Part shown: piece after piece, positions 1-43,500 of the stretch | How the letters are laid out: each line of letters begins with the position of its first letter | Position numbering within the stretch: position 1 is the first letter of the stretch | DNA from: a virus | Lineage: Duplodnaviria > Heunggongvirae > Uroviricota > Caudoviricetes | Virus record (IMG/VR): IMGVR_UViG_2728369187_000005 | Strand: one strand, 5' to 3' | Length of the DNA: 43,500 nucleotides | Translations under genes and position numbers: made by a program | The notes under the pieces: model-generated | Databases searched by the model: none | Told to the model about the DNA's origin: nothing | What the model saw: the letters and a program-made list of their open reading frames with translations, nothing else

Positions 1-165
1 CTCAACATCCATGCTGTAACGCCCGGCTTCATCCGGATTTTCAGAGGCCACCGTGTTCACCAGTACCGTGGTGCTGTTACGCTTTGCCTTCAGTTGAATA
101 GTGCAGTTCTGTATTGGTTTTCCCGCACAATCTTTCAGCACACCTGAGATTTTTACTGCTGCCAT
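1..165 (-). CDS. stfR: side tail fiber protein Stf, N-terminal 55 codons (gene continues past window start)
   Basis: Minus-strand ATG at 165 preceded by GGAGTGG; translation MAAVKISGVLKDCAGKPIQNCTIQLKAKRNSTTVLVNTVASENPDEAGRYSMDVE resembles the lambda Stf N-terminus; follows lom as in lambda. Confidence 0.75.
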   Translation of the reverse strand, partial: MAAVKISGVLKDCAGKPIQNCTIQLKAKRNSTTVLVNTVASENPDEAGRYSMDVE

Positions 166-174
166 ATCCACTCC

Positions 175-202
175 ACAAAAAAGCCCGCCTGAACCGGCGG
201 GC
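175..202 (-). terminator. intrinsic terminator downstream of lom
   Basis: Minus-strand hairpin GCCCGCC-ggttca-GGCGGGC followed by TTTTTTGTGG. Confidence 0.55.
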
Positions 203-229
203 TGTCATAACACTGTGTTACCTGGCTAA

Positions 230-829
230 TCAGAATTTATAACCGACACCCACGATGAAACCGTCAGTGCGCCAGTCGCCACTGCCGGAGCCTTCATAAG
301 CAATATCAATAGCCACGGATTCGGTCGGGTTAAACTGCACGCCAGCCCCCCACGCCAGAGACGTGTTGCTGTGGCGACCGTCATCACTTCCAGTCAGCAC
401 ATCGTGCGTTTTCCCCTTGCTGTCAGTTACGCGGAGATAATCCCCGGAAAAAGTTGAAACACGGCTGTAAGCCACACCTGCCATCGCATAAGCACTGAAC
501 CATTCATTCACGCGTACAGACGGCCCCGCCATCATGCTGAACCAGCGGTTACGCACTGAATCTTCATGCCAGCGGGTATCGCTGTAATGCGTTTTTTGCT
601 CATCTTTGGCATTGGCATAACTGAATGACGTCACCAGCCCCAGCGTGTCCGTAAATTCATAACGGTATTTCACGTTAATGCCCTTCAGGTCATCGTTGCC
701 GGGCATATCAGTATGGGTCTGAAGATACCCGGCGCTTAGTGTGGACTGATGCTCTGCTGCGCTCGCTGGCGTACCAGCGGCGACCAGCCAGACTACTGTG
801 GACAGAATAACAGCACATAATTTACGCAT
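230..829 (-). CDS. lom: Lom/Ail/OmpX-family outer membrane protein
   Basis: 199-aa ORF with signal peptide (MRKLCAVILSTVVWLVAAGTPASA) and beta-barrel-like C-terminus ending GYKF; positioned after J as in lambda. Confidence 0.85.
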   Translation of the reverse strand: MRKLCAVILSTVVWLVAAGTPASAAEHQSTLSAGYLQTHTDMPGNDDLKGINVKYRYEFTDTLGLVTSFSYANAKDEQKTHYSDTRWHEDSVRNRWFSMMAGPSVRVNEWFSAYAMAGVAYSRVSTFSGDYLRVTDSKGKTHDVLTGSDDGRHSNTSLAWGAGVQFNPTESVAIDIAYEGSGSGDWRTDGFIVGVGYKF

Positions 830-851
830 AATTACCTCTCGCTTTTCTGCA

Positions 852-878
852 ATAAAAAAGGCGCCATTTCTGGCGCCC
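852..878 (-). terminator. intrinsic terminator downstream of J
   Basis: Minus-strand hairpin GGCGCC-agaaat-GGCGCC followed by TTTTTTATT. Confidence 0.55.
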
Positions 879-896
879 GTATCTGGGTTATAAAAT

Positions 897-3800
897 TCAG
901 CTAATCGTGATGCCTGCAGTGGCTTTCTTCATCACAACAACCAGCAAATCGCTGATACTTGCTGTGGGATACCAGCCATTTACCCACCATGCTGATACAG
1001 AAAACTCCAGTGTCATTACGCCACTGCCTGCAGGCATATCAATAACACCCGTGTAAATCAGAGTATTATCCAGAGCCGTTCGGTTATAAATTTCAGCCCC
1101 GTTTTTCTTCACTATCAGGCGGCATGACGAATAAGTATCGCTATTCTCCCGTTCATGTCTGGCACCGCTGAAAGCCACCGCTGGAATAACAATTTGCCGG
1201 TCAAACGGCTGATCGTCATAAACCCTGACGGTAATGGTCCCTGATGGCCACCGCTCCGGTGCACGGGAGTCCCGGGGGAAAGCTTTGCCCACTGTTTTAA
1301 CGAGATCGCCTTCAATCTGGTTCGCGGACAGTTTTCCCAGAACCCGACAGTTCTCGTTAATCGTGACGTTGTTGAGCGTCCCGGAGTTCGCATTCACGCT
1401 ACCGCTGATATCGGCATTTTTCGCCGTCAGTCGCCCGTCCGGTGTCAGGGAAAATGCCGGAGGATTACCGCCGCTGGTAATGGTGGGAGCCGTCAGATAT
1501 TTCAGGAACACTTCATTCATGAATATCTGATCGCCCTGACCAACAAACATCGGCTTTGTGTTGCCATTCGCAGGATTAATCATCGCAATCCTGTCTGCCG
1601 CCAGCAGCACCTGACTCTGCATGCCGTCGGGGGTGTTCTCAATACCGGCACCGATACCCGCAATATAAAGGCGTCCGTCCTGCATCTGCTGCAGCTTCAC
1701 TGCCCACATGCTGTTCAGGTTATTATTTGTATCAACCTGAACCTTCTGTATCTGCTGGATCGCTGCACTCTGGTCTTCCAGTTTCTTATTGACGGTCTGC
1801 GTGATTTCATTGCTGACATCCGTAATGGACGTCCTGATTTCAGCCAGGTCAGGCGCAAGCTGACCGTTATCAATCTGCGTCCACAGCTCCTGAGCCAGAT
1901 GGGTTTTCCCTATCTCGCCTTTGAAAAAATCCAGATAGCCGGATGCATCATCACTCGGCTGACCAACAGCCTCCACGAATGCCGATTTGCCAACGGTGTT
2001 CACACTGCGAACGTAAAAATAATAATCATGGCCCGGTTTGATATTGATACTGGCGGCTATCCAGTACAGCCCCGTGCCAAGGTAGCGCGCTGTGGTTTCA
2101 ACCTGCCTGATATCGGTAATCCGCTTTTCCGAGAACCAGAACTCAAACTGTACCGTCGGGTCATAAACGGCAAGATGCGGCGTGGCGGTTATCTGAAAAT
2201 ACCCCGGCGTCAGCTCAATCCGCGACGGTGCTACCGGTGCGGCAATCCGGAACGATACCGACNNNNNNNNNNNNNNNNNNNNNNNNNNNNNNNNNNNNNN
2301 NNNNNNNNNNNNNNNNNNNNNNNNNNNNNNNNATCCGCTGCCACGGTCAGGCGAAGCAGGAAGCTCACGCCCTTCACCACCTTCGGCGTGTCCCAGCGCG
2401 CCAGCACCTGATATTCCCCGCTGTCTGCGGTGACTTCGGCGGTCAGGTGCTGCACCGCTGGCGGCGTGACACCATTCACCGTGCCGCTCTGGTCGCCGTC
2501 AAAGTGCGCCCCGTTATCCACGATGGCTTCTTTTTCCGGTACATGCTGCACGGCAGTGATGGCATACGTGCCGTCATCGTTCTCACGGATACTCACACAG
2601 CGGAACAGGCGCTGGCGCAGCGTCGGCAGCTTCAGCCCCCACACACTGTATTCTGCAACGCCGTCAGGAACCCGGTTCACTTTCACCTTAAGTCCGTCGG
2701 TGACGGACTGAACCTCCACGCTGACCGGATTACCACTTCCGTCAACCAGGCTTATCAGCGTGGTACCGGAGGATGGCAGCGTGATTTCACGGTCGAGCGT
2801 CAGCGTCCGGGTCTGGCTGTTCACCGCCAGCACGCGACCACCGGTGCTGATACCGGCATAGTCATCATCGCAGATTTCAATGACATCGCCCGGTACATGG
2901 CGAAGCCCTTCAGCACCCACGCTGAAATCCACGGTCTGCATTTCCAGCAGTTCCGTTTTAATCAGCCACAGCCCGGCGCGGTGTGCCTGCCCCCGGCTGG
3001 TACAGCCAAAGGCATCCATCTTCGTAACATTACGACCGTAACGGGCAATGGCCTGCGTATCTTCAACAAGCTCTGTCGCCGTCTCCCAGCCGTTGTCCGG
3101 GTCAATCCAGTTCACCTCAACGGCATTATGGCGGTCCTTCAGGGCGCTGAAGCTGTAGCGGAACGGCGCGCCATCATCCGGCATCACCACATTACTGCGG
3201 TTATAGGTCCACACCTTATCCGACGGTCGGTCCTGCACGAACGTCAGCGTCTGCCCGTTCCATACCGGCATACAGCGCATCGCCGAGCAGAAATCACTGA
3301 GCACATCCCACGCCTTGCGCTGTGTGGTCAGGTACGCATTACAGGTGATGCGCGGCTCCGTGCCGCCAAAGCCGTCCGGCACTGACTGGTCGCAGTACTG
3401 GCCGATGACATACAGCGCCCATTTGTCCACATCCGCCGCACCAAGACGTTTCCCCATGCCGTAGCGTGGATGGGTCAGCATATCCCACAGACACCAGGCC
3501 ATGTTATTGCTGTATGCTGGCTTAAACGTTCCGTCCCAGATACCGCTGTATTGCCGAGTCTGCGGGTTATAGTTCGACGGCACCTGCAGAATACGCCCGC
3601 GCAGATGATAATTACGGCTCACCTGCTGGCTGCCGAACTGCTCCGAATCCACCTGTACGCCGACCAGTGCCGTGTTCGGGTAGCACTGTTTCACATCGAT
3701 GATTTCGGTGTATGACGACCAGAGCGTTTTGTTCTGCAGCTGGTCTGTGGTGCTGTCCGGCGTCATCCTGCGCATCCGGATATTGAACGGGCGCGGCGGC

Positions 3801-4283
3801 AGGTCACCCACCACCACCGATGCTAGATACTGTGAGGTGGTTTTGCCTTTAATGGTGATGTCTTTTTCCGTCACCCAGCCACCATTACGCTGTATCTGAA
3901 CCAGCAGGCGGACTTCCGACGGATTCCGGTCCCCCTTTGAGGTGNNNNNNNNNNNNNNNNNNNNNNNNNNNNNNNNNNNNNNNNNNNNNNNNNNNNNNNN
4001 NNNNNNNNNNNNNNNNNNNNNNNNNNNNNNNNNNNNNNNNNNNNNNNNNNNNNNNNNNNNNNNNNNNNNNNNNNNNNNNNNNNNNNNNNNNNNNNNNNNN
4101 TATATTGGTATTCCCCTCACTGTCCAGCACCGGCGTACTGTTCAGCAGCACGCTTTTTAATCCATCCACCGGACCTTCAACCGGCCCTTCGCTGATGGCA
4201 TCGATCACACTCAGCAGCTGCGTGGACTTCAGGTTGTCCTTCGCTTCGCGCGGGGTATGCCCCTTACTGCTGCCTTTACCCAT
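897..4283 (-). CDS. J: tail tip host-specificity protein J (reading frame interrupted by two assembly gaps)
   Basis: Three ORF segments (897-2003, 2231-4120, 3885-4283) in one orientation; N-terminus [34 protein letters not shown] and internal blocks match lambda J as recalled; total span about 1129 codons. Confidence 0.85.
2263..2332. other. assembly gap (70 N) inside J
   Basis: Run of N. Confidence 0.99.
3945..4100. other. assembly gap (156 N) inside J
   Basis: Run of N. Confidence 0.99.
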
Positions 4284-4293
4284 TCGTCATGCT

Positions 4294-4324
4294 CCATAAA
4301 CGATAAAACCGCCCGGAGGCGGTT
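4294..4324 (-). terminator. hairpin with weak T-tract between I and J (possible attenuator or stability element)
   Basis: Minus-strand AACCGCC-tccg-GGCGGTT followed by TTATCGTTTAT. Confidence 0.3.
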
Positions 4325-4343
4325 TCACATAAAACATTTTGCA

Positions 4344-4985
4344 TCAGCGACCAATCACCACAACCTGACCACCATCCCCTTCGTCTGCCGTGCTGATCTC
4401 CTGAGAAACCACGCGTGACCCCACGCGCATTTCACCGTACAGAACCGGCAGAACATTGCCCTGGGCAACCATGTTATCCAGTGAAGAAAAATAGGTGTTC
4501 TGTTTGCCGTTATCCGTTGTCTGTGTGCGGGGGGTTTTGGGTTTAGGGGCCAGCATCTGTGCAACACCGCCAAGCGTCATACTGGCACCGAGAGAAAACA
4601 GCAGATTACTCGCCATAATTCCTACCCCCGGCATCCATATAGCAACCGCCATAACAGCCGCCCCCAGCACAGCCTGAAACACACCGCCACTTTTGGCTCC
4701 TGCCAGACGCGGCACGATATGGATCACGGCACCATTTTCCAGCGGCTCATTAAGACGGGCAGACAATTCGGTTTCACCTGCATCACGCCCGGCAATGCGT
4801 ACCTGGTACCAGCCGTCGCTCAGTTTCTGACGAAATGCCGGGATCTGCATGGCCAGCGCCCGGATGGCTTCGGACCCCGTTTTCACTCGAAGGTCGATGC
4901 GGCGGCCAAATCGTTGTAAATCCCCGTAAAGGCAGATGCGTGCCATGCCCGGTGACGCCAGAGGGAGTGTGTGCGTCGCTGCCAT
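4344..4985 (-). CDS. I: tail tip assembly protein I
   Basis: 213-aa ORF; MAATHTLPLASPGMARICLYGDLQRFGRRIDLRVKTG and C-terminus ...STADEGDGGQVVVIGR match lambda I as recalled. Confidence 0.85.
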   Translation of the reverse strand: MAATHTLPLASPGMARICLYGDLQRFGRRIDLRVKTGSEAIRALAMQIPAFRQKLSDGWYQVRIAGRDAGETELSARLNEPLENGAVIHIVPRLAGAKSGGVFQAVLGAAVMAVAIWMPGVGIMASNLLFSLGASMTLGGVAQMLAPKPKTPRTQTTDNGKQNTYFSSLDNMVAQGNVLPVLYGEMRVGSRVVSQEISTADEGDGGQVVVIGR

Positions 4986-5626
4986 TTGTCGGTGTACCTC
5001 TCTCGTTTACTCAGTTGTTCAGGAATATGGTGCAGCAGCTCACCGTCACCACAGTAAATGGCGGCATGATTCGGCACCGATGAACCAAAACAGCACAGCA
5101 GCACATCGCCCGGCTGCGCCGCTGACAACGGCACCTGATACAGCCCTGTGGCCTCCAGATTATCCAGATAGAGATTCTGACCGTTACGCCACCAGTCATC
5201 CCCGCGATGAAAATCCGGCATCTCAATTCCCGCCAGATGGTAAGCGTCCCGGAACAGCGTGTAACAGTCCGTTACCCCGTGCTCAAAGCGCCGCCCGGTG
5301 AGATGCGGCACACAGCGGAATTTATGAATCGCCCCCCGGCAGACCAGCCACCACGGCAAATCACTCTGTACCTGCAGCCGCCGGTCGGCCTCACTCAGCC
5401 AGGGCAGACCACCGGGGTGGCTGTGGACCAGCGCCACAATCTCTCCCTGCATTTCTGCACTCAGCCAGTCCTCCGGCGACATCCGGAAATACTCCTCCGG
5501 CTCACCGGAGATATTCACGCAGGGAAAATATCTTTCCCCCTCCGGTGTTCTCACCACGAAGCCGCACGACTCCGCTGGCGCACATCGCCGGGCGTGCGCC
5601 AGAATCGCTGATTCTGTCTCTGTCAT
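4883..5626 (-). CDS. K: tail tip assembly protein K (JAB/MPN plus NlpC/P60-like)
   Basis: 247-aa ORF; HSHPGG metal-binding motif and Cys/His peptidase-like C-terminal half; overlaps I by 103 nt. Confidence 0.8.
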   Translation of the reverse strand: MTETESAILAHARRCAPAESCGFVVRTPEGERYFPCVNISGEPEEYFRMSPEDWLSAEMQGEIVALVHSHPGGLPWLSEADRRLQVQSDLPWWLVCRGAIHKFRCVPHLTGRRFEHGVTDCYTLFRDAYHLAGIEMPDFHRGDDWWRNGQNLYLDNLEATGLYQVPLSAAQPGDVLLCCFGSSVPNHAAIYCGDGELLHHIPEQLSKRERYTDKWQRRTHSLWRHRAWHASAFTGIYNDLAAASTFE

Positions 5627-5702
5627 GGGATTTACTGCGAAAGTTTGTTAATGGAAAGGAAGCTGCCAAAGTTGCCGACATTATTGCGAAACTTACAGCC
5701 AC

Positions 5703-6257
5703 TCAGGCATTTGCTGCATTTATCCTTCGTGATATCGGACNNNNNNNNNNNNNNNNNNNNNNNNNNNNNNNNNNNNNNNNNNNCGTTTCAGTCGGCGTGG
5801 ACAGTACAAAAGAGGCACTGACCGCGCTCAGTTCGCTGCACTGCTCGATGCGCCAGCGGCTGATCACCTCCTGCTCCGGATCGGCTTCGCTGTTTCCGTT
5901 GACGAAGTTCACCGCATCCAGAAAGCGGGCGTAAACCTTACGCCGGACCACCGTTCCGCCGACCAGACTCTGCAGATCTTCCGCCATCCCGGTGATCATG
6001 CCGTGCAGGTTAGAGACCGCCAGTGTCGGACGGGCAGCACTGCCCTTGCCGTTCATCTCAAATCCACTCCCCTGAATGGGATAGGCCTGATACTGCCGAC
6101 TCTGCCAGGTGACAGACTCACCTTTTTCGTTCTGCTCATTACAGAAAAAGTAGCGATCCCCGCCTACCTCGGTCAGGTCGATTTCCCAGAGCACCACGCT
6201 GGCCGACTGCTCCGCACGAATGCATTCATTCAGCGTTTCCTGTTGTATGTCCTGCAT
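5703..6257 (-). CDS. L: tail tip protein L (3' part uncertain because of a 43-N gap; probably continues to about 5630)
   Basis: ORF starting [41 protein letters not shown], lambda-L-like; sits between M and K. Confidence 0.7.
   Translation of the reverse strand: MQDIQQETLNECIRAEQSASVVLWEIDLTEVGGDRYFFCNEQNEKGESVTWQSRQYQAYPIQGSGFEMNGKGSAARPTLAVSNLHGMITGMAEDLQSLVGGTVVRRKVYARFLDAVNFVNGNSEADPEQEVISRWRIEQCSELSAVSASFVLSTPTETXXXXXXXXXXXXXXXPISRRINAANA
5741..5783. other. assembly gap (43 N) inside L
   Basis: Run of N. Confidence 0.99.
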
Positions 6258-6595
6258 CAGATCACCACTTCGTCAAACTGACACGAAAAATCGGTATAGG
6301 TGATATGTTCTGTCGCTGACCACGTTCGACACACCACTCTGATTTTTCTGTTAATACCCGGCGGGCGCCAAAAAAAAGATTTATAGCCTTCATGCCGGGC
6401 TAAAAATTTTTCAAATGAATCACGTTCATTCGCCTCAACTTTGAAATCACAGGTGAAAACGCGCAGAGAATGATTAAGTCCATTTGGACTTCGTTGCTCA
6501 TAACCATCGCCAAATCTTACAGTTTTTATCGATGGTTTATTTTCTGTTTTCATTCCATCCTCTGGTAACCAGTGAAATTCTTCCGTATTAGCCAC
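6257..6595 (-). CDS. M: tail tip protein M
   Basis: 112-aa ORF, lambda-M-like size and position, overlapping H stop and L start. Confidence 0.8.
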
Positions 6596-9500
6596 TTAAC
6601 ATTCCCCCATCACGTCGCATATTTAACAGATTGCCCTGCACCCGCTGATCAACCATCCCCATAAGTGCTTTTATTGCCTGAGGGCCAATCTCTCCATTCT
6701 GGCCGTCATTTTGAATAGTGATTTGGTATACAGGGGCATAGGTAATATCTCCGCCTCCATTACCACTTTTACTATTAACAGCTCTGACACCAAGAGAACC
6801 ATCGGAAGTTCGTGTTAATGGCATAATGGCTTCCGGACCAGCCTCACCAAAAACACCAGCCCCTCTTGCAAAAGCAAAAAATTGCGGGGAATCATAAATA
6901 CCGTTCGAATACGTGTTCAATGACGGAGACTCATAAACACCGCCCTTTGCATTCGGAATAAATTTACTAATAGCACTCCCGATAGTTCCTAAAATCCCCC
7001 CAGAAGAACTGTTACTAATGCTGTAGAAAATCCCAGTAATTGAAGCCTTTAATGCTATTCGACTAAGATCCGAAATCACGGAAGTAGCGAAAGAACGAAA
7101 ATTTGCTTTGCCTGTCGTGACAAAATCACCCAGCGCATCGGTCATTCCATCAAACATCTGAGTCGTGGTTGATTTTATCTGCTCACTGATATCCTTAGTG
7201 TCATCCAGCCAGTTATTGAATCCCTGGGAGGCACCACTAACCCAGTCTCCTGCCTGAATATCGAGCTGCTCGTTTTTCTGTCTGACAATTTCTTTTTCTC
7301 GTTCCAGAGCATCATTCAGAGCCTGCATTTTCTCCTGAAAAACATGATTTGACATCCCACGGGATTTATCTGCATAGTCACGTTCAAGTTGCAGACGCTG
7401 ATTGTTATATTCACGTTCAATCCGCAGTAATTCCTGCTGGCGTTGCTGATTTTTATCGCCAACCCCATAACCAGCAATCTGAATATCATACCCCTGTTGA
7501 CGATTATCAATCGAAGCCTGCAATGAATCACGCCATGCAGCTATTTCGGCGGATTCCTTGATTAGCCTGTTATTTTTTTCAATCGCAACATTTTTCTCCA
7601 TCAACGCGGTTATTTCTTCCCGGTGTAAGAGAAGCGATTTCTGATCCTTGGTTAATTTCGATGACGGTCGTGACTCCAGGTCGGCAATCTGCTGACGCCA
7701 CTTAACCAGTTCCTGTTCAGAGGAACTTAATTTAACGGTTAATTCAGTTTGTGAACTTAGTAACGCATTCTGTTGATTCAGATGATCAATCATTCGTTGG
7801 GCAGCATCATCCGAATAACCTTTCGCCTTTGGTTGCTTTGGATCTTTATAACGCTCATTTATTTGAGCGATAAGATTATTATATTCTTCCTTTGAATACT
7901 GACTCTTTAGTTTTTCCAGTTTTGCAAGTTCACTAGCTCTCTGCTGCTCCCGGGTCTGATATTGTTTTGAAAAGGCATCTGCTCTCTGTCTGAGTTCAAT
8001 TCCTTCCTGTTGTCGCTTGTTGTAATCGTTTATTGATGAATTTAGTACGTCCTGAGCAATTTTTTCTGCTTGAAGTACGCCCAATTGCTGCTTTAATCGT
8101 GCCAGCCTTTTATTTTGAGCTCCGCCATCTCCAATGCCACCTAACCCGAAAACTCCGGGTCGGGTATTTTTTTCTATTTCATCAATTTGACGGAGAACAT
8201 CTGAGATTTTTTGATCAAGGGAGGCCTCACGGCCAATATCCAGCATGGAATCCCATGCCCATTTTGCGGAGTCTGCGACAGCTTTCCATGCAGTCTCAAG
8301 ATAACCAAGATTTTCTTTAATCTGGTTGGTGCGCTGGATCATTGAGGATGAGTATGCTTCTGTCGCAATGCGGGCGGCCTCCTGCTGGTTCCCTTCATCC
8401 TGTAGCGCCTTAATCTGGTTATAAGTCGCAATTGTCAGAAAATGGTACTGATCATTAAGTTTTGATATGGCACTGACAGGATCCTTTGCAATTTCATTGA
8501 AGTCATTAACCAGTTGTTCGGTTGATATTCCTGTTACTTCGCTCGTTTTTACTATCGCTGTCGTCACTTGCTCCAGCGAACTGCTCGCTACCTTTCCCGA
8601 ACGCACAAGCTGGTTTAATACTGCCGCCGCAGCGCCAGTTGTCGAATCAGCCGCATTCCCGGCACGTTGAACTATATCGGCCAATTGCCCGCTGGTTGTC
8701 CCCAACTGATTTCCGGTAAGAATAAGAGACTTATTAAATTCGTCCTGCTCCTGAGAGCCTTTATAGTAAGCCAGCCCTAAGACGCCAACGGCTGCTGCGG
8801 CCAGGGTAAAAGGATTAATTAATCCCAGCACATAAGAACCAACACCTTTGATCGCCGGGCCAATCCCACCGAACATATCTTTTAGCTGGCCGCCCTGCTG
8901 CATTAACACCATAAAAGGCGACTGACCAGTGGACAACCCAACAACAATATCCGTCATTTGTGCAGGCAACATGCGCATAGCAAAAGCCGTTTGTTTTGCC
9001 GACATTCCGGTTTTGCTTAATTGAGATTGAGTAACCTCAAGCTCACTCCGCATAGCACGAAGTTTTCCAGAAAGTTCCTCATACATTTCAGGAGAGAGCA
9101 TCCCCTTAGCTTTTGCTTCATTGAGCTGTTTCTGTTGTTCTACCAGACGATTAAAAGCAGTTCCGACAGGGTCAAGTTGAGCAATCAGACGTTGCAAAGC
9201 AGCAACCTGTTCATCATGCGCTTTTGCTGCTTCTCGCTCTGCCTGAGCCTCTCCGGTAAGCTCTCGCCGTGTTTCCTGTATTTTTCGGCTATAATTCTCA
9301 AACTGAGAACCATTTATTTTCCCGGATGCAAACGCAGCATTAAGTTCATCCTGCTGTTGTTCAAGATTTCTTAGCGCCGCAGCCAGAGGGTCGATCTTGT
9401 CCAGCATTCTTTGAAAGGCCTGAGTCTGCGCTTCCTGCTGGGCGGCAGCAAGTTTTCCGGCCTTCTCGGCTTCTCTCTGCGCTTGCGCAACCCCGCTCAA

Positions 9501-9821
9501 TTCCTCTGTGGTTTCATTAAGTTTACGGACAAGAAATTCATATTCTTCTTTATCAATAAGCCCTTTATCGAAAAATTTCTTTAATTCAGAATAGCGTCGA
9601 CCGACAGTATCAATTGCGGCACCAACTGGATCAATAGCTGCTTTTAATTTTGCGAGCGCGTTCTTCTCATCTTCTGTTGCCTTAGTCACTTTCCCTGCGC
9701 TATTTGCAGCAGTTTCCCCGGCCTGCGTCATTTTGACTAATGAGGAGGTCAGATTGTCAGCATTATTTTTTGCTCCAGTGCTATCAATAATTATTGCGAG
9801 ACGCGAGGTTTGCTCTGCCAT
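6588..9821 (-). CDS. H: tail tape measure protein
   Basis: 1077-aa ORF, coiled-coil rich; [34 protein letters not shown] block and C-terminal ...[28 protein letters not shown] resemble lambda H. Confidence 0.85.
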
Positions 9822-9842
9822 TTATTAAAACTCCAGACAACA

Positions 9843-9866
9843 AAAAGCCCACCGAAGTGGGTTTCA
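9843..9866 (-). terminator. terminator-like hairpin between GT and H
   Basis: Minus-strand CCCAC-ttcg-GTGGG followed by CTTTTTGTTG, about 20 nt upstream of the H start. Confidence 0.35.
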
Positions 9867-9984
9867 GGCGACATAATAGTAGATATAGCGATTACGAGGC
9901 CACGCAATGCTTTTCTCCAGGAGCATCATCGATTTAATTAAAGACACCATCACATCTCTGTAACAGAGTGTACGTAATTAACAA

Positions 9985-10754
9985 CTACACACACTGCTCC
10001 TGAAAATACTGGTCATCCAGTGCAAAGATCACTGCTTCAAACTCATCGCGCTCAATCAATACCGGATGAGTGGCTAAATATTCATTTATCTCTGTCAGAG
10101 ATAAAGGCAAAGGCACCCCGGTCATTCCAGCATAACGTCGGGCACGGGATATTACCGAATAGGCGTACAACAATTCCTTAAGCACCGGGTCTATTTCTGG
10201 TTCCGGTATCGGTGGCAACCTGAGTTTTTCTCGCTTCCATCTTGCCTTTTCCCCCCTTTCTCCCCCGAACTCCGATAACCACCGCTGGGCGGCTATGGCT
10301 TTTTTATCGTATCCTGCTTCTGCTGCTCTTTACCCTGGGCGATGCTGGCTGCTTCTGCAAGGATCTGCCAGTACAACTCTGGATTCTGCTTAAGCAGCGC
10401 GATCCCTCGTTCTGGCGTATATTCCAGTGCAACCTCAGCACCATTAACCAGTTCACCAACCCCTTTCCAGTCTTTCAGCAGATAACGAGCAGCATTATCA
10501 ATGAGTAAATCATCAACAGAATCTACCTCGGAAACCTTTGAAATATCAAACTCCTTCGTTCCGACGTGCAAACTGGCATCCATTTTCTCAATGTGACGAC
10601 GGATTAATGCATTACGGGAGCGATACTGATCGTTATCGCTGCTTGCCACCAACAGTTTTAACCCGTCTATAGGTTTTAAGTCCTTCATTGGCGTAAACCA
10701 GCGTTCTCCACCGATGATAATTTTCTGATTAAGAATAAACATCCATAACCTCAT
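9985..10754 (-). CDS. tail assembly chaperone GT fusion (programmed -1 frameshift product)
   Basis: The 9985-10218 ORF is open in the -1 frame across the G stop; slippery heptamer A_AAA_AAG sits at the 3' end of G. Confidence 0.6.
10293..10754 (-). CDS. tail assembly chaperone G
   Basis: 153-aa ORF immediately downstream of the major tail protein and upstream of the tape measure. Confidence 0.75.
   Translation of the reverse strand: MRLWMFILNQKIIIGGERWFTPMKDLKPIDGLKLLVASSDNDQYRSRNALIRRHIEKMDASLHVGTKEFDISKVSEVDSVDDLLIDNAARYLLKDWKGVGELVNGAEVALEYTPERGIALLKQNPELYWQILAEAASIAQGKEQQKQDTIKKP
10299..10305 (-). promoter_or_regulatory. -1 ribosomal frameshift slippery site A_AAA_AAG
   Basis: G-frame codons ata-aaa-aag-cca-tag; the -1 frame continues KKAIAAQRWLSEFGG... 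into the downstream ORF. Confidence 0.55.
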
Positions 10755-10802
10755 TCAATGCGTCCCCCTGTAGTGCAGTACCACAGGGGGAATAACGGAA
10801 AA

Positions 10803-11765
10803 TCAACTAATCGCATCAGCACTGGCTTTTGCGATCACGGCAGTCGGGGAGCATTTTTTTCTGGTTATCGTAGGTGCTTCATCTGCTGCGGTAATGCTCA
10901 ATTGAACCTGGATAATGTCAGTATTACCCCCATCAGGCCATTCACCTGACACCTGAACCTTCGGGAAACTGAAAGTGTATGCCCCCTCTCCATTCGAAAG
11001 CGTGAAGCTGAACGGAACTGTTTCTCCAGTCAGTGTTTTACTCCAGATTTCCCACGCGGCTTTAGACCATGAAAGCGTCACCGTACCGGACGGTGTAAAA
11101 GTAGTCGGAATATTTGCTCCTGCATAAGGCGAGCCAGTCCCGATACAACGCTGTGTCTGGAGTTTGTTATCGAACTGAATATCAAAACTGTCGATACAAA
11201 AACCGTTACCTCCGGCAACACCATTCAGGCTTACTGCTGAAACCGCCTTAAACGAATAGCGTAACTTTCCTGCACTATCCACAGGTTCGCCTTTGATAAA
11301 ATTCGTATCATCGGCCTTTGATTCCCAGCCCAGCCCGGCAAAGGTTACGGTCGCTGTAATATCGCCGTCGTTAGGGATCTGCATTTTCCATGAGCCAACC
11401 TGCGCTCCTCTGACGACAGAGGCAATTCCGACATCGGACGCATAGGTCGCCAGAGAAAATGTTATTCGCTCATTCCCCATTGTCAGAGAATCGCCTGACC
11501 ATTCCGCGCCGAAACAGGATGCAAGAAAATCATCATGTTGACCCCAGCGAAATTTGGTACCAACATCACCGCCGACATCCACAGTGCCAGGCGTCGCCCC
11601 CTGAGCCATCCGGGAGCCACCAATCTCATTATTTTCGCCTTTATTCTGGGTGGGTTTTACTCCCCAGCTTGTGCGTTTTAATAAACTCCAGTCACCACTT
11701 GCTGGCGTAGTGCCTGCAACTGTCTCCCGGATAAATGCCGAGATAACCTTTGCACCTGAACTCAC
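10803..11765 (-). CDS. major tail (tube) protein, with Ig-like C-terminal extension (inferred)
   Basis: 320-aa ORF immediately upstream of G/GT; Thr/Ser/Gly-rich C-terminal region. Confidence 0.7.
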   Translation of the reverse strand: MSSGAKVISAFIRETVAGTTPASGDWSLLKRTSWGVKPTQNKGENNEIGGSRMAQGATPGTVDVGGDVGTKFRWGQHDDFLASCFGAEWSGDSLTMGNERITFSLATYASDVGIASVVRGAQVGSWKMQIPNDGDITATVTFAGLGWESKADDTNFIKGEPVDSAGKLRYSFKAVSAVSLNGVAGGNGFCIDSFDIQFDNKLQTQRCIGTGSPYAGANIPTTFTPSGTVTLSWSKAAWEIWSKTLTGETVPFSFTLSNGEGAYTFSFPKVQVSGEWPDGGNTDIIQVQLSITAADEAPTITRKKCSPTAVIAKASADAIS

Positions 11766-11791
11766 AGGAGCCTCCTATGTCATTAATTGCG

Positions 11792-12184
11792 CTAGAGCGC
11801 GCGATATGGAATTTGAAGATTAAGCTGGAACCAGCCATTCTTTTCGCCGACGGCTATTGAGGAAACAGCCTGGTAACTGAGACGATCGTCATCCTGAAAC
11901 TCAAACAGTTCCCGCAATTTATCGGCTGTCTCAGTAATGAGTTTTGAACCAGAACCTGCGGGGACAAATAACTGAATAATGATTATCCCCGTGCGATAAA
12001 CAACCGGCCCCGCGCCAATTTCATTAACTCCAGCTTGCCCGGGAATATTACTTAACCGCGCCCAGATTAACTTACCGGAAGGATCGAACGTTGGCCCGTT
12101 CGGATACAATACGTCTTTTCCATCAATAATCGTCTGTGCCGTCATTCTGGAAATAACCGTATTTCTGATTTCAGTAAACTTCAT
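11792..12184 (-). CDS. tail terminator-like protein (by position)
   Basis: 130-aa ORF between the neck gene and major tail gene; 4-nt overlap with the upstream gene. Confidence 0.5.
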   Translation of the reverse strand: MKFTEIRNTVISRMTAQTIIDGKDVLYPNGPTFDPSGKLIWARLSNIPGQAGVNEIGAGPVVYRTGIIIIQLFVPAGSGSKLITETADKLRELFEFQDDDRLSYQAVSSIAVGEKNGWFQLNLQIPYRAL

Positions 12185-12561
12185 TTGTAAGCCTGTAAAA
12201 CACCATGAAAAGCGTTGGCATACACGCCAGTTGGCGCTTGTTGTGAATGACCGTTTTCAAGAGCCTCTGCATAAGGAAGGTTATTCTGGATATAAATAAC
12301 CCCGTAATTTGCAGCTTTCGAAATAACCCCGATCCCACGCTGAACAGCAATCGTACCGTTCGGATCCACGTTATCAGATATACCAAAATCGGGATGCTGT
12401 AACGACACCAGGTTGTTATTTCTGAAACGTCCGGTATCAACCGGAGCAGCAATATCAATAGCAGTAAGAATCTGAATAGCGATGTAGCGAATCTTCAGCC
12501 CTACATCTTCCTCAATCATCCCGGCAAATATTGACGGTTCTATATCCCATGCCTTTGCCAT
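12181..12561 (-). CDS. neck / tail completion protein (HK97 gp10-like)
   Basis: 126-aa ORF with PYAEALENGHSQQAPTG motif, recalled as typical of the HK97 gp10 family. Confidence 0.5.
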   Translation of the reverse strand: MAKAWDIEPSIFAGMIEEDVGLKIRYIAIQILTAIDIAAPVDTGRFRNNNLVSLQHPDFGISDNVDPNGTIAVQRGIGVISKAANYGVIYIQNNLPYAEALENGHSQQAPTGVYANAFHGVLQAYK

Positions 12562-12945
12562 TTACGCTCTCCTTAACTGGATAGAGTAAACTGATGCGGA
12601 AGGATCTACACTTGCTGTAATTACCTCGTATCGTTGTAACTGCCTTGATACAGGATCATAAATCTCAATAATATGGTCGACAGCTGGTTTATCCGTAACC
12701 TCGCATACCAGAGCGGTTAATTTAAGGTCACCATGCAAAATATTAATCCCATCAATTCTGCCCAGCTTATAACGTGTCAACACGCCTCGCCCGGTATAGA
12801 TTGCGGTGGATTCGCCGCCAGTTTCCGTCACAGGATCCCAGTGCCGGTGCGTAACGTAAGAACCAGAAAAATCACTCACGGCGTCCGCTAAATCCTCATC
12901 AAAAGCAGCGGCAACCTCTGACTGAATCTCTTCACGAAGCCCCAT
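12562..12945 (-). CDS. head closure / head-tail joining protein
   Basis: 127-aa ORF, translationally coupled within the head-tail connector gene series. Confidence 0.45.
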   Translation of the reverse strand: MGLREEIQSEVAAAFDEDLADAVSDFSGSYVTHRHWDPVTETGGESTAIYTGRGVLTRYKLGRIDGINILHGDLKLTALVCEVTDKPAVDHIIEIYDPVSRQLQRYEVITASVDPSASVYSIQLRRA

Positions 12946-13340
12946 TATCCCCCCCTCACAACCCTGACTTGTGAGCGACTAAGTCCGTACGGTTTCAGCA
13001 GTGCTATCGCAAGCTGTAAATCGGGTTCAAGCAATGCAGTGCTGTTTGCTGGCAACTCAGAAAATGATTTCGATACACTGACCCCGTCAGCCGACACGGC
13101 TTTACTGATAACAACGCCAGAATCATTTTTCTGCTGAAACAACTTACCGAATGAGGCAATTCTGGCTGCATATGCTCCCGCAAGTTTTACCTCTTCCGGA
13201 ATACGGGATGGGTTAATTTTCAGGTTGAAGCCATTAAGCCAGGCATTAGCCATTAAAACAGCTTTATTTTTAGCGTTCTCACTCGTCCAGGCGTTCCCAA
13301 ACGCATTATCAACGTCATCACAGGTCACGTAAGTGATCAT
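12945..13340 (-). CDS. head-tail adaptor / DNA packaging protein
   Basis: 131-aa ORF, first gene after the capsid gene terminator; ATGA overlap with the next gene. Confidence 0.45.
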   Translation of the reverse strand: MITYVTCDDVDNAFGNAWTSENAKNKAVLMANAWLNGFNLKINPSRIPEEVKLAGAYAARIASFGKLFQQKNDSGVVISKAVSADGVSVSKSFSELPANSTALLEPDLQLAIALLKPYGLSRSQVRVVRGG

Positions 13341-13343
13341 GTG

Positions 13344-13520
13344 TTACTCCTGAGTTTTCCAGCCCATAGCCTTCCAGTTGTCAACTTCATCAGGATGAAC
13401 ATTAGCGATAGTTGGTGCGCCGGGAAACATCTGATAATCGGTCACCATAACCACTAACTCAATTTGCGTTTTTTGTGCGGCTTCACGCTGTGCTCTTTGC
13501 TCTTTAGTTAATCCGGCCAT
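13344..13520 (-). CDS. small hypothetical protein (58 aa) downstream of the capsid gene
   Basis: ATG at 13520 just after the capsid terminator; stop 3 nt before the next gene start; below the ORF-track length cutoff. Confidence 0.35.
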   Translation of the reverse strand: MAGLTKEQRAQREAAQKTQIELVVMVTDYQMFPGAPTIANVHPDEVDNWKAMGWKTQE

Positions 13521-13534
13521 ATGCCCCCCATTAA

Positions 13535-13562
13535 AAATGGGGCCGAAGCCCCGTTTGAATGT
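13535..13562 (-). terminator. intrinsic terminator after the major capsid gene
   Basis: Minus-strand GGGGC-ttcg-GCCCC followed by ATTTTTAAT directly after the capsid stop. Confidence 0.55.
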
Positions 13563-14702
13563 TTAACCAAGAATCAGACAACCATGTGCCGGCTTCACTG
13601 ATGAAACACCCCATGCCAGTCCAACTTCATAGCGCACCTGGCGATACTGACGATACAGTGCAATCTGGAACGTAATCCCTGAAATCGGGTCCGTAACATT
13701 CATTACATCATCAGCATTATCGCCACCTTCCGGCATTGCCGGAGTACGGGATGCCAGCAGAAACGCGTTGCGATCAAACGCCATATTTGCAGTAAAGGCC
13801 CCAACAACTGTGATGGCAGTATCATCGGCCAGATCCTGACGCAGTCCGGGCGCTGCAAGAGTAATCAGATTGCTGGTCGCTGCTGCCACAACATACTGAT
13901 TCGGATCACCAGCGAACGTAACAATCTGACCTGCAGAAATACTCCCCGAACCAGTATCAATGGAAATAAGAACATCGCCTTCTTTTTTCTCTCCATTCAC
14001 GAGATAACCAGTTGCAGCAACCTTTGGCGCTCGTTTCACACCTGCCGAACTGTGAATATTGAATCCCTCCAGACGCCCCAACACGCCCTCACGCAGTAGC
14101 TGTTCAGTGCCGGATTCATTCACTTTAAACAATACAGACTGTTTTCCGCGCAAATTAGCAATGGCAGTGGAGCCAAGCACCATCTGCAGATCGGTTGTCG
14201 GTGCGCCGTTATCCTCCAGAACCTGACGAGCCAGAGCAGCATCAGAAAGATCATCTTTAACACCAAACGGCGTTGTCCCTGCGGTTCCCACGGCGCGGGA
14301 AGCACCGAAATACAACGCACCAAGATCAGCCTCAACCTCGTTTGCAAGGGCGCGAAAAGCCTGCTTGAACTGATCAGCCAGAATGGTGTTGTAAGTCCCT
14401 GAAGGGCCAAGAGCCAGTTGTTCTTCACCATTCCATTTAACCGGTGCCATTTTGGATTTAGTAATTTTTACATCAACAGTGCCAATATTTTGATCACCGG
14501 TATTCGGAGCTGACGGCCCCGGTACGATATCTTCGGTTTTCGCCTCAGGCGCAACTGGCGCGGTTACCGTCTGATCTTTTGCTGCGGCGTCAGCTTTTGC
14601 GTTTTTTGCTACCGCAGGGATAAAACCTACCTGCTCACGGGATACAACATCCAGGGCGGTATAAATAGTCGGGATCAACCCGGTCAGGGTATTTCCAGCC
14701 AT
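13563..14702 (-). CDS. major capsid protein
   Basis: ORF 13563-14795; internal start MAGNTLTGLIPTIY at 14702 chosen (AAGGAA 9 nt upstream); follows the scaffold gene. Confidence 0.8.
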   Translation of the reverse strand: MAGNTLTGLIPTIYTALDVVSREQVGFIPAVAKNAKADAAAKDQTVTAPVAPEAKTEDIVPGPSAPNTGDQNIGTVDVKITKSKMAPVKWNGEEQLALGPSGTYNTILADQFKQAFRALANEVEADLGALYFGASRAVGTAGTTPFGVKDDLSDAALARQVLEDNGAPTTDLQMVLGSTAIANLRGKQSVLFKVNESGTEQLLREGVLGRLEGFNIHSSAGVKRAPKVAATGYLVNGEKKEGDVLISIDTGSGSISAGQIVTFAGDPNQYVVAAATSNLITLAAPGLRQDLADDTAITVVGAFTANMAFDRNAFLLASRTPAMPEGGDNADDVMNVTDPISGITFQIALYRQYRQVRYEVGLAWGVSSVKPAHGCLILG

Positions 14703-14800
14703 AATTAAATATTCCTTAAAAATTTGCGTAATTGTGAATAGATGGAGTAATGAGCTATCCAGCCCTGACACCAGCTCCCATCCGGAAGCTGACAAATGTG

Positions 14801-15565
14801 TTAATCAACGATTGTGATACCGTCTTTCAATGCGTTTTGCTTACCTGCAACATCCAGTGCATCAAAAGCAGAGCGTTTCATCGTTTTCTGACCAATATCA
14901 TGCTGTGTCGGACGGGAGCCGCCGCCATTGTTGCCACTGGCTTTCAGGATGTAGTCTTTCTGAGGGTAATTTTCGACAAGGAACTCCAGCGCCTCATCAA
15001 ACTGCGCCAGTTCGCCAGGCTTCGCGCGGGAATAAATTTTGTTGCCGGAAGCGTCATAAGCAACGATCCTCCCTTCTTCCACTTTGAATGCCTGCCCGAA
15101 GCGGGCTTGTAATAAATCTGCCGGGATCGCAATTTTATCGGCAATATATTTTGAACCCGCAAAACTACCGCCAATCATAGAATCGTAAAGCTGCTTCTCC
15201 AGCATCTGAGAGCGTTGCTTTTCTTCATCTAATTGCTGCTGAAAATTTTTCGTAATTTCTGCCTTAACCTGGTCAACCTGTCCCGCATCGAGCAGCTTTT
15301 TCTGGTCGATTTTTGACAGCATTTCCAGTGCCTCGATCGCCTTCTTCGGGTCTTCGATAGCGGCAAACTTAGCCAGTTTTTCCTCTGCAGCTTCTTTAGC
15401 CAGGCGATGATTTTTTGCCTCGCCATTAAGCTCTGTAATTTTTTTTGTCGCCAGCGGTGCATCGAAGCCAATTTCTTTACCATCGTCGTGCACATAAACT
15501 GGCAGGCCAGCAGTATCAATTTCTGCGTATTGTTTTCCGTTAATCTCGACCGTTTTCAGTTTCAT
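14801..15565 (-). CDS. capsid scaffolding protein
   Basis: Acidic coiled-coil-rich ORF; start MKLKTVEINGKQY at 15565 chosen; sits between head morphogenesis and capsid genes. Confidence 0.65.
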   Translation of the reverse strand: MKLKTVEINGKQYAEIDTAGLPVYVHDDGKEIGFDAPLATKKITELNGEAKNHRLAKEAAEEKLAKFAAIEDPKKAIEALEMLSKIDQKKLLDAGQVDQVKAEITKNFQQQLDEEKQRSQMLEKQLYDSMIGGSFAGSKYIADKIAIPADLLQARFGQAFKVEEGRIVAYDASGNKIYSRAKPGELAQFDEALEFLVENYPQKDYILKASGNNGGGSRPTQHDIGQKTMKRSAFDALDVAGKQNALKDGITIVD

Positions 15566-15669
15566 ATTAGTACCTGGTTTAAGTCTTCCGACAGTTACGC
15601 TGCTCACCATCCGGATCGCAGCAATAAAAAAGGCCACCCGAAGGTAGCCTGTTGTAATAAATGATTTAT

Positions 15670-16785
15670 TTAAATCCCTGCTTTTCTGAATACCTGTGCA
15701 TCACGCTCACGGAGCTGCTTCAGCGTCAGCCATTCGCCTTTATCGGTGTAAAATTCATCTGGCGACATACCACCATCCCGAATCAGCTTTGCTCGGGTTT
15801 CCCCCACAATCTGTTTTTGTCTGGTGTAAGGCTGACGCAAAAACCATTCCCTGTAGGTTGTATCTCCGGCCACCACGCCATCCATGCTGGCCCGCTCAGC
15901 CGGGGAAATATCGCGAACATCAATACCCAGTTCCTTCGCTGATTTCAGAATGAACGTTTCCGTTGAGCGGCAGCAGAAATGAATTTTTCCCGGCCCCTGC
16001 AAATAAGGCACGCTGTGACCTACAGGTTTATTATTCAGCGTATATTTGAGGCGATCCCTGATTCGACATTGTGGCGTAGTACGATTATCAAGCGTTGATA
16101 ACCATTGCTTACCCTTAATCAAATCATTATTCGCGCTGGCAAAACTCTCACGGGCAGTAGCAGCAAGATGTCCAACCGCTGTTTTTGCAATGCTGGCCGC
16201 ATTAGCCCGGCTCATCTGCAATGCACCATCCTGAAATCCCTTACTGACATGTCCCCGAATTTTTCTTGCGATCTGCTCATTGGTATCCCCCAGCAAAAAA
16301 CCCTGACGCACTGTATTTGTTATGCGTCTGAGCCGATCCGCTTCAAGATCTGAGGCCCACTCACTGAGCAGTCGTCCCTGGAATGGTCGCGCCATTGCAG
16401 CGGCATAAAGTGCATCAGGAGAGATACCAACCAGAGGGTGAACATCAGCAACAAAATCAGGTAGCATAGAATCAAACAGACTTAACTGATAACCAGCCTC
16501 ATAAATTGCCAGCTCGTTCAGCTCTCCGGAGAGACTGGTAAACATGCTGTTAATAGCAGTGCGGTTAACCTCTCTGACGCTCGCCAGAAGTGACTCCAGG
16601 CGCTTAACGGTAAAACTACCTGGATCGAGGCTGTCCAGTGCTATCAGCAGGCGAGCAGTAAGTTCCGCATCGCTGTCATTCAGTATTTTCACCATTCTGG
16701 CAGCCACGCCAGTGCTATAGCGGGATATCCAGACTGCATGAGCAATTGATTCATCACGCAGCCGTTCATTCACGGTTTGCATCAT
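15670..16785 (-). CDS. head morphogenesis protein (SPP1 gp7 / Mu F-like minor capsid protein)
   Basis: 371-aa ORF directly downstream of and overlapping the portal gene. Confidence 0.7.
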   Translation of the reverse strand: MMQTVNERLRDESIAHAVWISRYSTGVAARMVKILNDSDAELTARLLIALDSLDPGSFTVKRLESLLASVREVNRTAINSMFTSLSGELNELAIYEAGYQLSLFDSMLPDFVADVHPLVGISPDALYAAAMARPFQGRLLSEWASDLEADRLRRITNTVRQGFLLGDTNEQIARKIRGHVSKGFQDGALQMSRANAASIAKTAVGHLAATARESFASANNDLIKGKQWLSTLDNRTTPQCRIRDRLKYTLNNKPVGHSVPYLQGPGKIHFCCRSTETFILKSAKELGIDVRDISPAERASMDGVVAGDTTYREWFLRQPYTRQKQIVGETRAKLIRDGGMSPDEFYTDKGEWLTLKQLRERDAQVFRKAGI

Positions 16786-18172
16786 TGATTTCCATCAGCA
16801 TTACACTCTGATTTTTTAATTCATCGATCACTTCCTCTGGACGGGAATCCTGATCGATAAATTTCAACGCCTGCAACACCCGAACCGCATCAATCTGACG
16901 TATATCACCGCCCTGACGCAATGACTGAACAGCCAGCGCGGAGGATGAGTCAAACACCTGGGCAGATACATCCAGTTCAGTGCGCACATCCACATTGCCA
17001 CCGCAACTCTCTCCGATCCATTCCGCCATTATCTGGAGAATATTATCGAGGGCATCTTCGAGGGAGTTCGCCATTGTATAAAGCGGCGAGTTTTCCTGCA
17101 TTCGCTCTTCATTAGTCTGATCAACAGATTTGGTGGATGTATTTTCAGCACGCAGAAGTTTAGCGCCGGCATGACGCATCTGATTTTCCAGCTTCTCAAG
17201 TGATGTTTCGCCAGATTCTATCGCTGCGCCACTATGTTCAACATATTCGAGGCCATTTTTTGTTCTGTCCTCAAAAATCGTAGCGGTGGATGCACCAACC
17301 GTCAGTTCTTCATTCCTGTCCAGCCCGTAGGCCACCAGCAATGGAACGCGGGCAACATGAAGAATATTGTCCTGCTCGCTCTGGCTTTGCCAGTGCTTGA
17401 TATTCAGCAAGCCAAGATTAAGCAATGGCGGTGTACCACGCATAAATCCTGTTTTCTTCGTGTACAGTGTTACCAGAGGAATATCATCACGGCTGGTATT
17501 CCATGACTCATGAAGCGTCCAGACAGATTCGCCATTAGTGCCTTCGCTACGTCGATAAATTTCAACTCGACGGGGCATAATATGGCGGATCTGCTCCACC
17601 TTCTTCTGCCCGAAATCATCACCATCAATAATGATGACCTCTTTTATACGCAAATCAGTGAGAACAACTTTCCCTTGTTCAACTTTCGATTTCCATCCAA
17701 TAACCTGGCGTGGATTCAGCATCGTAACGTACGGACGACCACCGGCCGCGTTTTCATCGGCTTTTGTCCGAATCTCTTTCATATCCGTTCGTGGATAGTC
17801 CACCAGCGCATGTGCCACACCATACTGAAATGCGAGGCTGAAAAATTGCTGCGCCCACACATCCAGTCGGCTCCCCTCCATGTCGATATTTTCTGCATAT
17901 TCCCTGATTTTTGCCGGCGTTTCCTCACTCAATACTGTCGGCTCTGCAAATATGCGCCCAATATTTTGCTTGATGCTTTCTTCATACACAGGAAGTAGCG
18001 TAGCCACAGACAGGCGTTTTTTATAAGCGTCTTCATCTTCGTTAGGCCATTTTGGGAGATAATTTTCCCCCTGCCTGCGCATTTCAAGCGTACCGCCCAT
18101 CAGTGCGTCGTTAATATCCCACGCCTCCAGCATATCGTTATAGTCGAGGTTGGGTGTTGATATATCAGCCAT
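16766..18172 (-). CDS. portal protein
   Basis: 468-aa ORF directly after the terminase large subunit. Confidence 0.8.
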   Translation of the reverse strand: MADISTPNLDYNDMLEAWDINDALMGGTLEMRRQGENYLPKWPNEDEDAYKKRLSVATLLPVYEESIKQNIGRIFAEPTVLSEETPAKIREYAENIDMEGSRLDVWAQQFFSLAFQYGVAHALVDYPRTDMKEIRTKADENAAGGRPYVTMLNPRQVIGWKSKVEQGKVVLTDLRIKEVIIIDGDDFGQKKVEQIRHIMPRRVEIYRRSEGTNGESVWTLHESWNTSRDDIPLVTLYTKKTGFMRGTPPLLNLGLLNIKHWQSQSEQDNILHVARVPLLVAYGLDRNEELTVGASTATIFEDRTKNGLEYVEHSGAAIESGETSLEKLENQMRHAGAKLLRAENTSTKSVDQTNEERMQENSPLYTMANSLEDALDNILQIMAEWIGESCGGNVDVRTELDVSAQVFDSSSALAVQSLRQGGDIRQIDAVRVLQALKFIDQDSRPEEVIDELKNQSVMLMEINDANRE

Positions 18173-18174
18173 AA

Positions 18175-19485
18175 TTAAATCCGAAGTGATGTGACTCTTC
18201 CGGTCGGTTTGACAATAGGGAATTGCTTAACGATGAAATAACCTCCGGCATCATTCGGGTGATCATTGCCAGATTTTTTATCAGGCTCCCCCTTCTCATC
18301 CCAGACCTGTTGCTCCAGAGATTCGGCATATAACGGGCAACGCTTCACATTAACTTTATAGCGACGCTCACCATTGGCATTGCAGAACATTGCATTCATT
18401 GAGTTAACGCGATCTTTTACTGGCGGGTTCGAGCTGTTCACCACAACGTTAAAACCAGCCTGCTTAAGCTGGGCTATATCCGTCGTACTTGCGTTACTTG
18501 ATTTTCTGGAATCCCCGGAAGCATCTGGATAAATATAAATTTCCCTCACTTTCCGGTAATCATTCCCATCATACAGCCAGAAGCGTTCTTTAATGATGCG
18601 GATCATATCCGGCGTATCGTAGGCATTGATGATTTCAGTTACCGCACATGGAAGCCCCAAACGCAGCACATGGACGATTCCCGCCATCTTTCCAACGTTA
18701 AAATCCATCCCAATATAAATCGGCTCCCCTGGCTGCTCCACTTCTTCGCAATTATTCAGTTTCCGGTCAAACTGATGGTAAACAGTACCACTTGTCAGGT
18801 TAGTAAACTGTCCTCGAAGATAGGCTTTAATCAGCTCTGGAGGGTATGATTCAAGAAGCGAAGGAATGTAATCTGCTGGCAGGTTCTTTTCATTATCGAA
18901 AGTAGATGCCTGCACCAGACCATACAGTGAGGCCAGCTCTGTTTTTTCACGCACGGCTTTAACAAACTGCTCGTAGACAAATTTGAATCCTTCCGGCGTG
19001 GTTGTAACGTCAATACCGTTGCGAAGTCCATCAATCTTATAACGCATACGTGCAATTATCTTGCGCCACGCCGTTCTGGCTTTTTCCTTCGGCAAAATGT
19101 CCAGTTCATCCACCAACGCATTACCAATTTTGAAACCGACGATCGTTTGTGGCTTCTCCATCGATCTGCAGATAGTGGTTCCCCGATACTGGCGTCCGTA
19201 ATAAAAGTGAACCTCTTTATTTCCCTCATTAATTTTTACGTTCAATCCCCAGTCAGCAGCAACTTCTTCCACTGTAGGGTAAAAAATATCGCGAATTTGG
19301 GGATACGTTGGCGCAAAATATCCCTGATTTATACCTGGATGCTCCCAAATCCCCTTGCATATGCCGCCACACCCAACCCATGTTTTGCCCGAGCCAAAAC
19401 CAGCAATATAGGCTTTAAATTTATGGGGCATTGAAAGAAATCGCGCCTGAGGCACATTAAGCGTCGGAGAGATCATCTTCATCAC
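18175..19485 (-). CDS. terminase large subunit
   Basis: 436-aa ORF with Walker A-like AGFGSGKT near the N-terminus and acidic nuclease-type C-terminal half. Confidence 0.85.
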   Translation of the reverse strand: MMKMISPTLNVPQARFLSMPHKFKAYIAGFGSGKTWVGCGGICKGIWEHPGINQGYFAPTYPQIRDIFYPTVEEVAADWGLNVKINEGNKEVHFYYGRQYRGTTICRSMEKPQTIVGFKIGNALVDELDILPKEKARTAWRKIIARMRYKIDGLRNGIDVTTTPEGFKFVYEQFVKAVREKTELASLYGLVQASTFDNEKNLPADYIPSLLESYPPELIKAYLRGQFTNLTSGTVYHQFDRKLNNCEEVEQPGEPIYIGMDFNVGKMAGIVHVLRLGLPCAVTEIINAYDTPDMIRIIKERFWLYDGNDYRKVREIYIYPDASGDSRKSSNASTTDIAQLKQAGFNVVVNSSNPPVKDRVNSMNAMFCNANGERRYKVNVKRCPLYAESLEQQVWDEKGEPDKKSGNDHPNDAGGYFIVKQFPIVKPTGRVTSLRI

Positions 19486-20551
19486 TCCTTACTCTGGCAT
19501 CAACCACATTAATATTGATCGCCACAGGCTGGGGATGTTCATTATCTTCCACCGTTTCGATCTCTTTGCGCAGCTTCTGGTTTTCCATTCTGCGCCGTTC
19601 AATTTCCAGTTCCTGTAGCCGCTTATCTGCACATAAAGCCCCGCCAGCAGAAAGCAAACGCAACAATTCACGCCGGGCGGCAGCCTTATCCTCCAGCAGG
19701 ATCTCAACGCCGAATTTTCCGAATTTTGCCCCTGCATATAATTGCCGCGCATCCCCATCAAGCAGAGTGGTATCAGCCATATAAAGCTGTCCCGTTCCCT
19801 CACCGCAGCACTTCGGGCAGTCCGGATTGGGTATGGCGTTATCAACAAAGCCGAGGCCTCCATATTCCGGTTCGGGTTTGCCATCTCTGGAAGCCTGCGC
19901 CGCTGCCTTGTCGAATTCTGCTATATCGCGCCACTGGTAGAGATGATTCTCGCCCCAGCAATAACGGCAGTTAACACGGCGAAATTGTGCAAGCTGATTG
20001 GGGTCGGCCAGGACAATGGCCATCAACTGACTCACTAGTAAATCCAGGTCTGCGGAATAGCGTTTCTGGTACTGATTGCGGAAGTAGCTGATAGCGCGAA
20101 AAACCCTGGCATTTCTAAGCATACGACTGGCGTTGCTATTAGCTGTCGCACCTTGCCCCTCATAACCGGCTAGTCGGTACGCCTCTGTCGGCTTTTTACC
20201 CTGAGCAACAAGCATCGCAAACTTAGCCTGCTGGTCAGAAATGCCGAATTCATCGGGACAGAACGAAAATTCCTCCGCGTCGCCCTCATTCAGGCCCGCA
20301 TCGAATACTGGCTTTTTTTCCTGAGATTTTTCGTTCCGCTTTTGTGCAGTCTGCGCAGATTTTTTCTGCGCACTTTTTTGCGCAGTTTTGCACATTTCTG
20401 TCTGCGCATTTTTCGGAGTTTTTTTGATGTAACGACGGGCTGTTGCGTAATTCAGTCCCCTTGCTTCACACCATGCCACCGGAGATATACCGGAGCGGGT
20501 GTATTCAGCAATATACTCCTGCTGCAACGCCCCCCAGTCCGGTCTGCTCAT
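19457..20551 (-). CDS. putative terminase small subunit / DNA packaging protein
   Basis: 364-aa ORF overlapping the terminase large gene start; N-terminal HTH-like segment, Lys/Gln-rich linker, Cys-x2-Cys...Cys-x2-Cys-Cys cluster. Confidence 0.55.
   Translation of the reverse strand: MSRPDWGALQQEYIAEYTRSGISPVAWCEARGLNYATARRYIKKTPKNAQTEMCKTAQKSAQKKSAQTAQKRNEKSQEKKPVFDAGLNEGDAEEFSFCPDEFGISDQQAKFAMLVAQGKKPTEAYRLAGYEGQGATANSNASRMLRNARVFRAISYFRNQYQKRYSADLDLLVSQLMAIVLADPNQLAQFRRVNCRYCWGENHLYQWRDIAEFDKAAAQASRDGKPEPEYGGLGFVDNAIPNPDCPKCCGEGTGQLYMADTTLLDGDARQLYAGAKFGKFGVEILLEDKAAARRELLRLLSAGGALCADKRLQELEIERRRMENQKLRKEIETVEDNEHPQPVAININVVDARVRSDEDDLSDA
20351..20417. repeat. five imperfect tandem CTGCGCA-N-T(4-6) repeats inside the terminase small subunit gene (candidate pac-associated element)
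   Basis: ctgcgcagatttttt / ctgcgcactttttt / gcgcagtttt / gcacatttctg / ctgcgcatttttcgg. Confidence 0.4.
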
Positions 20552-20554
20552 CAG

Positions 20555-20806
20555 TTAGTCCTGATTTTTATCCACCCTGAGTAGTTCGCGCAGAGCAAAG
20601 GCATCCCCTTTTCTGGCAAGCTTAAACAATGCCGCTCGTAACTCGGCTTCACCTTTCGCTCTGCCCTTACGGATGGCCGCATAAAAATCTGTCATTGCTT
20701 CCCGATTTTCTTTCAGTCGGTTCAGATCAACATCCAGAACGTCAGCGATTTGTTGTGCAGTCATCCGGCACGCTGCCAGAGACTCGACTTTCGAATACGG
20801 AATCAT
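20555..20806 (-). CDS. small HTH-like protein of unknown function
   Basis: 83-aa ORF; stop 3 nt before the terminase small subunit start; overlaps the upstream gene by 65 nt. Confidence 0.5.
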   Translation of the reverse strand: MIPYSKVESLAACRMTAQQIADVLDVDLNRLKENREAMTDFYAAIRKGRAKGEAELRAALFKLARKGDAFALRELLRVDKNQD

Positions 20807-21674
20807 TTGTCACCCCCATTGATATGCAGGGTGTCTTCTTCCTGTATTTTTCGTGAAGGATTTTTACTGCAGCGTTGTTCCAGGTGACCTGATGGTGAAT
20901 GCGTTTATGGCTGGCACCCATCAGTGAGATTTTTACGCACGACGGCGCATACATGACGGAGTAAAAACTTTTAACGTAGGTTCCGGAATCCAGATACAGC
21001 TCGGTCATTCCGCCGCTGTTTTTCTGCGTCTGTTTCTGCCCTAACTGGACAGCACCGATCGTCATAAACAATTCACCACAGCGACCGAGATTCGTGTACG
21101 TATTCACATCCTCGTTAATGCGCCCCATGAATGAGAACGGTCGATCAACCGAACAGATAAAGCTGTTCATTGCCTTGCGTTTCACCCACGAAGCATGGCC
21201 GCCATTGTCACCAAGAAAATCCCCGCCCTGCGACATAGCGATGGAAAGAGCAGGTATTGATTCGTAGTACGCCAGCATTTCAGAAAGGATCGCATCCAGT
21301 TTCCTTATCGGAAAATAGGCCTGGTCATAGTTGCGATCCACCCGAAACTGGAACTCGTGATAATCATCATCGAGCTGAATGAAGTATTTACACCCGACCA
21401 GTTTTGCCAGGTCGAAACAGGCATTACGGGCGTAAAAAATTGAGCGGCGGTCACAGAAATTATCGGCTTCGTCAAAACGACTGGCGATATCGGCTTTGGA
21501 AAACACCAGCACCTGTTCACCAAATTCAGCCATGTACTGATGCCGTGTCTTATCTTCATCATCAACAACGATAAAAATTTTCCCGGTATAGCCAGCACGA
21601 CGCAACGTCCGGTAAGTCAGAACTTTGTCCGGTCGCCCGTGAGTCAGAATAAAGGCGCAAAAATCATCACGCAT
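20742..21674 (-). CDS. hypothetical protein with GT-A-like DxD motif pattern (K-12 ydaY-like region)
   Basis: Start MRDDFCAF at 21674, overlapping the upstream stop within ATGCGTGA and preceded by GGAGGAGGAGGAA; motif series FILTHGRP ... IFIVVDDED ... FIQLDDDY. Confidence 0.6.
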   Translation of the reverse strand: MRDDFCAFILTHGRPDKVLTYRTLRRAGYTGKIFIVVDDEDKTRHQYMAEFGEQVLVFSKADIASRFDEADNFCDRRSIFYARNACFDLAKLVGCKYFIQLDDDYHEFQFRVDRNYDQAYFPIRKLDAILSEMLAYYESIPALSIAMSQGGDFLGDNGGHASWVKRKAMNSFICSVDRPFSFMGRINEDVNTYTNLGRCGELFMTIGAVQLGQKQTQKNSGGMTELYLDSGTYVKSFYSVMYAPSCVKISLMGASHKRIHHQVTWNNAAVKILHEKYRKKTPCISMGVTNDSVFESRVSGSVPDDCTTNR

Positions 21675-22458
21675 ATTCCTCCTCCTCACCACCATGCATG
21701 ATCTCCACCATGCGCTGCGTCATCCGGACAAATCCATTTTCAATAGCCTGCTGATAATCAATGATCACCAGCGCCGACTCCTCGAAAAAACACTGAATTT
21801 CAGAGGGGGCGTGAGCGTAATAGTCCGCAATTCTGCTGAAATTAAACACCGTGTGACGTTCTGCCGCACACAGGAGGAATTTCTCAATATCAGGCTCAAG
21901 GGACGCCGAACGTATCCGGCTGATCAGCTCCTGAGTTTTCGTATCGTCGTACAGTTCACTGATATCCGGTTTACCGCCCGACGGCTCATAAACAGGCGTA
22001 TCAATTTTCGTCGTATACGGCTCCTCCTCATTTCCTGTACCGGGCAAAACATCCGTCAACAGTTCATCAATTTCTGTCGGGATGAAGCCTGTCAGGGAGA
22101 CATCAAAATCAGCATTGATTAGGTCCGACAGCTCCATCCGCAACAGATCTTCATCCCAGCCAGCATTCATCGGCAGGCGATTATCTGCCAGGCGGTACGC
22201 CTTTTTCTGCTCATCCGTCAGGCCAGACAGAACAATGACCGGAACAGAATCCATTTTGAGCATTTCAGCCGCCATAACACGACCGTGACCCGCAATAATT
22301 TCGCCCTTTTCGTCAATCAGCACCGGATTAGTCCAGCCGAATTGCTTAATACTTTCTACCAGTTGTGCCACCTGCTCAGTACTGTGCGTCCTGGCGTTGT
22401 GCGCATACGGTGACAATTCTTGTAATGGGCGATAGACTATCTTTAATTTCTCGCTCAT
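21667..22458 (-). CDS. ynaK: ParB-like nuclease domain protein
   Basis: N-terminal ParB/Srx-type motif block IVYRPLQELSPYAHNARTHS ... NPVLIDEKGEIIAGHGRVMAA; 263 aa; acidic C-terminal tail. Confidence 0.8.
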   Translation of the reverse strand: MSEKLKIVYRPLQELSPYAHNARTHSTEQVAQLVESIKQFGWTNPVLIDEKGEIIAGHGRVMAAEMLKMDSVPVIVLSGLTDEQKKAYRLADNRLPMNAGWDEDLLRMELSDLINADFDVSLTGFIPTEIDELLTDVLPGTGNEEEPYTTKIDTPVYEPSGGKPDISELYDDTKTQELISRIRSASLEPDIEKFLLCAAERHTVFNFSRIADYYAHAPSEIQCFFEESALVIIDYQQAIENGFVRMTQRMVEIMHGGEEEEYA

Positions 22459-22595
22459 ACAGCCTTGCTTTATGAATAAAACGCACCCCAGCAGCCAGTG
22501 CTACTGGGGACGGAGGTGTTGCTGGTAAAGTTAGGTATTGGATCAATGAGTGAGTCAACATAATATTAAACTCACAATTATAAATCAGCCATATA

Positions 22596-24053
22596 TTAGG
22601 AGCGCCAAAAAAAACCTGAAAACAATATAATAACAGGATAAATTTCAAGGCGACCAAGAATCATAGCTATGCACATTAAACATTTTGCAATGTCATTAAG
22701 CACTCCGAATGACGATGCAGTAGCCCCAAAACCTAATCCCATATTATTAATACATGCAGCCACTGTTGCAAATGATGTAAGAAAATCATATCCCATACCA
22801 TTTAACACCAGTATAAAAAACACCGTGAAGAGAGTATAAAGAAAAAAGAAACTCCATACAGACCTCATTACACGATCTGTAACTATCTTCCCTCCTACAT
22901 TTACACTCAACAACGCTCTGGGATGAGAAAGCTGATTTATCTCGTGTTTGCTTTGTTTGAAAAGTATAAGAAATCGAAGTGACTTAATTCCACCACAAGT
23001 TGAACCTATACATCCCCCAAAGAAACTTGACAACAGCAAAAACACTATCGTGTGCGTGGGCCAACTTGCATAATCCTGCGTAGCTAAACCATTATCAGTG
23101 AGCATGGAGCTGGCAAGAAAAAACGAATGAATAAAACTTCCATGCAAGTCATACATACCTATATGCCAGACCTGGAAAGAGGTAACAATGATCACCCCTA
23201 AGGCTATTAACAGAAAGAAACGAAGTTCAATATCTCTGATTAAAGGTTTTATCGTTTTCCTGCTAATAACAATATACCAAAGAGTGAAGTTGAAAGCCGA
23301 TAGCAGGGAAAAAGAACCAGCCACCAGCTCAACCAAATAGTTATTAAAATATCCGATACTCTCGCTATGAGTTGAGAAACCACCAAGCGAAACTGTGGAA
23401 ATCCCGTGACAAATAGCATCAAACAAAGGCATTCCTGCAAGTCTATAACAGACAATACAAGCAATACCTAATAAAGAATAAGTTATCCACAGTGTCCGTG
23501 ACGTATCGGCCAGGCGGGGAGTGAGTTTGTCATCCTTAAATGGCCCCGGCATTTCTGACTGATAAAGCTTTGCACCACCAATACCCAATAATGGCAATAC
23601 AGCAACCGCCAGAACAATAACTCCTAAACCACCTATAAAATTTAACTGTGACCGATAGTACAAATATGCCCGAGGTAATGAACTAACATCATCAATTACA
23701 GTTGCTCCTGTTGTTGTTATTCCAGAAACCCCTTCAAACAGAGCATCAATGAACGTTAAATTAAGTTCTGAGTCAATCCATAAAGGGAATGCACTAATAA
23801 CAGAAAACAAAATCCAAAACATTACAATTATAATAAACCCATCACGGGTACGTAATTGAATGCCAGATTTCTTAGTTGTATACCACGCTCCGCCACCAAT
23901 GCAAAAAAATATAACGAAAGTTATAAAGAAAACGAACAGGCTTTTTTCTTTATAAAACAATGCTACAACCATTGGTGGCAACATTGAAAGACTATAGAGC
24001 CAAACCAGGAACCCACACATATGAGTAACAACTCTTACATGAGATGTATTCAT
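22596..24053 (-). CDS. trkG: Trk-family K+ uptake transporter
   Basis: Polytopic membrane ORF with N-terminus MNTSHVRVVTHMCGFLVWLYSLSML as recalled for K-12 TrkG; AT-rich codon usage typical of a moron. Confidence 0.9.
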   Translation of the reverse strand: MNTSHVRVVTHMCGFLVWLYSLSMLPPMVVALFYKEKSLFVFFITFVIFFCIGGGAWYTTKKSGIQLRTRDGFIIIVMFWILFSVISAFPLWIDSELNLTFIDALFEGVSGITTTGATVIDDVSSLPRAYLYYRSQLNFIGGLGVIVLAVAVLPLLGIGGAKLYQSEMPGPFKDDKLTPRLADTSRTLWITYSLLGIACIVCYRLAGMPLFDAICHGISTVSLGGFSTHSESIGYFNNYLVELVAGSFSLLSAFNFTLWYIVISRKTIKPLIRDIELRFFLLIALGVIIVTSFQVWHIGMYDLHGSFIHSFFLASSMLTDNGLATQDYASWPTHTIVFLLLSSFFGGCIGSTCGGIKSLRFLILFKQSKHEINQLSHPRALLSVNVGGKIVTDRVMRSVWSFFFLYTLFTVFFILVLNGMGYDFLTSFATVAACINNMGLGFGATASSFGVLNDIAKCLMCIAMILGRLEIYPVIILFSGFFWRS

Positions 24054-24190
24054 ATCTAAATATTCTTTCAATTATAACCACCTTGCTGCAATATTATGAT
24101 TATACTGTATAAAATTTAACTCCTCTTAGATCTTACTTCACTGTTCCTTATGAAACAATCATCAAAATGAATCATATTGTAGTTAAGATT

Positions 24191-24655
24191 TTACTTTAAA
24201 CACTGCTCGGTTATGTATTGCTGAGCACCTTCAAGTTGGGCCTGCATCATTACCAGTCGTTCCCGGAGGGTGAAATAATCCCGTTCAGCGGTGTCTGCCA
24301 GTCGGGGGGAGGCTGCATTATCCACGCCGGAGGCGGTGGTGGCTTCACGCACTGACTGACAGACTGCTTTGATGTGCAACCGACGACGACCAGCGGCAAC
24401 ATCATCACGCAGAGCATCATTTTCAGCTTTCGCATCAGCTAACTCCTTCGTGTATTTTGCATCGAGCGCAGCAACATCACGCTGACGCATCTGCATGTCA
24501 GTAATTGCCGCGTTCGCCAGCTTCAGTTCTCTGGCATTTTTGTCGCGCTGTTCTTTGTAGGCGATGGCGTTATCACGGTAATGATTAACACCCCATGACA
24601 GGCAGACGACGATGCAGATAACCAGAGCGGAGATAATCGCGGTTACTCTGCTCAT
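24191..24655 (-). CDS. i-spanin Rz
   Basis: 154-aa ORF with N-terminal TM segment and coiled-coil periplasmic domain; overlaps the endolysin stop. Confidence 0.8.
24250..24435 (-). CDS. o-spanin Rz1 (embedded in Rz, +1 frame)
   Basis: 61-aa ORF with lipobox LVVVGC and proline-rich mature part, fully inside Rz. Confidence 0.7.
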
Positions 24656-25128
24656 ACCTCAATCTCTCTGACCGTTCCGCCAGCTTCTTTGAATTTTGCA
24701 ATCAGACTGTCAGCCTTATGCTCGAACTGACCATAACCAGCGCCCGGCAGTGAAGCCCATATATTGCTGCAACGGTCGATAGCCTGACGGATATCACCGC
24801 GATCAATCATCGGCAAAGCGCCACGCTCTTTAATCTGCTGCAGCGCTACAGCATCCTGACTTTCTGGAGAAAAATCTTTCAGGCCAAGTTGCTTGCGGTA
24901 GGCATCCCACCAGCGTGAAAGAAGCTGGTAACGTCCAGCGGCTGTTGATTTGAGTTTCGGATTTAGCGTGACAAGTTTGCGGGGGTGATCGGAGTAATCA
25001 GTGAACAGTTCGCCACCGACAATAACATCATAACCGTGATTTCTGGTTTTCTGCCGTCCGTTATCTGTTCCTTCTGACCATGCCACCATATCAAGGAAAG
25101 CTTTACGCTGGGAATTAAGTGTCTGCAT
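24652..25128 (-). CDS. R: endolysin, lambda R-type lytic transglycosylase
   Basis: 158-aa ORF; ...[46 protein letters not shown]... near-identical to lambda R as recalled. Confidence 0.9.
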
Positions 25129-25131
25129 TAA

Positions 25132-25482
25132 TTACTCCTTATGGGCACCGAACTTGTTACCGATGACCCTCATTGCCGCACCACGAATAGCATCAACACC
25201 AATCAGCCCCACCCCACCACCAATGGCAACAGAAAGTGATTTAGGCCATCCGACATACTCAAGCGCGGATGCAAAGGTCAGCGTCAGAGCACCACAAAGC
25301 AGAATCTCAAGCGTTTTTCGTTTCCAGCCGCCGCCACCGCCAAAATAGGCAATGCGCAAACCAGCCATAATAATTGACATAACCACTGCACCCAGCGGCG
25401 TATCTCCACGCCACCAACTTTGTAAGAGTTCCAGTAAGTCAGGCCAGGAATGAGGGGCATTGTGCATTTTCATAAGCCTCAC
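25132..25482 (-). CDS. holin
   Basis: 116-aa ORF with hydrophobic segments and M-x-x-M-K-M dual-start-like N-terminus, immediately upstream of the endolysin. Confidence 0.65.
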   Translation of the reverse strand: MRLMKMHNAPHSWPDLLELLQSWWRGDTPLGAVVMSIIMAGLRIAYFGGGGGWKRKTLEILLCGALTLTFASALEYVGWPKSLSVAIGGGVGLIGVDAIRGAAMRVIGNKFGAHKE

Positions 25483-25569
25483 CTCCGAGAGTTCGGATGG
25501 TGCTAAGTGTAAGATTCAGGCTCTCAGGCTTGCTAACAAGAAGTCGAGGATGTTTCCAGAGCCTAACAA

Positions 25570-25596
25570 CGAAAAAGCCCCGGGACATGCCGGGGC
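25570..25596 (-). terminator. intrinsic terminator upstream of the holin
   Basis: Minus-strand GCCCCGG-catgtc-CCGGGGC followed by TTTTTCGTTGTT. Confidence 0.5.
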
Positions 25597-25690
25597 CAGA
25601 TGGAGTGCCAGATTAAGCTTCTGGCGGTATATACTCGTGTTTGATATCGTTAAATCGCCAAAAGTAACAATTCAAACAAAGAGGATTTTT

Positions 25691-25852
25691 ATGTCTGAAA
25701 AAAACAAACCACAAGGTGAAAATAAACCTCAGCAACCCGTGGCACCAAAACCAACTCCAACACAAAGTACTACAGACTTTGCTACACGTCGTGTTTTTGT
25801 TGGAGATTCTGCCGACTCAGTCATTGAACATATAAAAAAACAGCCGAGATAA
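25691..25852 (+). CDS. small Pro/Lys-rich hypothetical protein (53 aa), convergent with the membrane-protein moron
   Basis: ATG 7 nt after AAGAGGA; MSEKNKPQGENKPQQPVAPKPTPTQSTTDFATRRVFVGDSADSVIEHIKKQPR; 3' end overlaps the 189-aa gene. Confidence 0.35.
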   Translation: MSEKNKPQGENKPQQPVAPKPTPTQSTTDFATRRVFVGDSADSVIEHIKKQPR

Positions 25853-26390
25853 ACATCGCCGCTACCGGAGCAAGGATGGTATACATCCTTGCTTTATCGA
25901 GACTCGTGCGGATTTTCTCATTTTCCAACAGTAACTCTCTTGCTGTATCACTCAAGTCAACAAGGCGATACCTTCGTATAAGCGGCAATAACTTATCAGG
26001 TCCTAAATATCCTGCATCAGCGAATATTTTAAAGCTCGAGGGCTCCATATCCTTATATTTTTCATGATATATATGATCAGGAGGGGCATTGATCAGGCCC
26101 CTAACCTTCACAGATAAACCAGTACATACCAAGTAAATGGCGCACCATGTCCATAGTAATGTAAATGTGGTAATTCCGGCGGTGAGAAAATCGAAATTAG
26201 TTTTCTGTGTCAGCAATAAAAAAGATGAACCAATTCCAACAATCTGAATGTTCAGAAGTTTGTATCCATTCTCAACATTGGTTTTGTTAGAAAGATGAAT
26301 CTCTCGTATCGTCTCTTCCCCTTGTTTTTCAAGATAATCGACGAGCTCATCATCTACTCCTAAAAAATAATCTTTAGGTAGTTCTCTCAT
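25821..26390 (-). CDS. hypothetical polytopic membrane protein (moron between Q and holin)
   Basis: 189-aa ORF, AT-rich; GGAGG upstream of ATG; about three hydrophobic segments (IQIVGIGSSFLLL, FLTAGITTFTLLWTWCAIYLVCTGL, MYTILAPVAAMFISAVFLYV). Confidence 0.6.
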   Translation of the reverse strand: MRELPKDYFLGVDDELVDYLEKQGEETIREIHLSNKTNVENGYKLLNIQIVGIGSSFLLLTQKTNFDFLTAGITTFTLLWTWCAIYLVCTGLSVKVRGLINAPPDHIYHEKYKDMEPSSFKIFADAGYLGPDKLLPLIRRYRLVDLSDTARELLLENEKIRTSLDKARMYTILAPVAAMFISAVFLYVQ

Positions 26391-26495
26391 CTCACCTCCA
26401 CATCCTGTACTGAAAACAATTTTACCAGAATGTCTCGATTCTAGGTATTCAGCCAGGAATCGCGCTCCAGAAATGAAACATCAGGTTCACCAGTA

Positions 26496-26528
26496 CCAGA
26501 AACAACAAAACCCGCTCAATGGCGGGTT
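26496..26528 (-). terminator. intrinsic terminator downstream of the Q-like gene (tR'-like)
   Basis: Minus-strand AACCCGC-cattga-GCGGGTT followed by TTTTGTTGTTTCT, about 85 nt after the Q-like stop. Confidence 0.45.
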
Positions 26529-26611
26529 CTGGTAAAGTTCATGCGCTTGGTTCGCCTCGCGATACAGCTTTGCGAAGCATACCGGAATTGAAGCAGTTTA
26601 TGCGTAAAAAA

Positions 26612-27154
26612 TCAAGCTATTTTTTGAGCAAATGATTCTCGCATGGGAATATATAGGGCATACTCAGCAACAGCCAACCAATTAGCAATTCGCTTTTCGC
26701 ATGTGCTAAAACACCACTCAGGATGTGCATCATTTAGCAATTCAGCCATTTTGCGCTTAGTCATCCCCCGTCCTTCATACCGTTGCCGGAGGACACTAAT
26801 CAATCCAGGATGCTCTGCCAGCACCTCACTTATGACTCGATCAATACATAACGCCTCTGCATCAGTACAATGCGCCAGCCAGCTCTTTTGCTTGCCGTTG
26901 ATCATCTCTCGCAAAAACGCTTCCAGCTCAGCTTTCTCTATTCCCGCTTTTTTCATTCTGCGCAGGGCTTCATTGATGGCTGTTTTCGTCAATTTTTTGG
27001 ATGCCAACAACTGATTGAACATATTTCCTGACCTGCCACCGCCAATATACGACCAGCGCCCCCACATACGCAGTTTGCCCTGAATCCAGACACTTTCCAG
27101 CGTGGCGAGACGAAGGTGTTCTCCGCTTTTTCCTGTATTCGTTGGGTAAATCAC
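26612..27154 (-). CDS. putative late-gene antiterminator Q
   Basis: ORF 26612-27274; GTG start at 27154 chosen (AAGGAGGG upstream, GTGA overlap with the upstream stop); last gene before the terminator and lysis region. Confidence 0.5.
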   Translation of the reverse strand: MIYPTNTGKSGEHLRLATLESVWIQGKLRMWGRWSYIGGGRSGNMFNQLLASKKLTKTAINEALRRMKKAGIEKAELEAFLREMINGKQKSWLAHCTDAEALCIDRVISEVLAEHPGLISVLRQRYEGRGMTKRKMAELLNDAHPEWCFSTCEKRIANWLAVAEYALYIPMRESFAQKIA

Positions 27155-27441
27155 AAATATCCCTCCTTTCTCCAGATTTCTTGTGTGCGAAAAACACCTT
27201 CTGCATGCATCAGGCGTAATTCTTCTTTGGTGTAATCGCTGGTTTTTACCCGCCCGTCGATTAGATCGTGGCATGAGCTACAGGCAATCGCCGCCTGCAT
27301 ATCGTGTGGTTTTGTCGCTGTTCCGCACGTTCCCGCCAGTCGGTAATGCGCCAGCACAGACGTTTCCGGATCGTGATTGCAGTAGCCAGGAATTCTGACG
27401 GTGCACATCTGCCCCCGCGCCGCTTTACGTAAATCCACCAT
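27151..27441 (-). CDS. DUF1364-type Cys-rich protein (YbcO-like)
   Basis: 96-aa ORF with Cys motifs (CTVRIPGYC ... AIACSSCHD) resembling DLP12 YbcO as recalled. Confidence 0.7.
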   Translation of the reverse strand: MVDLRKAARGQMCTVRIPGYCNHDPETSVLAHYRLAGTCGTATKPHDMQAAIACSSCHDLIDGRVKTSDYTKEELRLMHAEGVFRTQEIWRKEGYL

Positions 27442-28040
27442 TACGCAAACTCCAGCAGCTGCGCGGTCACATTTTCGACTTGTTCCGGAGAGGAAAATTT
27501 ACGGAACAGAATCCAGTTCCACAGCACATTCAGAACAGATTTATAAACCTGCTGAAACTCGGTTTCGTCCATATTCGCAAAAGCGATGGATTTCGCCCGA
27601 CGCCCATGGCTACCATCAGGATAAAGATGCTCGGTGTAAAATCCGGCCTGAATGGTTACCCACTCGCGGAAAGCCTCAAACGACTTTAGCAATGCCGTAT
27701 CCCGGGTTCTGCGTGTCGCAACTGTATTCAGATATTGCTCTGCGGCTTCGCTCAGAGCTGGCGTATGTTCCCGGCCTACTGATTCACATAGGTAATCAAC
27801 GAATCCTGAAACCAGCTTTCGTTCGCGAGGCGTGATCGCCCCACCGACCGGAGTCCAGTAATCGAATCCCAGTTGCAGGAGTTTGAAAAAACGCTTGTGG
27901 AATGCGTAGTTACGCACACGCTTAAAGTCTGCGTGTATCCACTCGCCTATTTTGATTTGATGCAAAAAATCGCAACTCTCCGGCGTCGCCGGGAGAAGTA
28001 GTCCAGAAGAGGTTTGTTTGACCAGTTGTATATGCGCCAT
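27441..28040 (-). CDS. conserved nin-region phage protein (possibly DUF1367-like)
   Basis: 199-aa ORF, first gene of the minus-strand cluster ending in the Q-like gene; ATG overlaps the downstream start region. Confidence 0.6.
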   Translation of the reverse strand: MAHIQLVKQTSSGLLLPATPESCDFLHQIKIGEWIHADFKRVRNYAFHKRFFKLLQLGFDYWTPVGGAITPRERKLVSGFVDYLCESVGREHTPALSEAAEQYLNTVATRRTRDTALLKSFEAFREWVTIQAGFYTEHLYPDGSHGRRAKSIAFANMDETEFQQVYKSVLNVLWNWILFRKFSSPEQVENVTAQLLEFA

Positions 28041-28224
28041 TTCTCAATCTCTCGATGGCGCAGTGCAGCAGATGCCAGTTGTTCAGGCTGACGAATAAAG
28101 TATAAATAAACTGGCTATGGTGTAAAGCTCCACATAACATGAACAAACACTACATATCAAATAGCTGATACAAGGATAGAAATACAACACTTATTATTAA
28201 AAACGATTAGATAAATTACATTTT

Positions 28225-28259
28225 AATGTTATGAAAAAGTTCTTTTTTATCATAACATT
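28225..28259. promoter_or_regulatory. palindrome AATGTTATGA-N15-TCATAACATT (candidate operator) in divergent intergenic region
   Basis: Perfect 10-bp inverted repeat, extendable with one bulge to about 15 bp. Confidence 0.35.
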
Positions 28260-28318
28260 TCAACAAAAGCATTACAGATGCACATCCCGTCATCATCAAT
28301 TATTTAAGGTGGTTAAAC

Positions 28319-28405
28319 ATGGAAAATAACAACTATGCACATCTCGCTCCTTTTTTATCCGTAATCCTTTTCGCTGGCTGTTTTATATGGGCATTATTTT
28401 TATAA
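28319..28405 (+). CDS. small hydrophobic peptide (28 aa)
   Basis: ATG 6 nt after AAGGTGG; MENNNYAHLAPFLSVILFAGCFIWALFL; single predicted TM helix. Confidence 0.35.
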   Translation: MENNNYAHLAPFLSVILFAGCFIWALFL

Positions 28406-28478
28406 AGTAGCCGCATGATTAGTTTCTGGAATCATGTTTCCCACTCAAATCATTAACATTTGATAAGATATATCTAAA

Positions 28479-28540
28479 AGGATGCCTTTACATTATTTGA
28501 TGCGTATATGATTTATTTATATGCACAGTAAAGGCATCCT
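28479..28540. other. long hairpin, perfect 13-bp stem with about 36-nt loop
   Basis: AGGATGCCTTTAC ... GTAAAGGCATCCT; minus-strand version is followed by TTTTAGATAT. Confidence 0.4.
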
Positions 28541-28907
28541 GGAAATAATCAAGATTAATGATATATTGCTTATCTCATCCCCCACTGTCTTTCACCCGGA
28601 AAACATTTATCGTTAAAAATATATCATAAGTAATTAAATTGAAATTTCAGAACACAACTAATGCACACAATAAGATTCAGTAACAGTAATCTATGCGGAC
28701 TATATCGAGATTTTTTAGTTAAACTTTAATAAGTTATTCCTAACACACAGAATGCACAAACTAAAAGTAAAACAAATAGTTATACGAAAAACAACCATAT
28801 TGATTCTATCTTCTCCTCTAATCAACATATCAATTATGTGTTTCATAACAGCTTGACATAACCCTCAAAAAGGTGCATTTATAATGCATGTTTTATGGGA
28901 GGTGGTT

Positions 28908-29249
28908 ATGACACACAAGAGAATTCCTAAAGACTGGGTAATCAAACGCTCAACTCCGTTCTTCACAAAAGAGAACGTACCTTCAGCGTTATTAACACAT
29001 CATAATACAGCAGCAGGTGTTTTTGGACAGTTATGCGTGATGGAAGGTACTGTAACATATTATGGTTTTGCTGATGAGAATGCTACTGAACCGGAGATAA
29101 AAGTAGTCATTAATGCTGGCGCTTTTGCAACAAGCCCACCACAATACTGGCACCGTGTTGAACTAAGCGATGATGCTCAGTTTAATATTAACTTTTGGGT
29201 AGCTCCAGACTTCTCAGGCGAAAAAGTCTATACCGCAAAAAAAGAATAG
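28908..29249 (+). CDS. YeaR-like (DUF1971) cupin-type protein
   Basis: ORF 28884-29249; ATG at 28908 after GGGAGGTGG; motifs RSTPFFTKENVP ... FNINFWVAPDF resemble E. coli YeaR as recalled. Confidence 0.55.
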   Translation: MTHKRIPKDWVIKRSTPFFTKENVPSALLTHHNTAAGVFGQLCVMEGTVTYYGFADENATEPEIKVVINAGAFATSPPQYWHRVELSDDAQFNINFWVAPDFSGEKVYTAKKE

Positions 29250-29410
29250 CCACGCTATAAATATCTTATTAACTAGTCCCGGCGTGGTTCTTTCCCCGCT
29301 GGGTCTTTTACTCAGATTAGTAGTCTACGAATCAGAGCCTCCGTCTGCCAGTTCGGATTCGTACCTCGCAGAGGTCTTTCCTCGTTACCAGTGCCGTCAC
29401 TATGACGGTT

Positions 29411-29483
29411 NNNNNNNNNNNNNNNNNNNNNNNNNNNNNNNNNNNNNNNNNNNNNNNNNNNNNNNNNNNNNNNNNNNNNNNNN
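29411..29483. other. assembly gap (73 N) in non-coding region
   Basis: Run of N. Confidence 0.99.
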
Positions 29484-29989
29484 ACCTTTCGGTCCGTAAG
29501 AGGCTAATCTCTATGTGTCGCATAGATATGGCCTCAGATTAATGTTAAACGTCTTGCAGGACGCGTAATGTTAACTGGGGCTTTTCTCTATCTACCTTTG
29601 GTGTTCATGCCCGAGGCAGATAGCCTCAAGCACCCACAGCAATTCTAACTATCCAATACATCACTGCCAACACTTTAAACTCTTACCCTTTAAAACAAGA
29701 ACAAAATTCAACCAATCAGCATTGGGCGTATACTCATATCCTAGAGAAAACAACTCTTTCTGTACTATTTATATCCATATGATTTATAAGCATTTGCCAC
29801 TTGCCATAGCCGCACAATGACAGTTTGCCATTTGATGTCAATAGATAAAAATGATCGTTTTCAATGAGTTACATACTTGCAAGGCGTTGCACATCAGGCC
29901 CGATTACGTCAGTATCAAAAGATTACAGATGGTGCATTACTGCCACTTCGCCTTAATGTTCCAGAACTCTCCAACTTGAGGAATTTTCA

Positions 29990-30763
29990 ATGACATCCTT
30001 TCAATTATCTTTGATTTCTCGTGAAATTGACGGCGAAATAATACATTTACGTGCCAAAGATGGTTACATAAACGCCACATCAATGTGTAGAACTGCGGGC
30101 AAACTGCTCTCTGATTACACTAGACTCAAAACTACTCAAGAGTTTTTTGACGAATTATCACGCGATATGGGAATTCCCATATCGGAGTTAATTCAATCAT
30201 TTAAAGGTGGAAGACCTGAAAACCAAGGGACATGGGTGCATCCTGACATCGCTATTAATCTAGCGCAGTGGCTATCGCCCAAATTTGCAGTCCAGGTTTC
30301 AAGATGGGTTCGTGAATGGATGTCAGGGGAAAGAACTACAGCAGAAATGCCTGTACATTTAAAACGGTACATGGTTAATCGTAGTAGAATTCCTCACACG
30401 CACTTTTCTATTCTTAATGAACTGACATTCAACTTGGTTGCACCTCTTGAACAAGCAGGGTACACACTCCCAGAAAAAATGGTTCCTGACATTTCACAAG
30501 GAAGAGTATTTTCACAATGGTTAAGAGATAATAGAAACGTAGAACCCAAAACATTCCCTACCTATGACCATGAATATCCCGATGGTCGCGTATACCCTGC
30601 AAGGCTGTACCCAAATGAATATTTAGCAGATTTCAAAGAACATTTTAACAATATTTGGTTGCCGCAATATGCCCCGAAATACTTCGCTGACCGGGACAAA
30701 AAGGCTCTCGCCTTGATTGAAAAAATTATGCTACCTAACCTCGATGGCAATGAACAGTTCTAA
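29990..30763 (+). CDS. KilA-N domain protein
   Basis: 257-aa ORF; N-terminal block IHLRAKDGYINATSMCRTAGKLLSDYTRLKTTQEF ... WVHPDIAINLAQWLSPKFAVQVSRWV typical of KilA-N; GAGGAA upstream of ATG. Confidence 0.8.
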   Translation: MTSFQLSLISREIDGEIIHLRAKDGYINATSMCRTAGKLLSDYTRLKTTQEFFDELSRDMGIPISELIQSFKGGRPENQGTWVHPDIAINLAQWLSPKFAVQVSRWVREWMSGERTTAEMPVHLKRYMVNRSRIPHTHFSILNELTFNLVAPLEQAGYTLPEKMVPDISQGRVFSQWLRDNRNVEPKTFPTYDHEYPDGRVYPARLYPNEYLADFKEHFNNIWLPQYAPKYFADRDKKALALIEKIMLPNLDGNEQF

Positions 30764-30771
30764 ATGATTAG

Positions 30772-30798
30772 CCAGCCCCATAAGGGCTGGTTATTTAG
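30772..30798 (+). terminator. intrinsic terminator after the KilA-N gene
   Basis: CCAGCCC-cataa-GGGCTGG followed by TTATTTAGTATTAT. Confidence 0.5.
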
Positions 30799-30883
30799 TA
30801 TTATCAACCCCAGCGGCAAATCGAATACACCACCAGCGCCACCGCCATCGCAATTCCTACCGTTGTGAATGCTTCAGGCCAGG

Positions 30884-31387
30884 TCATCGTAAAACATCCT
30901 CCACGCTTATAAGTCCGCTTCGCTCCAGGTAGTCCATCACTTTATCCGGCAATTTGCAGCCCGGTTTCGGTTTCTTCAGTTGACTAACCAATTGTTTAAC
31001 CAGCATTGTCAATTCGCGAACTTGTTTCCCGGGCTCCCCTTTGCCCTGAAGCAGGGCAGCGCGGCAAGCGTTCCATCCCTCAGCATATGTTTCAGTTACA
31101 CCATCGAGATGGCATGTAAGCAAATCCATTTCTTCCGGCACTACGGGCGCTGGAAAAACGGCATAGGGTGGCGTCCATTTTGGCGCTTTATCTCCAGCCG
31201 AACGCTGATACCAGTCATCCGGTTTGTATTCATAAAAATCACCAACTGGCTCTGCTTCCAGCGATGCCAGAGCAATTTTGAATAATTCGCCCTCTACCCG
31301 TGCCATCCCTGAATTGGGGTGGCATTTCTCAATCGCTATTTTTAATTTAGCTTCTTCGATTAATTGCTTTTTGGTTAATTCAGTCAT
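30884..31387 (-). CDS. hypothetical phage protein (167 aa)
   Basis: ORF in the early-right gene series; no recognised motif. Confidence 0.55.
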   Translation of the reverse strand: MTELTKKQLIEEAKLKIAIEKCHPNSGMARVEGELFKIALASLEAEPVGDFYEYKPDDWYQRSAGDKAPKWTPPYAVFPAPVVPEEMDLLTCHLDGVTETYAEGWNACRAALLQGKGEPGKQVRELTMLVKQLVSQLKKPKPGCKLPDKVMDYLERSGLISVEDVLR

Positions 31388-31436
31388 TTTTCATTACCGC
31401 CCTTTCGGGCCGCCTCCTAATATTTTGAGGGTGCAG

Positions 31437-31445
31437 CCCCCCCCC
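31437..31445. repeat. C9 homopolymer tract (G9 on minus strand) in intergenic region
   Basis: gcagCCCCCCCCCtccgg, about 50 nt upstream of the 167-aa gene start. Confidence 0.9.
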
Positions 31446-31549
31446 TCCGGTTAAGGATTAAATTTTATTTACAGTGCTAAATTTAATTATTCAGATTTGG
31501 ATTATGATTTCTCTTTCAGTTCACGCAGTTCCCTGATTGTTAATTTGGC

Positions 31550-31987
31550 TCACAACAGCACATCCTGAAAATTACCCTGATAGAACGCCAGTACACGCTG
31601 CATGACTTCGCTCTTCCGGCACTCGCGACAGATTATATTCAGACGCCTGTCATAGCGGCGTATTTCTCCGTCTGGTAATGACCAGATAAGGTCCGGATCA
31701 ACTACAGCAGGTTTCTTCACCTTTGCCCTCGATAGTTTTTTGCGGGCGTTTTGCCAGTCTTTACGCGCCTGTTCAGACGGGAATAACCCGTAACCAGAGT
31801 TGTATACATCGCCACTGGCAACCAGCTCACTGGCGAGAACACTCATCAGATATCTTGTCTCACCTGTCTTGGCTTCCAGTTGCCGTAACGTCTCGCGACC
31901 GCTCAGAGGTACAAGTTCAACAACCTGTCCTTTAATTTTTTCTCGCTCTTCTGGTGTAAATACTTTTGCCATAGGTGCCTCCGGCAA
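31550..31987 (-). CDS. hypothetical phage protein (145 aa)
   Basis: ORF directly following the upstream gene stop. Confidence 0.5.
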   Translation of the reverse strand: MPEAPMAKVFTPEEREKIKGQVVELVPLSGRETLRQLEAKTGETRYLMSVLASELVASGDVYNSGYGLFPSEQARKDWQNARKKLSRAKVKKPAVVDPDLIWSLPDGEIRRYDRRLNIICRECRKSEVMQRVLAFYQGNFQDVLL

Positions 31988-32749
31988 TCACTTTTCCGAT
32001 GCAACATGGCGGGAAGAATCAGTAATCTGTCGTACAATATCCCTGTGCTTGTTCAACTCACGCAGCGCGGCGCAGACACGCTCCCACTTCTGGACATGAT
32101 TTTTCGCCCGACGCAGTTCGCGGTTTGCCATATGCAGTGATGGTAAAACCAGGTCATCCGCTCGCGTTTCAGTAAACGATGGCAGCGACTGCACAATGTC
32201 CGCCACAGTTTCTGTTTTAATATCTTCCTGTGTTGCAGCCTCCTGTACTGGTAACGCAACACCTGCGGTCTGAGGAAAGGCCTTACCATCAGTTTCCGCT
32301 ACCGATGCTGCTTTCGGCTCTGCTGGTAAATTATCGCCCGGTATGCAGTAACGAAATTTACCGCCCTGATTTACGCGAATCAGACGACCTTTGCTGATTG
32401 CCATTGCCAGCGTTGAAGCCACTTTGCGTGATGTGGTACCAAACAATGTAGCCAGCTCATCAGCCGTTTGTGGTCCTCGTTGTTCAATCGTCGCGGTTAA
32501 ATCGCACTCTGAGATTTTCGCTACTGTTGCTGTGGTGATTTCTTCCGGCAGTTCTGCCTGCGCTGGCTGTTCCTGCTGAACGTTGTTATCAGCCACACGC
32601 CAGGTGTACGCGCTTTTATCAACAAAACCAGCCTTTTTCAGTTCCCATAGTTCGTTCAGCACTTCTTCACGACTGATATCAAGTCGCGCAGCAAGTTCTA
32701 TGGATGTGGCTTTTCCCATTGCTTTCAGTGCGTCAAAAACAGTCTCCAT
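31988..32749 (-). CDS. hypothetical protein with two winged-helix-like segments (by position the intact counterpart of the K-12 ydaW remnant)
   Basis: ORF 31988-32800; start [30 protein letters not shown] at 32749 chosen; downstream of ydaV. Confidence 0.55.
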
Positions 32750-32771
32750 TAAATTTTTCTCCCGGTAAAAA

Positions 32772-33518
32772 TTACTTCGCAATTCCTGGCTGGACGACAT
32801 TCGGACGCCAGCTCTCCCAGTTAAAATTCACCCATCGCCCGCCGTTCATGGTCATGCGATCCATAATCCGCTCGCCGAGCAATGTTTTCATGGCCTCATA
32901 GTTCAGGTTTGTCAGCATCCCCACGCTGCGCATCGACGCTGTCCGGCGATCAACAATCTGGTGCAGTACCACCTGCTCGTTTTTCGTCTCGCGCTGAATG
33001 CCAATTTCATCAAGAACCAGCAGATCCACTTCGCACAGTTCCCGCAAAAATTTTTCGCCTGACTGCCCATCGTCATAGCTGGCGTGCAGGGCACTCATAA
33101 CATCAGCCACGGTAACCACAATCACTGTCTGACCGTCTTTCAGCAGGCGATTCCCGATAGCTGCCGCTAAGTGGTTCTTCCCGGTACCAGGTTTTCCGCT
33201 GAACGCAAAATTTGTACACCCGGTCATCAGTTCATCAGCGATGGATTTCGCCTGACTCAACGCGTATCGCTGCCCTTCGTTCTGCACCTGGTAATTCGAA
33301 AACGAGCATTTGCGGTGCAATGGCTGGATGCCAGAGCGATTCAGAATTTTTTCCACCCGCAACTGACGATTCTGACGGTTGATCTCCTCACAACGTTTCT
33401 GGCCTTCGGAAAGTTGCCACTCGCGCCACTCCGCTACCGTCTTGAATGGCGCGGTTACATGTGACGGGGCCAGTCTGCGGATACGTTCAAGAACATCGCC
33501 TGTCGCAATATTTTTCAT
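32772..33518 (-). CDS. ydaV: DnaC-like replication helicase loader
   Basis: 248-aa ORF with Walker [18 protein letters not shown] and Walker B LLVLDEIG. Confidence 0.85.
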
Positions 33519-33524
33519 GGTCAG

Positions 33525-34382
33525 TTACCCCCTGAAGCCTGGCGGGATCGCACTATCCGGTAACGAGACGGTGTTAACCTGTCGGAGTAACGTCTCAGGT
33601 CGAACACCTTTCGGCGCGAACAAGCCCTGGTATTCATTGGCGATGCTGTGTCGAATCACCTGCTCAGGTGAAAAACCCTGCTGGCGGAATTTTTCCAGCT
33701 CCCGTATCGCCCCGTTAGCGCCCTGCTCCGTTCGAATCGGTTTTCGCAATGCCTGGCGAAATTCAACCCACTCACGCCAAAGCGAGACAGAAATCCAGTT
33801 CGGCAAAGCAATATCCAGAGGGTCAAACTTTTTGACACCTCGATTCCCCCGGGGGGGATTTAGGGGGGGATCTGTTTTTAGATCTTTATCTGTATCTTTA
33901 TTAGTTGCCTTTGTGTTGACATCATGTTCAAACACCACTTCAACATCTGTTTGAACACCTGTTAAATTTCTCTCTTGTTTTGTTTGAACATCTGCTTCCT
34001 TTCTGCTTCTTCTGGCCTGAACAGATGCTTTTCCTGCGGCTGATTTTTTGGTTAATTTTTCCCTGACTGATGCCAGATCTTCCTCAATCCGAAGATGCAC
34101 CCATTCCTCGCCGTTATCGCAAAAAAACTCCTGCAAGGATGGTTCAACATCAGCCCATCGCTCGTTAGTCAGACGGGCAATTTTTGCCAGCCTGTTTTTA
34201 GGTATTGGCTTTCCTGTTTGCCAGTAATTGAACATCAGCAACAAATACGCACCATGCTCCTCTGCTGACAAATGCATGGTGTCAGCCAGGTAATCAGCTA
34301 TGTACAGTTGCATGTATGGTAATGCGGCCATAATTGCCCCGTATGATGCTGCCCGGTGGCTTAGAATAAGCACAAACAGCAT
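33525..34382 (-). CDS. ydaU: replication initiation protein (lambda O-like role)
   Basis: 285-aa ORF upstream of the helicase-loader gene; contains internal iteron-like repeats. Confidence 0.8.
   Translation of the reverse strand: MLFVLILSHRAASYGAIMAALPYMQLYIADYLADTMHLSAEEHGAYLLLMFNYWQTGKPIPKNRLAKIARLTNERWADVEPSLQEFFCDNGEEWVHLRIEEDLASVREKLTKKSAAGKASVQARRSRKEADVQTKQERNLTGVQTDVEVVFEHDVNTKATNKDTDKDLKTDPPLNPPRGNRGVKKFDPLDIALPNWISVSLWREWVEFRQALRKPIRTEQGANGAIRELEKFRQQGFSPEQVIRHSIANEYQGLFAPKGVRPETLLRQVNTVSLPDSAIPPGFRG
33925..33990. repeat. iteron-like inverted 10-mer repeats inside ydaU (candidate prophage origin)
   Basis: TGTTCAAACA at 33925 and TGTTTGAACA at 33948 and 33981, flanked by AT-rich DNA. 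Confidence 0.4.
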
Positions 34383-34394
34383 GGAAACTTTTGC

Positions 34395-34817
34395 TTAATG
34401 AACAATGACAGAATCGTCGGAAGAACCGCCGCCGCTGAAATGCGCTTTCCGGTAAACGGCTTGGACTGCATCATCATGCGCATCAATTGCCGTACTTAAC
34501 GCTTCCTGCGCCGCCAGTAATGCACGGCGTTCCAGGGTATCGAAGATGCAGAGTCGGTGACGCAGCTCGCGCGGAAGGATTGCCAGAATTGCTGGGATCA
34601 GCTTCTGAATTTTTTCTCTTTGCGTTTTCGTTTCACCTTTCAACCAACGGTGATAGATATTCTGCTGATTGTTCCAGTCCTTGCCTGGAACCAGGGGCAA
34701 TTCGCCGCCCCCCTGGCGCAGATATTCTTCAGTAATTGCATTGGCTACCCATGCCTGCCCTTTTTCGGCTGCTAGGGCAAACAACACTGATTCGATGTGC
34801 TCATGCTTGATTTTCAT
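34395..34817 (-). CDS. ydaT: YdaT (toxic early protein of the RacR-repressed operon)
   Basis: 140-aa ORF downstream of ydaS, size and order as in K-12 Rac. Confidence 0.8.
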   Translation of the reverse strand: MKIKHEHIESVLFALAAEKGQAWVANAITEEYLRQGGGELPLVPGKDWNNQQNIYHRWLKGETKTQREKIQKLIPAILAILPRELRHRLCIFDTLERRALLAAQEALSTAIDAHDDAVQAVYRKAHFSGGGSSDDSVIVH

Positions 34818-34839
34818 GAATCATTTGCCTCTTGATGTT

Positions 34840-35136
34840 TCAGGTATGATCAAATGAGGATTTGTTACTGTCATTTAGTTGCTTCACTGACATATTCTGC
34901 GAACAACATGCCGAACGTCGTAAATATGACCAGTCAATATCAGGACGAAGTTCTTCGCACAGAACCTCACCTCTTGTTGCACGTTCAATTGCTGGACATC
35001 TCTCGGCAGGCAATTGACGTACCCCTTTGATCCATTGATTTACGCTTGGAGGTGATACACCTAAAAGCCTAGCCATTGCTGATTGCCCACCGACAACAGC
35101 ACAAGCTTGCTTGAATGAATAGTTCTCTTTTTTCAT
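34840..35136 (-). CDS. ydaS: Cro-like HTH protein YdaS
   Basis: 98-aa ORF divergent from racR with HTH-like segment QSAMARLLGVSPPSVNQWIKG. Confidence 0.85.
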   Translation of the reverse strand: MKKENYSFKQACAVVGGQSAMARLLGVSPPSVNQWIKGVRQLPAERCPAIERATRGEVLCEELRPDIDWSYLRRSACCSQNMSVKQLNDSNKSSFDHT

Positions 35137-35163
35137 CGAATGAACTCCAAAAACACACAGAAA

Positions 35164-35246
35164 TATTAGGCGACGCCTAACGCAATTGTCAATAGGCTGT
35201 GCCTAATGCGGTAAGGGTAGGGATTGCCTAATGTAATGCGCATAGG
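35164..35246. promoter_or_regulatory. operator/promoter region between ydaS and racR (OR-like)
   Basis: Palindrome TTAGGCGACGCCTAA (35166-35180); 24-bp site aattgtcaataggctgtgcctaatg; extra GCCTAA half-sites; minus-strand TTGACA-18-TAATAT promoter. Confidence 0.5.
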
Positions 35247-35259
35247 AGAATATTAAGCA

Positions 35260-35736
35260 ATGCTTAGTGGTAAAGACTTAGGCCGAGCGATAGAGCAGGC
35301 CATTAACAAAAAAATCGCATCGGGATCCGTCAAATCAAAGGCGGAGGTCGCACGCCACTTCAAAGTCCAACCACCATCAATTTATGACTGGATTAAGAAA
35401 GGCTCTATAAGTAAAGATAAACTTCCAGAATTATGGCGTTTCTTTTCTGATGTTGTTGGTCCAGAGCATTGGGGGCTTAACGAATACCCCATACCAACCC
35501 CCACCAATTCAGATACAAAAAGTGAACTTTTAGATATAAACAACCTTTATCAAGCAGCCTCTGATGAAATAAGAGCGATTGTAGCTTTCCTGTTATCTGG
35601 AAATGCTACAGAACCAGATTGGGTTGACCACGATGTTCGCGCCTACATAGCAGCGATGGAAATGAAAGTGGGTAAGTATCTGAAAGCTCTAGAATCTGAA
35701 CGGAAAAGCCAGAACATCACAAAAACTGGAACTTAA
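35260..35736 (+). CDS. racR: prophage repressor RacR
   Basis: 158-aa ORF divergent from ydaS; size and position as K-12 racR. Confidence 0.85.
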   Translation: MLSGKDLGRAIEQAINKKIASGSVKSKAEVARHFKVQPPSIYDWIKKGSISKDKLPELWRFFSDVVGPEHWGLNEYPIPTPTNSDTKSELLDINNLYQAASDEIRAIVAFLLSGNATEPDWVDHDVRAYIAAMEMKVGKYLKALESERKSQNITKTGT

Positions 35737-35809
35737 ACTTATATGGTCTGACGGAAAACTCCTGGATTCCGTTATTTAACCCCCCCATCACTTTCTGCTG
35801 TCGCCATCA

Positions 35810-35877
35810 CCTATTAGGTTACGCTCAAAACATTAGGCATAGCCTATTGACAATCAATTAGGCATTACCTATAGTTC
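35810..35877 (+). promoter_or_regulatory. operator plus sigma70 promoter (PL-like) downstream of racR
   Basis: Inverted copy of the 24-bp site (cattaggcatagcctattgacaat, 23/24 identical) overlapping TTGACA (35847-35852), 17-nt spacer, TATAGT (35870-35875). Confidence 0.5.
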
Positions 35878-36044
35878 CAGCATACCACCCACCCCGCCCC
35901 ACAGAACGCCGGGCAATACTTCGAGTTACCAGGCAGTGGTAAGGGGTTAAGTAGCCAGCCCGAGGCGTATGAACATGACGGCGGGATTCAAATTTTGCAG
36001 TGCAGCAGTTAGTTCCGCCACCCGGCGTTAAGGGGAGAGATAAG

Positions 36045-36179
36045 ATGGTGCATTACGAAGTAGTTCAGTATTTGATGGATTGTTGCGGTATCACTTACAA
36101 CCAGGCTGTGCAGGCTTTACGCAGCAACGCCTGGGATCTCTGGCAGGCAGAAGTCGCTATACGTAGCAACAAGATGTGA
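36045..36179 (+). CDS. ydaG: small protein YdaG (44 aa)
   Basis: MVHYEVVQYLMDCCGITYNQAVQALRSNAWDLWQAEVAIRSNKM; below the ORF-track cutoff. Confidence 0.6.
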   Translation: MVHYEVVQYLMDCCGITYNQAVQALRSNAWDLWQAEVAIRSNKM

Positions 36180-36189
36180 GATTCGCAAA

Positions 36190-36345
36190 ATGCAAAAAAT
36201 CGACCTCGGCAACAACGAATCCCTGGTGTGCGGCGTGTTCCCCAACCAGGATGGAACGTTCACTGCCATGACGTATACCAAAAGCAAAACATTTAAAACC
36301 GAAACTGGTGCGCGCCGATGGTTGGAGAAGTACACAGTAAGCTAA
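36190..36345 (+). CDS. ydaF: small protein YdaF (51 aa)
   Basis: MQKIDLGNNESLVCGVFPNQDGTFTAMTYTKSKTFKTETGARRWLEKYTVS; convergent with sieB. Confidence 0.6.
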   Translation: MQKIDLGNNESLVCGVFPNQDGTFTAMTYTKSKTFKTETGARRWLEKYTVS

Positions 36346-36830
36346 CGATTAAAACGTCTACTCCTGCTGTTCCAGAATAACTTCATAAAATGGGAGTATT
36401 TTTCGGTGACGAGATAATAAGAACAGTTTGCGCTATCACTCTGATGTTGAATGATGCCCTTCCGTTCTAATTTTTTCATAACCGGGTTACGGCAAGGAGA
36501 AGTGATAATAAGATTTCCTGTTTTAAGGAAATCTTTAAATACAGCGATTTCTTTCTCAGATAAACGAAGCAATACTCGTTGCTCTGGTAGTAATGAATAA
36601 TGCTTTTGAATATGTGCTCGCAATCTTGAGAAGGAAATGGCGACCACGAAAGAAAAGGCAAAAACGATAATCTGAAAGAGCCAAGGTATTTCAGTATAAG
36701 CATTGAATGCGACAGTAAACTCTTTCGGTATCAGCCAGAGAGTGAGACCAAAAATGATAATCGTATACATAAGTCTTTCGAGTGGCTCGTTAGCAAAAAG
36801 TTTCAATAATGGAGTAAATACATCCAACAT
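36342..36830 (-). CDS. sieB: superinfection exclusion protein B
   Basis: ORF 36342-36953; start MLDVFTPLLKLFANEPLERLMYTIIIFGLTLWLI at 36830; membrane protein as recalled for Rac SieB. Confidence 0.8.
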   Translation of the reverse strand: MLDVFTPLLKLFANEPLERLMYTIIIFGLTLWLIPKEFTVAFNAYTEIPWLFQIIVFAFSFVVAISFSRLRAHIQKHYSLLPEQRVLLRLSEKEIAVFKDFLKTGNLIITSPCRNPVMKKLERKGIIQHQSDSANCSYYLVTEKYSHFMKLFWNSRSRRFNR

Positions 36831-37270
36831 ATCAATAACTCTCAACTGTAAGGGTATTGAAATGTTAACACAAGCTCTCGCTGTAGGGGTATAGCCGAGA
36901 CCACCGAAGCCCGGAGGTGGTGAAATAAAACCGGGCACAACACGAAGGCGCATTTCCGATATCCATAAAGAGTCGGTCTTGTCTGTTAAATTTAAATGGT
37001 GGGAGTGCGCCTCCGGTTGTAAATAACGACATTGCTGTGTGTAGTCCTGGCGGCATCAGTTTTTTCTTGAAGTTCGGCTGATGTCCGCCCTTTTTTAAGT
37101 GAATTTTGTGATGCGGTGAATGCGGCTAAGCGCACGTGGCACAGTTAAAAGTCATGTTAGTCCTTATTGGTTTGGGTGGGAAAGCCGACTGTAATTGTTA
37201 ACTGGTTGCAGTCACCTGGAGGCACCAGGCACCGCATCAACAAAGTTCATTTGTAAAAATGGAGATAATT

Positions 37271-37492
37271 ATGATTGCACATCACTTCGGAACTGATGAA
37301 ATACCACGTCAGTGTGTGACTCCTGGCGATTATGTTCTTCATGAAGGCCGGACATATATTGCCTCGGCAAACAATATTAAAAAGCGAAAACTATATATTC
37401 GTAACCTGACCACAAAAACATGCATTACTGACCGCATGATTAAAGTCTTCCTCGGTCGTGATGGTTTACCTGTAAAGGCGGAGTCATGGTGA
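37271..37492 (+). CDS. kilR: cell-division inhibitor KilR
   Basis: [32 protein letters not shown]... 73 aa, GGAG upstream of ATG. Confidence 0.8.
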
Positions 37493-37662
37493 TGACTAAG
37501 AAAATAAAATGTGCTTACCACCTTTGCAAAAAAGACGTTGAAGAAAGCAAAGCTATTGAAAGAATGCTTCACTTCATGCACGGGATTTTATCAAAAGACG
37601 AACCGAGAAAATATTGCAGTGAATCTTGTGCCGAAAAAGACCAGATGGCACATGAACTTTAA
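37486..37662 (+). CDS. ydaE: small Cys-rich protein YdaE
   Basis: ATGGTGATG start overlapping the kilR stop; [58 protein letters not shown]. Confidence 0.6.
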
Positions 37663-37736
37663 TTAATTGACTATTCGAAACTGAATTTATGCCAGAAATG
37701 GCAGGTATTCGCTCAGCCTTAATTAAGGAGAAAAAC

Positions 37737-38012
37737 ATGATTACCAATTATGAAGCCACTGTTGTAACTACCGATGACATTGTTCACGAGGTGAATCTGG
37801 AAGGAAAGCGCATTGGCTACGTAATTAAAACAGAAAATAAAGAAACCCCATTCACTGTGGTTGATATCGATGGTCCATCAGGCAACGTAAAAACACTTGA
37901 TGAAGGTGTCAAAAAAATGTGCCTGGTGCATATCGGAAAGAATCTGCCCGCAGAAAAAAAAGCCGAATTTCTGGCAACTCTAATTGCAATGAAATTAAAA
38001 GGTGAAATCTGA
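37737..38012 (+). CDS. racC: RacC
   Basis: ORF 37689-38012; start MITNYEATVVTTDDIVHEV at 37737 after AAGGAG. Confidence 0.8.
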   Translation: MITNYEATVVTTDDIVHEVNLEGKRIGYVIKTENKETPFTVVDIDGPSGNVKTLDEGVKKMCLVHIGKNLPAEKKAEFLATLIAMKLKGEI

Positions 38013-38113
38013 AAGAAATAGCCTGCGTATGGCGCAGGCTATGAACAGTGTGTATCCGGCAAGATCATTCACTGAACAAAACGAATTTTAATCTGAGTTG
38101 AGGTTAAAAAACA

Positions 38114-40714
38114 ATGAGCACAAAACCACTCTTCCTGTTACGGAAAGCGAAAAAATCATCCGGTGAACCTGACGTCGTCCTGTGGGCAAGCAACGATTTT
38201 GAATCGACCTGTGCCACTCTGGACTACCTGATCGTTAAGTCAGGTAAAAAACTGAGCAGCTATTTTAAAGCTGTTGCCACGAATTTTCCTGTCGTTAATG
38301 ACCTGCCCGCTGAAGGTGAGATCGATTTTACCTGGAGTGAACGCTATCAACTCAGCAAAGACTCCATGACATGGGAACTAAAACCGGGAGCAGCACCAGA
38401 CAACGCTCACTATCAAGGCAATACCAACGTCAACGGCGAAGACATGACTGAGATTGAGGAGAATATGCTACTCCCAATTTCTGGCCAGGAACTGCCCATT
38501 CGTTGGCTTGCTCAACACGGCAGCGAAAAACCGGTAACGCACGTTTCACGCGACGGACTCCAGGCATTACACATTGCTCGGGCTGAAGAACTACCGGCTG
38601 TTACTGCCCTGGCTGTTTCCCACAAAACCAGCCTGCTCGACCCGCTGGAAATTCGCGAACTCCACAAACTGGTTCGTGACACTGACAAAGTTTTCCCTAA
38701 TCCTGGTAATTCAAACCTGGGACTGATAACTGCTTTTTTCGAAGCATACCTGAACGCTGACTACACCGATCGAGGACTGCTGACAAAAGAGTGGATGAAG
38801 GGTAATCGTGTTTCACACATCACTCGCACGGCTTCCGGTGCTAATGCTGGCGGCGGAAACCTCACCGATCGCGGCGAAGGTTTCGTACACGATCTGACGT
38901 CACTGGCGCGCGACGTAGCCACTGGCGTACTGGCCCGTTCAATGGATCTGGACATCTATAACCTTCATCCGGCACACGCTAAACGCATTGAGGAAATTAT
39001 CGCTGAAAATAAACCGCCCTTTTCTGTTTTCCGCGACAAATTCATCACCATGCCTGGCGGGCTGGATTATTCCCGCGCCATCGTGGTTGCGTCCGTAAAA
39101 GAAGCACCAATTGGGATCGAGGTCATCCCCGCGCACGTCACTGAATATCTGAACAAAGTACTGACTGAAACCGATCATGCCAACCCTGATCCGGAAATCG
39201 TGGATATTGCCTGCGGTCGCTCCTCTGCCCCGATGCCGCAGCGAGTAACAGAAGAAGGAAAACAGGATGATGAAGAAAAACCGCAACCATCTGGAACAAC
39301 GGCAGTTGAACAGGGAGAGGCTGAAACAATGGAACCGGACGCAACTGAACATCATCAGGACACGCAGCCGCTGGATGCTCAGTCACAGGTAAATTCTATT
39401 GATGCGAAATATCAGGAACTGCGGGCAGAACTCCATGAAGCCCGGAAAAACATTCCATCAAAAGATCCTGTCGATGCCGATAAATTGCTTGCTGCATCAC
39501 GTGGTGAATTTGTTGACGGAATTAGCGACCCGAACGATCCGAAATGGGTAAAGGGGATCCAGACTCGCGATTGTGTGTACCAGAACCAGCCAGAAACGGA
39601 AAAAACCAGCCCGGATATGAATCAACCTGAGCCAGTAGTGCAACAGGAACCGGAAATAGCCTGCAATGCCTGCGGCCAGACTGGCGGGGATAACTGCCCT
39701 GACTGTGGTGCGGTGATGGGCGACGCAACATACCAGGAAACATTCGATGAAGAGAGTCAGGTTGAAGCTAAGGAAAATGATCCGGAGGAAATGGAAGGCG
39801 CTGAACATCCGCACAATGAGAATGCTGGCAGCGATCCGCATCGCGATTGCAGTGATGAAACTGGCGAAGTCGCAGATCCCGTAATCGTAGAAGACATAGA
39901 GCCAGGTATTTATTACGGAATTTCGAATGAGAATTACCACGCGGGTCCCGGTGTCAGTAAGTCTCAGCTCGATGACATTGCTGATACTCCGGCACTATAT
40001 TTGTGGCGTAAAAATGCCCCCGTTGACACCACAAAGACAAAAACGCTCGATTTAGGAACCGCTTTCCACTGCCGGGTACTTGAACCGGAAGAATTCAGTA
40101 ACCGCTTTATCGTAGCACCTGAATTTAACCGCCGTACAAACGCCGGAAAAGAAGAAGAGAAAGCGTTTCTGATGGAATGCGCAAGCACAGGAAAAACAGT
40201 TATCACTGCGGAAGAAGGCCGGAAAATTGAACTCATGTATCAAAGCGTTATGGCTTTGCCGCTGGGGCAATGGCTTGTTGAAAGCGCCGGACACGCTGAA
40301 TCATCAATTTACTGGGAAGATCCTGAAACAGGAATTTTGTGTCGGTGCCGTCCGGACAAAATTATCCCTGAATTTCACTGGATCATGGACGTGAAAACTA
40401 CGGCGGATATTCAACGATTCAAAACCGCTTATTACGACTACCGCTATCACGTTCAGGATGCATTCTACAGTGACGGTTATGAAGCACAGTTTGGAGTGCA
40501 GCCAACTTTCGTTTTTCTGGTTGCCAGCACAACTATTGAATGCGGACGTTATCCGGTTGAAATTTTCATGATGGGCGAAGAAGCAAAACTGGCAGGTCAA
40601 CAGGAATATCACCGCAATCTGCGAACCCTGTCTGACTGCCTGAATACCGATGAATGGCCAGCTATTAAGACATTATCACTGCCCCGCTGGGCTAAGGAAT
40701 ATGCAAATGACTAA
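38114..40714 (+). CDS. recE: exonuclease VIII RecE
   Basis: 866-aa ORF, same length as K-12 RecE as recalled; stop overlaps the recT start. Confidence 0.9.
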
Positions 40715-41516
40715 GCAACCACCAATCGCAAAAGCCGATCTGCAAAAAACTCAGGGAAACCGTGCACCAGCAGCAGTTAAAAATAGCGACGTGATTAGTT
40801 TTATTAACCAGCCATCAATGAAAGAGCAACTGGCAGCAGCTCTTCCACGCCATATGACGGCTGAACGTATGATCCGTATCGCCACCACAGAAATTCGTAA
40901 AGTTCCGGCGTTAGGAAACTGTGACACTATGAGTTTTGTCAGTGCGATCGTACAGTGTTCACAGCTCGGACTTGAGCCAGGTAGCGCCCTCGGTCATGCA
41001 TATTTACTGCCTTTTGGTAATAAAAACGAAAAGAGCGGTAAAAAGAACGTTCAGCTAATCATTGGCTATCGCGGCATGATTGATCTGGCTCGCCGTTCTG
41101 GTCAAATCGCCAGCCTGTCAGCCCGTGTTGTCCGTGAAGGTGACGAGTTTAGCTTCGAATTTGGCCTTGATGAAAAGTTAATACACCGCCCGGGAGAAAA
41201 CGAAGATGCCCCGGTTACCCACGTCTATGCTGTCGCAAGACTGAAAGACGGAGGTACTCAGTTTGAAGTTATGACGCGCAAACAGATTGAGCTGGTGCGC
41301 AGCCTGAGTAAAGCTGGTAATAACGGGCCGTGGGTAACTCACTGGGAAGAAATGGCAAAGAAAACGGCTATTCGTCGCCTGTTCAAATATCTGCCCGTAT
41401 CAATTGAGATCCAGCGTGCAGTATCAATGGATGAAAAGGAACCACTGACAATCGATCCTGCAGATTCCTCTGTATTAACCGGGGAATACAGTGTAATCGA
41501 TAATTCAGAGGAATAA
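40707..41516 (+). CDS. recT: recombinase RecT (single-strand annealing protein)
   Basis: Start [16 protein letters not shown] at 40707; 269 aa. Confidence 0.9.
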
Positions 41517-41572
41517 TTCAGCCTGGCGGTGTAATGCACCGCCAACTTGAAATATTTTTTATGAGAAAAATT

Positions 41573-41767
41573 ATGAGATATGACAATGTTAAACCATGTC
41601 CATTTTGTGGTTGTCCATCAGTAACGGTGAAAGTCATTTCAGGATATTACCGAGCGAAGTGTAACGGATGCGAATCCCGAACCGGTTATGGTGGAAGTGA
41701 AAAAGAAGCACTCGAAAGATGGAATAAACGAACCACTGGAAATAATAACGGAGGTGTTCATGTATAA
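41573..41767 (+). CDS. ralR: restriction alleviation protein / type I toxin RalR (Lar)
   Basis: MRYDNVKPCPFCGCPSVTVKVISGYYRAKCNGCESRTGYGGSEKEALERWNKRTTGNNNGGVHV, 64 aa. Confidence 0.8.
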   Translation: MRYDNVKPCPFCGCPSVTVKVISGYYRAKCNGCESRTGYGGSEKEALERWNKRTTGNNNGGVHV

Positions 41768-41948
41768 AATTACCGCCACTATTGAAAAGGAAGGTGGCAC
41801 TCCTACTAACTGGACAAGATATTCAAAATCTAAACTAACGAAATCAGAATGCGAAAAAATGCTCTCAGGTAAAAAAGAAGCAGGCGTTTCCAGAGAGCAG
41901 AAAGTAAAACTGATAAATTTTAATTGCGAGAAACTTCAGTCCTCGTGA
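41760..41948 (+). CDS. ydaC: YdaC-like small protein
   Basis: Start MYKITATIEKEGGTPTNWTRYSK at 41760, overlapping the ralR stop. Confidence 0.65.
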   Translation: MYKITATIEKEGGTPTNWTRYSKSKLTKSECEKMLSGKKEAGVSREQKVKLINFNCEKLQSS

Positions 41949-42047
41949 ATTGCATTGTATTCAAATTAAAACTTCATAGCTGATTATTAATAATCAACAT
42001 CGGGCGTCAATTTCAGTCTAACATTGGCGCCTGCCAGAGGTGATGCG

Positions 42048-42263
42048 ATGGCACAAGTAATCTTTAATGAAGAGTGGATGGTTGAATACGGCCTGATGCT
42101 TCGCACTGGTCTGGGGGCCAGACAAATTGAAGCATACCGCCAGAACTGTTGGGTGGAGGGCTTCCACTTCAAACGAGTATCTCCTTTAGGTAAGCCAGAC
42201 AGCAAACGAGGGATTATCTGGTACAACTATCCAAAGATAAATCAGTTTATCAAAGACTCATGA
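42048..42263 (+). CDS. xisR: excisionase
   Basis: [71 protein letters not shown]; immediately upstream of the integrase. Confidence 0.8.
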
Positions 42264-42264
42264 T

Positions 42265-43500
42265 ATGTCTAAATTACCAACAGGTGTCGAGATTAGAGGT
42301 AGATACATTCGCATCTGGTTCATGTTTCGAGGAAAACGATGTCGGGAAACATTAAAAGGCTGGGAGATTACAAACAGTAATATTAAAAAGGCCGGAAATT
42401 TAAGAGCGCTGATAGTTCATGAAATAAACTCCGGTGAATTTGAGTATTTAAGACGTTTTCCCCAGTCCAGCACTGGGGCAAAAATGGTGACAACGAGAGT
42501 CATAAAAACGTTCGGAGAGCTTTGTGATATCTGGACAAAAATTAAAGAGACAGAGTTAACAACAAACACAATAAAGAAAACGAAATCACAATTAAAAACA
42601 CTCAGAATAATAATTTGTGAAAGTACCCTGATATCACATATTCGTTATAGCGATATCTTAAACTACCGGAATGAACTGCTGCATGGAGAAACGCTTTACC
42701 TGGATAATCCAAGATCCAACAAAAAAGGAAGAACCGTGCGCACAGTTGATAACTATATCGCCCTGCTCTGTTCGCTGTTACGTTTTGCGTATCAGTCGGG
42801 ATTTATATCAACCAAACCATTTGAAGGAGTAAAAAAATTACAGCGAAACAGAATAAAGCCTGATCCGTTATCTAAAACAGAATTCAATGCATTAATGGAA
42901 AGTGAAAAAGGACAGAGCCAGAACATGTGGAAATTTGCAGTTTACTCAGGACTTCGTCACGGGGAACTGGCAGCTCTGGCGTGGGAGGATGTGGATCTCG
43001 AAAAGGGAATAGTGAATGTCAGAAGAAACCTGACGATACTTGATATGTTCGGTCCCCCAAAAACAAATGCCGGGATCCGGACAGTAACACTACTGCAGCC
43101 TGCTCTTGAAGCACTGAAGGAGCAATACAAACTGACCGGGCATCATCGCAAAAGCGAAATCACCTTTTATCATCGGGAGTACGGCAGAACCGAAAAGCAA
43201 AAACTGCATTTTGTTTTCATGCCCAGGGTGTGTAACGGAAAACAAAAACCTTATTACTCGGTAAGCAGTTTGGGGGCAAGGTGGAATGCAGCAGTAAAAC
43301 GTGCTGGTATTCGCCGCCGTAATCCGTACCATACGCGGCATACTTTTGCCTGCTGGCTGTTGACGGCAGGAGCGAACCCGGCATTTATAGCCAGCCAAAT
43401 GGGGCATGAAACTGCGCAGATGGTGTATGAAATTTACGGTATGTGGATTGATGACATGAACGACGAACAGATAGCCATGTTGAATGCGCGGTTATCATAG
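42265..43500 (+). CDS. intR: tyrosine integrase
   Basis: 411-aa ORF with C-terminal catalytic residues (R...HTRHTF...Y); stop codon is the last triplet of the window. Confidence 0.9.
   Translation: MSKLPTGVEIRGRYIRIWFMFRGKRCRETLKGWEITNSNIKKAGNLRALIVHEINSGEFEYLRRFPQSSTGAKMVTTRVIKTFGELCDIWTKIKETELTTNTIKKTKSQLKTLRIIICESTLISHIRYSDILNYRNELLHGETLYLDNPRSNKKGRTVRTVDNYIALLCSLLRFAYQSGFISTKPFEGVKKLQRNRIKPDPLSKTEFNALMESEKGQSQNMWKFAVYSGLRHGELAALAWEDVDLEKGIVNVRRNLTILDMFGPPKTNAGIRTVTLLQPALEALKEQYKLTGHHRKSEITFYHREYGRTEKQKLHFVFMPRVCNGKQKPYYSVSSLGARWNAAVKRAGIRRRNPYHTRHTFACWLLTAGANPAFIASQMGHETAQMVYEIYGMWIDDMNDEQIAMLNARLS

Follow-up and report, generated by a model that had tools for sequence, protein, structure and literature searches.

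Most of a full-length Rac prophage, very probably with the undeleted architecture ancestral to the Escherichia coli K-12 Rac remnant

The Rac prophage of E. coli K-12 is without Q, holin, endolysin, terminase, head and most tail genes, all of which are present in the 43,500-nt stretch of DNA analysed here (the window). Is this what Rac was before those genes were lost, and can such an element still move? The answer to the first question is very probably yes. We read the window as most of a full-length Rac prophage with RacR immunity, a lambdoid temperate siphovirus that integrates at the 5' end of ttcA and keeps the undeleted architecture ancestral to the K-12 remnant. Indirect evidence suggests that the element is probably still mobile.

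An earlier note on this DNA had called the prophage structurally intact. That holds for a Rac prophage complete in its genes, but the description had been stretched to the stf body, tfa and the att sites, which are absent, and to J, L and hok where these are masked. The left edge of the window falls inside stf, leaving only its first 165 nt (55 codons), and tfa is absent; an stf free of IS elements and a complete tail, both named in the earlier note, thus go beyond what the window shows. The right edge is exactly the intR stop codon, and neither att site lies inside. Four N-runs (2263-2332, 3945-4100, 5741-5783 and 29411-29483) mask J twice, L once and hok once, hiding ∼500 bp of these genes. 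Their lengths of 70, 156, 43 and 73 differ from the true lengths of 131, 188, 116 and 63 in the nearest genome, so reading frames across them are unreadable. All 54 annotated genes that lie fully in readable sequence were open, with no internal stops and at most two amino acid differences from the prophage of NZ_AP045802.1. The three readable pieces of J were stop-free in the reference frame, differing at one residue from the J of 23CRST032 (1159 aa), and the readable pieces of L were likewise in frame and stop-free. Completeness of the window's own copy leans on NZ_AP045802.1 as a proxy, in which the prophage measures ∼53.3 kb from att to att, sitABCD included, and has identical 26-bp att cores on its two sides, at ttcA and ttcC', just the arrangement seen in K-12.

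Table 1. Features of the window and segments compared with K-12 Rac
Feature	Position	Strand	Evidence or remark
stf (side tail fibre), N-terminal 55 codons	1-165	-	N-terminus of 791-aa "prophage tail fiber N-terminal domain" CDS, NZ_AP045802.1
lom, 199-aa Ail/Lom outer-membrane protein, intact	230-829	-	PF06316 1-199/199, E 3.5e-126
J, tail tip/host specificity	897-4283	-	N-runs 2263-2332, 3945-4100
Tail tip assembly genes I, K, L, M	4344-6595	-	Pfam Lambda_tail_I, Prok-JAB+NLPC_P60, Phage_min_tail
I	4344-4946	-	
K	4883-5626	-	
L	5632-6257	-	N-run 5741-5783
M	6257-6595	-	
Tape measure, 1077 aa	6588-9821	-	TMP_2, TMP_4, Tape_meas_lam_C
Tail chaperone G with -1 frameshift extension T	9985-10754	-	G 10293-10754 (153 aa); phrog_313, phrog_1189/PF23812
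Tail tube, tail terminator, Neck1/tail completion, Hc1 head closure, Ad1 head-tail adaptor, 58-aa protein	10803-13520	-	Tube 10803-11765; PF18906, PF13554; phrog_169, 161, 493, 1514
Head module	13563-18172	-	Pfam and PHROG matches
P22-type coat	13563-14702	-	
Scaffold	14801-15565	-	DUF6651
MuF-like head morphogenesis	15670-16782	-	
Portal	16766-18172	-	DUF4055
Terminase genes and 69-aa upstream ORF	18175-20764	-	
TerL	18175-19476	-	Terminase_6N and Terminase_6C at full profile coverage
TerS	19457-20551	-	Terminase_2/phrog_51
TAGT-family glycosyltransferase	20742-21674	-	PF20691 E 3.4e-35, phrog_842
ParB-like protein, 263 aa	21667-22458	-	PF02195; phrog_620 at full length
trkG potassium transporter, cargo	22596-24053	-	Low-GC island; 100% identical to K-12 TrkG
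Lysis cassette	24191-25473	-	
Rz	24191-24655	-	PF03245
Embedded Rz1/rzoR	24250-24435	-	100% identical to K-12 RzoR
Endolysin	24652-25128	-	phrog_90
Holin, lambda S type	25132-25473	-	PF05106 (Phage_holin_3_1)
Terminator-like hairpins downstream of Q	26531-26506, 25597-25576		Consensus scan only
Q-like antiterminator DUF1133 (Phage_antitermQ)	26612-27154	-	PF06576 1-175/176
YbcO nuclease	27151-27441	-	PF06530 at 27.4 bits and phrog_753 cited for Q/YbcO/DUF1367 block
DUF1367	27441-28040	-	As above
DUF1971/TehB-like	28908-29249	+	Absent from K-12 Rac
hok, partly masked	from 29332	-	Absent from K-12 Rac
KilA-N/BstA-like	29990-30763	+	Absent from K-12 Rac
167-aa protein, DUF977, DUF1627 (253 aa, full length), ydaV (DnaC-like), ydaU	30884-34382	-	
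Immunity region: ydaT (cII-like), ydaS (Cro-like), racR repressor	34395-35736	-, -, +	Pfam; three proteins 100% as in K-12
SNP in 123-bp immunity intergenic region	35210		Relative to K-12
Promoter-like site	35192-35163	-	
Promoter-like site	35847-35875	+	
Early-left genes ydaG, ydaF, sieB, kilR, ydaE, racC, recE, recT, ralR, rcbA/DUF1187	36045-41948	- (sieB)	
xisR excisionase and intR integrase	42048-43500	+	
Segment 1 missing from K-12 Rac	24636-32299		7,664 bp
Segment 2 missing from K-12 Rac	10645-22204		11,560 bp; junction with 2-bp microhomology
Segment 3 missing from K-12 Rac	588-8886		8,299 bp; ∼38 unmatched bases at K-12 junction
Segment shared with K-12 Rac	22205-24635		99.88% DNA identity

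The late region was described beforehand as uninterrupted, with a Q-like gene, lysis cassette, terminase, portal, coat and tail genes; all are there, and every readable one is open (Table 1). Terminase, portal, scaffold, coat and head-tail connectors are full length. Among the tail genes, the tube, G/GT, tape measure, M, K and I are intact and only J and L are partly masked; the slippery site A AAA AAG near 10305, read directly in the sequence, is intact and the -1 frame is open. The tail-tip region has 93–95% DNA identity to phage records such as mEp332 and Ayreon, for which laboratory E. coli strains are given as hosts. For the head the instructive relative is HK639 (NC_016158.1), a viable lambdoid phage that has full-length homologs of portal, MuF, scaffold and coat, and also of the small downstream protein, with gene order conserved and 50–75% amino acid identity. 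Its terminase, connectors and tail shaft, like its early genes and integrase, are either unrelated to those of the window or distant from them.

These genes suggest a life cycle in which RacR would repress divergent promoters, with YdaS and YdaT as putative Cro and cII analogs. Genome replication would fall to YdaU together with the DnaC-like YdaV, and the late operon would be switched on by the Q-like DUF1133 antiterminator. A Terminase_6-type enzyme is predicted to pack a head with P22-type coat, of the HK639 type, which would join a lambda-like tail. Cell lysis would fall to holin, endolysin, Rz and Rz1. IntR and XisR would recombine at the 26-bp core AAGAAAGAACAATACAACCTGAACAA.

The whole-element alignment to K-12 Rac (NC_000913.3 1411899-1434958) that the earlier note had called for proved collinear, with shared DNA 98.6–99.9% identical over ∼15.4 kb, the lom/stf end excepted. 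All the Rac genes it had named were found, near-identical to K-12 at the protein level: xisR, recT, racC, sieB, racR, ydaS, ydaT, ydaV and trkG at 100%, recE at 99.5%, intR at 99.3%, and ralR, kilR and ydaU at 98–99.6%. RecE and RecT, with racC, kilR, sieB and ralR, are 98.4–100% identical and have the lengths seen in K-12. The two elements thus have in common the ttcA integration module, RacR/YdaS/YdaT immunity, RecET, kilR, sieB, ralR and trkG, which in both has Rz on one side and the ParB-like (ynaK) gene on the other. Because RacR and SieB of the window are identical to those of K-12, a Rac-cured strain is a sound choice of indicator.

K-12 Rac corresponds to the window element minus three deletions (27.5 kb in total; Table 1) plus an IS5 in lom, which splits K-12 lomR. 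The absence of an IS from lom in the window, noticed earlier, was borne out by a full-length Ail/Lom protein. We also considered the opposite polarity, in which K-12 Rac is near-ancestral and the window arose by recombination, having taken up late genes from other lambdoid phages. Such phages are mosaic, the lom/stf end has only ∼93% DNA identity to K-12 against ∼99% elsewhere, and the related prophages Sp10 and KingRac combine the same int arm with unrelated late modules. We nevertheless hold this reading to be very unlikely, given the state of the K-12 genes. K-12 ydaW, ynaK, ydaY and ynaA match only a stretch at the start or the end of window proteins that are themselves full length, and are shown by alignment to be truncated or fused leftovers of them: ydaW is a truncated fusion derived from the 253-aa DUF1627 protein, ydaY a truncated tail chaperone G, and ynaA/tmpR the first 311 residues of the tape measure. 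The window gene labelled ynaK-like is indeed related to YnaK, but is no remnant itself; it is a continuous ParB-like ORF, and K-12 YnaK equals its first 86 residues. The window's ParB-like and DUF1627 proteins span their PHROG profiles end to end. The K-12 deletion junctions fall within genes, and K-12 rzpR is a recognised pseudogene.

The artificial window boundaries (one within stf, the other the intR stop) and the N-runs could also point to a chimeric assembly, or to a pair of neighboring prophage remnants instead of a single element. This is improbable in the extreme: complete closed genomes hold these 43.5 kb as one contiguous stretch at 99.7–100% identity, and at least 80% of each half is held by 188 to 682 genomes in the collection. 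The undeleted prophage remains our reading of the window.

How such a prophage would be induced is a separate matter. Pfam found no Peptidase_S24 autocleavage domain in RacR, only a weak HTH match, and no LexA box (CTGT-N8-ACAG) was found anywhere in the window, which therefore appears to have no SOS-type switch of the lambda cI/LexA kind. With no such domain in RacR, RecA/SOS probably does not drive derepression; this and the missing LexA box make mitomycin C a doubtful inducer and a poor discriminating test. The Sp10 repressor has no peptidase motif and Sp10 is not mitomycin C-inducible, yet it excises and transfers (PMC2669165), and mitomycin C induction of KingRac is weak (PMC6731689). Circumstantially, strain Eco_611, which carries the same late region, gave siphovirus particles after mitomycin C induction, although they were not linked to this prophage.

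Evidence on mobility comes from junctions and from divergence. In metagenome contig IMGVR_UViG_3300039370_000009 (50,494 nt) the far phage arm is joined to the intR arm through the core, and its three retrieved tiles are 99.8–100% identical to the window; contig OBZT01000231.1 has the same attP junction. The junction was also found on several isolate-derived contigs and on long chromosomal contigs (121 kb and 346 kb), where it indicates tandem double lysogens. In the metagenome contigs it may mark either DNA that has been excised or lysogens in tandem. At synonymous sites the prophage genes of K-12 and the window diverge by 0.006, and flanking chromosomal genes in the proxy strain by 0.037–0.080; a prophage value 6- to 13-fold lower implies recent horizontal spread.

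A rival reading is that the element may be gene-complete but functionally grounded, yielding no infectious particles and persisting through host-beneficial cargo. We consider this a substantial possibility, though short of an even chance. Possible causes are a regulatory lesion, an oversize genome after gain of trkG/sitABCD, BstA-like self-targeting if the cognate aba element is damaged, or a hidden lesion in masked or unseen parts. The non-cleavable RacR and missing LexA box fit such grounding, as does the lack of visible particles from K-12 lysogens of the comparable Sp10 (PMC2669165). The ∼53.3-kb proxy element exceeds the 49.6 kb of HK639 with its homologous capsid, and may therefore face a packaging problem. 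A DinI-like gene is frameshifted in the arm beyond the window, the same locus is occupied in hundreds of genomes, and tandem arrays can account for attP junctions. Against grounding, ∼25 kb of late genes are free of lesions with the programmed frameshift site kept, and their pooled pN/pS was 0.22; the low synonymous divergence and the attP-bearing metagenome contigs, near-identical to the window, likewise favor a prophage that still moves.

Two further gene sets of the window deserve mention. The KilA-N/BstA-like protein has the KilA-N N-terminal and BstA C-terminal domains of the prophage-encoded BstA abortive-infection family, matching PF04383 (E 4e-27), phrog_6287 at full length (E 2.7e-89) and PADLOC BstA (E 3e-21). 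No TET or hmC pathway is present in the window beside the ParB-like and TAGT glycosyltransferase genes.

Full-length Rac is common in sequenced E. coli and of a kind already described. This exact element is present in hundreds of complete genomes and is already in GenBank and RefSeq, and full-size or active Rac-like prophages (Sp10/CP-933R, Rac-SA53 and KingRac) were published between 2001 and 2019 (PMC2669165; PMC5917428; PMC6731689). Sp10/CP-933R of O157:H7 (NC_002695.2 1921509-1972663), which excises spontaneously and transfers to K-12 (PMC2669165; PMC4632033), is also at ttcA, and over the int-to-ydaG arm it has 98.8% identity to the window. It matches only 44% of the window, however, has another repressor/cro pair and no trkG, and carries an unrelated late module, in which a prohead protease is annotated and the terminase and portal genes are different. 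KingRac, from a mouse commensal E. coli (NZ_CP054662.1, about 2.859–2.907 Mb), is an active phage at ttcA that makes particles and, in the mouse gut, establishes lysogeny in K-12 (PMC6731689). With the window it shares the ttcA site, an IntR 99% identical, the same XisR RefSeq accession, ydaU/V-type replication genes and the DUF1367/DUF1364/DUF1133 region, but it matches 36% of the window, its repressor and major capsid protein are unrelated, its head is of lambda type, exo/bet/gam replaces RecT, and it has no trkG, kilR or sieB. Rac-SA53 (KU052037), an LT-II-encoding full-sized Rac-like prophage with recE, recT, intR and ydaU (PMC5917428), matches only 40% of the window's early half at 91.7% identity; it was not among the matches listed for the late half. 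The GenBank records "Escherichia phage vB_EcoS-666R9 / 673R7 / 613R10" (ON470614 and others) are nearly the same DNA in the late region and left arm, and cover 4724-43500 at 99–99.9% identity. These are PHASTER-predicted prophage regions of draft genomes rather than isolates, truncated in the tail genes and unrecognised as Rac, and their annotated immunity genes are Sp10-sized (420-bp repressor, 255-bp cro), not racR/ydaS.

The window is thus a useful reference for K-12 Rac, but no surprise. What it may say about Rac we put forward tentatively, as a possibility we would not yet call probable: that Rac is not a multi-million-year-old fossil but a recently deleted copy of a still-circulating, SOS-unresponsive temperate phage, one that would spread trkG (some copies also sitABCD) from one E. 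coli lineage to another, and whose ParB-like and TAGT glycosyltransferase pair could modify its DNA.

Alignment to Rac, the cryptic prophage of E. coli K-12, was collinear (Table); the earlier note had described a structurally intact Rac-like prophage and named this check. Protein comparison with K-12 found all of the named Rac genes. RacR, YdaS, YdaT, RecT, XisR, SieB, RacC, YdaV, TrkG and RzoR are 100% identical to the K-12 proteins, RecE is 99.5% and IntR 99.3% identical, and RalR, KilR, YdaE, YdaF, YdaG and YdaU are at 97.7–99.6%. The rcbA/ydaC homologue differs in length from that of K-12, with a T/A difference at window position 41946, inside its stop codon. The deletion junctions in K-12 fall within genes, which explains four K-12 'genes': in ydaW, residues 1–151 of a 253-aa DUF1627 protein have become joined to other sequence; ynaK encodes the N-terminal 86 residues of a ParB-like protein of 263 aa, ydaY the C-terminal part of tail chaperone G, and ynaA the N-terminal 311 residues of a 1077-aa tape measure.

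Table. Coordinates of features in the window and in related sequences (L001 and L004, stretches of NZ_AP045802.1; other L numbers, sequences bearing the attP-type junction)
Feature	Sequence	Position	Strand	Remark
Shared with K-12 Rac	window	1-587		about 93% DNA identity; IS5 at corresponding place in K-12
Missing from K-12 Rac	window	588-8886		8,299 bp
Shared with K-12 Rac	window	8887-10644		98.6% DNA identity
Missing from K-12 Rac	window	10645-22204		11,560 bp
Shared with K-12 Rac	window	22205-24635		99.88% DNA identity
Missing from K-12 Rac	window	24636-32299		7,664 bp
Shared with K-12 Rac	window	32300-43500		99.7% DNA identity
N-run	window	2263-2332		length 70; 131 in close relatives
N-run	window	3945-4100		length 156; 188 in close relatives
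N-run	window	5741-5783		length 43; 116 in close relatives
N-run	window	29411-29483		length 73; 63 in close relatives
ParB-N-domain protein (263 aa), then TAGT-family glycosyltransferase (310 aa)	window	20742-22458	-	directly upstream of terminase
ParB-like ORF	window	21667-22458
ParB-like ORF	L001	25148-25939
DUF1971/TehB-like gene and hok-type toxin gene	window	28908-29457		between nin-like region and BstA-like gene; absent from K-12 Rac
KilA-N protein, BstA abortive-infection family	window	29990-30763	+	in segment deleted from K-12 Rac
Promoter-like site, ydaS	window	35192-35163		consensus match only
Promoter-like site, leftward operon	window	35847-35875		consensus match only
rcbA/ydaC homologue	window	41760-41948		62 aa (69 aa in K-12)
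ttcA and dbpA	L001	47023-49460
uspF and ompN	L004	1383-3091
sitABCD	L004	3676-7125
attP-type junction	L031	5604-5659		also in L107, L110, L112-L114
attP-type junction	L108	4226-4281

Integrity was checked by projecting onto the window the 58 CDS annotated in a reference prophage, that of E. coli strain 23CRST032 (NZ_AP045802.1). Of these, 54 lie wholly in readable sequence, and they have no internal stops and at most two amino acid differences from the reference; the readable pieces of J and L are stop-free and in the reference frame. The claim of structural intactness overreached on stf, tfa and the att sites and on the masked J, L and hok, since the window lacks the stf body, tfa and att sites, and parts of J, L and hok are masked by N.

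Profile searches identified the late genes. Late control and lysis comprise a Q-like antiterminator (a DUF1133 match, with Phage_antitermQ barely over the cut-off), a lambda-S-type holin, an endolysin, and Rz with Rz1 inside. For packaging and head there are small and large terminase subunits, the latter matching Terminase_6N and Terminase_6C both at full coverage, a DUF4055 portal, a MuF-like protein, a DUF6651 scaffold and a P22-type coat. The connectors are Ad1, Hc1, Neck1 and tail terminator, and the tail genes identified are those for the tube, the tape measure, M, K, I and Lom. The tail chaperone pair is intact: the 3' end of G reads ATA AAA AAG CCA TAG, its heptamer A AAA AAG is correctly phased, and no stop interrupts the -1 frame for ~100 more codons past it. 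NZ_CP095529.1 and NZ_CM137002.1, with otherwise near-identical prophages, carry the IS3-family element ISEc31 in the late region, an insertion that the window lacks.

The whole window is 99.7–100% identical to the ttcA-adjacent prophage of several complete E. coli genomes, the closest single match being NZ_AP045802.1 2642815–2686470, and an IMG/VR contig of 43,501 nt (2547132420_000011) is 98.9% identical. Of 5,426 complete genomes, 682 carry at least 80% of window 1–22000, the late half, and 188 carry at least 80% of 22001–43500, the early half. The J-lom-stf region is 93–96% identical to that of Escherichia ruysiae NZ_CABVLQ010000001.1, including an identical 60-nt lom-stf intergenic terminator. 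The window borders look like the output of a prophage prediction tool rather than biological ends, because the left edge falls 165 nt into the side tail fibre gene and the right edge is the final base of the intR stop codon, the same base at which many IMG/VR provirus contigs stop. Since N-run lengths differ from the true ones, window coordinates are 156 nt short and reading frames do not transfer across the runs.

The strain 23CRST032 prophage, used as proxy for the whole element, measures about 53.3 kb, with a ttcC' remnant next to uspF at one end and ttcA at the other. The 26-bp core AAGAAAGAACAATACAACCTGAACAA bounds it on both sides, exactly as in K-12 Rac. In its arm outside the window lie stf and two more tail-fibre genes, along with a DinI-like gene, a hypothetical gene and sitABCD. 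This iron/manganese transporter operon is part of the prophage, with the tail-fibre genes on one side and the ttcC'-side att site on the other, and the DinI-like gene adjoining it is frameshifted.

Two further accessory modules have been lost from K-12. The TAGT-family glycosyltransferase (PF20691) matches phrog_842, 'beta-glucosyl-HMC-alpha-glucosyltransferase'; no TET/hydroxymethylcytosine pathway gene was seen within the window. Its ParB-like neighbour has a domain similar to the N-termini of phage DNA methyltransferases (phrog_498, PADLOC MTase_II). The NCBI annotation of the reference genome makes two genes of this ORF, a 'ynaK pseudogene, missing C-terminus' and a 'transcriptional regulator'. 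We reject that annotation, as the ORF is continuous and matches phrog_620 over 3–217 of 217 profile positions; the split probably arose from using the K-12 YnaK fragment as naming reference. The KilA-N protein matches the BstA family, both phrog_6287, over the full length (E 2.7e-89), and PADLOC BstA (E 3e-21). BstA-encoding prophages require a cognate aba DNA element for their replication (PMC8585504).

Judged from gene families, immunity would be set by RacR acting on divergent promoters, and replication would use YdaU with the DnaC-like YdaV; YdaS and YdaT have been described as Cro and cII analogues (PMC5917428). A consensus scan placed two terminator-like hairpins between the Q-like and holin genes. 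The sole racR-ydaS intergenic difference from K-12 is at window position 35210 (G, against A in K-12), directly upstream of the ydaS promoter-like site. Profile search found no S24 peptidase domain in RacR, and the LexA box CTGT-N8-ACAG has no match anywhere in the window, so classical SOS induction is not expected. Mitomycin C induction, proposed in the earlier note, would for these reasons discriminate poorly. The repressor of Sp10, the Rac-like prophage of E. coli O157:H7, likewise has no peptidase motif, and mitomycin C fails to induce this prophage, which nevertheless excises and transfers to K-12 (PMC2669165). Induction of KingRac, a Rac-like phage of mouse commensal E. coli, is only weak (PMC6731689), and the excision of Rac in K-12 works through RpoS and XisR (PMC4632033).

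Could the window be one of these known phages? KingRac is active and, in the mouse gut, takes the place of K-12 Rac (PMC6731689, PMC12251178). Its integrase (99% aa) and some of its early region are shared with the window, but only 36% of the window is matched, and its repressor and coat are unrelated. Sp10 has in common with the window the int-to-ydaG arm (98.8% DNA) and some of the early region, with 44% of the window matched, but has a different repressor and late module. Different immunity regions and heads, at this level of matching, rule out identity with either, and the window is therefore closer to K-12 Rac than is any published 'Rac-like' phage, with the same immunity. Statements that other strains have a complete Rac go back to 2001 (cited in PMC6379469), and full-sized Rac-like prophages carry LT-II toxins (PMC5917428). 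RefSeq genomes already contain the sequence itself, and GenBank has it under predicted phages. We did not accept such records as viable phages: the ON4705xx–ON4706xx 'phage' entries are PHASTER predictions from draft genomes, and host genes (uspF, ompN and nifJ) are present in 'Salmonella phage SPF_0923'.

Several observations bear on activity. Portal, MuF, scaffold, coat and the small protein downstream are full-length and occur in the same order as in HK639, an isolated, viable lambdoid phage, with 50–75% aa identity. Tail-tip DNA is 93–95% identical to records of phages for which laboratory E. coli strains are given as hosts, mEp332 and Ayreon among them. Compared with IMG/VR relatives, late genes gave a pooled pN/pS of 0.22, suggesting purifying selection. 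Prophage genes of K-12 and the window showed a synonymous divergence of 0.0063; for K-12 against the proxy strain the value was 0.080 for ttcA and dbpA and 0.037 for uspF and ompN. The ancestor of the prophage copies would therefore be much more recent than that of the chromosome, taking the flanks of the proxy strain. This comparison with proxy flanks points to recent horizontal spread, and would argue against Rac as an anciently fixed, vertically inherited fossil.

The attP sequence is AATCAACAAATTACA-core-GTAAGGGC. An attP-type junction (phage arm, 26-bp core, phage arm) was found in six metagenome contigs and six IMG/VR contigs, and two metagenome contigs link sitABCD to intR across attP. 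Contig IMGVR_UViG_3300039370_000009 (50,494 nt) runs from the fibre-assembly region through the sitDCBA arm and core to the intR arm, with phage-type sequence on both sides of the core as expected of attP. It matches the window in three tiles (36318–43500 at 99.8%, 27287–30350 at 99.9%, 13973–15190 at 100%); its ends were worked out arithmetically, and a lom 40-mer gave no match in it. OBZT01000231.1 has the same attP structure, its intR arm 99.9% identical to the window. The junction 56-mer also occurs, however, within chromosomal contigs of 121 kb and 346 kb and in several isolate-derived contigs. This indicates tandem Rac-type prophages, an arrangement described for Sp10 integrating beside Rac (PMC2669165), and suggests that double lysogens of the Rac type, in tandem, are not uncommon. 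We therefore downgraded attP as proof of excision: it attests integrase-mediated recombination after a first integration, not free phage DNA.

Overall, the observation of the earlier note was largely correct and its interpretation reasonable, apart from the parts outside the window and the weak induction test. Prophages of this kind are common and have been described before, and the results leave present views of prophage biology as they were. A strain carrying the element would be a natural system for RacR, YdaS/T, KilR, SieB, RalR and RecET under K-12 Rac immunity; KingRac is unsuited to this, having a different repressor and differing in several accessory genes. Most useful among the by-products are a map, at base-pair level, of the sequence lost from K-12 Rac, with proper identities for the K-12 'y-genes' ydaW, ynaK, ydaY and ynaA; the evidence against an ancient fossil; and two accessory modules lost from K-12, the ParB-like/TAGT pair and the BstA-like gene.

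Follow-up and report, generated by a model that had tools for sequence, protein, structure and literature searches.

A palindromic hexamer array in the small terminase gene of a Rac-type prophage as a candidate P1-like pac site

Introduction

Where does a prophage of the Rac type begin to package its DNA? Pac sites have been defined experimentally for just a handful of phages, and that of ES18 is still not known (PMC11260489). The sequence analysed here, a 43.5-kb stretch of tailed-virus DNA that we call the window (IMG/VR record IMGVR_UViG_2728369187_000005), contains a set of short repeats inside the gene for its small terminase subunit (TerS). A preliminary description proposed these repeats as a pac site by analogy alone. 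The question is whether the repeats are a signal read by the packaging machinery, a signal read by something else, or a by-product of the peptide that they encode.

Results

Prophage setting and packaging genes

We identify the window as a lambdoid prophage of E. coli, of the Rac type. For a copy with 100% identity over window positions 18000–23000, PGAP lists racR, ydaS/T, recE/T, kilR, sieB, xisR/intR, trkG and ynaK, and the head and tail module is complete. Of 5426 complete E. coli genomes, 1650 have the region around the repeats; strains GN06156 and MS 69-1 are among those identical to the window over the 5 kb compared. We note that contig ends in IMG/VR were not taken as termini, since they are set by assembly or by the prediction of prophage limits. 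On the minus strand the packaging genes run in the order terS, terL, portal gene:

19457..20551, minus strand: terS, small terminase subunit of 364 aa (PHROG 51, E = 6e-76; Pfam Terminase_2)
18175..19485, minus strand: terL, large terminase subunit of 436 aa (Pfam Terminase_6N and 6C)
16766..18172, minus strand: portal protein of 468 aa, after terL in the packaging/head module (PHROG 145, E = 3e-165; Pfam DUF4055)

The gene carrying the repeats had been described as that of a 364-aa TerS, and both the PHROG match and Pfam confirm this: Terminase_2 (PF03592) matches aa 122–321 at 35.6 bits against a gathering cutoff of 26.1. Directly upstream of terS there is an 83-aa open reading frame whose PHROG similarity is also TerS-like.

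An array of TGCGCA sites within terS

On the coding (minus) strand the repeat unit is the palindrome TGCGCA, followed by a run of A. Read on the plus strand, the same units appear as CTGCGCA followed by a T-run at 20351, 20366 and 20402, as (T)GCGCA at 20379, and as a degenerate GCACA unit at 20389. The sites are as follows:

20343..20408, minus strand: hexamer array of six TGCGCA-type sites, the candidate pac recognition site
20352-57, 20367-72, 20379-84 and 20403-08: exact TGCGCA sites (palindromic)
20389-94 and 20343-48: TGCGCA sites with one mismatch

In the numbering of the gene the sites are at nt 144, 158, 168, 180, 195 and 204, spanning nt 144–209. The hexamers are 9–15 bp apart, with spacers of 3–9 bp that are variable in length and A-rich on the coding strand. 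Close relatives have an exact TGCGCA at each of the two mismatched positions, and we therefore take the canonical array to consist of six sites. The preliminary description placed five tandem copies of a 10–15 bp unit at 20351–20417. Repeats are indeed found there, but the array itself occupies 20343–20408 and has six sites, the sixth (20343-48) falling 3 bp beyond the start claimed at 20351; the unit, too, is better read as a 6-bp palindrome with variable A-rich spacers.

Tandem Repeats Finder reports the array weakly (period 15, score 46; period 12, score 42). There is no enrichment of TGCGCA across the whole window, with 20 copies found against 17.65 expected. Four copies do, however, fall within 57 bp, and a density of at least four copies per 60 bp was reached in 0 of 300 first-order Markov simulations. 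TGCGCA alone among hexamers attains four copies per 60 bp anywhere in the window, and within its 43.5 kb the array is the single such cluster. It is the clustering of the hexamer, not its abundance, that exceeds chance.

Domain structure of TerS

The array lies in the first half of a linker that separates two parts of TerS, which is divided as follows:

20420..20551, minus strand: N-terminal PacA-like helix-turn-helix (HTH), aa 1–44 (AlphaFold model; hhalign against P1 PacA)
20435-20437, minus strand: codon of TerS Arg39, the residue that co-varies with the hexamer
20258..20419, minus strand: K/A/Q-rich linker, aa 45–98, predicted to be disordered, with the array in its first half (AlphaFold pLDDT)
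19457..20257, minus strand: Terminase_2-type TerS body, aa 99–364 plus stop codon (Pfam PF03592)

In the AlphaFold model the N-terminal HTH has helices at residues 6–20, 24–31 and 35–38, with pLDDT of 74–84; the third helix is short, which places Arg39 at its end. The linker, which the repeats had correctly been said to encode, has pLDDT below 50 at aa 48–80 and 82–94. As modelled, it is a part of TerS that is under little structural constraint and can accommodate a DNA signal. The body contains a canonical HTH of its own (aa ~105–160) and a CxxC...CxxC insert, and aa 101–160 are modelled at pLDDT 84–93. A Foldseek search with a 160-aa model gave as its best match the DNA-binding domain of SF6 TerS (4zc3/2cmp), with a probability of 0.99 and a TM score of 0.74 on the target, although all E-values were above 0.7. 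The SF6 match probably concerns the second HTH and not the N-terminal domain.

Pfam found sub-threshold matches alone for the isolated N-terminal 66–80 aa of TerS (HTH_Tnp_1 and HTH_29 for the Klebsiella sequence), and a PDB sequence search with TerS gave just a marginal match of Pam5 TerS to the body (E = 0.15). A protein-database search returned mostly fragments, and its use was limited to seeding the structure alignment.

The array follows the N-terminal HTH

Two protein-based scans of viral contigs yielded 160 loci. The combination of HTH and array occurs on at least three kinds of TerS body, of 235, ~324–335 and 364 aa. TerS bodies that are homologous but have no N-terminal module (F116, PEp14, Bcep22) have no array. 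We also carried out a scan based on the motif alone (TGCGCA N3-10 TGCGCA N3-10 TGCGCA) over 2.9 million viral contigs, which found at least 120 loci. Among the 120 matches listed, at least 77 are directly downstream of this HTH, in some cases an HTH that is just ~40% identical, and the remaining matches listed are mostly unrelated peptide or tandem repeats. In terS genes of the Klebsiella type, three further sites form a second cluster at nt ~348–403, ~150–200 bp downstream. Because the array follows the HTH across different bodies and is absent where the module is absent, and because the motif-only scan agrees, we assign it to the N-terminal module: judged from these sequence comparisons, the array is a property of the N-terminal HTH and not of the TerS body.

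The hexamer type co-varies with residue 39 of the HTH

Relatives from Yersinia, Providencia and other hosts carry TGCGAA(T) at the position of the array, often as the palindrome TGCGAATTCGCA. The two types of site are associated with different residues at position 39. In a sample chosen in part for having TGCGCA, the 97 distinct sequences with Arg39 have on average 5.5 copies of TGCGCA and 0.03 of the other type, and the 72 distinct sequences with Lys39 have on average 5.4 copies of TGCGAA/TTCGCA and 0.19 of the other type. Sequences with STARRYIK(I/L) carry TGCGCA, showing that the hexamer tracks residue 39 and not residue 44.

When the remainder of the HTH domain is used to build a neighbour-joining tree, the Arg and Lys states are interspersed on it, with ~15 changes, and some pairs of proteins are identical at aa 1–35 yet differ in both helix and array. 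This co-variation fits a cassette made up of a helix and its site. It could also reflect physical linkage, not co-adaptation, given that fewer than 30 bp separate the codon for residue 39 from the first hexamer. The Arg/Lys rule is not universal: a distant HTH (locus L286) has Lys-Lys at the equivalent positions followed by TGCGCA. In P1 PacA the equivalent residues are Arg-Arg, and the hexamer is TGATCA.

Comparison with PacA and pac of phage P1

A profile of the family aligned by hhalign to residues 1–64 of P1 PacA with 90.5% probability (E = 1.4e-6), 38 columns being in register (PacA residues 3–40). Pairwise BLASTP against P1 PacA is weak (E = 0.044). The N-terminal HTH of TerS is probably homologous to that of PacA, on a 38-residue alignment to a single-sequence template.

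The P1 pac site is 161 bp long and lies inside pacA. Its seven TGATCA/G hexamers form two groups, HEX4 and HEX3, on either side of the point of cleavage and an IHF site. In P1 as annotated, they are at pacA nt 194–233 and 324–380, just after the HTH and in two reading frames, with the IHF site at nt 256–268 and the cleavage sites at nt 276–284. The hexamers define pac and are needed for efficient packaging, and their synonymous destruction lowers the titre ~9-fold (PMC10028697).

There are parallels with the array in terS. Both consist of multiple palindromic TG-NN-CA hexamers, 7–16 bp apart, inside the gene for the small terminase subunit, just 3' of an HTH-coding part that ends T-A-R-R-Y-(I/L), and both use more than one reading frame. 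TGATCA, TGCGCA and TGCGAA share the form TG-NN-(C/A)A. In both systems the hexamers are retained although the linker peptide changes: PacA of Cronobacter phage JK004 is 70% identical to that of P1, and its linker peptide has diverged, but six hexamers are at the same positions.

There are also differences. The window has one cluster of six sites, not four and three around a cut; terS ± 450 nt contains no second hexamer cluster, and neither terS nor the DNA up to 3 kb from the array contains an IHF consensus. Beyond the HTH, the TerS is of the Terminase_2 type and not PacA-like, and BLASTP of TerL against PacB gave no significant alignment (best E = 0.82). TGCGCA and TGCGAA, unlike the P1 hexamers, do not contain GATC, and the Rac array therefore cannot be under the control of Dam methylation. 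A different role for methylation, at the GCGC core of the hexamer, was considered and dropped, since the sister clade uses TGCGAA and the annotation of the Rac-type prophage lists no DNA methyltransferase.

The differences in layout (one cluster, no IHF site) would suit an array that is bound by some other protein, or by TerS regulating its own operon rather than packaging. Candidate binders are the HTH of the Terminase_2 body, which is well modelled and resembles the SF6 TerS DNA-binding domain, the product of the TerS-like 83-aa frame immediately upstream, and a host or phage regulator. We consider this unlikely: the array accompanies the N-terminal module on three TerS bodies and is missing from homologous bodies without that module, the type of hexamer tracks a residue of the N-terminal HTH, and the homologous arrangement in P1 is a packaging site.

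Folding of the array

A second alternative is that the hexamers act through hairpins in terS mRNA or single-stranded DNA, or through cruciforms, for example to tune translation between the HTH and the body or to affect mRNA stability. The array does fold more stably than expected: the window segment has a predicted energy of −29.8 kcal/mol compared with −16.4 for shuffled sequences (z = −5.0), a relative (locus L001) has z = −4.2, and arrays of the Arg39 type have a mean z of −3.85. However, stable folding is an automatic result of repeating a self-complementary hexamer. The TGCGAA motif is not self-complementary, and arrays with no or one inverted copy fold like shuffled sequences (z = −0.33 in Yersinia; group means of 0.09 and −1.6), but still hold four direct copies. 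Neither would a role for structure predict the link to HTH residue 39, and an Rfam search with the array gave no match. We therefore regard an action through secondary structure as very unlikely.

The hexamers are under selection as DNA

The repeats might instead be a by-product of a low-complexity x-Ala-Gln-Lys linker that grew by slippage or duplication, with no function as DNA. The encoded linker is indeed K/A/Q-rich and predicted to be disordered, Tandem Repeats Finder does detect short tandem units, and the majority of sites encode Ala-Gln (227 of 286, in frame 2). We therefore compared the observed number of TGCGCA sites with the number expected when the peptide is held fixed and its codons are redrawn from the phage's own usage. 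For the linker in the window 0.45 sites are expected and four are observed (P = 4e-4). Eight relatives have 4–8 sites against 0.3–1.0 expected (P ≤ 5e-5). The pac site of P1 gives a similar result, with eight hexamers against 2.5 expected (P = 2e-4), as does that of JK004 (P = 1e-4). The P1 site has been validated experimentally and passes the test; a validated pac site therefore shows the signature that is used here.

The reading frames point the same way. The terS genes of Klebsiella phages, whose protein is ~40% identical, have 5–6 TGCGCA sites at the same place, translated as T-A-Q, L-R-T and K-C-A, and thus in all three frames. Among 126 distinct 5' ends the three frames are used 227, 49 and 10 times, so that the hexamer is kept in two further frames, as (L/M/V)-R and C-A. 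Both the linker peptide and the spacer lengths vary strongly among lineages, and the hexamers persist exactly. In addition, the N-termini of the TerS proteins of F116, PEp14 and Bcep22, which have no N-terminal HTH, are K/R-rich, yet contain no array. The hexamers are under selection as DNA and are not explained by the peptide; the by-product explanation is largely refuted, and we give it very little weight.

Variation within the Rac lineage was not used as evidence, as the 29 distinct Rac-type 5' ends hold too little diversity; their hexamers are just marginally more conserved than the spacers (minor-allele fraction 0.039 compared with 0.053).

Just as improbable as the by-product explanation is the idea that the hexamers are homology patches without a role in recognition, which promote shuffling of HTH modules among TerS bodies: the array does lie at the boundary between an exchangeable module and differing bodies, and the interspersed Arg and Lys helices do indicate frequent recombination, but such patches need no 4–8 exact copies of one hexamer, do not predict that two hexamer types should exclude each other and go with a residue of the helix, and leave the parallel with the functional hexamers of P1 unexplained.

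TerL and the packaging class

TerL is 40–51% identical to the TerL proteins of Jerseyvirus, Kagunavirus and Dhillonvirus; a PDB sequence search with TerL found no solved relative. Jerseyviruses are reported to use headful packaging with pac initiation, according to PhageTerm, PFGE and restriction analysis (PMC10783031, PMC9409062), and one tree puts Jerseyvirus TerL near that of P1 (PMC10783031). The kinship of TerL gives indirect support, at the level of sequence, for a mechanism that starts from a pac site.

Comparison with other pac and cos systems

The array has features in common with several other systems. It resembles the pac site of SPP1 and SF6 (pacL/pacR, bound by the TerS G1P) in having, at the start of terS, short elements that are repeated in DNA rich in A-tracts. 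The TerS bodies belong to the same family, Terminase_2, and the fold match to the DNA-binding domain of SF6 G1P (4zc3/2cmp) most likely involves the HTH of the body. The difference is that the Rac array tracks an extra N-terminal HTH, which G1P of SPP1 and SF6 does not have. The SPP1 boxes differ in sequence from the Rac hexamers, and lie partly upstream of the gene.

P22 and Sf6 are temperate phages of enterobacteria that package by the headful mechanism, and here too the pac site (in our case the candidate) is inside the terS coding sequence. Theirs, however, is a single asymmetric site of ~22 bp in the middle of terS, which in P22 is non-repeated with a 17-nt consensus, and their TerS is unrelated. 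Mutagenesis of wobble positions has been found to work as a test of P22 pac (PMC11260489).

In lambda cosB, several elements for the HTH of TerS lie beside or inside the 5' region of terS; these elements (R1–R3) are bound by the winged HTH of gpNu1 together with IHF, and the cooperative binding anchors the terminase, to which the predicted binding of the Rac array may be likened. Lambda is nonetheless a cos system, with R elements of 16 bp and a lambda-type TerL, whereas the TerL of the window is nearest, among characterised relatives, to that of phages reported as headful packagers, and the array has no IHF site.

Discussion

We think it likely, on the sequence comparisons described above, that the array serves as the part of a P1-like pac site which the terminase recognises, in an intact Rac-type lambdoid prophage. 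As part of the same reading, TerS would be a chimera, in which a PacA-like three-helix HTH (aa 1–44) is joined by a disordered tether of ~50 aa to an oligomerising body of the Terminase_2 type. The proposal made in the preliminary description thus gains support that is purely computational, with all of the comparative tests that were run in agreement. Against the pac reading, two sites out of six carry mutations in the window's own copy of the array.

The following mechanism is suggested. TerS would form an oligomer, several of whose flexibly tethered HTHs would each bind one hexamer, so that packaging specificity would lie in how many sites there are, not in a single long one. TerS bound to the array would then recruit TerL, which would cut nearby, and headful packaging would proceed from the cut, probably towards terL and the portal gene.

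Our searches of the literature covered TGCGCA in connection with pac, the related named phages and the packaging of the Rac prophage. They found no description of the site, and no virion-end, footprint, binding or transduction data for this family. A P1-like hexamer-array pac site on a chimeric TerS is a supported prediction; a pac site made of hexamers is in itself known from P1.

A more tentative proposal, to which we give somewhat less than even chances, is that the HTH and its array form a portable cassette of reader and address, which has moved among unrelated TerS bodies and carried packaging specificity with it, following a code of one residue and one base (Arg39 with TGCGCA, Lys39 with TGCGAA) that has been switched repeatedly. 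If this is true, both pac specificity and the places where lateral transduction begins could be deduced from sequence, for the Rac-type prophages in ~30% of E. coli genomes as well as for many prophages of Klebsiella, Yersinia, Serratia and Providencia, and specificity could be re-programmed by swapping the cassette.

The array provides a concrete and testable pac prediction for a very common family of prophages, and a mechanistic tie to P1. It suggests that packaging specificity is set by a short cassette of HTH plus array. Knowledge of the site and its orientation would allow one to predict on which side of Rac the chromosome is open to mobilisation by lateral transduction, and would give a compact packaging signal of ~70 bp for the design of phagemids, as has been done with P1 pac.

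Features of terS and the genes upstream

The body of the 364-residue small terminase subunit (TerS) carries two groups of cysteines, and the interval between trkG and terS in the window holds the TET-associated glycosyltransferase gene and ynaK. The features concerned, all on the minus strand, are as follows.

19808-19969, minus strand: Cys pairs of the TerS body (aa 195-248), CRYC at aa 195-198 and CPKCC at aa 245-249, with about 50 residues between them
20555-20806, minus strand: 83-aa ORF, ending 4 nt ahead of the start of terS and overlapping the 3' end of the glycosyltransferase gene
20742-21695, minus strand: TET-associated glycosyltransferase gene (Pfam TAGT, E=4e-35; PGAP name 'GREB1-related protein')
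21667-22458, minus strand: ynaK, ParB/Srx N-terminal-domain protein, full-length at 263 aa

Judged from its sequence, the CRYC/CPKCC part looks like a zinc-ribbon-like insert within a Terminase_2 protein. The 83-aa ORF gave no match in the Pfam search, and matches PHROG 309 'terminase small subunit' over profile positions 145-218 of 319 (E=8e-23); its product may serve terminase as an additional small DNA-binding partner. The prophage annotation contains no TET/JBP oxygenase and no DNA methyltransferase.

Integrity of the prophage copies

The Rac prophage of E. coli LSC52 is otherwise near-identical to the window, but an ISEc31 insertion interrupts its portal gene (L168, 18325-19538) and its gpJ is frameshifted, whereas the window has an intact portal ORF of 468 aa. 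The prophage copies therefore differ in their capacity for particle formation. YnaK, full-length in the window, is annotated in LSC52 as an incomplete pseudogene that lacks the C-terminus. The window itself contains four runs of N (2263-2332, 3945-4100, 5741-5783 and 29411-29483), three of them in the tail-gene region; none of the four affects the hexamer-array result.

Exchanged, decayed and fused copies of terS

Two E. coli proteins, P0045 and P0046, have the same body as the window TerS and a different N-terminal module, which reads 'MARTNWGEELSRFANEWRQTGIKPKEWSDREGHSWGTAKNHITIK...GKIANS...QKIANLQ'; on comparison of the protein sequences, they are a case of exchange of the HTH-plus-linker module. 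In three further copies (L064, P0033 and P0084) a frameshift in terS puts the array into a different reading frame (…KCAERNAQNCAKKCAKKNCADCAK…) and cuts the ORF short. These are decayed copies of terS in which the hexamers are still intact. In Escherichia phage Rac-SA53, which carries the LT-IIa toxin, terS (L007, 2851-3879) is annotated as a 'fusion of two genes by deletion'. This terS is without the N-terminal HTH, and a pair of TGCGCA (nt 95 and nt 105) is all that is left of its array.

Hexamers elsewhere in terS and behind other HTHs

Klebsiella-type terS genes (L001, L004 and L069-L075) contain an extra cluster of three TGCGCA at gene nt ~348-403, in frames 2, 2 and 1, which follows the main array at a distance of about 150-200 bp and lies within the stretch that codes for the Terminase_2 HTH. 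Together, the main array and this second cluster recall the two-part HEX4/HEX3 layout of the P1 pac site. The second cluster is absent from the terS lineage of the window.

Four unrelated viral contigs (L286, L241, L258 and L287) have three TGCGCA directly after an HTH in TerS-like N-termini. Those of L241 and L258 have the form 'DWE..E.DY..G..SLR.IA', with the TGCGCA sites near aa 65. That of L286, a contig of 42% GC with its array at 2306-2336, reads '...FGVSDNTVKKICNENAQIAQKCAEKRE'. Here Lys-Lys occupies the positions of the Arg-Arg of the family, yet the hexamer is TGCGCA; the rule that HTH residue 39 is Arg with TGCGCA and Lys with TGCGAA/TTCGCA is therefore not universal. These sequences suggest that the arrangement of an HTH followed by hexamers may also be present in other terminase lineages.

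Follow-up and report, generated by a model that had tools for sequence, protein, structure and literature searches.

A ParB-like protein and a TAGT-family glycosyltransferase form a conserved gene pair beside phage terminase genes

Full-length YnaK, a ParB-like protein of an E. coli Rac-type prophage, and the predicted TAGT-family glycosyltransferase encoded next to it make up a two-gene unit that recurs, commonly beside terminase genes, in phages of many bacterial phyla and in archaeal viruses. The pair may be a late-expressed two-component DNA glycosylation cassette, a reading to which we give an about even chance; family assignment and the literature on ParB-associated enzymes (PMC13229309, PMC8256090, bioRxiv 10.1101/2023.12.21.572611) suggest a DNA-modification role. 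The prophage was analysed in a window of 43,500 nucleotides, by which the whole stretch of DNA is meant, for which an initial annotation made from the sequence alone was available.

Gene arrangement

Three minus-strand genes occupy 22458-20555, just 5' of the DNA-packaging genes (Table 1). The initial annotation had described them as chained to the terminase genes, and both the three ORFs and their spacings were recovered from the sequence: the ParB-like stop and the following start share ATGCGTGA, a 65-nt stretch (20806-20742) belongs to both the 310-aa and the 83-aa ORF, and 3 nt (CTG) separate the 83-aa stop codon TAA (20557-20555) from the terminase small-subunit ATG at 20551, with the large-subunit gene in turn overlapping the 3' end of the small-subunit gene. 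The purine tract reported behind the first junction is present, as GAGGAGGAGGAA with GGT before it, one base off the GGAGGAGGAGGAA that had been given, and the junction string GAGGAGGAGGAATATGCGTGA has a single exact occurrence (21687..21667). For the glycosyltransferase, the longest ORF is 317 aa from 21695, and the 310-aa start agrees with the N-terminus of all homologues. The region had been placed between the lysis cassette and the terminase; trkG and a terminator-like hairpin intervene before the ParB-like gene, the hairpin following trkG and ending 28 nt short of the start codon of the ParB-like gene.

Table 1. Features of the region in window coordinates
Feature	Position	Strand	Remarks
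ParB-like partner protein (full-length YnaK), 263 aa	21667..22458	-	ORF list and sequence
Predicted TAGT-family GT-A glycosyltransferase, 310 aa	20742..21674	-	PGAP name 'GREB1-related protein'
83-aa basic protein, pI 9.3	20555..20806	-	Accompanies Terminase_2-type small subunit
Terminase small subunit, 364 aa	19457..20551	-	Pfam Terminase_2, PHROG 51
Terminase large subunit, 436 aa	18175..19485	-	Pfam Terminase_6N and Terminase_6C
Terminator-like hairpin	22486..22509	-	10 pairs, then TGCGTTTTAT; consensus match only
trkG	22596-24071		Between lysis cassette and ParB-like gene
ParB-like stop/TAGT start junction ATGCGTGA	21667..21674	-	TGA and ATG, 8-nt overlap, behind GAGGAGGAGGAA
Linker and C-terminal domain of ParB-like protein, residues 140-263	21670..22041	-	TAGT-coupled part

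The ParB-like/TAGT stop-start junction has the form of a translational-coupling junction. Stop and start overlap in 72 of 77 homologous junctions, by 8 nt in 27 and by 11 nt in 33, and an 8- or 11-nt overlap is a trait of the ParB-like/TAGT family; since hundreds of independent loci show this gene order and a stop/start overlap, the arrangement is not due to chance. The 65-nt overlap at the distal end of the glycosyltransferase gene stems from a recent stop-codon loss specific to this E. coli lineage and is not a designed feature: close relatives stop at ...CTGCTGA/CTGCTAA, and the window has CTGCATATCA at the same place. Residues 1-288 correspond to the conserved enzyme, and because of the stop-codon loss the last 22 residues (289-310) are taken as a lineage-specific, non-conserved tail of low confidence.

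The 83-aa gene had been counted with the other two as a three-gene unit and its product described as HTH-like. The gene is real, with a dN/dS of 0.05-0.2, and the HTH resemblance is weak: the sole real match of the protein is to PHROG 309 'terminase small subunit' (positions 145-218 of 319, E = 8e-23), with no Pfam match at E < 0.008 and only spurious leucine-rich-repeat matches in the PDB profile search. PGAP calls the gene at 69 aa, and the 83-aa start, with a GGGGGTGA Shine-Dalgarno, is conserved in relatives. A full Terminase_2 small subunit is encoded directly 3' of it; across loci the gene was found only with a homologous Terminase_2-type small subunit and was absent where another terminase type follows. 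It thus appears to belong to the packaging/terminase module and not to the ParB-TAGT cassette, which leaves a unit of two genes.

The 310-aa glycosyltransferase

The 310-aa protein matched the Pfam family PF20691 (TAGT) with 122.3 bits (gathering score 27.5, E = 3.4e-35) over positions 4-205 of 205, and PHROG 842 at 6e-104. A GT-A fold had been proposed from the spacing of FILTHGRP, VVDDED and QLDDDY, and this reading is upheld: the three blocks are present and family-invariant, and the protein is classed as a glycosyltransferase of PF20691 with the GT-A (nucleotide-diphospho-sugar transferase) fold. The window protein keeps R14, D102-D103-D104 and E188-D189, each of them invariant or conserved to at least 90% in sets of 25 and 67 homologues, as well as every other family-invariant residue. 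An R...DDD...ED(Y/F) active-site motif is common to phage enzymes and JGT (Pyle et al.; bioRxiv 10.1101/2023.12.21.572611); in the window protein, ED is followed by V, with Y193 after it, the motif having been compared by alignment of homologues.

The TAGT family includes the base-J glucosyltransferase, the T2/T6 beta-glucosyl-HMC alpha-glucosyltransferase and the phage glycosyltransferases that accompany 5mYOX (5-methylpyrimidine dioxygenase, TET/JBP family), and DNA as the sugar acceptor is established by biochemistry (PMC13216743, PMC13390438, PMC8256090). Apart from animal GREB1, the characterised members all put sugar on DNA, and a hydroxyl acceptor is required by every characterised DNA-acting TAGT.

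The ParB-like partner

The 263-aa partner consists of a ParB/Srx NTP-binding domain (residues ~1-100, containing GHGR, 57-60, and DN, 92-93), an acidic helical segment (101-135), a disordered linker and a helical C-terminal domain (~172-255). In the AF2 model, the N-terminal domain has a pLDDT of about 80-90, residues 136-157 fall below 50, and helices are placed at 103-134 and 172-255. The ParB/Srx-type assignment made in the initial annotation was borne out by Pfam ParB_N (29.3 bits, cut-off 26.3), by PDB profile matches to Noc and ParB (2e-5, N-terminal domain only) and by Foldseek matches to CTP-binding ParB (ParB-CDP), Noc, PadC and KorB at 5e-7; since the AF2 model of the C-terminal domain is of low confidence, the Foldseek result is informative for the ParB domain only. 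The protein matched PHROG 620 at 1e-90, and its residues 3-141 matched PHROG 498 (ParB-domain DNA methyltransferase fusions) at 9e-51. With regard to the ParB residues for nucleotide binding and hydrolysis (box I Q-x-R, box II GERR, box III N), N21, G57, R60 and N93 are at least 80% conserved among 67 partners, R23 is present in the window protein, and the hydrolysis Glu of GERR is His (GHGR). The net charge is -25 and the pI 4.5. The literature search returned ynaK in gene lists only.

The name 'ParB-like nuclease' was dropped, as nothing supports a nuclease and the folds matched are those of NTP-binding ParB, Noc, Srx and SerK. A plain partition ParB, the outcome that would have counted against the earlier reading, does not describe the protein either. 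It shares with canonical ParABS/Noc the N-terminal NTP-binding fold, the GxxR motif and the box III Asn, but it scored 38.1 bits against TIGR00180 (cut-off 58.45), the prophage has no parA, the N-terminus MSEKLKIVYRPL is without the LG(R/K)GL ParA-binding motif, and no HTH, parS-binding or other recognisable DNA-binding domain was found in Pfam, NCBIfam and PDB profile searches; it further differs in the Glu-to-His change in GERR and in a strongly acidic region after the NBD. The first proposal that ParB directs modification enzymes is said, by those who cite it, to be that of Iyer et al. in 2013.

The C-terminal domain had no Pfam, NCBIfam or PDB sequence match; it is better conserved than the N-terminal domain (mean identity 45% vs 33%), and its conservation tracks that of TAGT. 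The linker carries the motif Y148-T-x-K-I-x-x-P155-x-Y157-x-P159, in which Y157 is invariant and Y148 near-invariant. Linker and C-terminal domain together were found in 1189 clusters (50% identity), always at the C-terminus of proteins of about 250-300 aa; among the best 150 representatives lengths ranged from about 130 to 430 aa, and the ten longest contained ParB_N only. The ParB NTP-binding domain is present in about 90% of partners. Partners made of the linker and C-terminal domain alone occur in Vibrio 191-kb phages and other lineages, with the linker motif kept.

Occurrence and conservation of the pair

Of 74 species-level loci, drawn from many phyla, 73 have the linker and C-terminal domain adjoining TAGT; TAGT follows the partner in all 78 partner-seeded viral contigs, a scan that also yielded one natural fusion protein of 522 aa with the order ParB-CTD-TAGT, and it is adjacent in each of the 28 GenBank phage records in which linker and C-terminal domain occur. 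Seeded from the other side, all 86 TAGT loci (80 from the viral-contig scan and 6 others) carry the partner. The linker and C-terminal domain are accordingly described here, from co-occurrence in sequence, as a putatively specific TAGT partner. Annotated examples of the pair come from Lactobacillus phages c5 and phi jlb1, Haloarcula virus HHTV-2, Nocardia phage NTR1 and Porphyromonas phages. Viruses of many bacterial phyla and of archaea carry it, E. coli prophages and haloarchaeal viruses among them. In the literature searched, no paper connects a ParB-like protein to TAGT where a dioxygenase is lacking.

The genes seen most often next to the pair are those of the terminase, which usually come after it. 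In some lineages, genes are inserted in or beside it, namely His_Phos_1 with a cytidylyltransferase, UDP-galactopyranose mutase, an epimerase, Methyltransf_23 (also fused to TAGT), a second TAGT and radical SAM; these are predicted to be sugar-nucleotide or tailoring enzymes.

Among dioxygenase-less enterobacterial prophages, dN/dS is 0.05-0.15 for the ParB-like and TAGT genes (0.11-0.15 for the ParB-like gene), values that indicate purifying selection on both. At least 80% of the queried region is present in 866 of 5426 complete E. coli genomes. In K-12, where only remnants were said to survive, MG1655 does retain ynaK as an 87-aa stump, with the glycosyltransferase and packaging genes deleted. 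In this window, gpJ is broken.

Search for an acceptor-making enzyme

The known acceptor sources for TAGT enzymes are a JBP/TET enzyme or a dCMP/dUMP hydroxymethylase in the same genome. The window yielded neither a TET/JBP dioxygenase nor a hydroxymethylase (Pfam on unassigned ORFs of useful size), and the PGAP annotation of a 99.97%-identical prophage contains no TET/JBP dioxygenase; a hidden TET/JBP dioxygenase in the prophage was rejected on these two results. In phage c5, with a complete genome of 31.8 kb, no dioxygenase or hydroxymethylase is annotated, and its unannotated ORFs had no Pfam match. Flanking ORFs of diverse loci were scanned with Pfam in pools of 150, 150 and 123, and in these 423 ORFs TET_JBP was not among the listed families with at least two matches, single occurrences being possible. 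E. coli DNA is not known to contain hydroxymethyl bases.

Proposed function and alternative explanations

In the proposed cassette, the 310-aa enzyme would carry out nucleotide-sugar-dependent glycosyl transfer of the TAGT type, the linker motif and C-terminal domain of the partner would hold the enzyme, and the ParB-type NTP-binding domain, where present, would regulate the complex or load it on double-stranded DNA, which would mirror the ParB proteins that activate phage thymine dioxygenases (PMC13229309). From its place in the late operon, the cassette would be expressed and translated together with the DNA-packaging genes, and, being made late and beside the terminase genes, the pair would act on replicated phage DNA around packaging, so that the virion genome is marked against host defences. 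We infer binding between the partner and the TAGT enzyme, DNA as the acceptor, and counter-defence as the role of the pair. Several points speak against this reading: the partner is strongly acidic (net -25) and without a recognisable DNA-binding domain, the TAGT family member GREB1 glycosylates a protein (PMC7968844), the model of the C-terminal domain is of low confidence, no enzyme supplying the hydroxyl acceptor that characterised DNA-acting TAGTs require was found in the window or in phage c5, TET_JBP was not among the families listed with at least two matches in the flanking ORFs, and hydroxymethyl bases are not known from E. coli DNA.

A further claim, which we hold as tentative and rather doubtful, is that the pair glycosylates DNA without 5-hydroxymethylpyrimidine, on a canonical base, a host-methylated base, a DNA end or, in phages of anaerobes, an acceptor made by the neighbouring radical-SAM enzyme. 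If true, this would be an undescribed DNA modification chemistry, installed at packaging, in tailed viruses of many bacterial phyla and archaea.

The TAGT enzyme might O-glycosylate a protein and not DNA, either the partner itself, at the Tyr/Thr motif of its linker, or a packaging or virion protein from the adjacent genes; we consider this unlikely. GREB1 O-GlcNAcylates its protein target from within the same family (PMC7968844), and no DNA acceptor is available here. The most conserved feature of the partner is the short Y148/Y157 motif, which lies in the region with pLDDT below 50 and is retained by ParB-less partners, and so acidic a partner is unlikely to bind DNA directly. In glycogenin and glycocin systems, enzyme and acceptor are likewise encoded side by side. 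Yet the same conserved motif would equally suit a docking peptide, JGT, the T2/T6 enzyme and the 5mYOX-linked glycosyltransferases act on DNA, and the ParB domain found in about 90% of partners is otherwise tied to DNA-modifying enzymes (PMC13229309).

Phage 5mYOX genes most often have ParB, glycosyltransferases and terminases beside them (PMC13229309), and the pair might be an orphaned remnant of a ParB-dioxygenase-glycosyltransferase hypermodification cluster that does nothing useful here after dioxygenase loss. The absence of a dioxygenase from this prophage, the non-conserved tail that stop-codon loss has added to the enzyme, and the ready decay of Rac-type prophages (K-12 is without the region, and gpJ is broken in the window) would all fit such a history. 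It is nevertheless improbable, as both genes keep low dN/dS values in dioxygenase-less enterobacterial prophages, every family-invariant residue is kept, the dioxygenase-less pair is the rule across phyla, including lytic phages with complete genomes, and published ParB-dependent dioxygenases go mostly with kinases and amino-acid transferases, not with glycosyltransferases.

Prophage defence, in which the enzyme would add sugar to the hydroxymethylated or glucosylated DNA of superinfecting T-even-type phages and so hinder replication or expose that DNA to modification-dependent nucleases, is highly improbable. The T2/T6 second glucosyltransferase, which acts on glucosyl-5hmC, belongs to the same Pfam family (PMC13216743), phages containing 5hmC do meet E. 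coli, and Pyle et al. consider it possible that prophage glycosyltransferases act against phages through hypermodification. However, within the late operon the genes come after Q, the lysis genes and a terminator-like hairpin, with no promoter-like site in the 137-nt gap before the ParB-like gene, so expression in the lysogen is not expected, and the pair is found in lytic phages (c5) too, as it is in hosts without known hydroxymethylated phages.

Independent functions, with a packaging or partition DNA-binding ParB beside an unrelated cargo glycosyltransferase, for example for envelope modification, would suit a site where phages keep packaging accessories and cargo genes and where the upstream neighbour, trkG, is clear cargo, but are largely refuted and the least probable reading, as the co-occurrence data count against them (adjacency is near-universal from both sides), a natural fusion protein and conserved stop/start overlaps exist, there is no ParA gene, ParA-binding motif or HTH domain, and the enzyme is soluble, without membrane or envelope context.

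Comparison with known systems

ParB176/5mYOX176 (O'Toole et al., PNAS 2026, PMC13229309) resembles the ParB-TAGT pair in several respects. ParB176 has the same order of NBD, helical segment, unstructured linker (roughly 50 aa in ParB176) and CTD, has no DNA-binding domain, is encoded beside a post-replicative DNA-modifying enzyme near terminase genes, and is cognate-specific. Its enzyme is a dioxygenase, whereas here the enzyme is a glycosyltransferase and no dioxygenase was found at the loci examined; published ParB-dependent clusters contain mainly kinases, amidotransferases and amino-acid:DNA transferases (PMC13229309). Unlike in ParB176, the ParB domain is dispensable in some lineages of the present family, and the likeness rests on the description of ParB176.

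The TAGT DNA glycosyltransferases (Burke 2021; Pyle 2023/2024) share the Pfam family, the GT-A fold, the R...DDD...ED motif and phage origin with the enzyme described here. They use 5hmU, 5hmC or a sugar on 5hmC, whereas no enzyme making such an acceptor was found here or in c5, and they are not described with an obligate linker-plus-CTD partner, which the present pair has. The PHROG 498 fusions (Kaljevic et al. 2025, PMC12704722) combine the same type of ParB N-terminal domain with a DNA-modifying activity and are enriched in prophages, as here; they join it to a methyltransferase in one polypeptide, whereas here a separate glycosyltransferase is engaged through a family-specific linker and C-terminal domain. 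GREB1 has the same Pfam domain, and NCBI names the window protein 'GREB1-related', but GREB1, which is large and cytoplasmic, O-GlcNAcylates the oestrogen receptor (PMC7968844) and has neither a ParB partner nor a DNA context.

Implications

Phage DNA glycosylation is currently seen as a second step, in which a hydroxymethyl group is first made by a thymidylate-synthase-like enzyme or a TET/JBP dioxygenase and is then decorated by a glycosyltransferase. As judged from its gene content, the ParB-TAGT cassette breaks with this scheme, being conserved, partner-locked and terminase-adjacent, with no hydroxylating enzyme found. About 65% of phage glycosyltransferase contigs are without a known precursor enzyme and have been set aside (Pyle et al.). 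The ParB-TAGT pair, with its linker and C-terminal domain partner in more than a thousand protein clusters, would be a large, coherent subset of these orphan phage glycosyltransferases with a testable partner, and it is readily testable, being carried by inducible prophages that are common in E. coli. Should DNA be the acceptor, the pair would represent new modification chemistry, with a bearing on restriction and CRISPR evasion, phage genome sequencing and enzymatic DNA labelling; if the acceptor is protein, it would extend the ParB fold to the control of protein glycosylation.

Gene structure and junctions

The three open reading frames (ORFs) and their junctions match the description in the initial annotation: the TGA stop of the ParB-like gene lies within ATGCGTGA, the ATG of which starts the 310-aa gene, GAGGAGGAGGAATATGCGTGA occurs once in the window, the 310-aa and 83-aa genes overlap by 65 nt, and the 83-aa gene stops 3 nt ahead of the terminase small subunit ATG. 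The stop/start overlap is a family trait, present at 72 of 77 junctions and mostly 8 or 11 nt long. Homologues of the 310-aa protein are ~285–290 aa, and the final 22 residues of the window protein have no aligned counterpart and a pLDDT <50 in the predicted structure. Because close relatives keep a stop after ACACCCTGC (TGA or TAA), where the window continues ACACCCTGC ATA TCA, the 65-nt overlap reflects a recent stop-codon loss in the window lineage. RefSeq/PGAP calls the small gene 69 aa, from an internal ATG; the original 83-aa call is favoured, since its start (as ATG or GTG) and GGGGGTGA ribosome-binding site are conserved in relatives. This gene was seen only where a Terminase_2-type small subunit comes next, the only match to its product is a partial one, to a PHROG small-subunit family, and we assign it to the packaging module.

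Glycosyltransferase and ParB-like partner

The 310-aa protein matched Pfam PF20691 (TET-associated glycosyltransferase, TAGT; E = 3.4e-35) and PHROG 842 (6e-104). The motif blocks from which a GT-A fold had been proposed coincide with invariant positions of the TAGT family (R14 in THGRP, D38/D41 in DDED, D102-D104 and Y105 in LDDDY), so that proposal holds and can be narrowed to one particular family; further invariant positions are Q149/D152, N187-E188-D189, GGMT 221-224, and R258/H260/H261. An R...DDD...ED(Y/F) active-site signature is common to phage GT-A DNA glycosyltransferases and the trypanosome base-J glucosyltransferase (Pyle et al., bioRxiv 10.1101/2023.12.21.572611).

By profile and structure matches, the N-terminal ~100 residues of the ParB-like partner form a ParB/Srx NTP-binding domain, with N21, G57, R60, and N93 conserved across 67 partners, R23 also present in the window protein, and GHGR in the window partner versus GERR in canonical ParB. 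The window partner has no helix-turn-helix domain and no ParA-binding peptide, falls 20 bits short of the TIGR00180 partition-protein model, and is carried by a prophage without a parA gene. Past the NTP-binding domain, the predicted structure has an acidic helical segment, a disordered stretch (pLDDT <50, residues 136–157) with the motif Y148-T-x-K-I-x-x-P155-x-Y157-x-P159, and a helical C-terminal domain (CTD) with the motif FLxxAAxRHTVFxF..IADYY...ESALVIID. Across 42 sequences at 25–48% identity, the sole invariant residues were G57, Y157, R201, A211, Y214, and D234. The net charge of −25 lies entirely downstream of the NTP-binding domain; partners were acidic in every lineage checked, and the enzyme neutral to basic in most non-halophilic lineages. 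The layout of NTP-binding domain, short helical segment, unstructured linker, and CTD, without a DNA-binding domain, is shared with ParB176, which a phage thymine dioxygenase needs for action on double-stranded DNA (O'Toole et al., PMC13229309).

Linkage of the two genes

Every linkage test agreed: partner and TAGT genes are one unit. Seeding with TAGT, a ParB-like gene was immediately upstream in 86 of 86 loci (80 from a viral-contig scan and 6 others). With one genome per species (GTDB) and loci with readable upstream sequence, a gene with the linker plus CTD (residues 140–263 of the window partner) abutted TAGT in 73 of 74, the hosts including Enterobacterales, Bacteroidales, Veillonella, Clostridia, Desulfovibrionaceae, Chlorobi, Saccharibacteria, Acidobacteriota, Kiritimatiellae, Alphaproteobacteria, and methanogens. 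Seeding instead with a Porphyromonas phage partner, only 25% identical to that of the window, TAGT was downstream in 78 of 78 evaluable viral contigs, and of 50,697 GenBank phage records 28 contained the linker plus CTD, all 28 with TAGT adjoining. Cultured viruses also carry the pair (table); homology to the window partner is full-length in HHTV-2 (hhalign 1.2e-57) and covers the ParB domain, linker motif, and CTD in NTR1 (hhalign 7e-28).

Partner, CTD included, and TAGT are fused in one 522-aa ORF on a single contig, where a sequencing frameshift is possible. In the 191-kb phages of Vibrio, as in several further lineages, the partner lacks the ParB domain and is made up of linker and CTD only; that of Vibrio phage pv27 shares 51% identity with window ParB residues 138–247. 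Such short partners, 113–153 aa, were also seen at loci L104, L148, L153, and L168. The linker plus CTD comprises 1189 clusters at 50% identity, is always C-terminal, in proteins of ~250–300 aa, and had no fusion partner except the ParB domain among the best 150 representatives, the ten longest of which were scanned. Over 67 species-level pairs, the ParB domain averaged 33% identity, the linker plus CTD 45%, and TAGT 49%.

Coordinates of features in the window and in homologous loci (L-numbers, own coordinates)
Feature	Location	Strand	Remark
ParB-like partner	22458..21667	minus	263 aa
TAGT	21674..20742	minus	310 aa
83-aa gene	20806..20555	minus	PGAP start 20764
Terminase small subunit	20551 (ATG)	minus	
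trkG	22596-24071	minus	potassium transporter cargo gene, between lysis cassette and ParB-like gene
Terminator-like hairpin	22486-22509	minus	after trkG
189-aa ORF	25821-26390	minus	between Q-like antiterminator and holin
Tail-tip gene J	897-4283	minus	TUM1226 J maps to 4283-4101, 3943-2333, 2261-900
Immunity-region segment	34823-35883		
Pair, Lactobacillus phage c5	ORF1/ORF2		cultured; first genes after cos
Pair, Lactobacillus phage phi jlb1			cultured
Pair, Haloarcula virus HHTV-2	genes 21/22		cultured
Pair, Nocardia phage NTR1	Orf1/Orf2		cultured
Pair, Porphyromonas phages			cultured
Partner-TAGT fusion	L193:5983-7551		522 aa
ParB-domain-less partner	L092:6459-6878		Vibrio phage pv27
His_Phos_1 + cytidylyltransferase-like protein	L201:1419-2387, L213:5208-6176, L218:6743-7699, L223:6719-7714, L249:6731-7687		between ParB-like gene and TAGT
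TAGT-Methyltransf_23 fusion	L144:3581-5275		564 aa, Hyphomonadaceae genome
Methyltransf_23 gene	L097:358-975		205 aa
Radical-SAM enzyme	L141:10860-11819, L142:10830-11819, L143:2695-3630, L156:2095-3084, L162:10866-11825		~320 aa, Clostridia prophages

Genomic neighbours

The usual downstream neighbours of the pair are terminase genes of any family (Terminase_2, Terminase_3, Terminase_4, Terminase_6, GP3_package, and Sf6-type). Some lineages have tandem TAGT copies, a UDP-galactopyranose mutase and an epimerase/dehydratase near the pair, or a Methyltransf_23 enzyme that is either fused to TAGT, as in the Hyphomonadaceae genome, where a second TAGT follows, or free-standing, as in Pantoea and related prophages, where it immediately precedes the ParB-like gene. 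At five loci a bifunctional His_Phos_1 (histidine phosphatase) and cytidylyltransferase-like protein is encoded within the pair, and probably makes a special activated donor. At five or more Clostridia loci TAGT is directly followed by a radical-SAM enzyme that begins within a few bases of the TAGT stop (one copy with a SPASM domain), and seven further Radical_SAM neighbours were found in viral contigs; this enzyme could provide oxygen-independent acceptor preparation, replacing an O2-dependent dioxygenase. Donor-synthesis and tailoring functions of this kind fit an active glycosylation pathway.

The prophage and its distribution

The window sequence is that of an E. coli lambdoid prophage of the Rac type. 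Positions 20400-22700 match ETEC H10407, along with many further chromosomes, at 100% identity; of 5426 complete E. coli genomes, 1620 contain this stretch and 866 contain ≥80% of it. The prophage of strain TUM1226, 99.97% identical to that of the window, has the minus-strand order Q-like antiterminator, holin, lysozyme, Rz, trkG, ParB/Srx-domain protein, 'GREB1-related protein', small hypothetical protein, terminase small subunit, terminase large subunit, portal, head, and tail. At the corresponding place, K-12 MG1655 has trkG, a ynaK stump of 87 aa, and ydaY, the glycosyltransferase and packaging genes being deleted.

Many E. coli relatives of the window prophage lack trkG between the lysis cassette and the ParB-like gene. 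The 189-aa ORF has hydrophobic stretches and no match in Pfam. The window immunity-region segment does not align to the otherwise near-identical TUM1226 prophage, which carries an IS5 absent from the window. The J protein of TUM1226 (1159 aa) maps onto the window as three pieces in two frames, with residues 62–124 and 662–705 absent; gene J looks broken, and this prophage copy may be incapable of making infectious particles.

Interpretation

We hold with moderate confidence that the pair is a late-expressed two-component glycosylation cassette, in which a dedicated ParB-like partner would hold and regulate TAGT, and the bound enzyme would act on phage DNA near the time of packaging. The analysis establishes family, fold, pairing, coupling, position, and selective constraint; physical binding, DNA as the acceptor, and a counter-defence role are what we infer. 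The initial proposal of a modification, anti-restriction, or packaging-accessory system is supported, refined by moving the 83-aa gene to the packaging module and by reading the 65-nt overlap as stop-codon loss.

DNA as acceptor has precedent in the T2/T6 enzyme that puts a second glucose on glucosyl-5hmC, also a PF20691 member (PMC13216743); the animal TAGT member GREB1 O-GlcNAcylates a protein (PMC7968844). Protein glycosylation, possibly on the partner's own invariant Tyr/Thr motif, is the main rival, and we consider it unlikely. The window encodes neither a TET/JBP dioxygenase nor a pyrimidine hydroxymethylase, the annotation of the complete lytic phage c5 genome includes neither (its unannotated ORFs had no Pfam match), and TET_JBP was not among the families matched by at least two of 423 flanking ORFs scanned. 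In published clusters, ParB-dependent dioxygenases occur chiefly with kinases, amidotransferases, and amino-acid transferases, glycosyltransferases mostly accompanying ParB-independent dioxygenases (PMC13229309), and ~65% of glycosyltransferase contigs lack a precursor enzyme and are regarded as less obviously DNA-related (Pyle et al., bioRxiv 10.1101/2023.12.21.572611). That the pair is an orphaned remnant of a ParB-dioxygenase-glycosyltransferase cluster seems quite improbable; in enterobacterial prophages purifying selection acts on both genes (dN/dS 0.05–0.11 for TAGT and 0.11–0.15 for the partner). We rate action on the hydroxymethylated DNA of other phages as very unlikely. Chance adjacency of unrelated genes can practically be dismissed, given the agreement of the linkage tests.

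Neither protein family is new, and both carry annotations. That DNA-modifying enzymes of phages are accompanied by ParB proteins was reportedly first proposed by Iyer et al. in 2013. Experimental confirmation for dioxygenases followed in 2026 (O'Toole et al., PMC13229309). The searchable literature yielded no description of a TAGT-specific partner family defined by the linker motif and a CTD without a Pfam model, of its obligate, translationally coupled pairing with TAGT, of the placement of the pair beside terminase genes across bacterial and archaeal viruses, or of its independence from any hydroxylating enzyme. For the cassette reading, modification of DNA by the pair without a hydroxymethyl precursor is a tentative and rather doubtful extension; if true, the chemistry would be new.

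Follow-up and report, generated by a model that had tools for sequence, protein, structure and literature searches.

What is carried in the AT-rich segment between the Q-like gene and the holin gene of this prophage, and what might it do there? The whole stretch of DNA that was analysed (the window, 43,500 nucleotides) is a Rac-like lambdoid prophage of Escherichia coli. Its minus strand carries YbcO, NinB, a DUF1133 Q-like gene (26612-27274, with its stop codon TGA at 26614-26612), a lambda-family holin gene (25132-25482, a strong match to PF05106 and TIGR01594), lysozyme, Rz with an embedded Rz1, and trkG. GC content is 0.38-0.43 in the segment between Q-like gene and holin, hereafter the cassette, against 0.48-0.53 in the flanks, the deviant composition expected of a moron.

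The larger of the two genes in the cassette (25821..26390, minus strand; WP_001208721.1, phrog_11870) encodes a 189-aa protein with three predicted transmembrane helices, and its ribosome-binding site, GGAGG, lies at 26399-26395, four bases 5' of the ATG. A preliminary description had proposed an AT-rich ORF of this length, with a GGAGG site and about three hydrophobic helices, and base composition, ribosome-binding site and helix prediction all bear it out. The helices span about residues 44-62, 68-92 and 170-188 (structure model pLDDT 83), and the topology prediction that had been called for places the N-terminus inside and the C-terminus outside. The TM2-TM3 loop contains 14 Lys/Arg residues, compared with 1 in the TM1-TM2 loop. 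By the same prediction, an acidic N-terminal helix and a basic loop of 77 aa face the cytoplasm, hardly any conserved polar residue lies outside cytoplasm and membrane, and periplasmic exposure amounts to a loop of around 5 residues plus 1-2 C-terminal residues. The product is thereby predicted to be a three-helix inner-membrane protein with almost all of its extramembrane mass in the cytoplasm.

Neither cassette protein matched any model in Pfam, NCBIfam or PADLOC, and PHROGs returned families of unknown function only. No family had been recognised by eye in the preliminary description, and remote homology searches led, for the large protein, to phrog_11870 alone. A profile search of PDB sequences gave chance-level matches (the best, to GpsB, at E = 0.085), Foldseek against viral models returned nothing at E <= 0.001, and the structures recovered by fold searches were bundles of long helices of a generic kind, BAR domains for instance. 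The large protein matched no holin or antiholin model, its 189 aa comparing with about 70-130 aa for holin-type proteins, and no SieA/SieB, Imm, Cor or HK97 gp15 family in Pfam, PHROGs, NCBIfam or PADLOC. The searches of Pfam, NCBIfam and PHROGs revealed no clear homology to a structural or lysis accessory protein. We found no description of either gene family in the literature.

The second gene (25691..25852, plus strand; 53 aa, phrog_14506) converges on the first and extends with its final 32 nt into the 3' end of the large gene. Its ribosome-binding site, AAGAGGA, is at 25679-25685. This Pro/Lys-rich opposite-strand ORF had been noticed beforehand, and its site and 3' overlap were found where they had been placed. 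The product is rich in Pro, Lys and Gln and has a conserved C-terminal motif, DF..R..VGDSA[DE]. PGAP (RefSeq) starts the gene at GTG 25637, giving 71 aa; the start conserved across genera is ATG 25691 with its ribosome-binding site. Its dN/dS is 0.08-0.5 over the 43 codons outside the large-gene overlap. Differences are distributed 388/332/644 over the three codon positions. Frame, ATG and ribosome-binding site survive indels in ten divergent lineages, and the conserved antisense-encoded protein is 47-55 aa long. Judged by these comparisons, the small gene is under purifying selection, and both ORFs are real genes.

The small ORF had also been suggested to be the partner of the large gene, and the two do form a genuine conserved pair, found side by side in 13 of 14 intact close loci. 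A relative at 42% identity has a convergent small ORF that overlaps the 3' end and shares the motifs MTQEKKQP... and MDSAD; in a relative at 21% identity, from a Mu-like phage, a convergent small ORF of like position and composition is present without the C-terminal motif. Other loci depart from this arrangement in several ways. In a Salmonella variant (a cluster of 88 sequences), the large gene is intact and the small gene is absent. Hence, unless its part is taken over by some other gene in that variant, the small gene would not be indispensable as an antidote. In Leclercia the large gene is frameshifted and the small gene intact, and downstream of two truncated large genes no small ORF is detectable. 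Asymmetric decay, with the toxin broken and the antitoxin kept, was sought as a sign of a toxin-antitoxin relationship, and the picture from these loci is mixed.

Several conserved sequence features suggest how the two genes may be expressed. A candidate promoter and leader of the small gene occupy 25639..25685 on the plus strand, with an extended -10, TGaTATCGT (25642-25650), that sits in a block of ~30 nt (TCTGATATYGTTAAATCGCCAGAAATAAC) conserved across genera. Wherever the small gene is present in the close family, the pattern TGnTATnnT is retained, and an inner inverted repeat in this block, GTTA..TAAC, shows compensatory changes. On the minus strand, upstream of the large gene, the candidate cassette promoter P_L is marked by the -10-like TGgTAAAAT (26419..26427). 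Of 14 close-family loci, 10 have the -10-like GGTAAAAT motif 5' of the large gene, where GGTAA[AG]AT lies 36-42 nt 5' of the start codon in spacers that have otherwise diverged, without a -35 element. The four loci in which it is absent are those of Pantoea, Morganella, Yersinia and Salmonella, the Yersinia locus having a degenerate variant (GGTTGGAAAAT). In the Pantoea and Morganella loci the upstream terminator abuts the start of the large gene; given this and the missing P_L motif, the gene is perhaps purely late there. Neither cassette promoter was found by a generic sigma-70 scan.

Starting 16 nt past the stop codon of the small ORF, a hairpin (GCAAGGATG-GTATA-CATCCTTGC; 25868..25894, plus strand) is embedded in codons 166-174 of the large gene, within the part that encodes TM3. 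In an alignment of 12 loci, 96.2% of the cells of this hairpin are paired, as against at most 53% in slid controls; compensatory changes affect 5 of its 11 pairs, and its covariation score was reached by none of 500 shuffles. It folds better on the strand of the small gene in all 12 loci, and the codon for Arg168 is AGG or AGA in 13 of 13, rare arginine codons that keep the hairpin. A hairpin at the same position is also present in the relatives at 42% and 21% identity, and it is lost in the sole variant without the small gene. It is a candidate for the 3' end, or for a stabiliser, of the small-gene transcript. Since the T-tract 3' of it is weak, it may not terminate transcription.

Two further hairpins had led to the description of the cassette as bracketed by two terminators. 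The one just before the holin gene (t2; 25566..25597, minus strand) would act on transcripts from the strand of the large gene. Its hairpin (25597..25576) consists of 8 pairs, 7 of them G-C, followed by the tail TTTTTCGTTG, with a folding z of -1.9, and an equivalent, with hairpin, T-run and compensatory changes, is found in all 8 aligned loci. By its conservation, t2 is the terminator that separates the cassette from the holin gene and would shield the latter. Between t2 and the small-gene promoter lies an inverted repeat, GCCAGA-N6-TCTGGC (25608..25625, no strand assigned), which is kept in Serratia, Yersinia and Morganella; Trabulsiella has a different palindrome, GCCGC..GCGGC. The repeat may act either as RNA or as DNA.

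The other hairpin and T-tract, after the Q-like gene, is likewise real (tR'-like intrinsic terminator, 26496..26531, minus strand; hairpin 26531..26506, 10 pairs, tail TTGTTGTTTC, z = -2.7). It is part of a 114-nt block (26496-26609) common to 1445 complete E. coli genomes. This block is kept without the cassette, and with other cargo, in other prophages, and in two phages an ORF6N gene is placed between Q and the block. Because the block occurs without the cassette, its hairpin is not the cassette's own. Both bracketing hairpins thus exist, but only the holin-proximal one belongs to the cassette. A terminator-like scan of a 3.3-kb stretch found 4 sites against a shuffle expectation of 2.9 +/- 1.8, which is no excess, so the terminators are supported by positional conservation in divergent loci and not by the scan count. 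An Rfam search of 25300-26800 gave no match.

A candidate PR'-like late promoter, read from the sequence, lies outside the cassette at 26576..26615 on the minus strand. Its -35 (TTGATT, 26615-26610) overlaps the stop codon of the Q-like gene and is followed by a 17-nt spacer and a -10 (TTCAAT, 26592-26587); a further -10-like TATGCT (26581-26576) is found at the position of a sigma-dependent pause element. The spacing is the same in E. coli strain RM8082 and in phage pPE4, and the -35 region differs; the generic promoter scan did not pick this promoter up. By analogy with lambda PR', we infer that it serves as the late promoter. As in the PR'/qut/tR' region of lambda, a promoter-like element stands directly after the Q-like gene, with a -10-like repeat behind it and an intrinsic terminator at a further distance of about 50-75 nt, the block being conserved as a unit in the 1445 genomes. 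The 114-nt block is most simply read as a late-promoter/tR'-type module. It differs from lambda late control in that the Q-like protein is of the DUF1133 type, for which we found no experimental data in the literature, and in the ORF6N gene that parts Q from the block in two phages.

The distribution of the cassette argues that it is mobile. The large protein has more than 100 homologues, mostly of 189 aa and down to 42% identity, in Escherichia, Citrobacter, Klebsiella, Serratia, Yersinia, Pantoea, Proteus, Morganella, Providencia and Salmonella; the three-helix layout is shared by a wider superfamily of 160-200-aa proteins, of which 69 of 69 sampled members match phrog_11870. Among 5426 complete E. 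coli genomes, 231 (~4%) have the cassette, and among the 1445 genomes that have the adjacent 114-nt block, only these 231 carry it. Strain RM8082 has unrelated cargo between the same flanks, and in phage pPE4 cargo is stacked in the Q-to-holin slot. In 16 of 16 close-family prophage contexts, a holin lies downstream of the large gene, which is in late-operon orientation. The antiterminator upstream, wherever recognised, is of the DUF1133, PF03589 or PF06530 family, and the gene downstream of the cassette is a PF05106 holin, a PF04971/PF16080 holin or a gene without a family match. Phages or mobile elements account for 20 of 21 contexts examined, the exception being a chromosomal metagenome contig without phage genes (P0200). 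Genes for distant relatives occupy accessory slots of phages, with SieB and HicAB as neighbours.

The preliminary description had assigned the segment to the moron slot between Q and holin, and this assignment is upheld by the 231 carriers among 1445 block-bearing genomes, by the other cargo in RM8082 and by the several holin and antiterminator families that flank it. Insertion between differently filled flanks, a terminator of its own and deviant base composition are all found here, and the region is best read as a self-contained, horizontally mobile two-gene cassette, or moron, between a late-promoter/terminator module and the holin. Like the lambdoid morons HK97 gp15, lambda bor and lom, and stx in the Q-S interval, it is an extra block between genes that are adjacent in relatives, of deviant composition and variable presence, with its own terminator and a promoter-like element. 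A classical moron is a single promoter-gene-terminator unit. The cassette differs in consisting of two convergent genes with overlapping 3' ends and a hairpin inside coding sequence, and in that its product families are uncharacterised.

What, then, might the pair do? The cassette has the look of a poison-and-antidote module, and we tentatively favour, at somewhat less than an even chance, the reading that it encodes a membrane-active effector held in check by the convergent gene, through antisense RNA, protein or both. The large protein would be a membrane-active, potentially harmful effector, made from a weak promoter of its own at those loci that have one, and in massive amounts once Q lets transcription from the late promoter read through. 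Constitutive expression of the small gene in the lysogen would restrain it. If the signals are used as their positions imply, the small transcript would be ~240 nt long (roughly 25657-25894) and complementary over its whole length to the last ~70 nt of the large coding region and the 3' UTR. As an antisense RNA it may destabilise the large mRNA by pairing with its 3' end; in addition or instead, the disordered, basic small protein may bind the acidic cytoplasmic helix of the large protein. Strong transcription of the late strand would override the small-gene promoter and release the effector, which would most likely serve to kill or arrest the cell at phage attack or induction (abortive infection, addiction) or to modulate lysis. 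Partner conservation, antisense anatomy, the weak PycTM/CBASS matches of distant relatives described below and the SieB/HicAB neighbours in distant loci speak for the role proposed in the preliminary description, superinfection exclusion or abortive infection with an antitoxin-like partner. Against it stand the lack of any defence-model match for the window protein and the Salmonella variant without the small gene.

Among known systems, the type I pairs of Bacillus subtilis prophages (bsrG/SR4, yonT/SR6 and txpA/RatA) are also made up of convergent RNAs that overlap at their 3' ends, the antisense RNA promoting decay of the toxin mRNA through RNase III (PMC3834814, PMC5848175, PMC3531473). The cassette resembles them in being prophage-borne and in combining a membrane protein gene with a convergent RNA and a 3' overlap, which is implied here by sequence signals. 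It differs in the size of the candidate toxin (189 aa and three helices rather than a peptide of fewer than 60 aa) and in that its antisense transcript is not non-coding but encodes a conserved 47-55-aa protein; there is also no sequence relationship. Type II toxin-antitoxin genes are co-transcribed in one operon, whereas the cassette genes converge. In the SpoIISA/SpoIISB system of Bacillus, a three-helix membrane toxin is paired with a 56-aa disordered protein antitoxin; the genes are co-directional in an operon, and SpoIISA has a distinct C-terminal cytoplasmic domain. The likeness lies in a three-helix protein with a cytoplasmic part and a very small disordered protein, and the differences in the convergent genes and in the lack of sequence similarity in any search. 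We also considered Tai/Ati (phi80 orf63/64), a prophage defence/counter-defence pair under Q control, and rejected it for its different location and because it is not reported to include a membrane protein.

A further comparison concerns the transmembrane effectors of Pycsar and CBASS, which are of like size (about 160-190 aa) and have a similar helical-hairpin membrane layout. Of the 69 distant relatives, 5 matched the PADLOC PycTM model PDLC02364 (best E = 1.5e-8) and 2 matched PDLC02363; CBASS '2TM effector' models matched 3 (two to PDLC00700, one to PDLC00668; best 4e-5). There were weak NCBIfam SLATT_1 matches for 2 of the 69 (0.046), and Pfam PycTM and YLATT matched 1 each. In three batches of ten distant relatives, only P0184 (PycTM, 5.5e-4) and P0196 (2TM, 2e-3) matched, and a profile search with a distant cluster returned no Pfam-annotated PycTM proteins. 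The window protein had no PycTM, 2TM or SLATT match at E <= 1 in Pfam, NCBIfam or PADLOC, and its close family did not match these models either. The mostly weak matches of distant relatives are a hint, and only that, of a PycTM/SLATT link of the large family. The partner in the cassette is a small disordered protein rather than a cyclase or CD-NTase, and genes for such enzymes are lacking next to the cassette both in the window and in the related prophage loci examined. A Guanylate_cyc-TPR gene lies two genes from one distant relative of metagenomic origin.

Other explanations have to be weighed against a restrained membrane effector. The large protein could instead be a late lysis accessory, made by Q read-through only and acting as a non-essential modulator of timing, for example by depolarising or stabilising the membrane and so changing when the holin triggers, with the small gene silencing leaky expression. 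Its place upstream of the holin in late-operon orientation in all 16 close-family contexts agrees with this, as do its predicted embedding in the membrane and the Pantoea and Morganella loci, which have no P_L motif and a terminator abutting the start codon. However, at least two unrelated holin families and an unmatched gene follow the cassette, making specific antiholin binding unlikely; the cassette is absent from most prophages with the same late-promoter module; distant relatives reside in Mu-like and other phages, away from lysis genes; and to the missing holin/antiholin match is added a promoter-like motif of its own in 10 of 14 loci. On balance, we regard a lysis accessory as unlikely. 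Somewhat less likely is superinfection exclusion in the lysogen, in which the large protein would block DNA entry at the inner membrane and the small gene would be either a regulator of something else or an independent moron in its own right. T4 Imm, P22 SieA and HK97 gp15 block incoming phage DNA at that membrane, and the build of a moron, complete with a terminator and a promoter-like motif, the inner-membrane location and the distant relative next to a SieB gene would all suit such a role. The scant predicted periplasmic exposure, with conserved polar residues in the cytoplasm or membrane, and the lack of a Sie or Imm family match speak against it, while the tight, overlapping and co-conserved gene arrangement, with a hairpin inside coding sequence, is at odds with two independent morons.

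It is similarly improbable that the pair is lysogenic-conversion or fitness cargo, such as a stress or envelope protein or a channel or transporter with a cytoplasmic regulator in the form of the small protein. The same slots have other cargo (trkG, a tellurite-resistance-like gene, DUF1971), no defence model was matched, and the variant without the small gene is viable; on the other hand, the family is a PHROG confined to phages or mobile elements in 20 of 21 contexts, and an antisense 'silencer' layout would be unusual for beneficial housekeeping-type cargo. Finally, the small ORF might not be a functional protein at all, its RNA or its transcription alone being what matters. The small transcript would indeed be fully antisense to the 3' part of the large mRNA, the N-terminal two thirds of the peptide are of low complexity and poorly conserved, and in the relative at 21% identity the likeness of the small ORF is one of composition and does not include the C-terminal motif. 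We consider this very unlikely in view of the dN/dS of 0.08-0.5 outside the overlap, the excess of third-position changes, the conserved VGDSA[DE] motif and the persistence of frame, ATG and ribosome-binding site despite indels in ten lineages.

A more specific form of the restrained-effector reading, which we put forward as a long shot, is that the small mRNA has a dual function, serving both as a cis-antisense, type I-like RNA and as the message for a protein antidote to a SLATT-like, pore-forming toxin, the whole being wired into the late operon such that Q read-through flips it from 'off' to 'kill'. Such read-through could follow induction of the prophage itself, or a superinfecting phage could supply a compatible Q in trans. 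If this holds true, the cassette would define a new class of switch for toxin-antidote action or abortive infection, carried by phages throughout Enterobacterales and, in diverged form, by other phage types. The architecture suggests a kind of regulation that has not been described for cargo of Gram-negative prophages, in which an antisense transcript codes for a protein and would end in a hairpin formed by codons of a membrane protein and kept by rare arginine codons. Should the large protein prove membrane-active, it would represent a compact, cyclase-independent relative of transmembrane defence effectors, and a tractable model for how prophages silence dangerous late-operon cargo. The pair is without annotated function, though it occurs in ~4% of complete E. 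coli genomes and in many enterobacterial genera.

The locus also suggests a reusable recombination 'socket' in the Q-to-holin slot, with the 114-nt block on one side and the small-gene promoter and terminator block on the other, which would help explain the exchange of cargo there.

The window is a Rac-like lambdoid E. coli prophage whose minus strand carries, in order, genes for a NinB-like protein (27441-28040), YbcO (27151-27441) and a DUF1133 Q-like antiterminator (26612-27274), the cassette region, and then genes for a lambda-family holin (25132-25482), lysozyme, Rz with embedded Rz1, and trkG. An identical stretch occurs in E. coli GN06156, where both cassette ORFs are annotated as "hypothetical protein": WP_001208721.1 for the large gene and WP_152948782.1 for the small one, whose start is placed at an upstream GTG to give 71 residues. 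The embedded ORF for the Rz1 o-spanin lipoprotein (61 aa, 24250-24435, minus strand; PF06085, E = 2e-19) lacks annotation in the identical RefSeq genome. The potassium uptake gene trkG (22596-24071, minus strand) is cargo between Rz and the ParB-like and terminase genes. AT-rich sequence is also found at 23800-24250 (GC about 0.33) and in the nin region at 28000-29250 (GC 0.30-0.34), where it is followed by a DUF1971 gene (28884-29249, plus strand; PF09313, E = 3.5e-26), with a Hok/Gef gene just beyond in the genome identical to the window.

All the features given in the preliminary description of an AT-rich membrane-protein gene with a convergent small ORF are present. The GC content is 0.38-0.43 in the cassette versus 0.48-0.53 in its flanks; the large ORF (25821-26390, minus strand) encodes 189 residues with three predicted hydrophobic helices (about 44-62, 68-92, and 170-188) and has a GGAGG four bases upstream, and the 53-codon small ORF (25691-25852, plus strand) follows an AAGAGGA, its final 32 nt overlapping the large ORF. 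Both terminator-like hairpins were also found on the minus strand, at 26531..26506 (folding z = -2.7) and 25597..25576 (z = -1.9). There are 4 such sites, no excess over the 2.9 +/- 1.8 that chance would give; support for the terminators comes from their conservation in other loci.

The suggestion that these two terminators bracket the cassette did not survive comparison. The Q-side hairpin lies inside a 114-nt block (26496-26609) that is common to 1445 of 5426 complete E. coli genomes at 90-99% identity, whatever lies downstream, and it is set apart from Q by an ORF6N gene in both RM8082 and phage pPE4. Because the block is independent of the cargo, the cassette is not flanked by two terminators of its own. 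Read from sequence, a candidate late promoter on the minus strand, formed by this block and the few bases preceding it, consists of TTGATT (26615-26610), a 17-nt spacer and TTCAAT (26592-26587), with a -10-like TATGCT at 26581-26576 and the terminator about 50-75 nt beyond these elements. We infer that this layout represents a lambdoid late promoter, a promoter-proximal pause element and tR', which would place the cassette beyond the terminator overridden by Q.

Both cassette ORFs are genuine genes. Homologs of the large protein number more than 100, almost all exactly 189 residues long, with identity down to 42% and 24 invariant columns, from Escherichia, Citrobacter, Klebsiella, Serratia, Yersinia, Pantoea, Proteus, Morganella, Providencia, Salmonella, and other hosts. 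Searching 1.8 billion representative proteins with a profile yielded a wider family of 102 members (160-200 aa) with the same three-helix layout, and all 69 members sampled match phrog_11870, a PHROG without known function. The AlphaFold model (pLDDT 83) comprises three very long helices (14-62, 68-92, and 134-188), and fold searches returned nothing informative. The TM helices contain many small or polar residues, including the invariant G52, I53, and F57 of a GIGSSF motif. The TM2-TM3 loop holds 14 Lys/Arg residues versus one in the TM1-TM2 loop, a bias that predicts a cytoplasmic location for the acidic N-terminal helix and the 77-residue loop, with almost nothing exposed to the periplasm.

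The window protein itself matches no Pfam, NCBIfam, or PADLOC model. Among the 69 distant relatives, PADLOC PycTM models are hit by five (PDLC02364, best E = 1.5e-8) and by two (PDLC02363), three match CBASS "2TM effector" models (best 4e-5), two match NCBIfam SLATT_1 (0.046), and one each matches Pfam PycTM and YLATT. Some distant relatives adjoin SieB and HicAB in phage accessory regions; no cyclase gene adjoins the large gene in any prophage locus examined. A tie to transmembrane defense effectors is a lead provided by distant relatives, one that could not be extended to the close family.

The small ORF recurs in Citrobacter, Serratia (four loci), Pantoea, Trabulsiella (two), Yersinia, Morganella, phage pPE4, and a second E. 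coli allele of the cassette at 58% identity, always convergent to the large gene. The overlap with the large gene's 3' end spans 20-32 nt across loci and 73 nt in the second E. coli allele, where the large gene is extended at its C-terminus. Its products (47-55 aa) begin with a shared MSxxNKP...KPQP, continue through a middle rich in Pro, Lys, and Gln, and carry a common DF..R..VGDSA[DE] motif. Over the 43 codons outside the overlap, dN/dS is 0.08-0.5; differences by codon position number 388/332/644, and the reading frame is kept through indels. Together, these features show selection on the protein, beyond that on a conserved RNA, and the dN/dS result contradicts the improbable alternative that the small gene acts through RNA only. 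A 1-nt deletion at 25841, within the overlap, alters both C-termini in several E. coli genomes (e.g. EC20), in which RefSeq annotates the large gene only.

In a Salmonella enterica contig (L036, 3501-4079), a 192-aa variant of the large gene lacks the convergent partner and is followed instead by a co-directional ORF. Relatives at 21% and 42% identity, in a Mu-like phage contig (L031, 1968-2637) and a second locus (L028, 2987-3662), are overlapped at their 3' ends by 23 nt of a convergent 44-48-aa ORF, with a strong hairpin right after its stop; the Mu-like copy lies between DUF1804 and portal/terminase genes, away from lysis genes.

Several conserved elements surround the two genes. A GGTAA[AG]AT motif, present in the window as the candidate large-gene promoter P_L (TGgTAAAAT, 26427-26419, minus strand), occurs 36-42 nt before the large-gene start in 10 of 14 loci, although the surrounding spacers have diverged. 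It is missing from the Pantoea, Morganella, Yersinia (which has a degenerate variant), and Salmonella loci; in Pantoea and Morganella, where the upstream terminator directly adjoins the start codon, the large gene is probably purely Q-dependent. The small gene is preceded by a roughly 30-nt block (25639-25668, plus strand; TCTGATATYGTTAAATCGCCAGAAATAAC), the candidate promoter P_S, which is far more conserved than the surrounding saturated synonymous sites. It contains an extended -10 (TGnTATnnT, 25642-25650) and an inner inverted repeat, GTTA..TAAC, with compensatory changes, and is preceded by the inverted repeat GCCAGA-N6-TCTGGC (25608-25625), replaced by a different palindrome in Trabulsiella. 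The holin-proximal terminator, t2, is conserved with compensatory changes in all eight aligned loci. A generic promoter scan flagged neither cassette promoter.

A further hairpin of 9-12 bp (25868-25894) begins 16 nt after the small-ORF stop, within large-gene codons 166-174. Over 12 loci, pairing holds in 96.2% of cells, with both-side changes at 5 of 11 pairs; none of 500 shuffles reached its covariation score, and slid controls were at most 53% paired. Pairing is found in 127/132 cases on the small-gene strand versus 112/132 on the other, a difference due to G-U wobbles, and the small-gene strand forms the more stable hairpin in 12/12 loci. The Arg168 codon, which pairs with that of Leu173, is a rare AGG or AGA in all 13 loci. 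Hairpins occupy the same position in the 42%-identity relative and in the 21%-identity relative from a Mu-like phage, and complementarity is lost in the Salmonella variant without the small gene. Given the weak T-run that follows, this element may serve to stabilize or process the 3' end instead of terminating transcription strongly.

If these signals are used as read, the small transcript would run from about 25657 to about 25894, wholly complementary to the last ~70 coding nucleotides of the large mRNA and its 3' UTR to t2. In a lysogen, t2 would keep cassette-initiated transcription out of the holin gene; Q-modified polymerase arriving from the late promoter would pass both terminators, drive strong transcription of the large gene and meet P_S head-on. 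Our preferred reading, tentative and at somewhat less than even odds, is that the large protein acts on the membrane as a potentially harmful effector, which the small gene would antagonize during lysogeny via antisense RNA, a disordered basic protein binding the effector's cytoplasmic part, or both, until strong late-strand transcription overrides it. Counting against it are the solitary large gene of Salmonella, the four loci lacking a promoter-like motif before the large gene, and the outcome of the promoter scan. The large protein could instead be a non-essential accessory of lysis timing, which we consider unlikely. Slightly less probable still are superinfection exclusion, weakened by the minimal periplasmic exposure predicted for the protein, and a role of the cassette as non-phage fitness cargo.

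In function, the nearest precedents are found in Bacillus subtilis prophages: type I toxin-antitoxin pairs in which the two RNAs have overlapping 3' ends and act in an RNase III-dependent manner (PMC3834814, PMC5848175, PMC3531473). The cassette departs from two traits that define that class, in the size of its candidate toxin and in having a protein-coding antisense partner where the type I antitoxin is non-coding. We found no literature on either protein. Morons with toxin-antidote-like logic are already known as a kind of element; this particular family, with its protein-coding antisense partner and its hairpin set within codons, is undescribed.

The cassette is mobile and occupies the slot between Q and the holin. 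Each of the 16 prophage contexts examined for the close family has the two genes oriented with the late operon and upstream of the holin. Wherever a late antiterminator was recognized (DUF1133, PF03589, or PF06530), it lies upstream of the pair; the adjacent holin-position genes belong to PF05106 or PF04971/PF16080, or match no family. The cassette is present in 231 of 5426 complete E. coli genomes, at 99% identity or above in 220 of these. RM8082 fills the space between the same flanks with cargo unrelated to the cassette, namely an ORF6N gene and another convergent pair (92 and 76 aa) without a Pfam match, and the pPE4 slot stacks an ORF6N gene, the cassette, and a tellurite-resistance-like gene. 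The holin, t2, inverted repeat, and P_S form a block (window 25100-25675; 2618-3194 in comparison locus L002; also in L034) that is about 92% identical in RM8082, which carries other cargo, and its promoter-to-holin part is almost unchanged beside the 58%-identity allele; the recombination junction falls within the small gene's 5' UTR. In E. coli AF40 (L039), an IS200C has inserted between the tR'-like block and the large-gene promoter region, leaving both genes intact.

What the first reader, a model, noticed from the sequence alone, without database searches (positions are those of the whole stretch)
28041..30800. Counter-oriented AT-rich island in the nin-like region: small peptide, YeaR-like protein, KilA-N protein and about 740 bp of non-coding DNA
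Within a run of minus-strand early/late genes, this roughly 2.8-kb AT-rich stretch carries three plus-strand genes with good ribosome-binding sites: a 28-aa hydrophobic peptide, a 113-aa YeaR/DUF1971-like protein and a 257-aa KilA-N protein. It also holds a 13-bp-stem hairpin, several palindromes and a 740-bp ORF-free segment (29250-29990) that contains an assembly gap. Composition and orientation mark it as horizontally acquired cargo. KilA-N proteins are often anti-repressor or toxic modules, and YeaR-type proteins are not normal phage functions. The non-coding segment may encode a regulatory RNA. The combination is not one I recognise as a described system.
Basis: partly seen in the sequence, partly recalled or inferred. 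Interest (0 to 1): 0.6.

Follow-up and report, generated by a model that had tools for sequence, protein, structure and literature searches.

The report
Prophage cargo island of known modules
The AT-rich island is a patchwork of four separate accessory cassettes at a variable site of an E. coli Rac-type prophage, not a new system: a small unannotated membrane-peptide gene, a nitric-oxide-stress gene with a host NsrR operator, a hok/sok toxin-antitoxin locus hidden by the sequence gap, and a BstA-type anti-phage gene.

Summary
The sequence features are real, with one exception. The "740-bp ORF-free, non-coding" segment holds a hok/sok type I toxin-antitoxin locus on the minus strand. The N run hides the hok start codon. 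Relatives that are 99.99-100 % identical show the 63 missing bases.

The KilA-N protein belongs to the BstA family of prophage abortive-infection proteins. It has a canonical KilA-N/APSES domain at the N-terminus and a BstA C-terminal domain.

The DUF1971 gene is about 80 % identical to chromosomal genes of Salmonella, Klebsiella and Vibrio. It carries a near-consensus NsrR 11-1-11 operator over its -10 box. The Salmonella and Klebsiella orthologues have one too, and the Vibrio orthologue lies next to norVW. It is therefore most likely a nitric-oxide-responsive moron.

The 28-codon ORF is present in about 22 % of complete E. coli genomes and is never annotated. Its start, stop and ribosome-binding site are kept across two lineages that are about 75 % identical.

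The four cassettes occur separately, with other neighbours, in other genomes. Only 100 of 5,426 genomes carry the whole combination. The site is a variable cargo and defence hotspot, and the island is not one system.

The components are known kinds, so overall interest is modest. The NsrR-wired phage gene and the small ORF are the only new points.

The parts
28099..28126 (-). Sigma-70-like promoter (TTTACA-16-TATACT) and start of the conserved 5' leader of the DUF1367-YbcO-Q-like operon. It forms part of the conserved border block 28041-28406.
   Evidence: 10 of 12 matches. The region is nearly invariant in divergent copies.
28225..28259 (.). Imperfect inverted repeat or hairpin about 60 nt upstream of the small ORF. 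The basal stem is conserved. The apical part differs between the two lineages but is self-complementary in both. Function unknown.
   Evidence: searches (I4; z -3.3), alignment.
28319..28405 (+). Unannotated 28-codon ORF, MENNNYAHLAPFLSVILFAGCFIWALFL. It has a polar N-terminus followed by a 19-residue hydrophobic tail, so it is a candidate small membrane protein.
   Evidence: It is present in 1,177 of 5,426 E. coli genomes. All 9 nucleotide alleles keep the SD, ATG, length and TAA. The homology block ends at the stop codon. It is absent from the protein collection and from RefSeq annotation.
28479..28540 (.). Long hairpin with a 13-bp perfect outer stem and an inner stem, inside the AT-rich leader of the DUF1971 cassette. 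No function assigned.
   Evidence: Relatives L007 and L008 carry pair-breaking changes without compensation. No Rfam match.
28870..28892 (.). NsrR-type 11-1-11 inverted repeat AAGGTGCATTTATAATGCATGTT, enclosing a perfect TATAAT (28880-28885), 16 nt upstream of the DUF1971 start codon.
   Evidence: 26.3 bits with a matrix built from the 27 E. coli CFT073 sites of PMC5320621. The next best site in the window scores 11.4, and the best of 300 shuffles scores 19.7. Orthologues are covered.
28908..29249 (+). DUF1971 (TehB-N/YeaR-like) protein of 113 aa. It is of the Salmonella/Klebsiella/Vibrio chromosomal type.
   Evidence: (PDB 3DL3 at 2.6e-59, YeaR 3BB6 at 4.6e-25).
29278..29309 (+). Terminator-like hairpin (CCCGGCGTGG/CCCCGCTGGG) followed by TCTTTT, after the DUF1971 gene. 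Its 3' arm is the last part homologous to hok loci, so it marks the junction of the two cassettes.
   Evidence: (-17.5 kcal/mol, z -4.0).
29332..29467 (-). hok toxin gene, a 41-codon allele: MKQQKAMLIALIVICLTVIVTALVTRKDLCEVRIRTGRRRL. It is frameshifted after codon 37 relative to the 51-aa HokW and HokD. The start codon and the first 16 codons are hidden by the N run.
29411..29483 (.). Run of 73 N. In relatives it is 63 nt (+ strand AAACAGATGACGATCAGGGCGATTAACATCGCCTTTTGCTGCTTCATAGCCTGCTTCTCCTTG). This covers hok codons 1-16, the hok SD, the end of mok and half of the Sok -35 box.
29464..29523 (-). mok leader ORF of 19 codons, MRHIEISLLRTERSRRSRL. Its stop codon overlaps the hok ATG (ATGA).
   Evidence: An intact hokD locus (L010) has the identical leader ORF.
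29486..29635 (-). Structured 5' leader of the hok mRNA, covered by the Rfam family named 'sok', RF01794.
29515..29585 (+). Sok antisense RNA gene. The promoter-like site is TTGACC (29481-29486, half masked)-18-TAATCT (29505-29510). The terminator hairpin ends in CTTTT.
   Evidence: (96 % identity over 55 nt to the annotated sokW of phage 933W).
29642..29670 (-). hok/mok promoter, TTGGCA-17-TAGAAT.
   Evidence: Homology to other hok loci ends at about 29671.
29825..29852 (+). Promoter-like site (TTGCCA-16-AAAAAT) upstream of the bstA-like gene. It overlaps a 28-nt box (29844-29871) that also lies upstream of a different cargo gene in Rac-SA53 and L010.
   Evidence: This is a consensus match only.
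29990..30763 (+). BstA-family protein of 257 aa. Residues about 14-112 form a canonical KilA-N/APSES DNA-binding domain. Residues about 120-250 form the BstA C-terminal domain.
30769..30793 (+). Intrinsic terminator of the bstA-like gene, with a 10-bp stem followed by TTTAGTATT.
   Evidence: -18.6 kcal/mol, z -4.7.

Best explanation
The stretch 28041-30800 is an accessory ("moron") region at a recombination hotspot of a complete Rac-type lambdoid prophage. It lies between the replication genes and the nin-like DUF1367-YbcO-Q operon. It consists of four self-contained cassettes that were assembled by recombination and act independently.

(1) Border block, 28041-28406. It holds the promoter and leader of the DUF1367 operon on the minus strand and a 28-codon ORF for a small hydrophobic peptide on the plus strand. 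The function of the peptide is unknown, and I infer that it is a small membrane protein.

(2) DUF1971 cassette, about 28407-29293. It has a 450-bp AT-rich leader, a TATAAT box enclosed by a near-consensus NsrR operator, the DUF1971 gene and a terminator.
- Inferred mechanism: in the lysogen the host [Fe-S] repressor NsrR sits on the operator. Nitric oxide inactivates NsrR and the gene is derepressed.
- The result would be to give E. coli a copy of the NO-stress gene that Salmonella, Klebsiella and Vibrio carry on the chromosome.

(3) hok/sok type I toxin-antitoxin locus on the minus strand, about 29294-29671. The hok mRNA carries a 19-codon mok leader that is translationally coupled to hok. 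The antisense Sok RNA covers the mok start and blocks translation. This copy has lost the 3' fold-back (fbi) element and encodes a 41-aa Hok with an altered C-terminus, so its killing capacity is uncertain.

(4) bstA-like cassette, about 29672-30800, with its own promoter region and terminator. Inferred mechanism, by homology to BstA: the protein is made in the lysogen, binds replicating foreign phage DNA through its KilA-N domain and aborts the infection.

Shown here: all sequence features, the homologies, the operator score and its conservation in orthologues, and the independent distribution of the cassettes.

Inferred only: expression, NsrR control, toxicity of the short Hok, defence activity, and translation of the small ORF.
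For: Context: the window is a whole Rac-type prophage running from intR, recET and racR through ydaSTUV to the tail genes.

hok/sok:
- Rfam RF01794 scores 83.9 and 101.5 bits.
- RefSeq annotates a Hok/Gef gene in identical relatives.
- The locus is 89.6 % identical to the experimentally characterised hokW-sokW of 933W/Sp5 (PMC8621323).
- mok, Sok and the promoters are mapped.

BstA family:
- PHROG 6287 "BstA abortive infection system" matches over the full length at 2.7e-89.
- The PADLOC BstA model matches at 3.2e-21.
- BLASTP against BstA of BTP1 gives 3e-16, and hhalign gives 97.9 % probability.
- A 78 %-identical homologue sits directly downstream of a LexA-type prophage repressor, which is the canonical BstA position.

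DUF1971 and NsrR:
- The operator scores 26.3 bits. Only ytfE, of the 27 training sites, scores higher.
- The Salmonella and Klebsiella orthologues carry 25.5- and 29.7-bit sites 48-50 nt upstream in otherwise unrelated upstream DNA.
- The Vibrio orthologues lie immediately after norV-norW, next to norR and a hemerythrin gene.
- E. coli K-12 lacks the gene at the syntenic dsbB site.

Independence and hotspot:
- The whole island is in 100 of 5,426 genomes, the peptide module in 1,177, and the bstA-like gene in 138.
- The same site carries other cargo elsewhere: hokD alone, the IteS anti-phage peptidase, a KAP-type P-loop NTPase, an AAA ATPase, beta/sce7726 genes, QueH, an MFS transporter or IS3.

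Inducibility: the identical island occurs in sequenced phage genomes vB_EcoS-666R9, -673R7 and -613R10.
Against: - No expression or phenotype data could be obtained.
- The hok allele is frameshifted, and the fbi element is absent. The best 5'/3' duplex is no better than 51 of 500 shuffles. The locus may be a decaying remnant.
- The NCBIfam Hok models score below their cut-offs, 34.8 against 73.
- The BstA similarity by direct BLAST is confined to the C-terminal domain at 32 % identity. The gene is not next to the repressor here, and no aba self-immunity element could be recognised.
- The perfect TTGACA (28853-28858) lies 21 nt from the TATAAT, which is non-canonical spacing. The DUF1971 promoter is therefore not defined.
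- Substitutions in the 28-codon ORF fall about equally on codon positions 2 and 3 ([3,7,8]). There is no clear signature of purifying selection.
Confidence: 0.8

Rival explanations
1. One reading: the peptide, the YeaR-like protein, the KilA-N protein and an RNA from the non-coding segment form one new multi-component system, for example a defence or toxin module.
For: The parts are adjacent, share the plus-strand orientation and the low G+C, and are 100 % conserved together in 100 genomes and 3 phage genomes.
Against: Each part occurs without the others. The peptide module sits next to hokD, IteS, a KAP NTPase or IS3. DUF1971 occurs with QueH or an MFS transporter. The bstA homologue occurs next to a repressor. 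hok occurs in more than 4,800 genomes. The DUF1971 and bstA-like genes each end in their own terminator-like hairpin, and the hok locus has its own promoters. The 100 genomes share about 100 % identity, which points to recent common descent of one prophage.
Confidence: 0.04
2. The KilA-N protein is an anti-repressor or transcription regulator of the prophage (Bro/Ant/KilA-like), not an abortive-infection protein.
For: The KilA-N domain is a DNA-binding fold. PHROG 129 'transcriptional regulator' matches residues 13-118 at 9.2e-25. Many records annotate homologues as 'DNA-binding protein' or 'transcriptional regulator'. The gene lies in the early region, away from the repressor.
Against: The C-terminal half is homologous to the BstA C-terminal domain. 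The best PHROG, over the full length, is the BstA family. A close homologue occupies the canonical BstA slot after a repressor. The gene runs counter to the early operon and has its own terminator, as expected for a lysogeny-expressed moron.
Confidence: 0.12
3. The hok/sok locus is an inactive relic. The truncated Hok is not toxic, and the locus contributes nothing.
For: A 1-nt deletion shifts the frame after codon 37. Further 2-nt and 3-nt deletions follow. The 3' fbi element was replaced when the DUF1971 cassette was joined.
Against: The promoter, leader structure, mok, SD and the Sok gene with its promoter are all intact. The membrane-spanning N-terminal 37 residues are identical to HokW and HokD. 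From memory (Poulsen et al. 1991, not checked here), the toxicity of Gef/Hok resides in the membrane-spanning part.
Confidence: 0.4
4. The 28-codon ORF is not a gene. The block is conserved only because it is recent common DNA next to the DUF1367 promoter.
For: Nucleotide identity in the ORF (about 79 %) is close to that of the upstream DNA (about 75 %). Substitutions are not concentrated at third codon positions. There is no homologue outside Escherichia/Shigella and no family match.
Against: All 9 alleles keep ATG, 28 codons, TAA and a strong SD at the same spacing. There are no indels in the ORF, while the upstream 190 nt has several. No charged residue ever enters the hydrophobic tail. In a simulation, random substitution keeps all of this in only 4.5 % of trials. 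The homology block ends exactly at the stop codon.
Confidence: 0.35

Closest known systems
hokW-sokW of Stx2 phages 933W and Sp5, and hokD of E. coli lambdoid prophages (hok/sok type I toxin-antitoxin family)
   Same: About 90 % nucleotide identity from the promoter to the hok C-terminus. It has the same leader structure (Rfam RF01794), the same Sok 3' part (96 %) and the first 37 Hok residues identical. The 19-codon mok leader is the same as in intact hokD loci. In Rac-SA53 and many E. coli genomes hok sits at the same position next to the DUF1367/nin genes.
   Different: Hok is 41 aa instead of 51, with RRRL after Gly37. The 3' fbi fold-back element is missing because the DUF1971 cassette abuts the locus.
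BstA abortive-infection proteins with aba self-immunity (Owen et al. 2021, PMC8585504)
   Same: It has the same two-domain build, a KilA-N-type N-terminal domain plus a BstA C-terminal domain. It is prophage-borne. The family HMMs of PHROGs and PADLOC match. A 78 %-identical E. coli homologue lies right after a prophage repressor, as BstA does.
   Different: It shares only 32 % identity with BstA-BTP1, and only in the C-terminal domain by BLAST. It is 257 aa against 307 aa. The N-terminal domain is a canonical Pfam KilA-N. The gene lies about 4.5 kb from racR, beyond the replication genes, with its own upstream region. No aba element with terminal CCCGCC repeats is present, only an imperfect inverted repeat flanking the start codon (29947-29961/30023-30037). 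Activity is untested.
NsrR-regulated DUF1971 genes: E. coli yeaR, and the Salmonella gene next to dsbB (most likely STM1808; that locus tag is from memory)
   Same: It has the DUF1971 fold (PDB 3DL3 and 3BB6) and a strong 11-1-11 NsrR site over the -10 region. NO-stress context is conserved across gamma-proteobacteria. yeaR and STM1808 are reported NsrR regulon members (PMC5320621, PMC7527575).
   Different: The gene is carried by a prophage rather than the chromosome. It is preceded by 450 bp of 30 % G+C DNA. It is a distant paralogue of E. coli's own yeaR (phmmer 4.6e-25 to PDB 3BB6) but about 80 % identical to the Salmonella, Klebsiella and Vibrio genes.
Morons and defence hotspots of temperate phages (for example the cI-N region of lambdoid phages, and the P2/P4 hotspots)
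   Same: Low-GC genes with their own promoter and terminator, in counter-orientation, at a fixed site where different prophages carry different cargo, much of it anti-phage.
   Different: This site lies between the replication genes and the DUF1367/nin-like genes of Rac-type phages. I did not find it described in the papers searched, but I did not search exhaustively.

Membership tests
hok/sok type I toxin-antitoxin | Hok toxin ORF of about 50 aa with an N-terminal transmembrane helix | tested here: inconclusive
   The first 37 residues are identical to HokW and HokD, and PHROG 251 matches at 3.2e-23. The ORF stops at 41 aa after a frameshift, and the NCBIfam Hok models score below cut-off, 34.8 against 73.
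hok/sok type I toxin-antitoxin | Structured hok mRNA leader with a mok leader ORF coupled to hok | tested here: met
   Rfam RF01794 scores 83.9 bits in the window and 101.5 bits in the gap-free relative, against a gathering score of 59. The 19-codon mok has a stop overlapping the hok ATG and is identical to that of an intact hokD locus.
hok/sok type I toxin-antitoxin | Antisense Sok RNA gene with its own promoter and terminator opposite the mok start | tested here: met
   29515-29585(+) is 96 % identical over 55 nt to the annotated sokW. There is a promoter-like TTGACC-18-TAATCT and a terminator hairpin. Transcription itself was not testable.
hok/sok type I toxin-antitoxin | 3' fbi element that pairs with the 5' end of the full-length mRNA | tested here: not met
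   Homology to hokW and hokD ends at about 29294, before the fbi sequence. The best 5'/3' duplex is within the range of shuffles, 51 of 500.
BstA abortive-infection family | N-terminal KilA-N(-like) DNA-binding domain | tested here: met
BstA abortive-infection family | C-terminal BstA domain | tested here: met
   BLASTP of residues 125-251 against residues 164-302 of BstA-BTP1 gives 32 % identity at 3e-16. PADLOC BstA matches at 3.2e-21, hhalign gives 97.9 %, and PHROG 6287 matches at 2.7e-89. No solved structure resembles this domain.
BstA abortive-infection family | Gene directly downstream of the prophage repressor | tested here: not met
   racR is at 35250-35726 and the gene at 29990-30763, with the replication genes between them. 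The feature is met by a 78 %-identical homologue in E. coli G6/7. It is frequent in the family but not universal (PMC8585504).
BstA abortive-infection family | Cognate aba DNA element overlapping the start of the gene | not testable with these tools
   aba elements are specific to each homologue and are defined functionally (PMC8585504). There are no CCCGCC terminal repeats here. An imperfect inverted repeat flanks the ATG (I12). The upstream DNA is not conserved in the G6/7 homologue.
BstA abortive-infection family | Abortive infection with block of phage DNA replication | not testable with these tools
   This needs plaque and survival assays.
NsrR regulon, DUF1971 (YeaR/STM1808-type) genes | DUF1971 domain protein | tested here: met
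   Pfam PF09313 at 3.5e-26. PDB 3DL3 at 2.6e-59 and YeaR 3BB6 at 4.6e-25.
NsrR regulon, DUF1971 (YeaR/STM1808-type) genes | 11-1-11 NsrR inverted repeat in the promoter | tested here: met
   The site scores 26.3 bits at 28870-28892. It is second only to ytfE among the 27 reference sites and lies far above the window background and the shuffles. Equivalent sites lie upstream of the Salmonella and Klebsiella orthologues.
NsrR regulon, DUF1971 (YeaR/STM1808-type) genes | Derepression by nitric oxide or in an nsrR mutant | not testable with these tools
   This needs expression data.
Type I toxin (considered for the 28-aa ORF) | Small hydrophobic peptide with an overlapping or adjacent antisense RNA | tested here: inconclusive
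   The peptide fits. No antisense promoter, terminator or Rfam family was found in the module. Toxicity is untestable.

The most novel reading that the evidence does not exclude
The never-annotated 28-codon ORF with its conserved upstream hairpin (28225-28405) is a real, previously undescribed small membrane-protein gene. It marks the border of a cargo and defence hotspot in about one fifth of E. coli genomes. It might be, for example, a new type I-like toxin or a small exclusion or regulatory peptide. Secondarily, the DUF1971 cassette would be a case of lysogenic conversion wired into the host NsrR nitric-oxide regulon.
Probability: 0.3. Interest if true: 0.5.

Novelty: new member of a known kind. 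Interest (0 to 1): 0.3.

Why it matters
The result replaces a supposed unknown system with four identifiable modules. It also shows that a sequence gap hid an ordinary toxin gene.

Two points are of practical use.
- Rac-type prophages have a well-defined variable site that collects anti-phage genes (a BstA-like gene here; IteS, a KAP NTPase and others elsewhere). Such a site can be mined for new defence genes.
- A prophage appears to give E. coli an NO-stress gene that keeps a host NsrR operator. If confirmed, it would be a clear example of a phage moron plugged into a host stress regulon, relevant to survival in inflamed gut or urinary tract.

The small ORF adds one candidate to the poorly charted set of phage-borne micro-proteins.

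Tried and rejected
- Rfam at relaxed threshold over 27900-31000 found nothing besides the hok leader. The ceN48 and mir-4890 matches are chance.
- The 13-bp-stem hairpin as a conserved RNA: relatives break pairs without compensation.
- A substitute fbi pairing inside the antisense of the DUF1971 gene (-31.5 kcal/mol) is no better than shuffles.
- NarL/NarP heptamers or a canonical -35/-10 pair for the DUF1971 gene were looked for by eye. TTGACA lies 21 nt from TATAAT, and no convincing activator site was seen.
- The exact peptide sequences are absent from the 15-billion-protein collection, from the papers, and from phage records other than four E. coli phages. Outside Escherichia/Shigella the genome-scan pattern gave only chance matches.
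- K-12 Qin lacks the peptide module.
- The Karlinsey et al. 2012 paper on the Salmonella NsrR regulon is not held. The equation of the Salmonella orthologue with STM1808 therefore rests on gene order recalled from memory.
- The 10-nt length difference of the gap is not informative, because all four N runs of the window differ in length from the complete relative.

Full report
**Context.** The window is a complete Rac-type lambdoid prophage of E. coli. It runs from intR, xisR, ralR, recT, recE, kilR, sieB and racR through ydaS/T/U/V, a DUF1627 gene, a DUF977 gene and a 167-aa gene to the island. After the island come DUF1367, YbcO/DUF1364, a DUF1133 (Q-like) gene, the lysis genes, trkG, and the head and tail genes. 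A complete genome, NZ_AP045802.1, is 99.99 % identical over 23.6 kb to the left of the gap and 14 kb to its right. Three sequenced phage genomes carry the identical island.

**Checking the observation.**
- The island has 38.1 % G+C against 47.8 % for the rest of the window, and it is the lowest-GC 2.76-kb stretch.
- One statement fails. The segment 29250-29990 is not free of genes.

**What the "non-coding" segment holds.**
- Rfam places family RF01794 (named "sok") on the minus strand at 29486-29635 with 83.9 bits, against a gathering score of 59.
- In the gap-free relative the match rises to 101.5 bits and runs from the 5' end of the hok mRNA to the hok AUG. The Rfam model therefore describes the sense-strand leader.
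- RefSeq annotates a 41-aa Hok/Gef protein there.
- The N run hides 63 nt in the relatives: hok codons 1-16, its SD, the end of mok and half of the Sok -35 box.
- All four N runs of the window differ in length from the relative, so 73 against 63 means nothing.
- hok-like DNA is multi-copy, with a median of two and up to ten places per genome. The hidden part is invariant among hok copies. I infer from this that the assembly broke there because of the repeat.

**Anatomy of the hok/sok locus.**
- It is 89.6 % identical to hokW-mokW-sokW of phage 933W/Sp5 and 87 % identical to the hok locus of phage Rac-SA53. In Rac-SA53 the locus sits at the same place, next to the DUF1367 gene.
- hokW-sokW has been shown to be a working type I toxin-antitoxin that speeds lysis and phage release after induction (PMC8621323).
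- The promoter is TTGGCA-17-TAGAAT at 29670-29642.
- The 19-codon mok has a stop that overlaps the hok ATG. An intact hokD locus has the identical leader ORF, so this is the normal form of this lineage.
- The Sok gene lies at 29515-29585(+). It is 96 % identical to sokW in its 3' 55 nt and has the promoter-like site TTGACC-18-TAATCT.
- Two features are defective. A 1-nt deletion after codon 37 gives ...RTGRRRL-stop, 41 aa instead of 51, and further 2- and 3-nt deletions follow.
- Homology ends at about 29294, so the 3' fbi element is absent. No alternative pairing beats shuffled controls.

**The KilA-N protein.**
- Pfam sees only KilA-N, at residues 14-112.
- PHROG 6287 "BstA abortive infection system, replication inhibitor" matches the whole length at 2.7e-89. 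The PADLOC BstA model matches residues 119-238 at 3.2e-21.
- Against BstA of Salmonella phage BTP1, BLASTP aligns residues 125-251 with 164-302 at 32 % identity and 3e-16. A profile of 30 homologues gives hhalign probability 97.9 % over 188 columns.
- The family is large, with 2,652 hits that all share the same two Pfam domains. It is 55-60 % conserved from Vibrio to Rhizobium and Paraburkholderia.
- A 78 %-identical E. coli homologue lies directly after a LexA-type prophage repressor, the position typical of BstA (PMC8585504).
- In the window the gene is about 4.5 kb from racR, with its own upstream region and terminator.
- BstA needs a cognate DNA element (aba) across its start codon for self-immunity. 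This could not be recognised by sequence. Only an imperfect inverted repeat flanks the ATG.

**The DUF1971 gene.**
- It is about 80 % identical to chromosomal genes of Salmonella, Klebsiella, Vibrio, Aliivibrio and Shewanella and to PDB 3DL3. It is a distant paralogue of E. coli YeaR.
- I built a matrix from the 27 NsrR sites of E. coli CFT073 (PMC5320621). With it, the sequence AAGGTGCATTTATAATGCATGTT at 28870-28892 scores 26.3 bits. Only ytfE among the reference sites scores higher.
- The next best site in the 43.5-kb window scores 11.4, and 300 shuffles of the island never exceed 19.7.
- The site encloses a perfect TATAAT and ends 16 nt before the start codon.
- The Salmonella and Klebsiella orthologues lie between dsbB and ycgN. 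They carry 25.5- and 29.7-bit sites 48-50 nt upstream, in otherwise unrelated DNA.
- The Vibrio and Aliivibrio orthologues follow norV-norW directly, and in Vibrio norR and a hemerythrin gene also lie beside them.
- E. coli K-12 has umuDC-hlyE at the syntenic place and no such gene.
- yeaR and Salmonella STM1808 are reported NsrR regulon members (PMC5320621; PMC7527575 citing Karlinsey 2012). That the Salmonella orthologue is STM1808 is my recollection of the gene order, and it was not checked.
- I conclude by inference that the cassette is a nitric-oxide-responsive moron repressed by host NsrR.

**The 28-codon ORF.**
- The block 28041-28406 is found in 1,177 of 5,426 complete E. coli genomes and is never annotated. 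The peptide is absent from the protein collection.
- Two lineages about 75 % identical, with nine nucleotide alleles, keep the SD, ATG, 28 codons and TAA. They have no indel and no charged residue in the hydrophobic tail. Homology stops exactly at the stop codon.
- Random substitution at the observed level preserves all this in 4.5 % of trials.
- Substitutions are not biased to third codon positions, so translation is likely but not shown.
- It occurs only in Escherichia and Shigella.
- In the commonest arrangement it converges on hokD. In the window the DUF1971 cassette was inserted between the two, and this removed the hok 3' end.

**One system or several.**
- The whole island is present in 100 genomes at about 100 % identity, which points to one recent prophage lineage.
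- Next to the same border block, other genomes carry other cargo: hokD plus an AAA ATPase, the IteS anti-phage peptidase, a KAP-type P-loop NTPase, beta/sce7726 genes or IS3.
- Where the DUF1971 cassette is present in other genomes, QueH or an MFS transporter follows it in place of hok and the bstA-like gene.
- The site is therefore a variable cargo and defence hotspot, and the island is a mosaic.

**Verdict.** The components are members of known kinds. The only elements I did not find described in the searched papers are the NsrR operator on a phage-borne DUF1971 gene and the small ORF.

Noticed in passing
window 41563-41944: A second type I toxin-antitoxin locus of the prophage: ralR with its antisense RalA sRNA. 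Rfam RF02694 scores 225 bits at 41766-41944(-).
   Followed up: no
window 30804-30887 (-): A 27-codon hydrophobic ORF (MTWPEAFTTVGIAMAVALVVYSICRWG). Its ATG overlaps the stop codon of the upstream 167-aa gene (ATGA). It is not annotated in RefSeq relatives and is a possible second micro-protein.
   Followed up: no
window 2263-2332, 3945-4100, 5741-5783: Three further N runs in the tail genes. None has the length of the corresponding sequence in the 99.9 %-identical complete genome (70 against 131, 156 against 188, 43 against 116). N-run lengths in this window are therefore not reliable.
   Followed up: yes
window 28225-28259; L005 and L006 equivalents: An inverted repeat upstream of the 28-codon ORF keeps a 9-10-bp basal stem in both lineages. 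The apical sequence is entirely different but again self-complementary, which suggests selection for a hairpin or palindromic operator.
   Followed up: partly
window 29844-29871; L010 2872-2899; L004 (Rac-SA53) 4054-4081: A 28-nt box (GATGTCAATAGATAAAAATGATCGTTTT, 93 % identical) lies upstream of unrelated cargo genes: the bstA-like gene here and a 'beta family protein' elsewhere. It overlaps a promoter-like site and a GATC, and may be a shared promoter or regulatory element of the hotspot.
   Followed up: partly
L009 (NZ_CP074961.1), L006/L013, L005, L010/L011: The same site in other Rac- and Qin-type prophages carries the IteS S8 anti-phage peptidase, a 2.4-kb KAP-type P-loop NTPase, an AAA ATPase pair, or beta/sce7726 family genes. 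This suggests a defence hotspot worth systematic mining.
   Followed up: partly
L019, L021, L022 (Aliivibrio and Vibrio): Orthologues of the DUF1971 protein lie directly downstream of norV-norW. In Vibrio (L021, L022) norR, a hemerythrin gene and a NarL-type two-component system are also adjacent. This is a strong genomic link of this uncharacterised family to NO detoxification.
   Followed up: partly
window 22596-24053 and 22201-22458: trkG (a potassium transporter) and a truncated ynaK pseudogene sit between the lysis and packaging genes, as in K-12 Rac. This is another cargo insertion in the same prophage.
   Followed up: no
window 28407-28850: About 450 bp of 29-32 % G+C DNA lies between the small ORF and the DUF1971 promoter. 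It has no conserved ORF and no RNA family match. L008 has a 51-bp deletion right after the long hairpin. Its role is unexplained; it might be an H-NS target or a long regulatory leader.
   Followed up: partly

Follow-up and report, generated by a model that had tools for sequence, protein, structure and literature searches.

Our analysis implies that the 28-codon open reading frame (ORF) at positions 28319-28405 is a real micro-gene carried on a moron-like cassette, and that its product would be a small inner-membrane protein and not a classical antisense-controlled toxin; we hold this reading with somewhat better than even confidence. Judged from sequence comparison, the ORF is best read as a new family restricted to Escherichia and Shigella, while its kind, the prophage-encoded micro-membrane protein, is a familiar one. 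The window, i.e. the whole stretch of 43,500 nucleotides that was analyzed, is a Rac-type lambdoid prophage of E. coli. The genes trkG, ydaV and ydaT are found in the window neighborhood, and the Rac-prophage identity is confirmed by a match to the RalA antitoxin sRNA of the RalR/RalA system at 41766-41944 on the minus strand (225 bits). RalA is the third toxin-antitoxin-type element in the window.

The ORF and the elements that surround it are the following:

27441-28040, minus strand: DUF1367 gene, the left neighbor, divergent from the ORF
28190-28224, plus strand: invariant AT-rich block, CTTATTATTAAAA..G.TTA...AAATT..ATTTT, 86-97% identity between lineages
28225-28259, strand unassigned: conserved hairpin or imperfect palindrome, AATGTTATGAAAAAG..CTTTTTTATCATAACATT, 63-69% identity between lineages
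28260-28305, plus strand: poorly conserved leader, 44-65% identity and 4-7 gap columns between lineages
28306-28312, plus strand: Shine-Dalgarno sequence AAGGTGG, 6 nt before the ATG
28319-28405, plus strand: the 28-codon ORF, encoding MENNNYAHLAPFLSVILFAGCFIWALFL; its TAA is followed by an A common to all lineages
28414-28439, plus strand: weak hairpin CATGATT-N9-AATCATG + TTT, a candidate terminator, window lineage only
28479-28540: long hairpin, arms 28479-28491 and 28528-28540 (13 nt, 100% complementary), 36-nt loop
28908-29249, plus strand: DUF1971 gene, the right neighbor, about 500 nt from the ORF
about 29230-29640, minus strand: hok/sok locus (Rfam sok, 83.9 bits, at 29486-29635)
about 29332-29457, minus strand: hok coding sequence, partly N-masked; a 41-aa Hok/Gef protein in the identical RefSeq strain

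The original prediction had placed a hydrophobic micro-gene here, and its description of the site is borne out. Its coordinates (ATG at 28319, TAA at 28403-28405) and peptide sequence were exact, and the Shine-Dalgarno sequence is indeed separated from the ATG by a 6-nt spacer, TTAAAC. The gap between the DUF1367 gene and the DUF1971 gene is divergent and AT-rich as claimed, with 25-33% GC over 28100-28900 versus 48-54% in the nin genes. Both inverted repeats, at 28225-28259 and 28479-28540, are real and far more stable than shuffled sequences. The micro-gene reading itself is supported, since the ORF is conserved, has a ribosome-binding site and encodes essentially one predicted transmembrane helix. 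It had also been expected that the gene would be missing from annotations, and no feature is annotated beneath the cassette match among the RefSeq matches listed or in the related phage records.

The peptide has a polar decapeptide at its N-terminus, and a hydrophobic helix of 18 residues (residues 11-28, mean hydropathy 2.33) takes up the rest as far as the C-terminus; it thus belongs with the small (<60 aa) hydrophobic peptides with one predicted helix. On both strands of the 43.5-kb window, 28319-28405 is the sole ATG-started ORF of 20-50 aa that has a 16-residue hydropathy window above 2.4. Its distinction from a random ORF comes chiefly from the comparison of loci given below. The residues M1 E2 N3 N4, H8, L13, S14, I16-F18, C21, W24-A25 and F27-L28 are invariant, P11 is kept in 205 of 205 loci and F12 in all but one locus; such a pattern suggests a specific contact of the peptide and not mere greasiness. 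Searches for peptide families gave no Pfam match at E <= 10 and none in PADLOC, while NCBIfam and PHROGs returned only weak signal-peptide-like matches; a PDB profile search with the peptide gave no matches. Four peptide variants were absent from a collection of 15 billion proteins (exact look-up) and were not found by full-text search in the searchable literature. The strings searched in the supplement of the O157:H7 Sakai small-gene study match only one unrelated ORF that starts with MENNN (PMC5597208), and the locus is covered neither by the Pas sRNA preprint (10.64898/2026.05.13.724894) nor by the hokW-sokW paper (PMC8621323).

We investigated the coding capacity of the ORF with a sample of 205 loci: 80 came from IMG/VR via a peptide pattern, 120 were selected via an upstream DNA motif outside the ORF, and the remainder consists of RefSeq examples plus Shigella flexneri and Escherichia ruysiae. 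In 205 of 205 loci the frame is unbroken and has a length of exactly 28 codons; the loci comprise 20 different versions at the DNA level and 16 at the peptide level. Among the motif-selected loci it is intact in 118 of 120 and the remaining two are interrupted by contig ends (118/118 usable). The variable columns are distributed over codon positions 1/2/3 as 6/10/17 (of 27 each; Fisher p = 0.008; 20 versions), the parsimony changes as 7/14/24, and the between-lineage pN/pS of the ORF is 0.10-0.47. All remaining five frames have stops in 7-20 of the 20 versions. Between lineages the ORF is 79-84% identical with zero gaps in its 87 nt, whereas the leader shows the much lower identity and the gap columns listed above. 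Across lineages the start and stop codons are retained, as is the Shine-Dalgarno spacing, and the ribosome-binding site is mostly kept. Even in degraded prophage remnants (L004 type) the ORF is still intact; 328 genomes, L004 included, fall in the 90-95% identity band. A further class of E. coli matches, with about 72% DNA identity, covers 28200-28406 only, thus the homology ends at the stop codon.

One would argue that the ORF is nevertheless fortuitous and that the cassette is a non-coding border element, in which the frame survives as the lineages are few and young. Such an element could be a promoter-operator, an insulator or terminator shielding the Q operon from cargo read-through, or a recombination anchor. 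In the comparison of segments between lineages the AT-rich block (86-97%) and the covarying hairpin are the best-conserved parts and outrank the ORF, therefore a part of the conservation of the cassette does not come from coding. A terminator-like hairpin on the minus strand lies just outside the ORF end in every context, and the final 18 nt of the ORF are nearly invariant, third positions included. Under neutrality the chance of the frame staying open is about 0.10, which is weakly improbable. However, a non-coding element does not account for the codon-position periodicity or for a pN/pS well below 1, nor for 0 indels in 87 nt when the adjacent 45-nt leader has several, and the conserved ATG, TAA and Shine-Dalgarno spacing together with the closure of every other frame in many variants also speak against it. 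Essentially three or four lineages, which recombine, provide the diversity; with about 45 substitutions as the basis of the statistics, and with the open-frame probability given above, the coding case is good but not conclusive. We consider the fortuitous frame, with its promoter-operator, insulator and anchor variants taken jointly, unlikely, and regard the ORF as quite probably a translated gene under purifying selection.

The unit common to all lineages is about 220 bp long and corresponds to about 28190-28407 of the window. Its left end and most conserved element is the AT-rich block, the pattern of which can be written with a fuller right end as CTTATTATTAAAA..G.TTA...AAATT..ATTTTAATGTTATG; the homology of the translocated lineages L016 and L046 starts at this block or just left of it. 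A consensus promoter scan gave nothing that reached the threshold within the block. By eye, weak sigma-70 matches can be discerned (TTATTA-17-TACATT or TTAGAT-17-TGnTATGAA), which are mutually incompatible and neither of which is preferable; the -10 element would be at 28217-28222 or at 28230-28235. The AT-rich block is hence put forward as no more than a candidate promoter or protein-binding region of the small gene.

The hairpin that follows has 14-nt arms (28225-28238 and 28246-28259) with 93% complementarity and is more stable than shuffled sequences on both strands (z -4.4 on the plus strand, -3.2 on the minus strand). Its outer 8-bp stem is maintained via G-C to G-U and U-A to U-G changes, while the inner stem differs in sequence and keeps its complementarity in three lineages. 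The hairpin is present in 20 of 20 variants. An assignment to the plus strand was apparent from the wobble pairs in 7 sequences and was given up when the folding of the 20 variants on both strands showed no consistent preference; the strand is left unassigned because the favored one varies among the variants. No conserved structure was found in the leader at 28260-28305. Downstream of it, TAAGGTG is kept in most lineages and is weakened to AAAGTGAG or AAAGCGAG in the L047/L049 subgroup; the weakened Shine-Dalgarno sequence occurs in the largest subgroup.

At the right end of the cassette, unrelated flanks start directly past the TAA and its following A. Four flank types occur there: the hok 3' end, the type of the window, the IetAS type and a tail-fiber-proximal type. 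In each of them a hairpin is found 10-50 nt past the stop codon, and only in the IetAS type (L090) does it look clean, being a GC-rich bidirectional terminator. In the lineage of the window the hairpin at 28414-28439 may serve as the terminator of the small gene.

This arrangement of the right end bears on the possibility that the ORF is what remains of a truncated gene for a lipoprotein or a secreted protein, namely its signal peptide. Residues 9-22 match Lp6.6 weakly in the clade-B variant (E = 0.027) and an Rz-like spanin PHROG weakly in the window variant (E = 0.009), and the window variant contains a lipobox-like FAGC. The lipobox, however, is not conserved, as FAGC is confined to the window variant and the others have VLCC, FACC or VFCC; the N-terminus, MENN(K/N), lacks a positively charged n-region. 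Moreover, lineages with four unrelated downstream flanks have the same TAA + A, thus the stop codon belongs to the cassette and is not a truncation junction. We therefore regard a leftover signal peptide as very improbable.

Matches to the segment 28200-28560 are found in 1175 of 5426 complete E. coli genomes, i.e. about a fifth of them, and among 185,579 species (one genome per species) the only carriers are Shigella flexneri and E. ruysiae. Examples of E. coli with a match are W / KO11FL (NC_017660.1, 3369710-3369918) and strain 50579417 (NZ_CP033884.1, 4503111-4503961, minus strand). The cassette is found in four upstream and four unrelated downstream contexts and at two different prophage positions. 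The copies in L046 and L197 adjoin tail-fiber genes at a prophage end, and L016 differs in its left flank. L046 (positions 779-862) and L197 (IMGVR_UViG_2547132270_000010) constitute the third cassette lineage, with the peptide MENNKSAHYAPFLSIILFVCCFIWALFL; this copy is near tail-fiber and tail-fiber-assembly genes, close to a contig end, and both of its flanks are unrelated to those of the nin-region copies. Upstream of the DUF1367 homologs in Gifsy-2, Klebsiella phage RAH1 and phage PHB10 the cassette is absent, and a synteny search at the same places found no comparable small hydrophobic ORF. The cassette is thus a discrete insert of distinct base composition that is present or absent among relatives and occurs in more than one context. 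Its candidate regulatory signals are weak sub-threshold sigma-70 matches on the one side and hairpins past the stop codon, in all contexts, on the other. With four unrelated flanks and two prophage positions the cassette behaves like a moron, and the comparison of the loci points to a small, self-contained and compositionally foreign unit of the kind known from phages. The ORF is absent from K-12 and BL21(DE3), whose Rac copies are deleted across the region, therefore the usual laboratory strains cannot reveal it. The Rac prophage of K-12 MG1655 (NC_000913.3, 1411899-1434958) has ydaW joined to rzpR and that of BL21(DE3) (NC_012971.2, 1397168-1410000) has ydaF/ydaG joined to essD; the nin region and the hotspot are missing from both.

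Within the Rac-type prophage the early-right transcription runs on the minus strand through the replication genes, DUF1627 (ydaW-like), DUF977, the cargo, DUF1367, DUF1364, the DUF1133 Q-type antiterminator and lysis. The small ORF is on the plus strand, opposite to the early-right and nin transcription and divergent from the NinB-like (DUF1367)-DUF1364-Q operon. Relatives of the DUF1367 protein with 25-37% identity occur in phages of Vibrio and Pseudomonas, where their annotation is NinB/Orf recombination mediator, and by virtue of these relatives the DUF1367 protein of this prophage probably acts in the place of NinB. Of the sites in the region, TTTACA-16-TATACT (10/12) at 28126-28099 on the minus strand looks most like a promoter. 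It is found about 60 nt upstream of the DUF1367 start, where the two main lineages have conserved sequence, and may allow the NinB-like-Q operon to be transcribed from a promoter of its own that is sited past the terminators of the cargo.

A variable cargo and defense hotspot extends over about 28410-30800, between the DUF977/DUF1627 genes and the cassette, and the cassette forms the fixed right-hand border of this hotspot in Rac/Qin-like prophages. We looked at the hotspot in the window and in L003, L005, L090, L109, L155 and L209. Across these loci the cargo includes IetA + IetS (PADLOC 474 and 1001 bits), an AbiLi/AbiLii-like pair, an Hp2/Hp3 pair, a NACHT protein, a DUF262 protein with YfgM, and hok/sok, while the window's own cargo consists of DUF1971, hok/sok and a KilA-N gene. 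A search of 27800-30100 against Rfam at E <= 5 returned only sok and noise. The window has N runs at 2263-2332, 3945-4100, 5741-5783 and 29411-29483, the last of which masks the 5' part of hok. The hok gene is convergent with the ORF, about 100-150 nt from its stop codon, in 111 of 207 loci and is absent within 3 kb in 74.

On the plus strand of the window lineage the ORF is succeeded by a stable hairpin and then by the DUF1971 gene, and the ORF could in that case be a leader peptide (uORF) that attenuates DUF1971 via translation coupling, with the hairpin at 28479-28540 as the attenuator. However, the T-run of this hairpin is on the minus strand only, and DUF1971 is about 500 nt away from the ORF. 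An attenuator would be expected to have a co-directional downstream gene in all members, whereas in most loci the downstream gene is convergent (hok, IetS or NACHT); the most abundant lineage has no downstream gene on the plus strand, and there the ORF is immediately followed by the 3' end of hok in convergent orientation, by IetAS or by different cargo. A role as leader peptide is hence hardly to be expected.

The original prediction had also compared the peptide with type I toxins (the Ibs, Sho, TisB and Ldr classes) and had proposed that the long hairpin at 28479-28540 could belong to an antisense or adjacent small RNA. By this explanation the ORF would encode a membrane-depolarizing peptide whose translation is restrained by a small RNA, either antisense or complementary in part, and which acts in prophage maintenance or abortive infection like the neighboring hok/sok. 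The E. coli type I toxins ShoB and Ibs are 18-26 aa long, with a short polar N-terminus followed by hydrophobic sequence to the C-terminus, and the peptide resembles them in size and shape. The prophage location beside hok/sok and defense cargo, the frequent convergence with hok at about 100-150 nt noted above and the structured element conserved in the presumed 5' leader also favor a toxin.

The class assignment, however, found no support, as no toxin family gave a credible match in Pfam, NCBIfam, PHROGs or PADLOC even at E <= 10. The hairpin part of the proposal fared no better: the hairpin is confined to the window lineage, lies outside the cassette and shows no above-chance complementarity to the ORF mRNA. 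It is stable by itself (z -4.9 to -6.1 versus shuffles) and is followed by TTTT on the minus strand only. Upstream of it, at 28650-28623 on the minus strand, there is a promoter-like CTGAAA-16-TATGAT; the two elements could define a minus-strand RNA of about 140 nt, or the hairpin could simply be a terminator. The putative RNA would end 70 nt short of the ORF, and the candidate minus-strand RNA 28620-28475 pairs with the ORF mRNA no better than shuffled sequences do (47 of 300 were as good).

A partner elsewhere was sought as well. Trans-type partners such as IstR-1, OhsC and OrzO share 18-21 nt with their targets, whereas no direct or inverted match of at least 13 nt to 28190-28450 exists anywhere in the 43.5-kb window. 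The consensus scan gave no minus-strand promoter inside the ORF or just past it, and the region past the stop codon, where the promoter of a cis-antisense RNA would be sited, is unrelated in the four contexts. Thus an RNA antitoxin, whether of the cis-antisense or of the 18-21 nt divergent type, was not found in the form of a complementary repeat, a consensus-type minus-strand promoter or an above-chance duplex, although a weak antisense promoter that departs from the consensus may be present. Furthermore, no conserved structure occludes the strong ribosome-binding site, and the cassette remains intact in the 74 loci without hok. Since neither a toxin family nor a partner RNA was found, we do not file the ORF as a type I toxin, and we consider a toxin-like action of this type doubtful.

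Comparison with known systems helps to place the micro-gene and its moron-like cassette. With ShoB and Ibs it shares the very small size, the polar N-terminus followed by hydrophobic sequence, the AT-rich intergenic site and the structured leader, but it has no sequence similarity or family match to them, no partner RNA resembling OhsC or Sib was found, and its ribosome-binding site is exposed. Hok/Gef likewise encodes a small membrane peptide and shares the hotspot, where it is often convergent within about 150 nt; in contrast to the 28-aa peptide, Hok has 41-52 aa and ends in a polar domain, and it comes with a mok leader and with Sok as its antisense RNA. The two peptides are not similar in sequence. 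YnaM and YnfT from the Rac and Qin prophages of K-12 are also prophage-encoded, shorter than 40 aa and made of a single hydrophobic helix, yet the peptide is unrelated in sequence to YnaM, has no NCBIfam match and is encoded at another prophage position.

The HK97 gp15 gene is a phage moron for a superinfection-exclusion membrane protein (Juhala et al. 2000; Cumby et al. 2012), and like morons of this type the cassette is an autonomous insert between conserved phage genes, runs against the surrounding operon and differs in base composition. It is likewise present or absent among related phages, occupies more than one genomic position and has a product that is predicted to be membrane-targeted. 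It differs from them in that the product has only 28 aa and one helix and in that its putative promoter and terminator are below consensus grade.

If the reading as a micro-gene for an inner-membrane protein is right, the cassette could work as follows. The gene would be transcribed in the lysogen from the cassette's own weak promoter in the AT-rich block, and this promoter might be silenced by H-NS, a speculation that comes from the base composition. Translation would start from the strong ribosome-binding site. The 18-residue C-terminal helix (residues 11-28, APFLSVILF..C..WALFL) would then anchor the peptide in the inner membrane and leave about 10 polar residues (MENNxxxH) on one membrane face. 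There the peptide might modulate a membrane process or protein, exclude other phages or be mildly toxic.

A more specific proposal is that the peptide is an Escherichia-restricted membrane effector and functionally a part of the hotspot that it borders. It could be a minimal superinfection-exclusion or abortive-infection peptide, or else an unorthodoxly controlled toxin, in which convergent or antisense read-through from the early-right or from the hok or cargo transcripts takes the place of a dedicated small RNA. We regard the proposal, its two forms taken jointly, as a rather unlikely one. If control by read-through were true, the expression of the ORF would report the transcriptional state of the prophage.

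The cassette provides a fixed and easily recognized landmark for the right-hand border of a defense hotspot in lambdoid prophages, and it could be used for mining further hotspot cargo of the IetAS, AbiL-like, NACHT and hok/sok type. If the ORF is translated, it would add a new family to the short list of prophage micro-proteins that act at the membrane.
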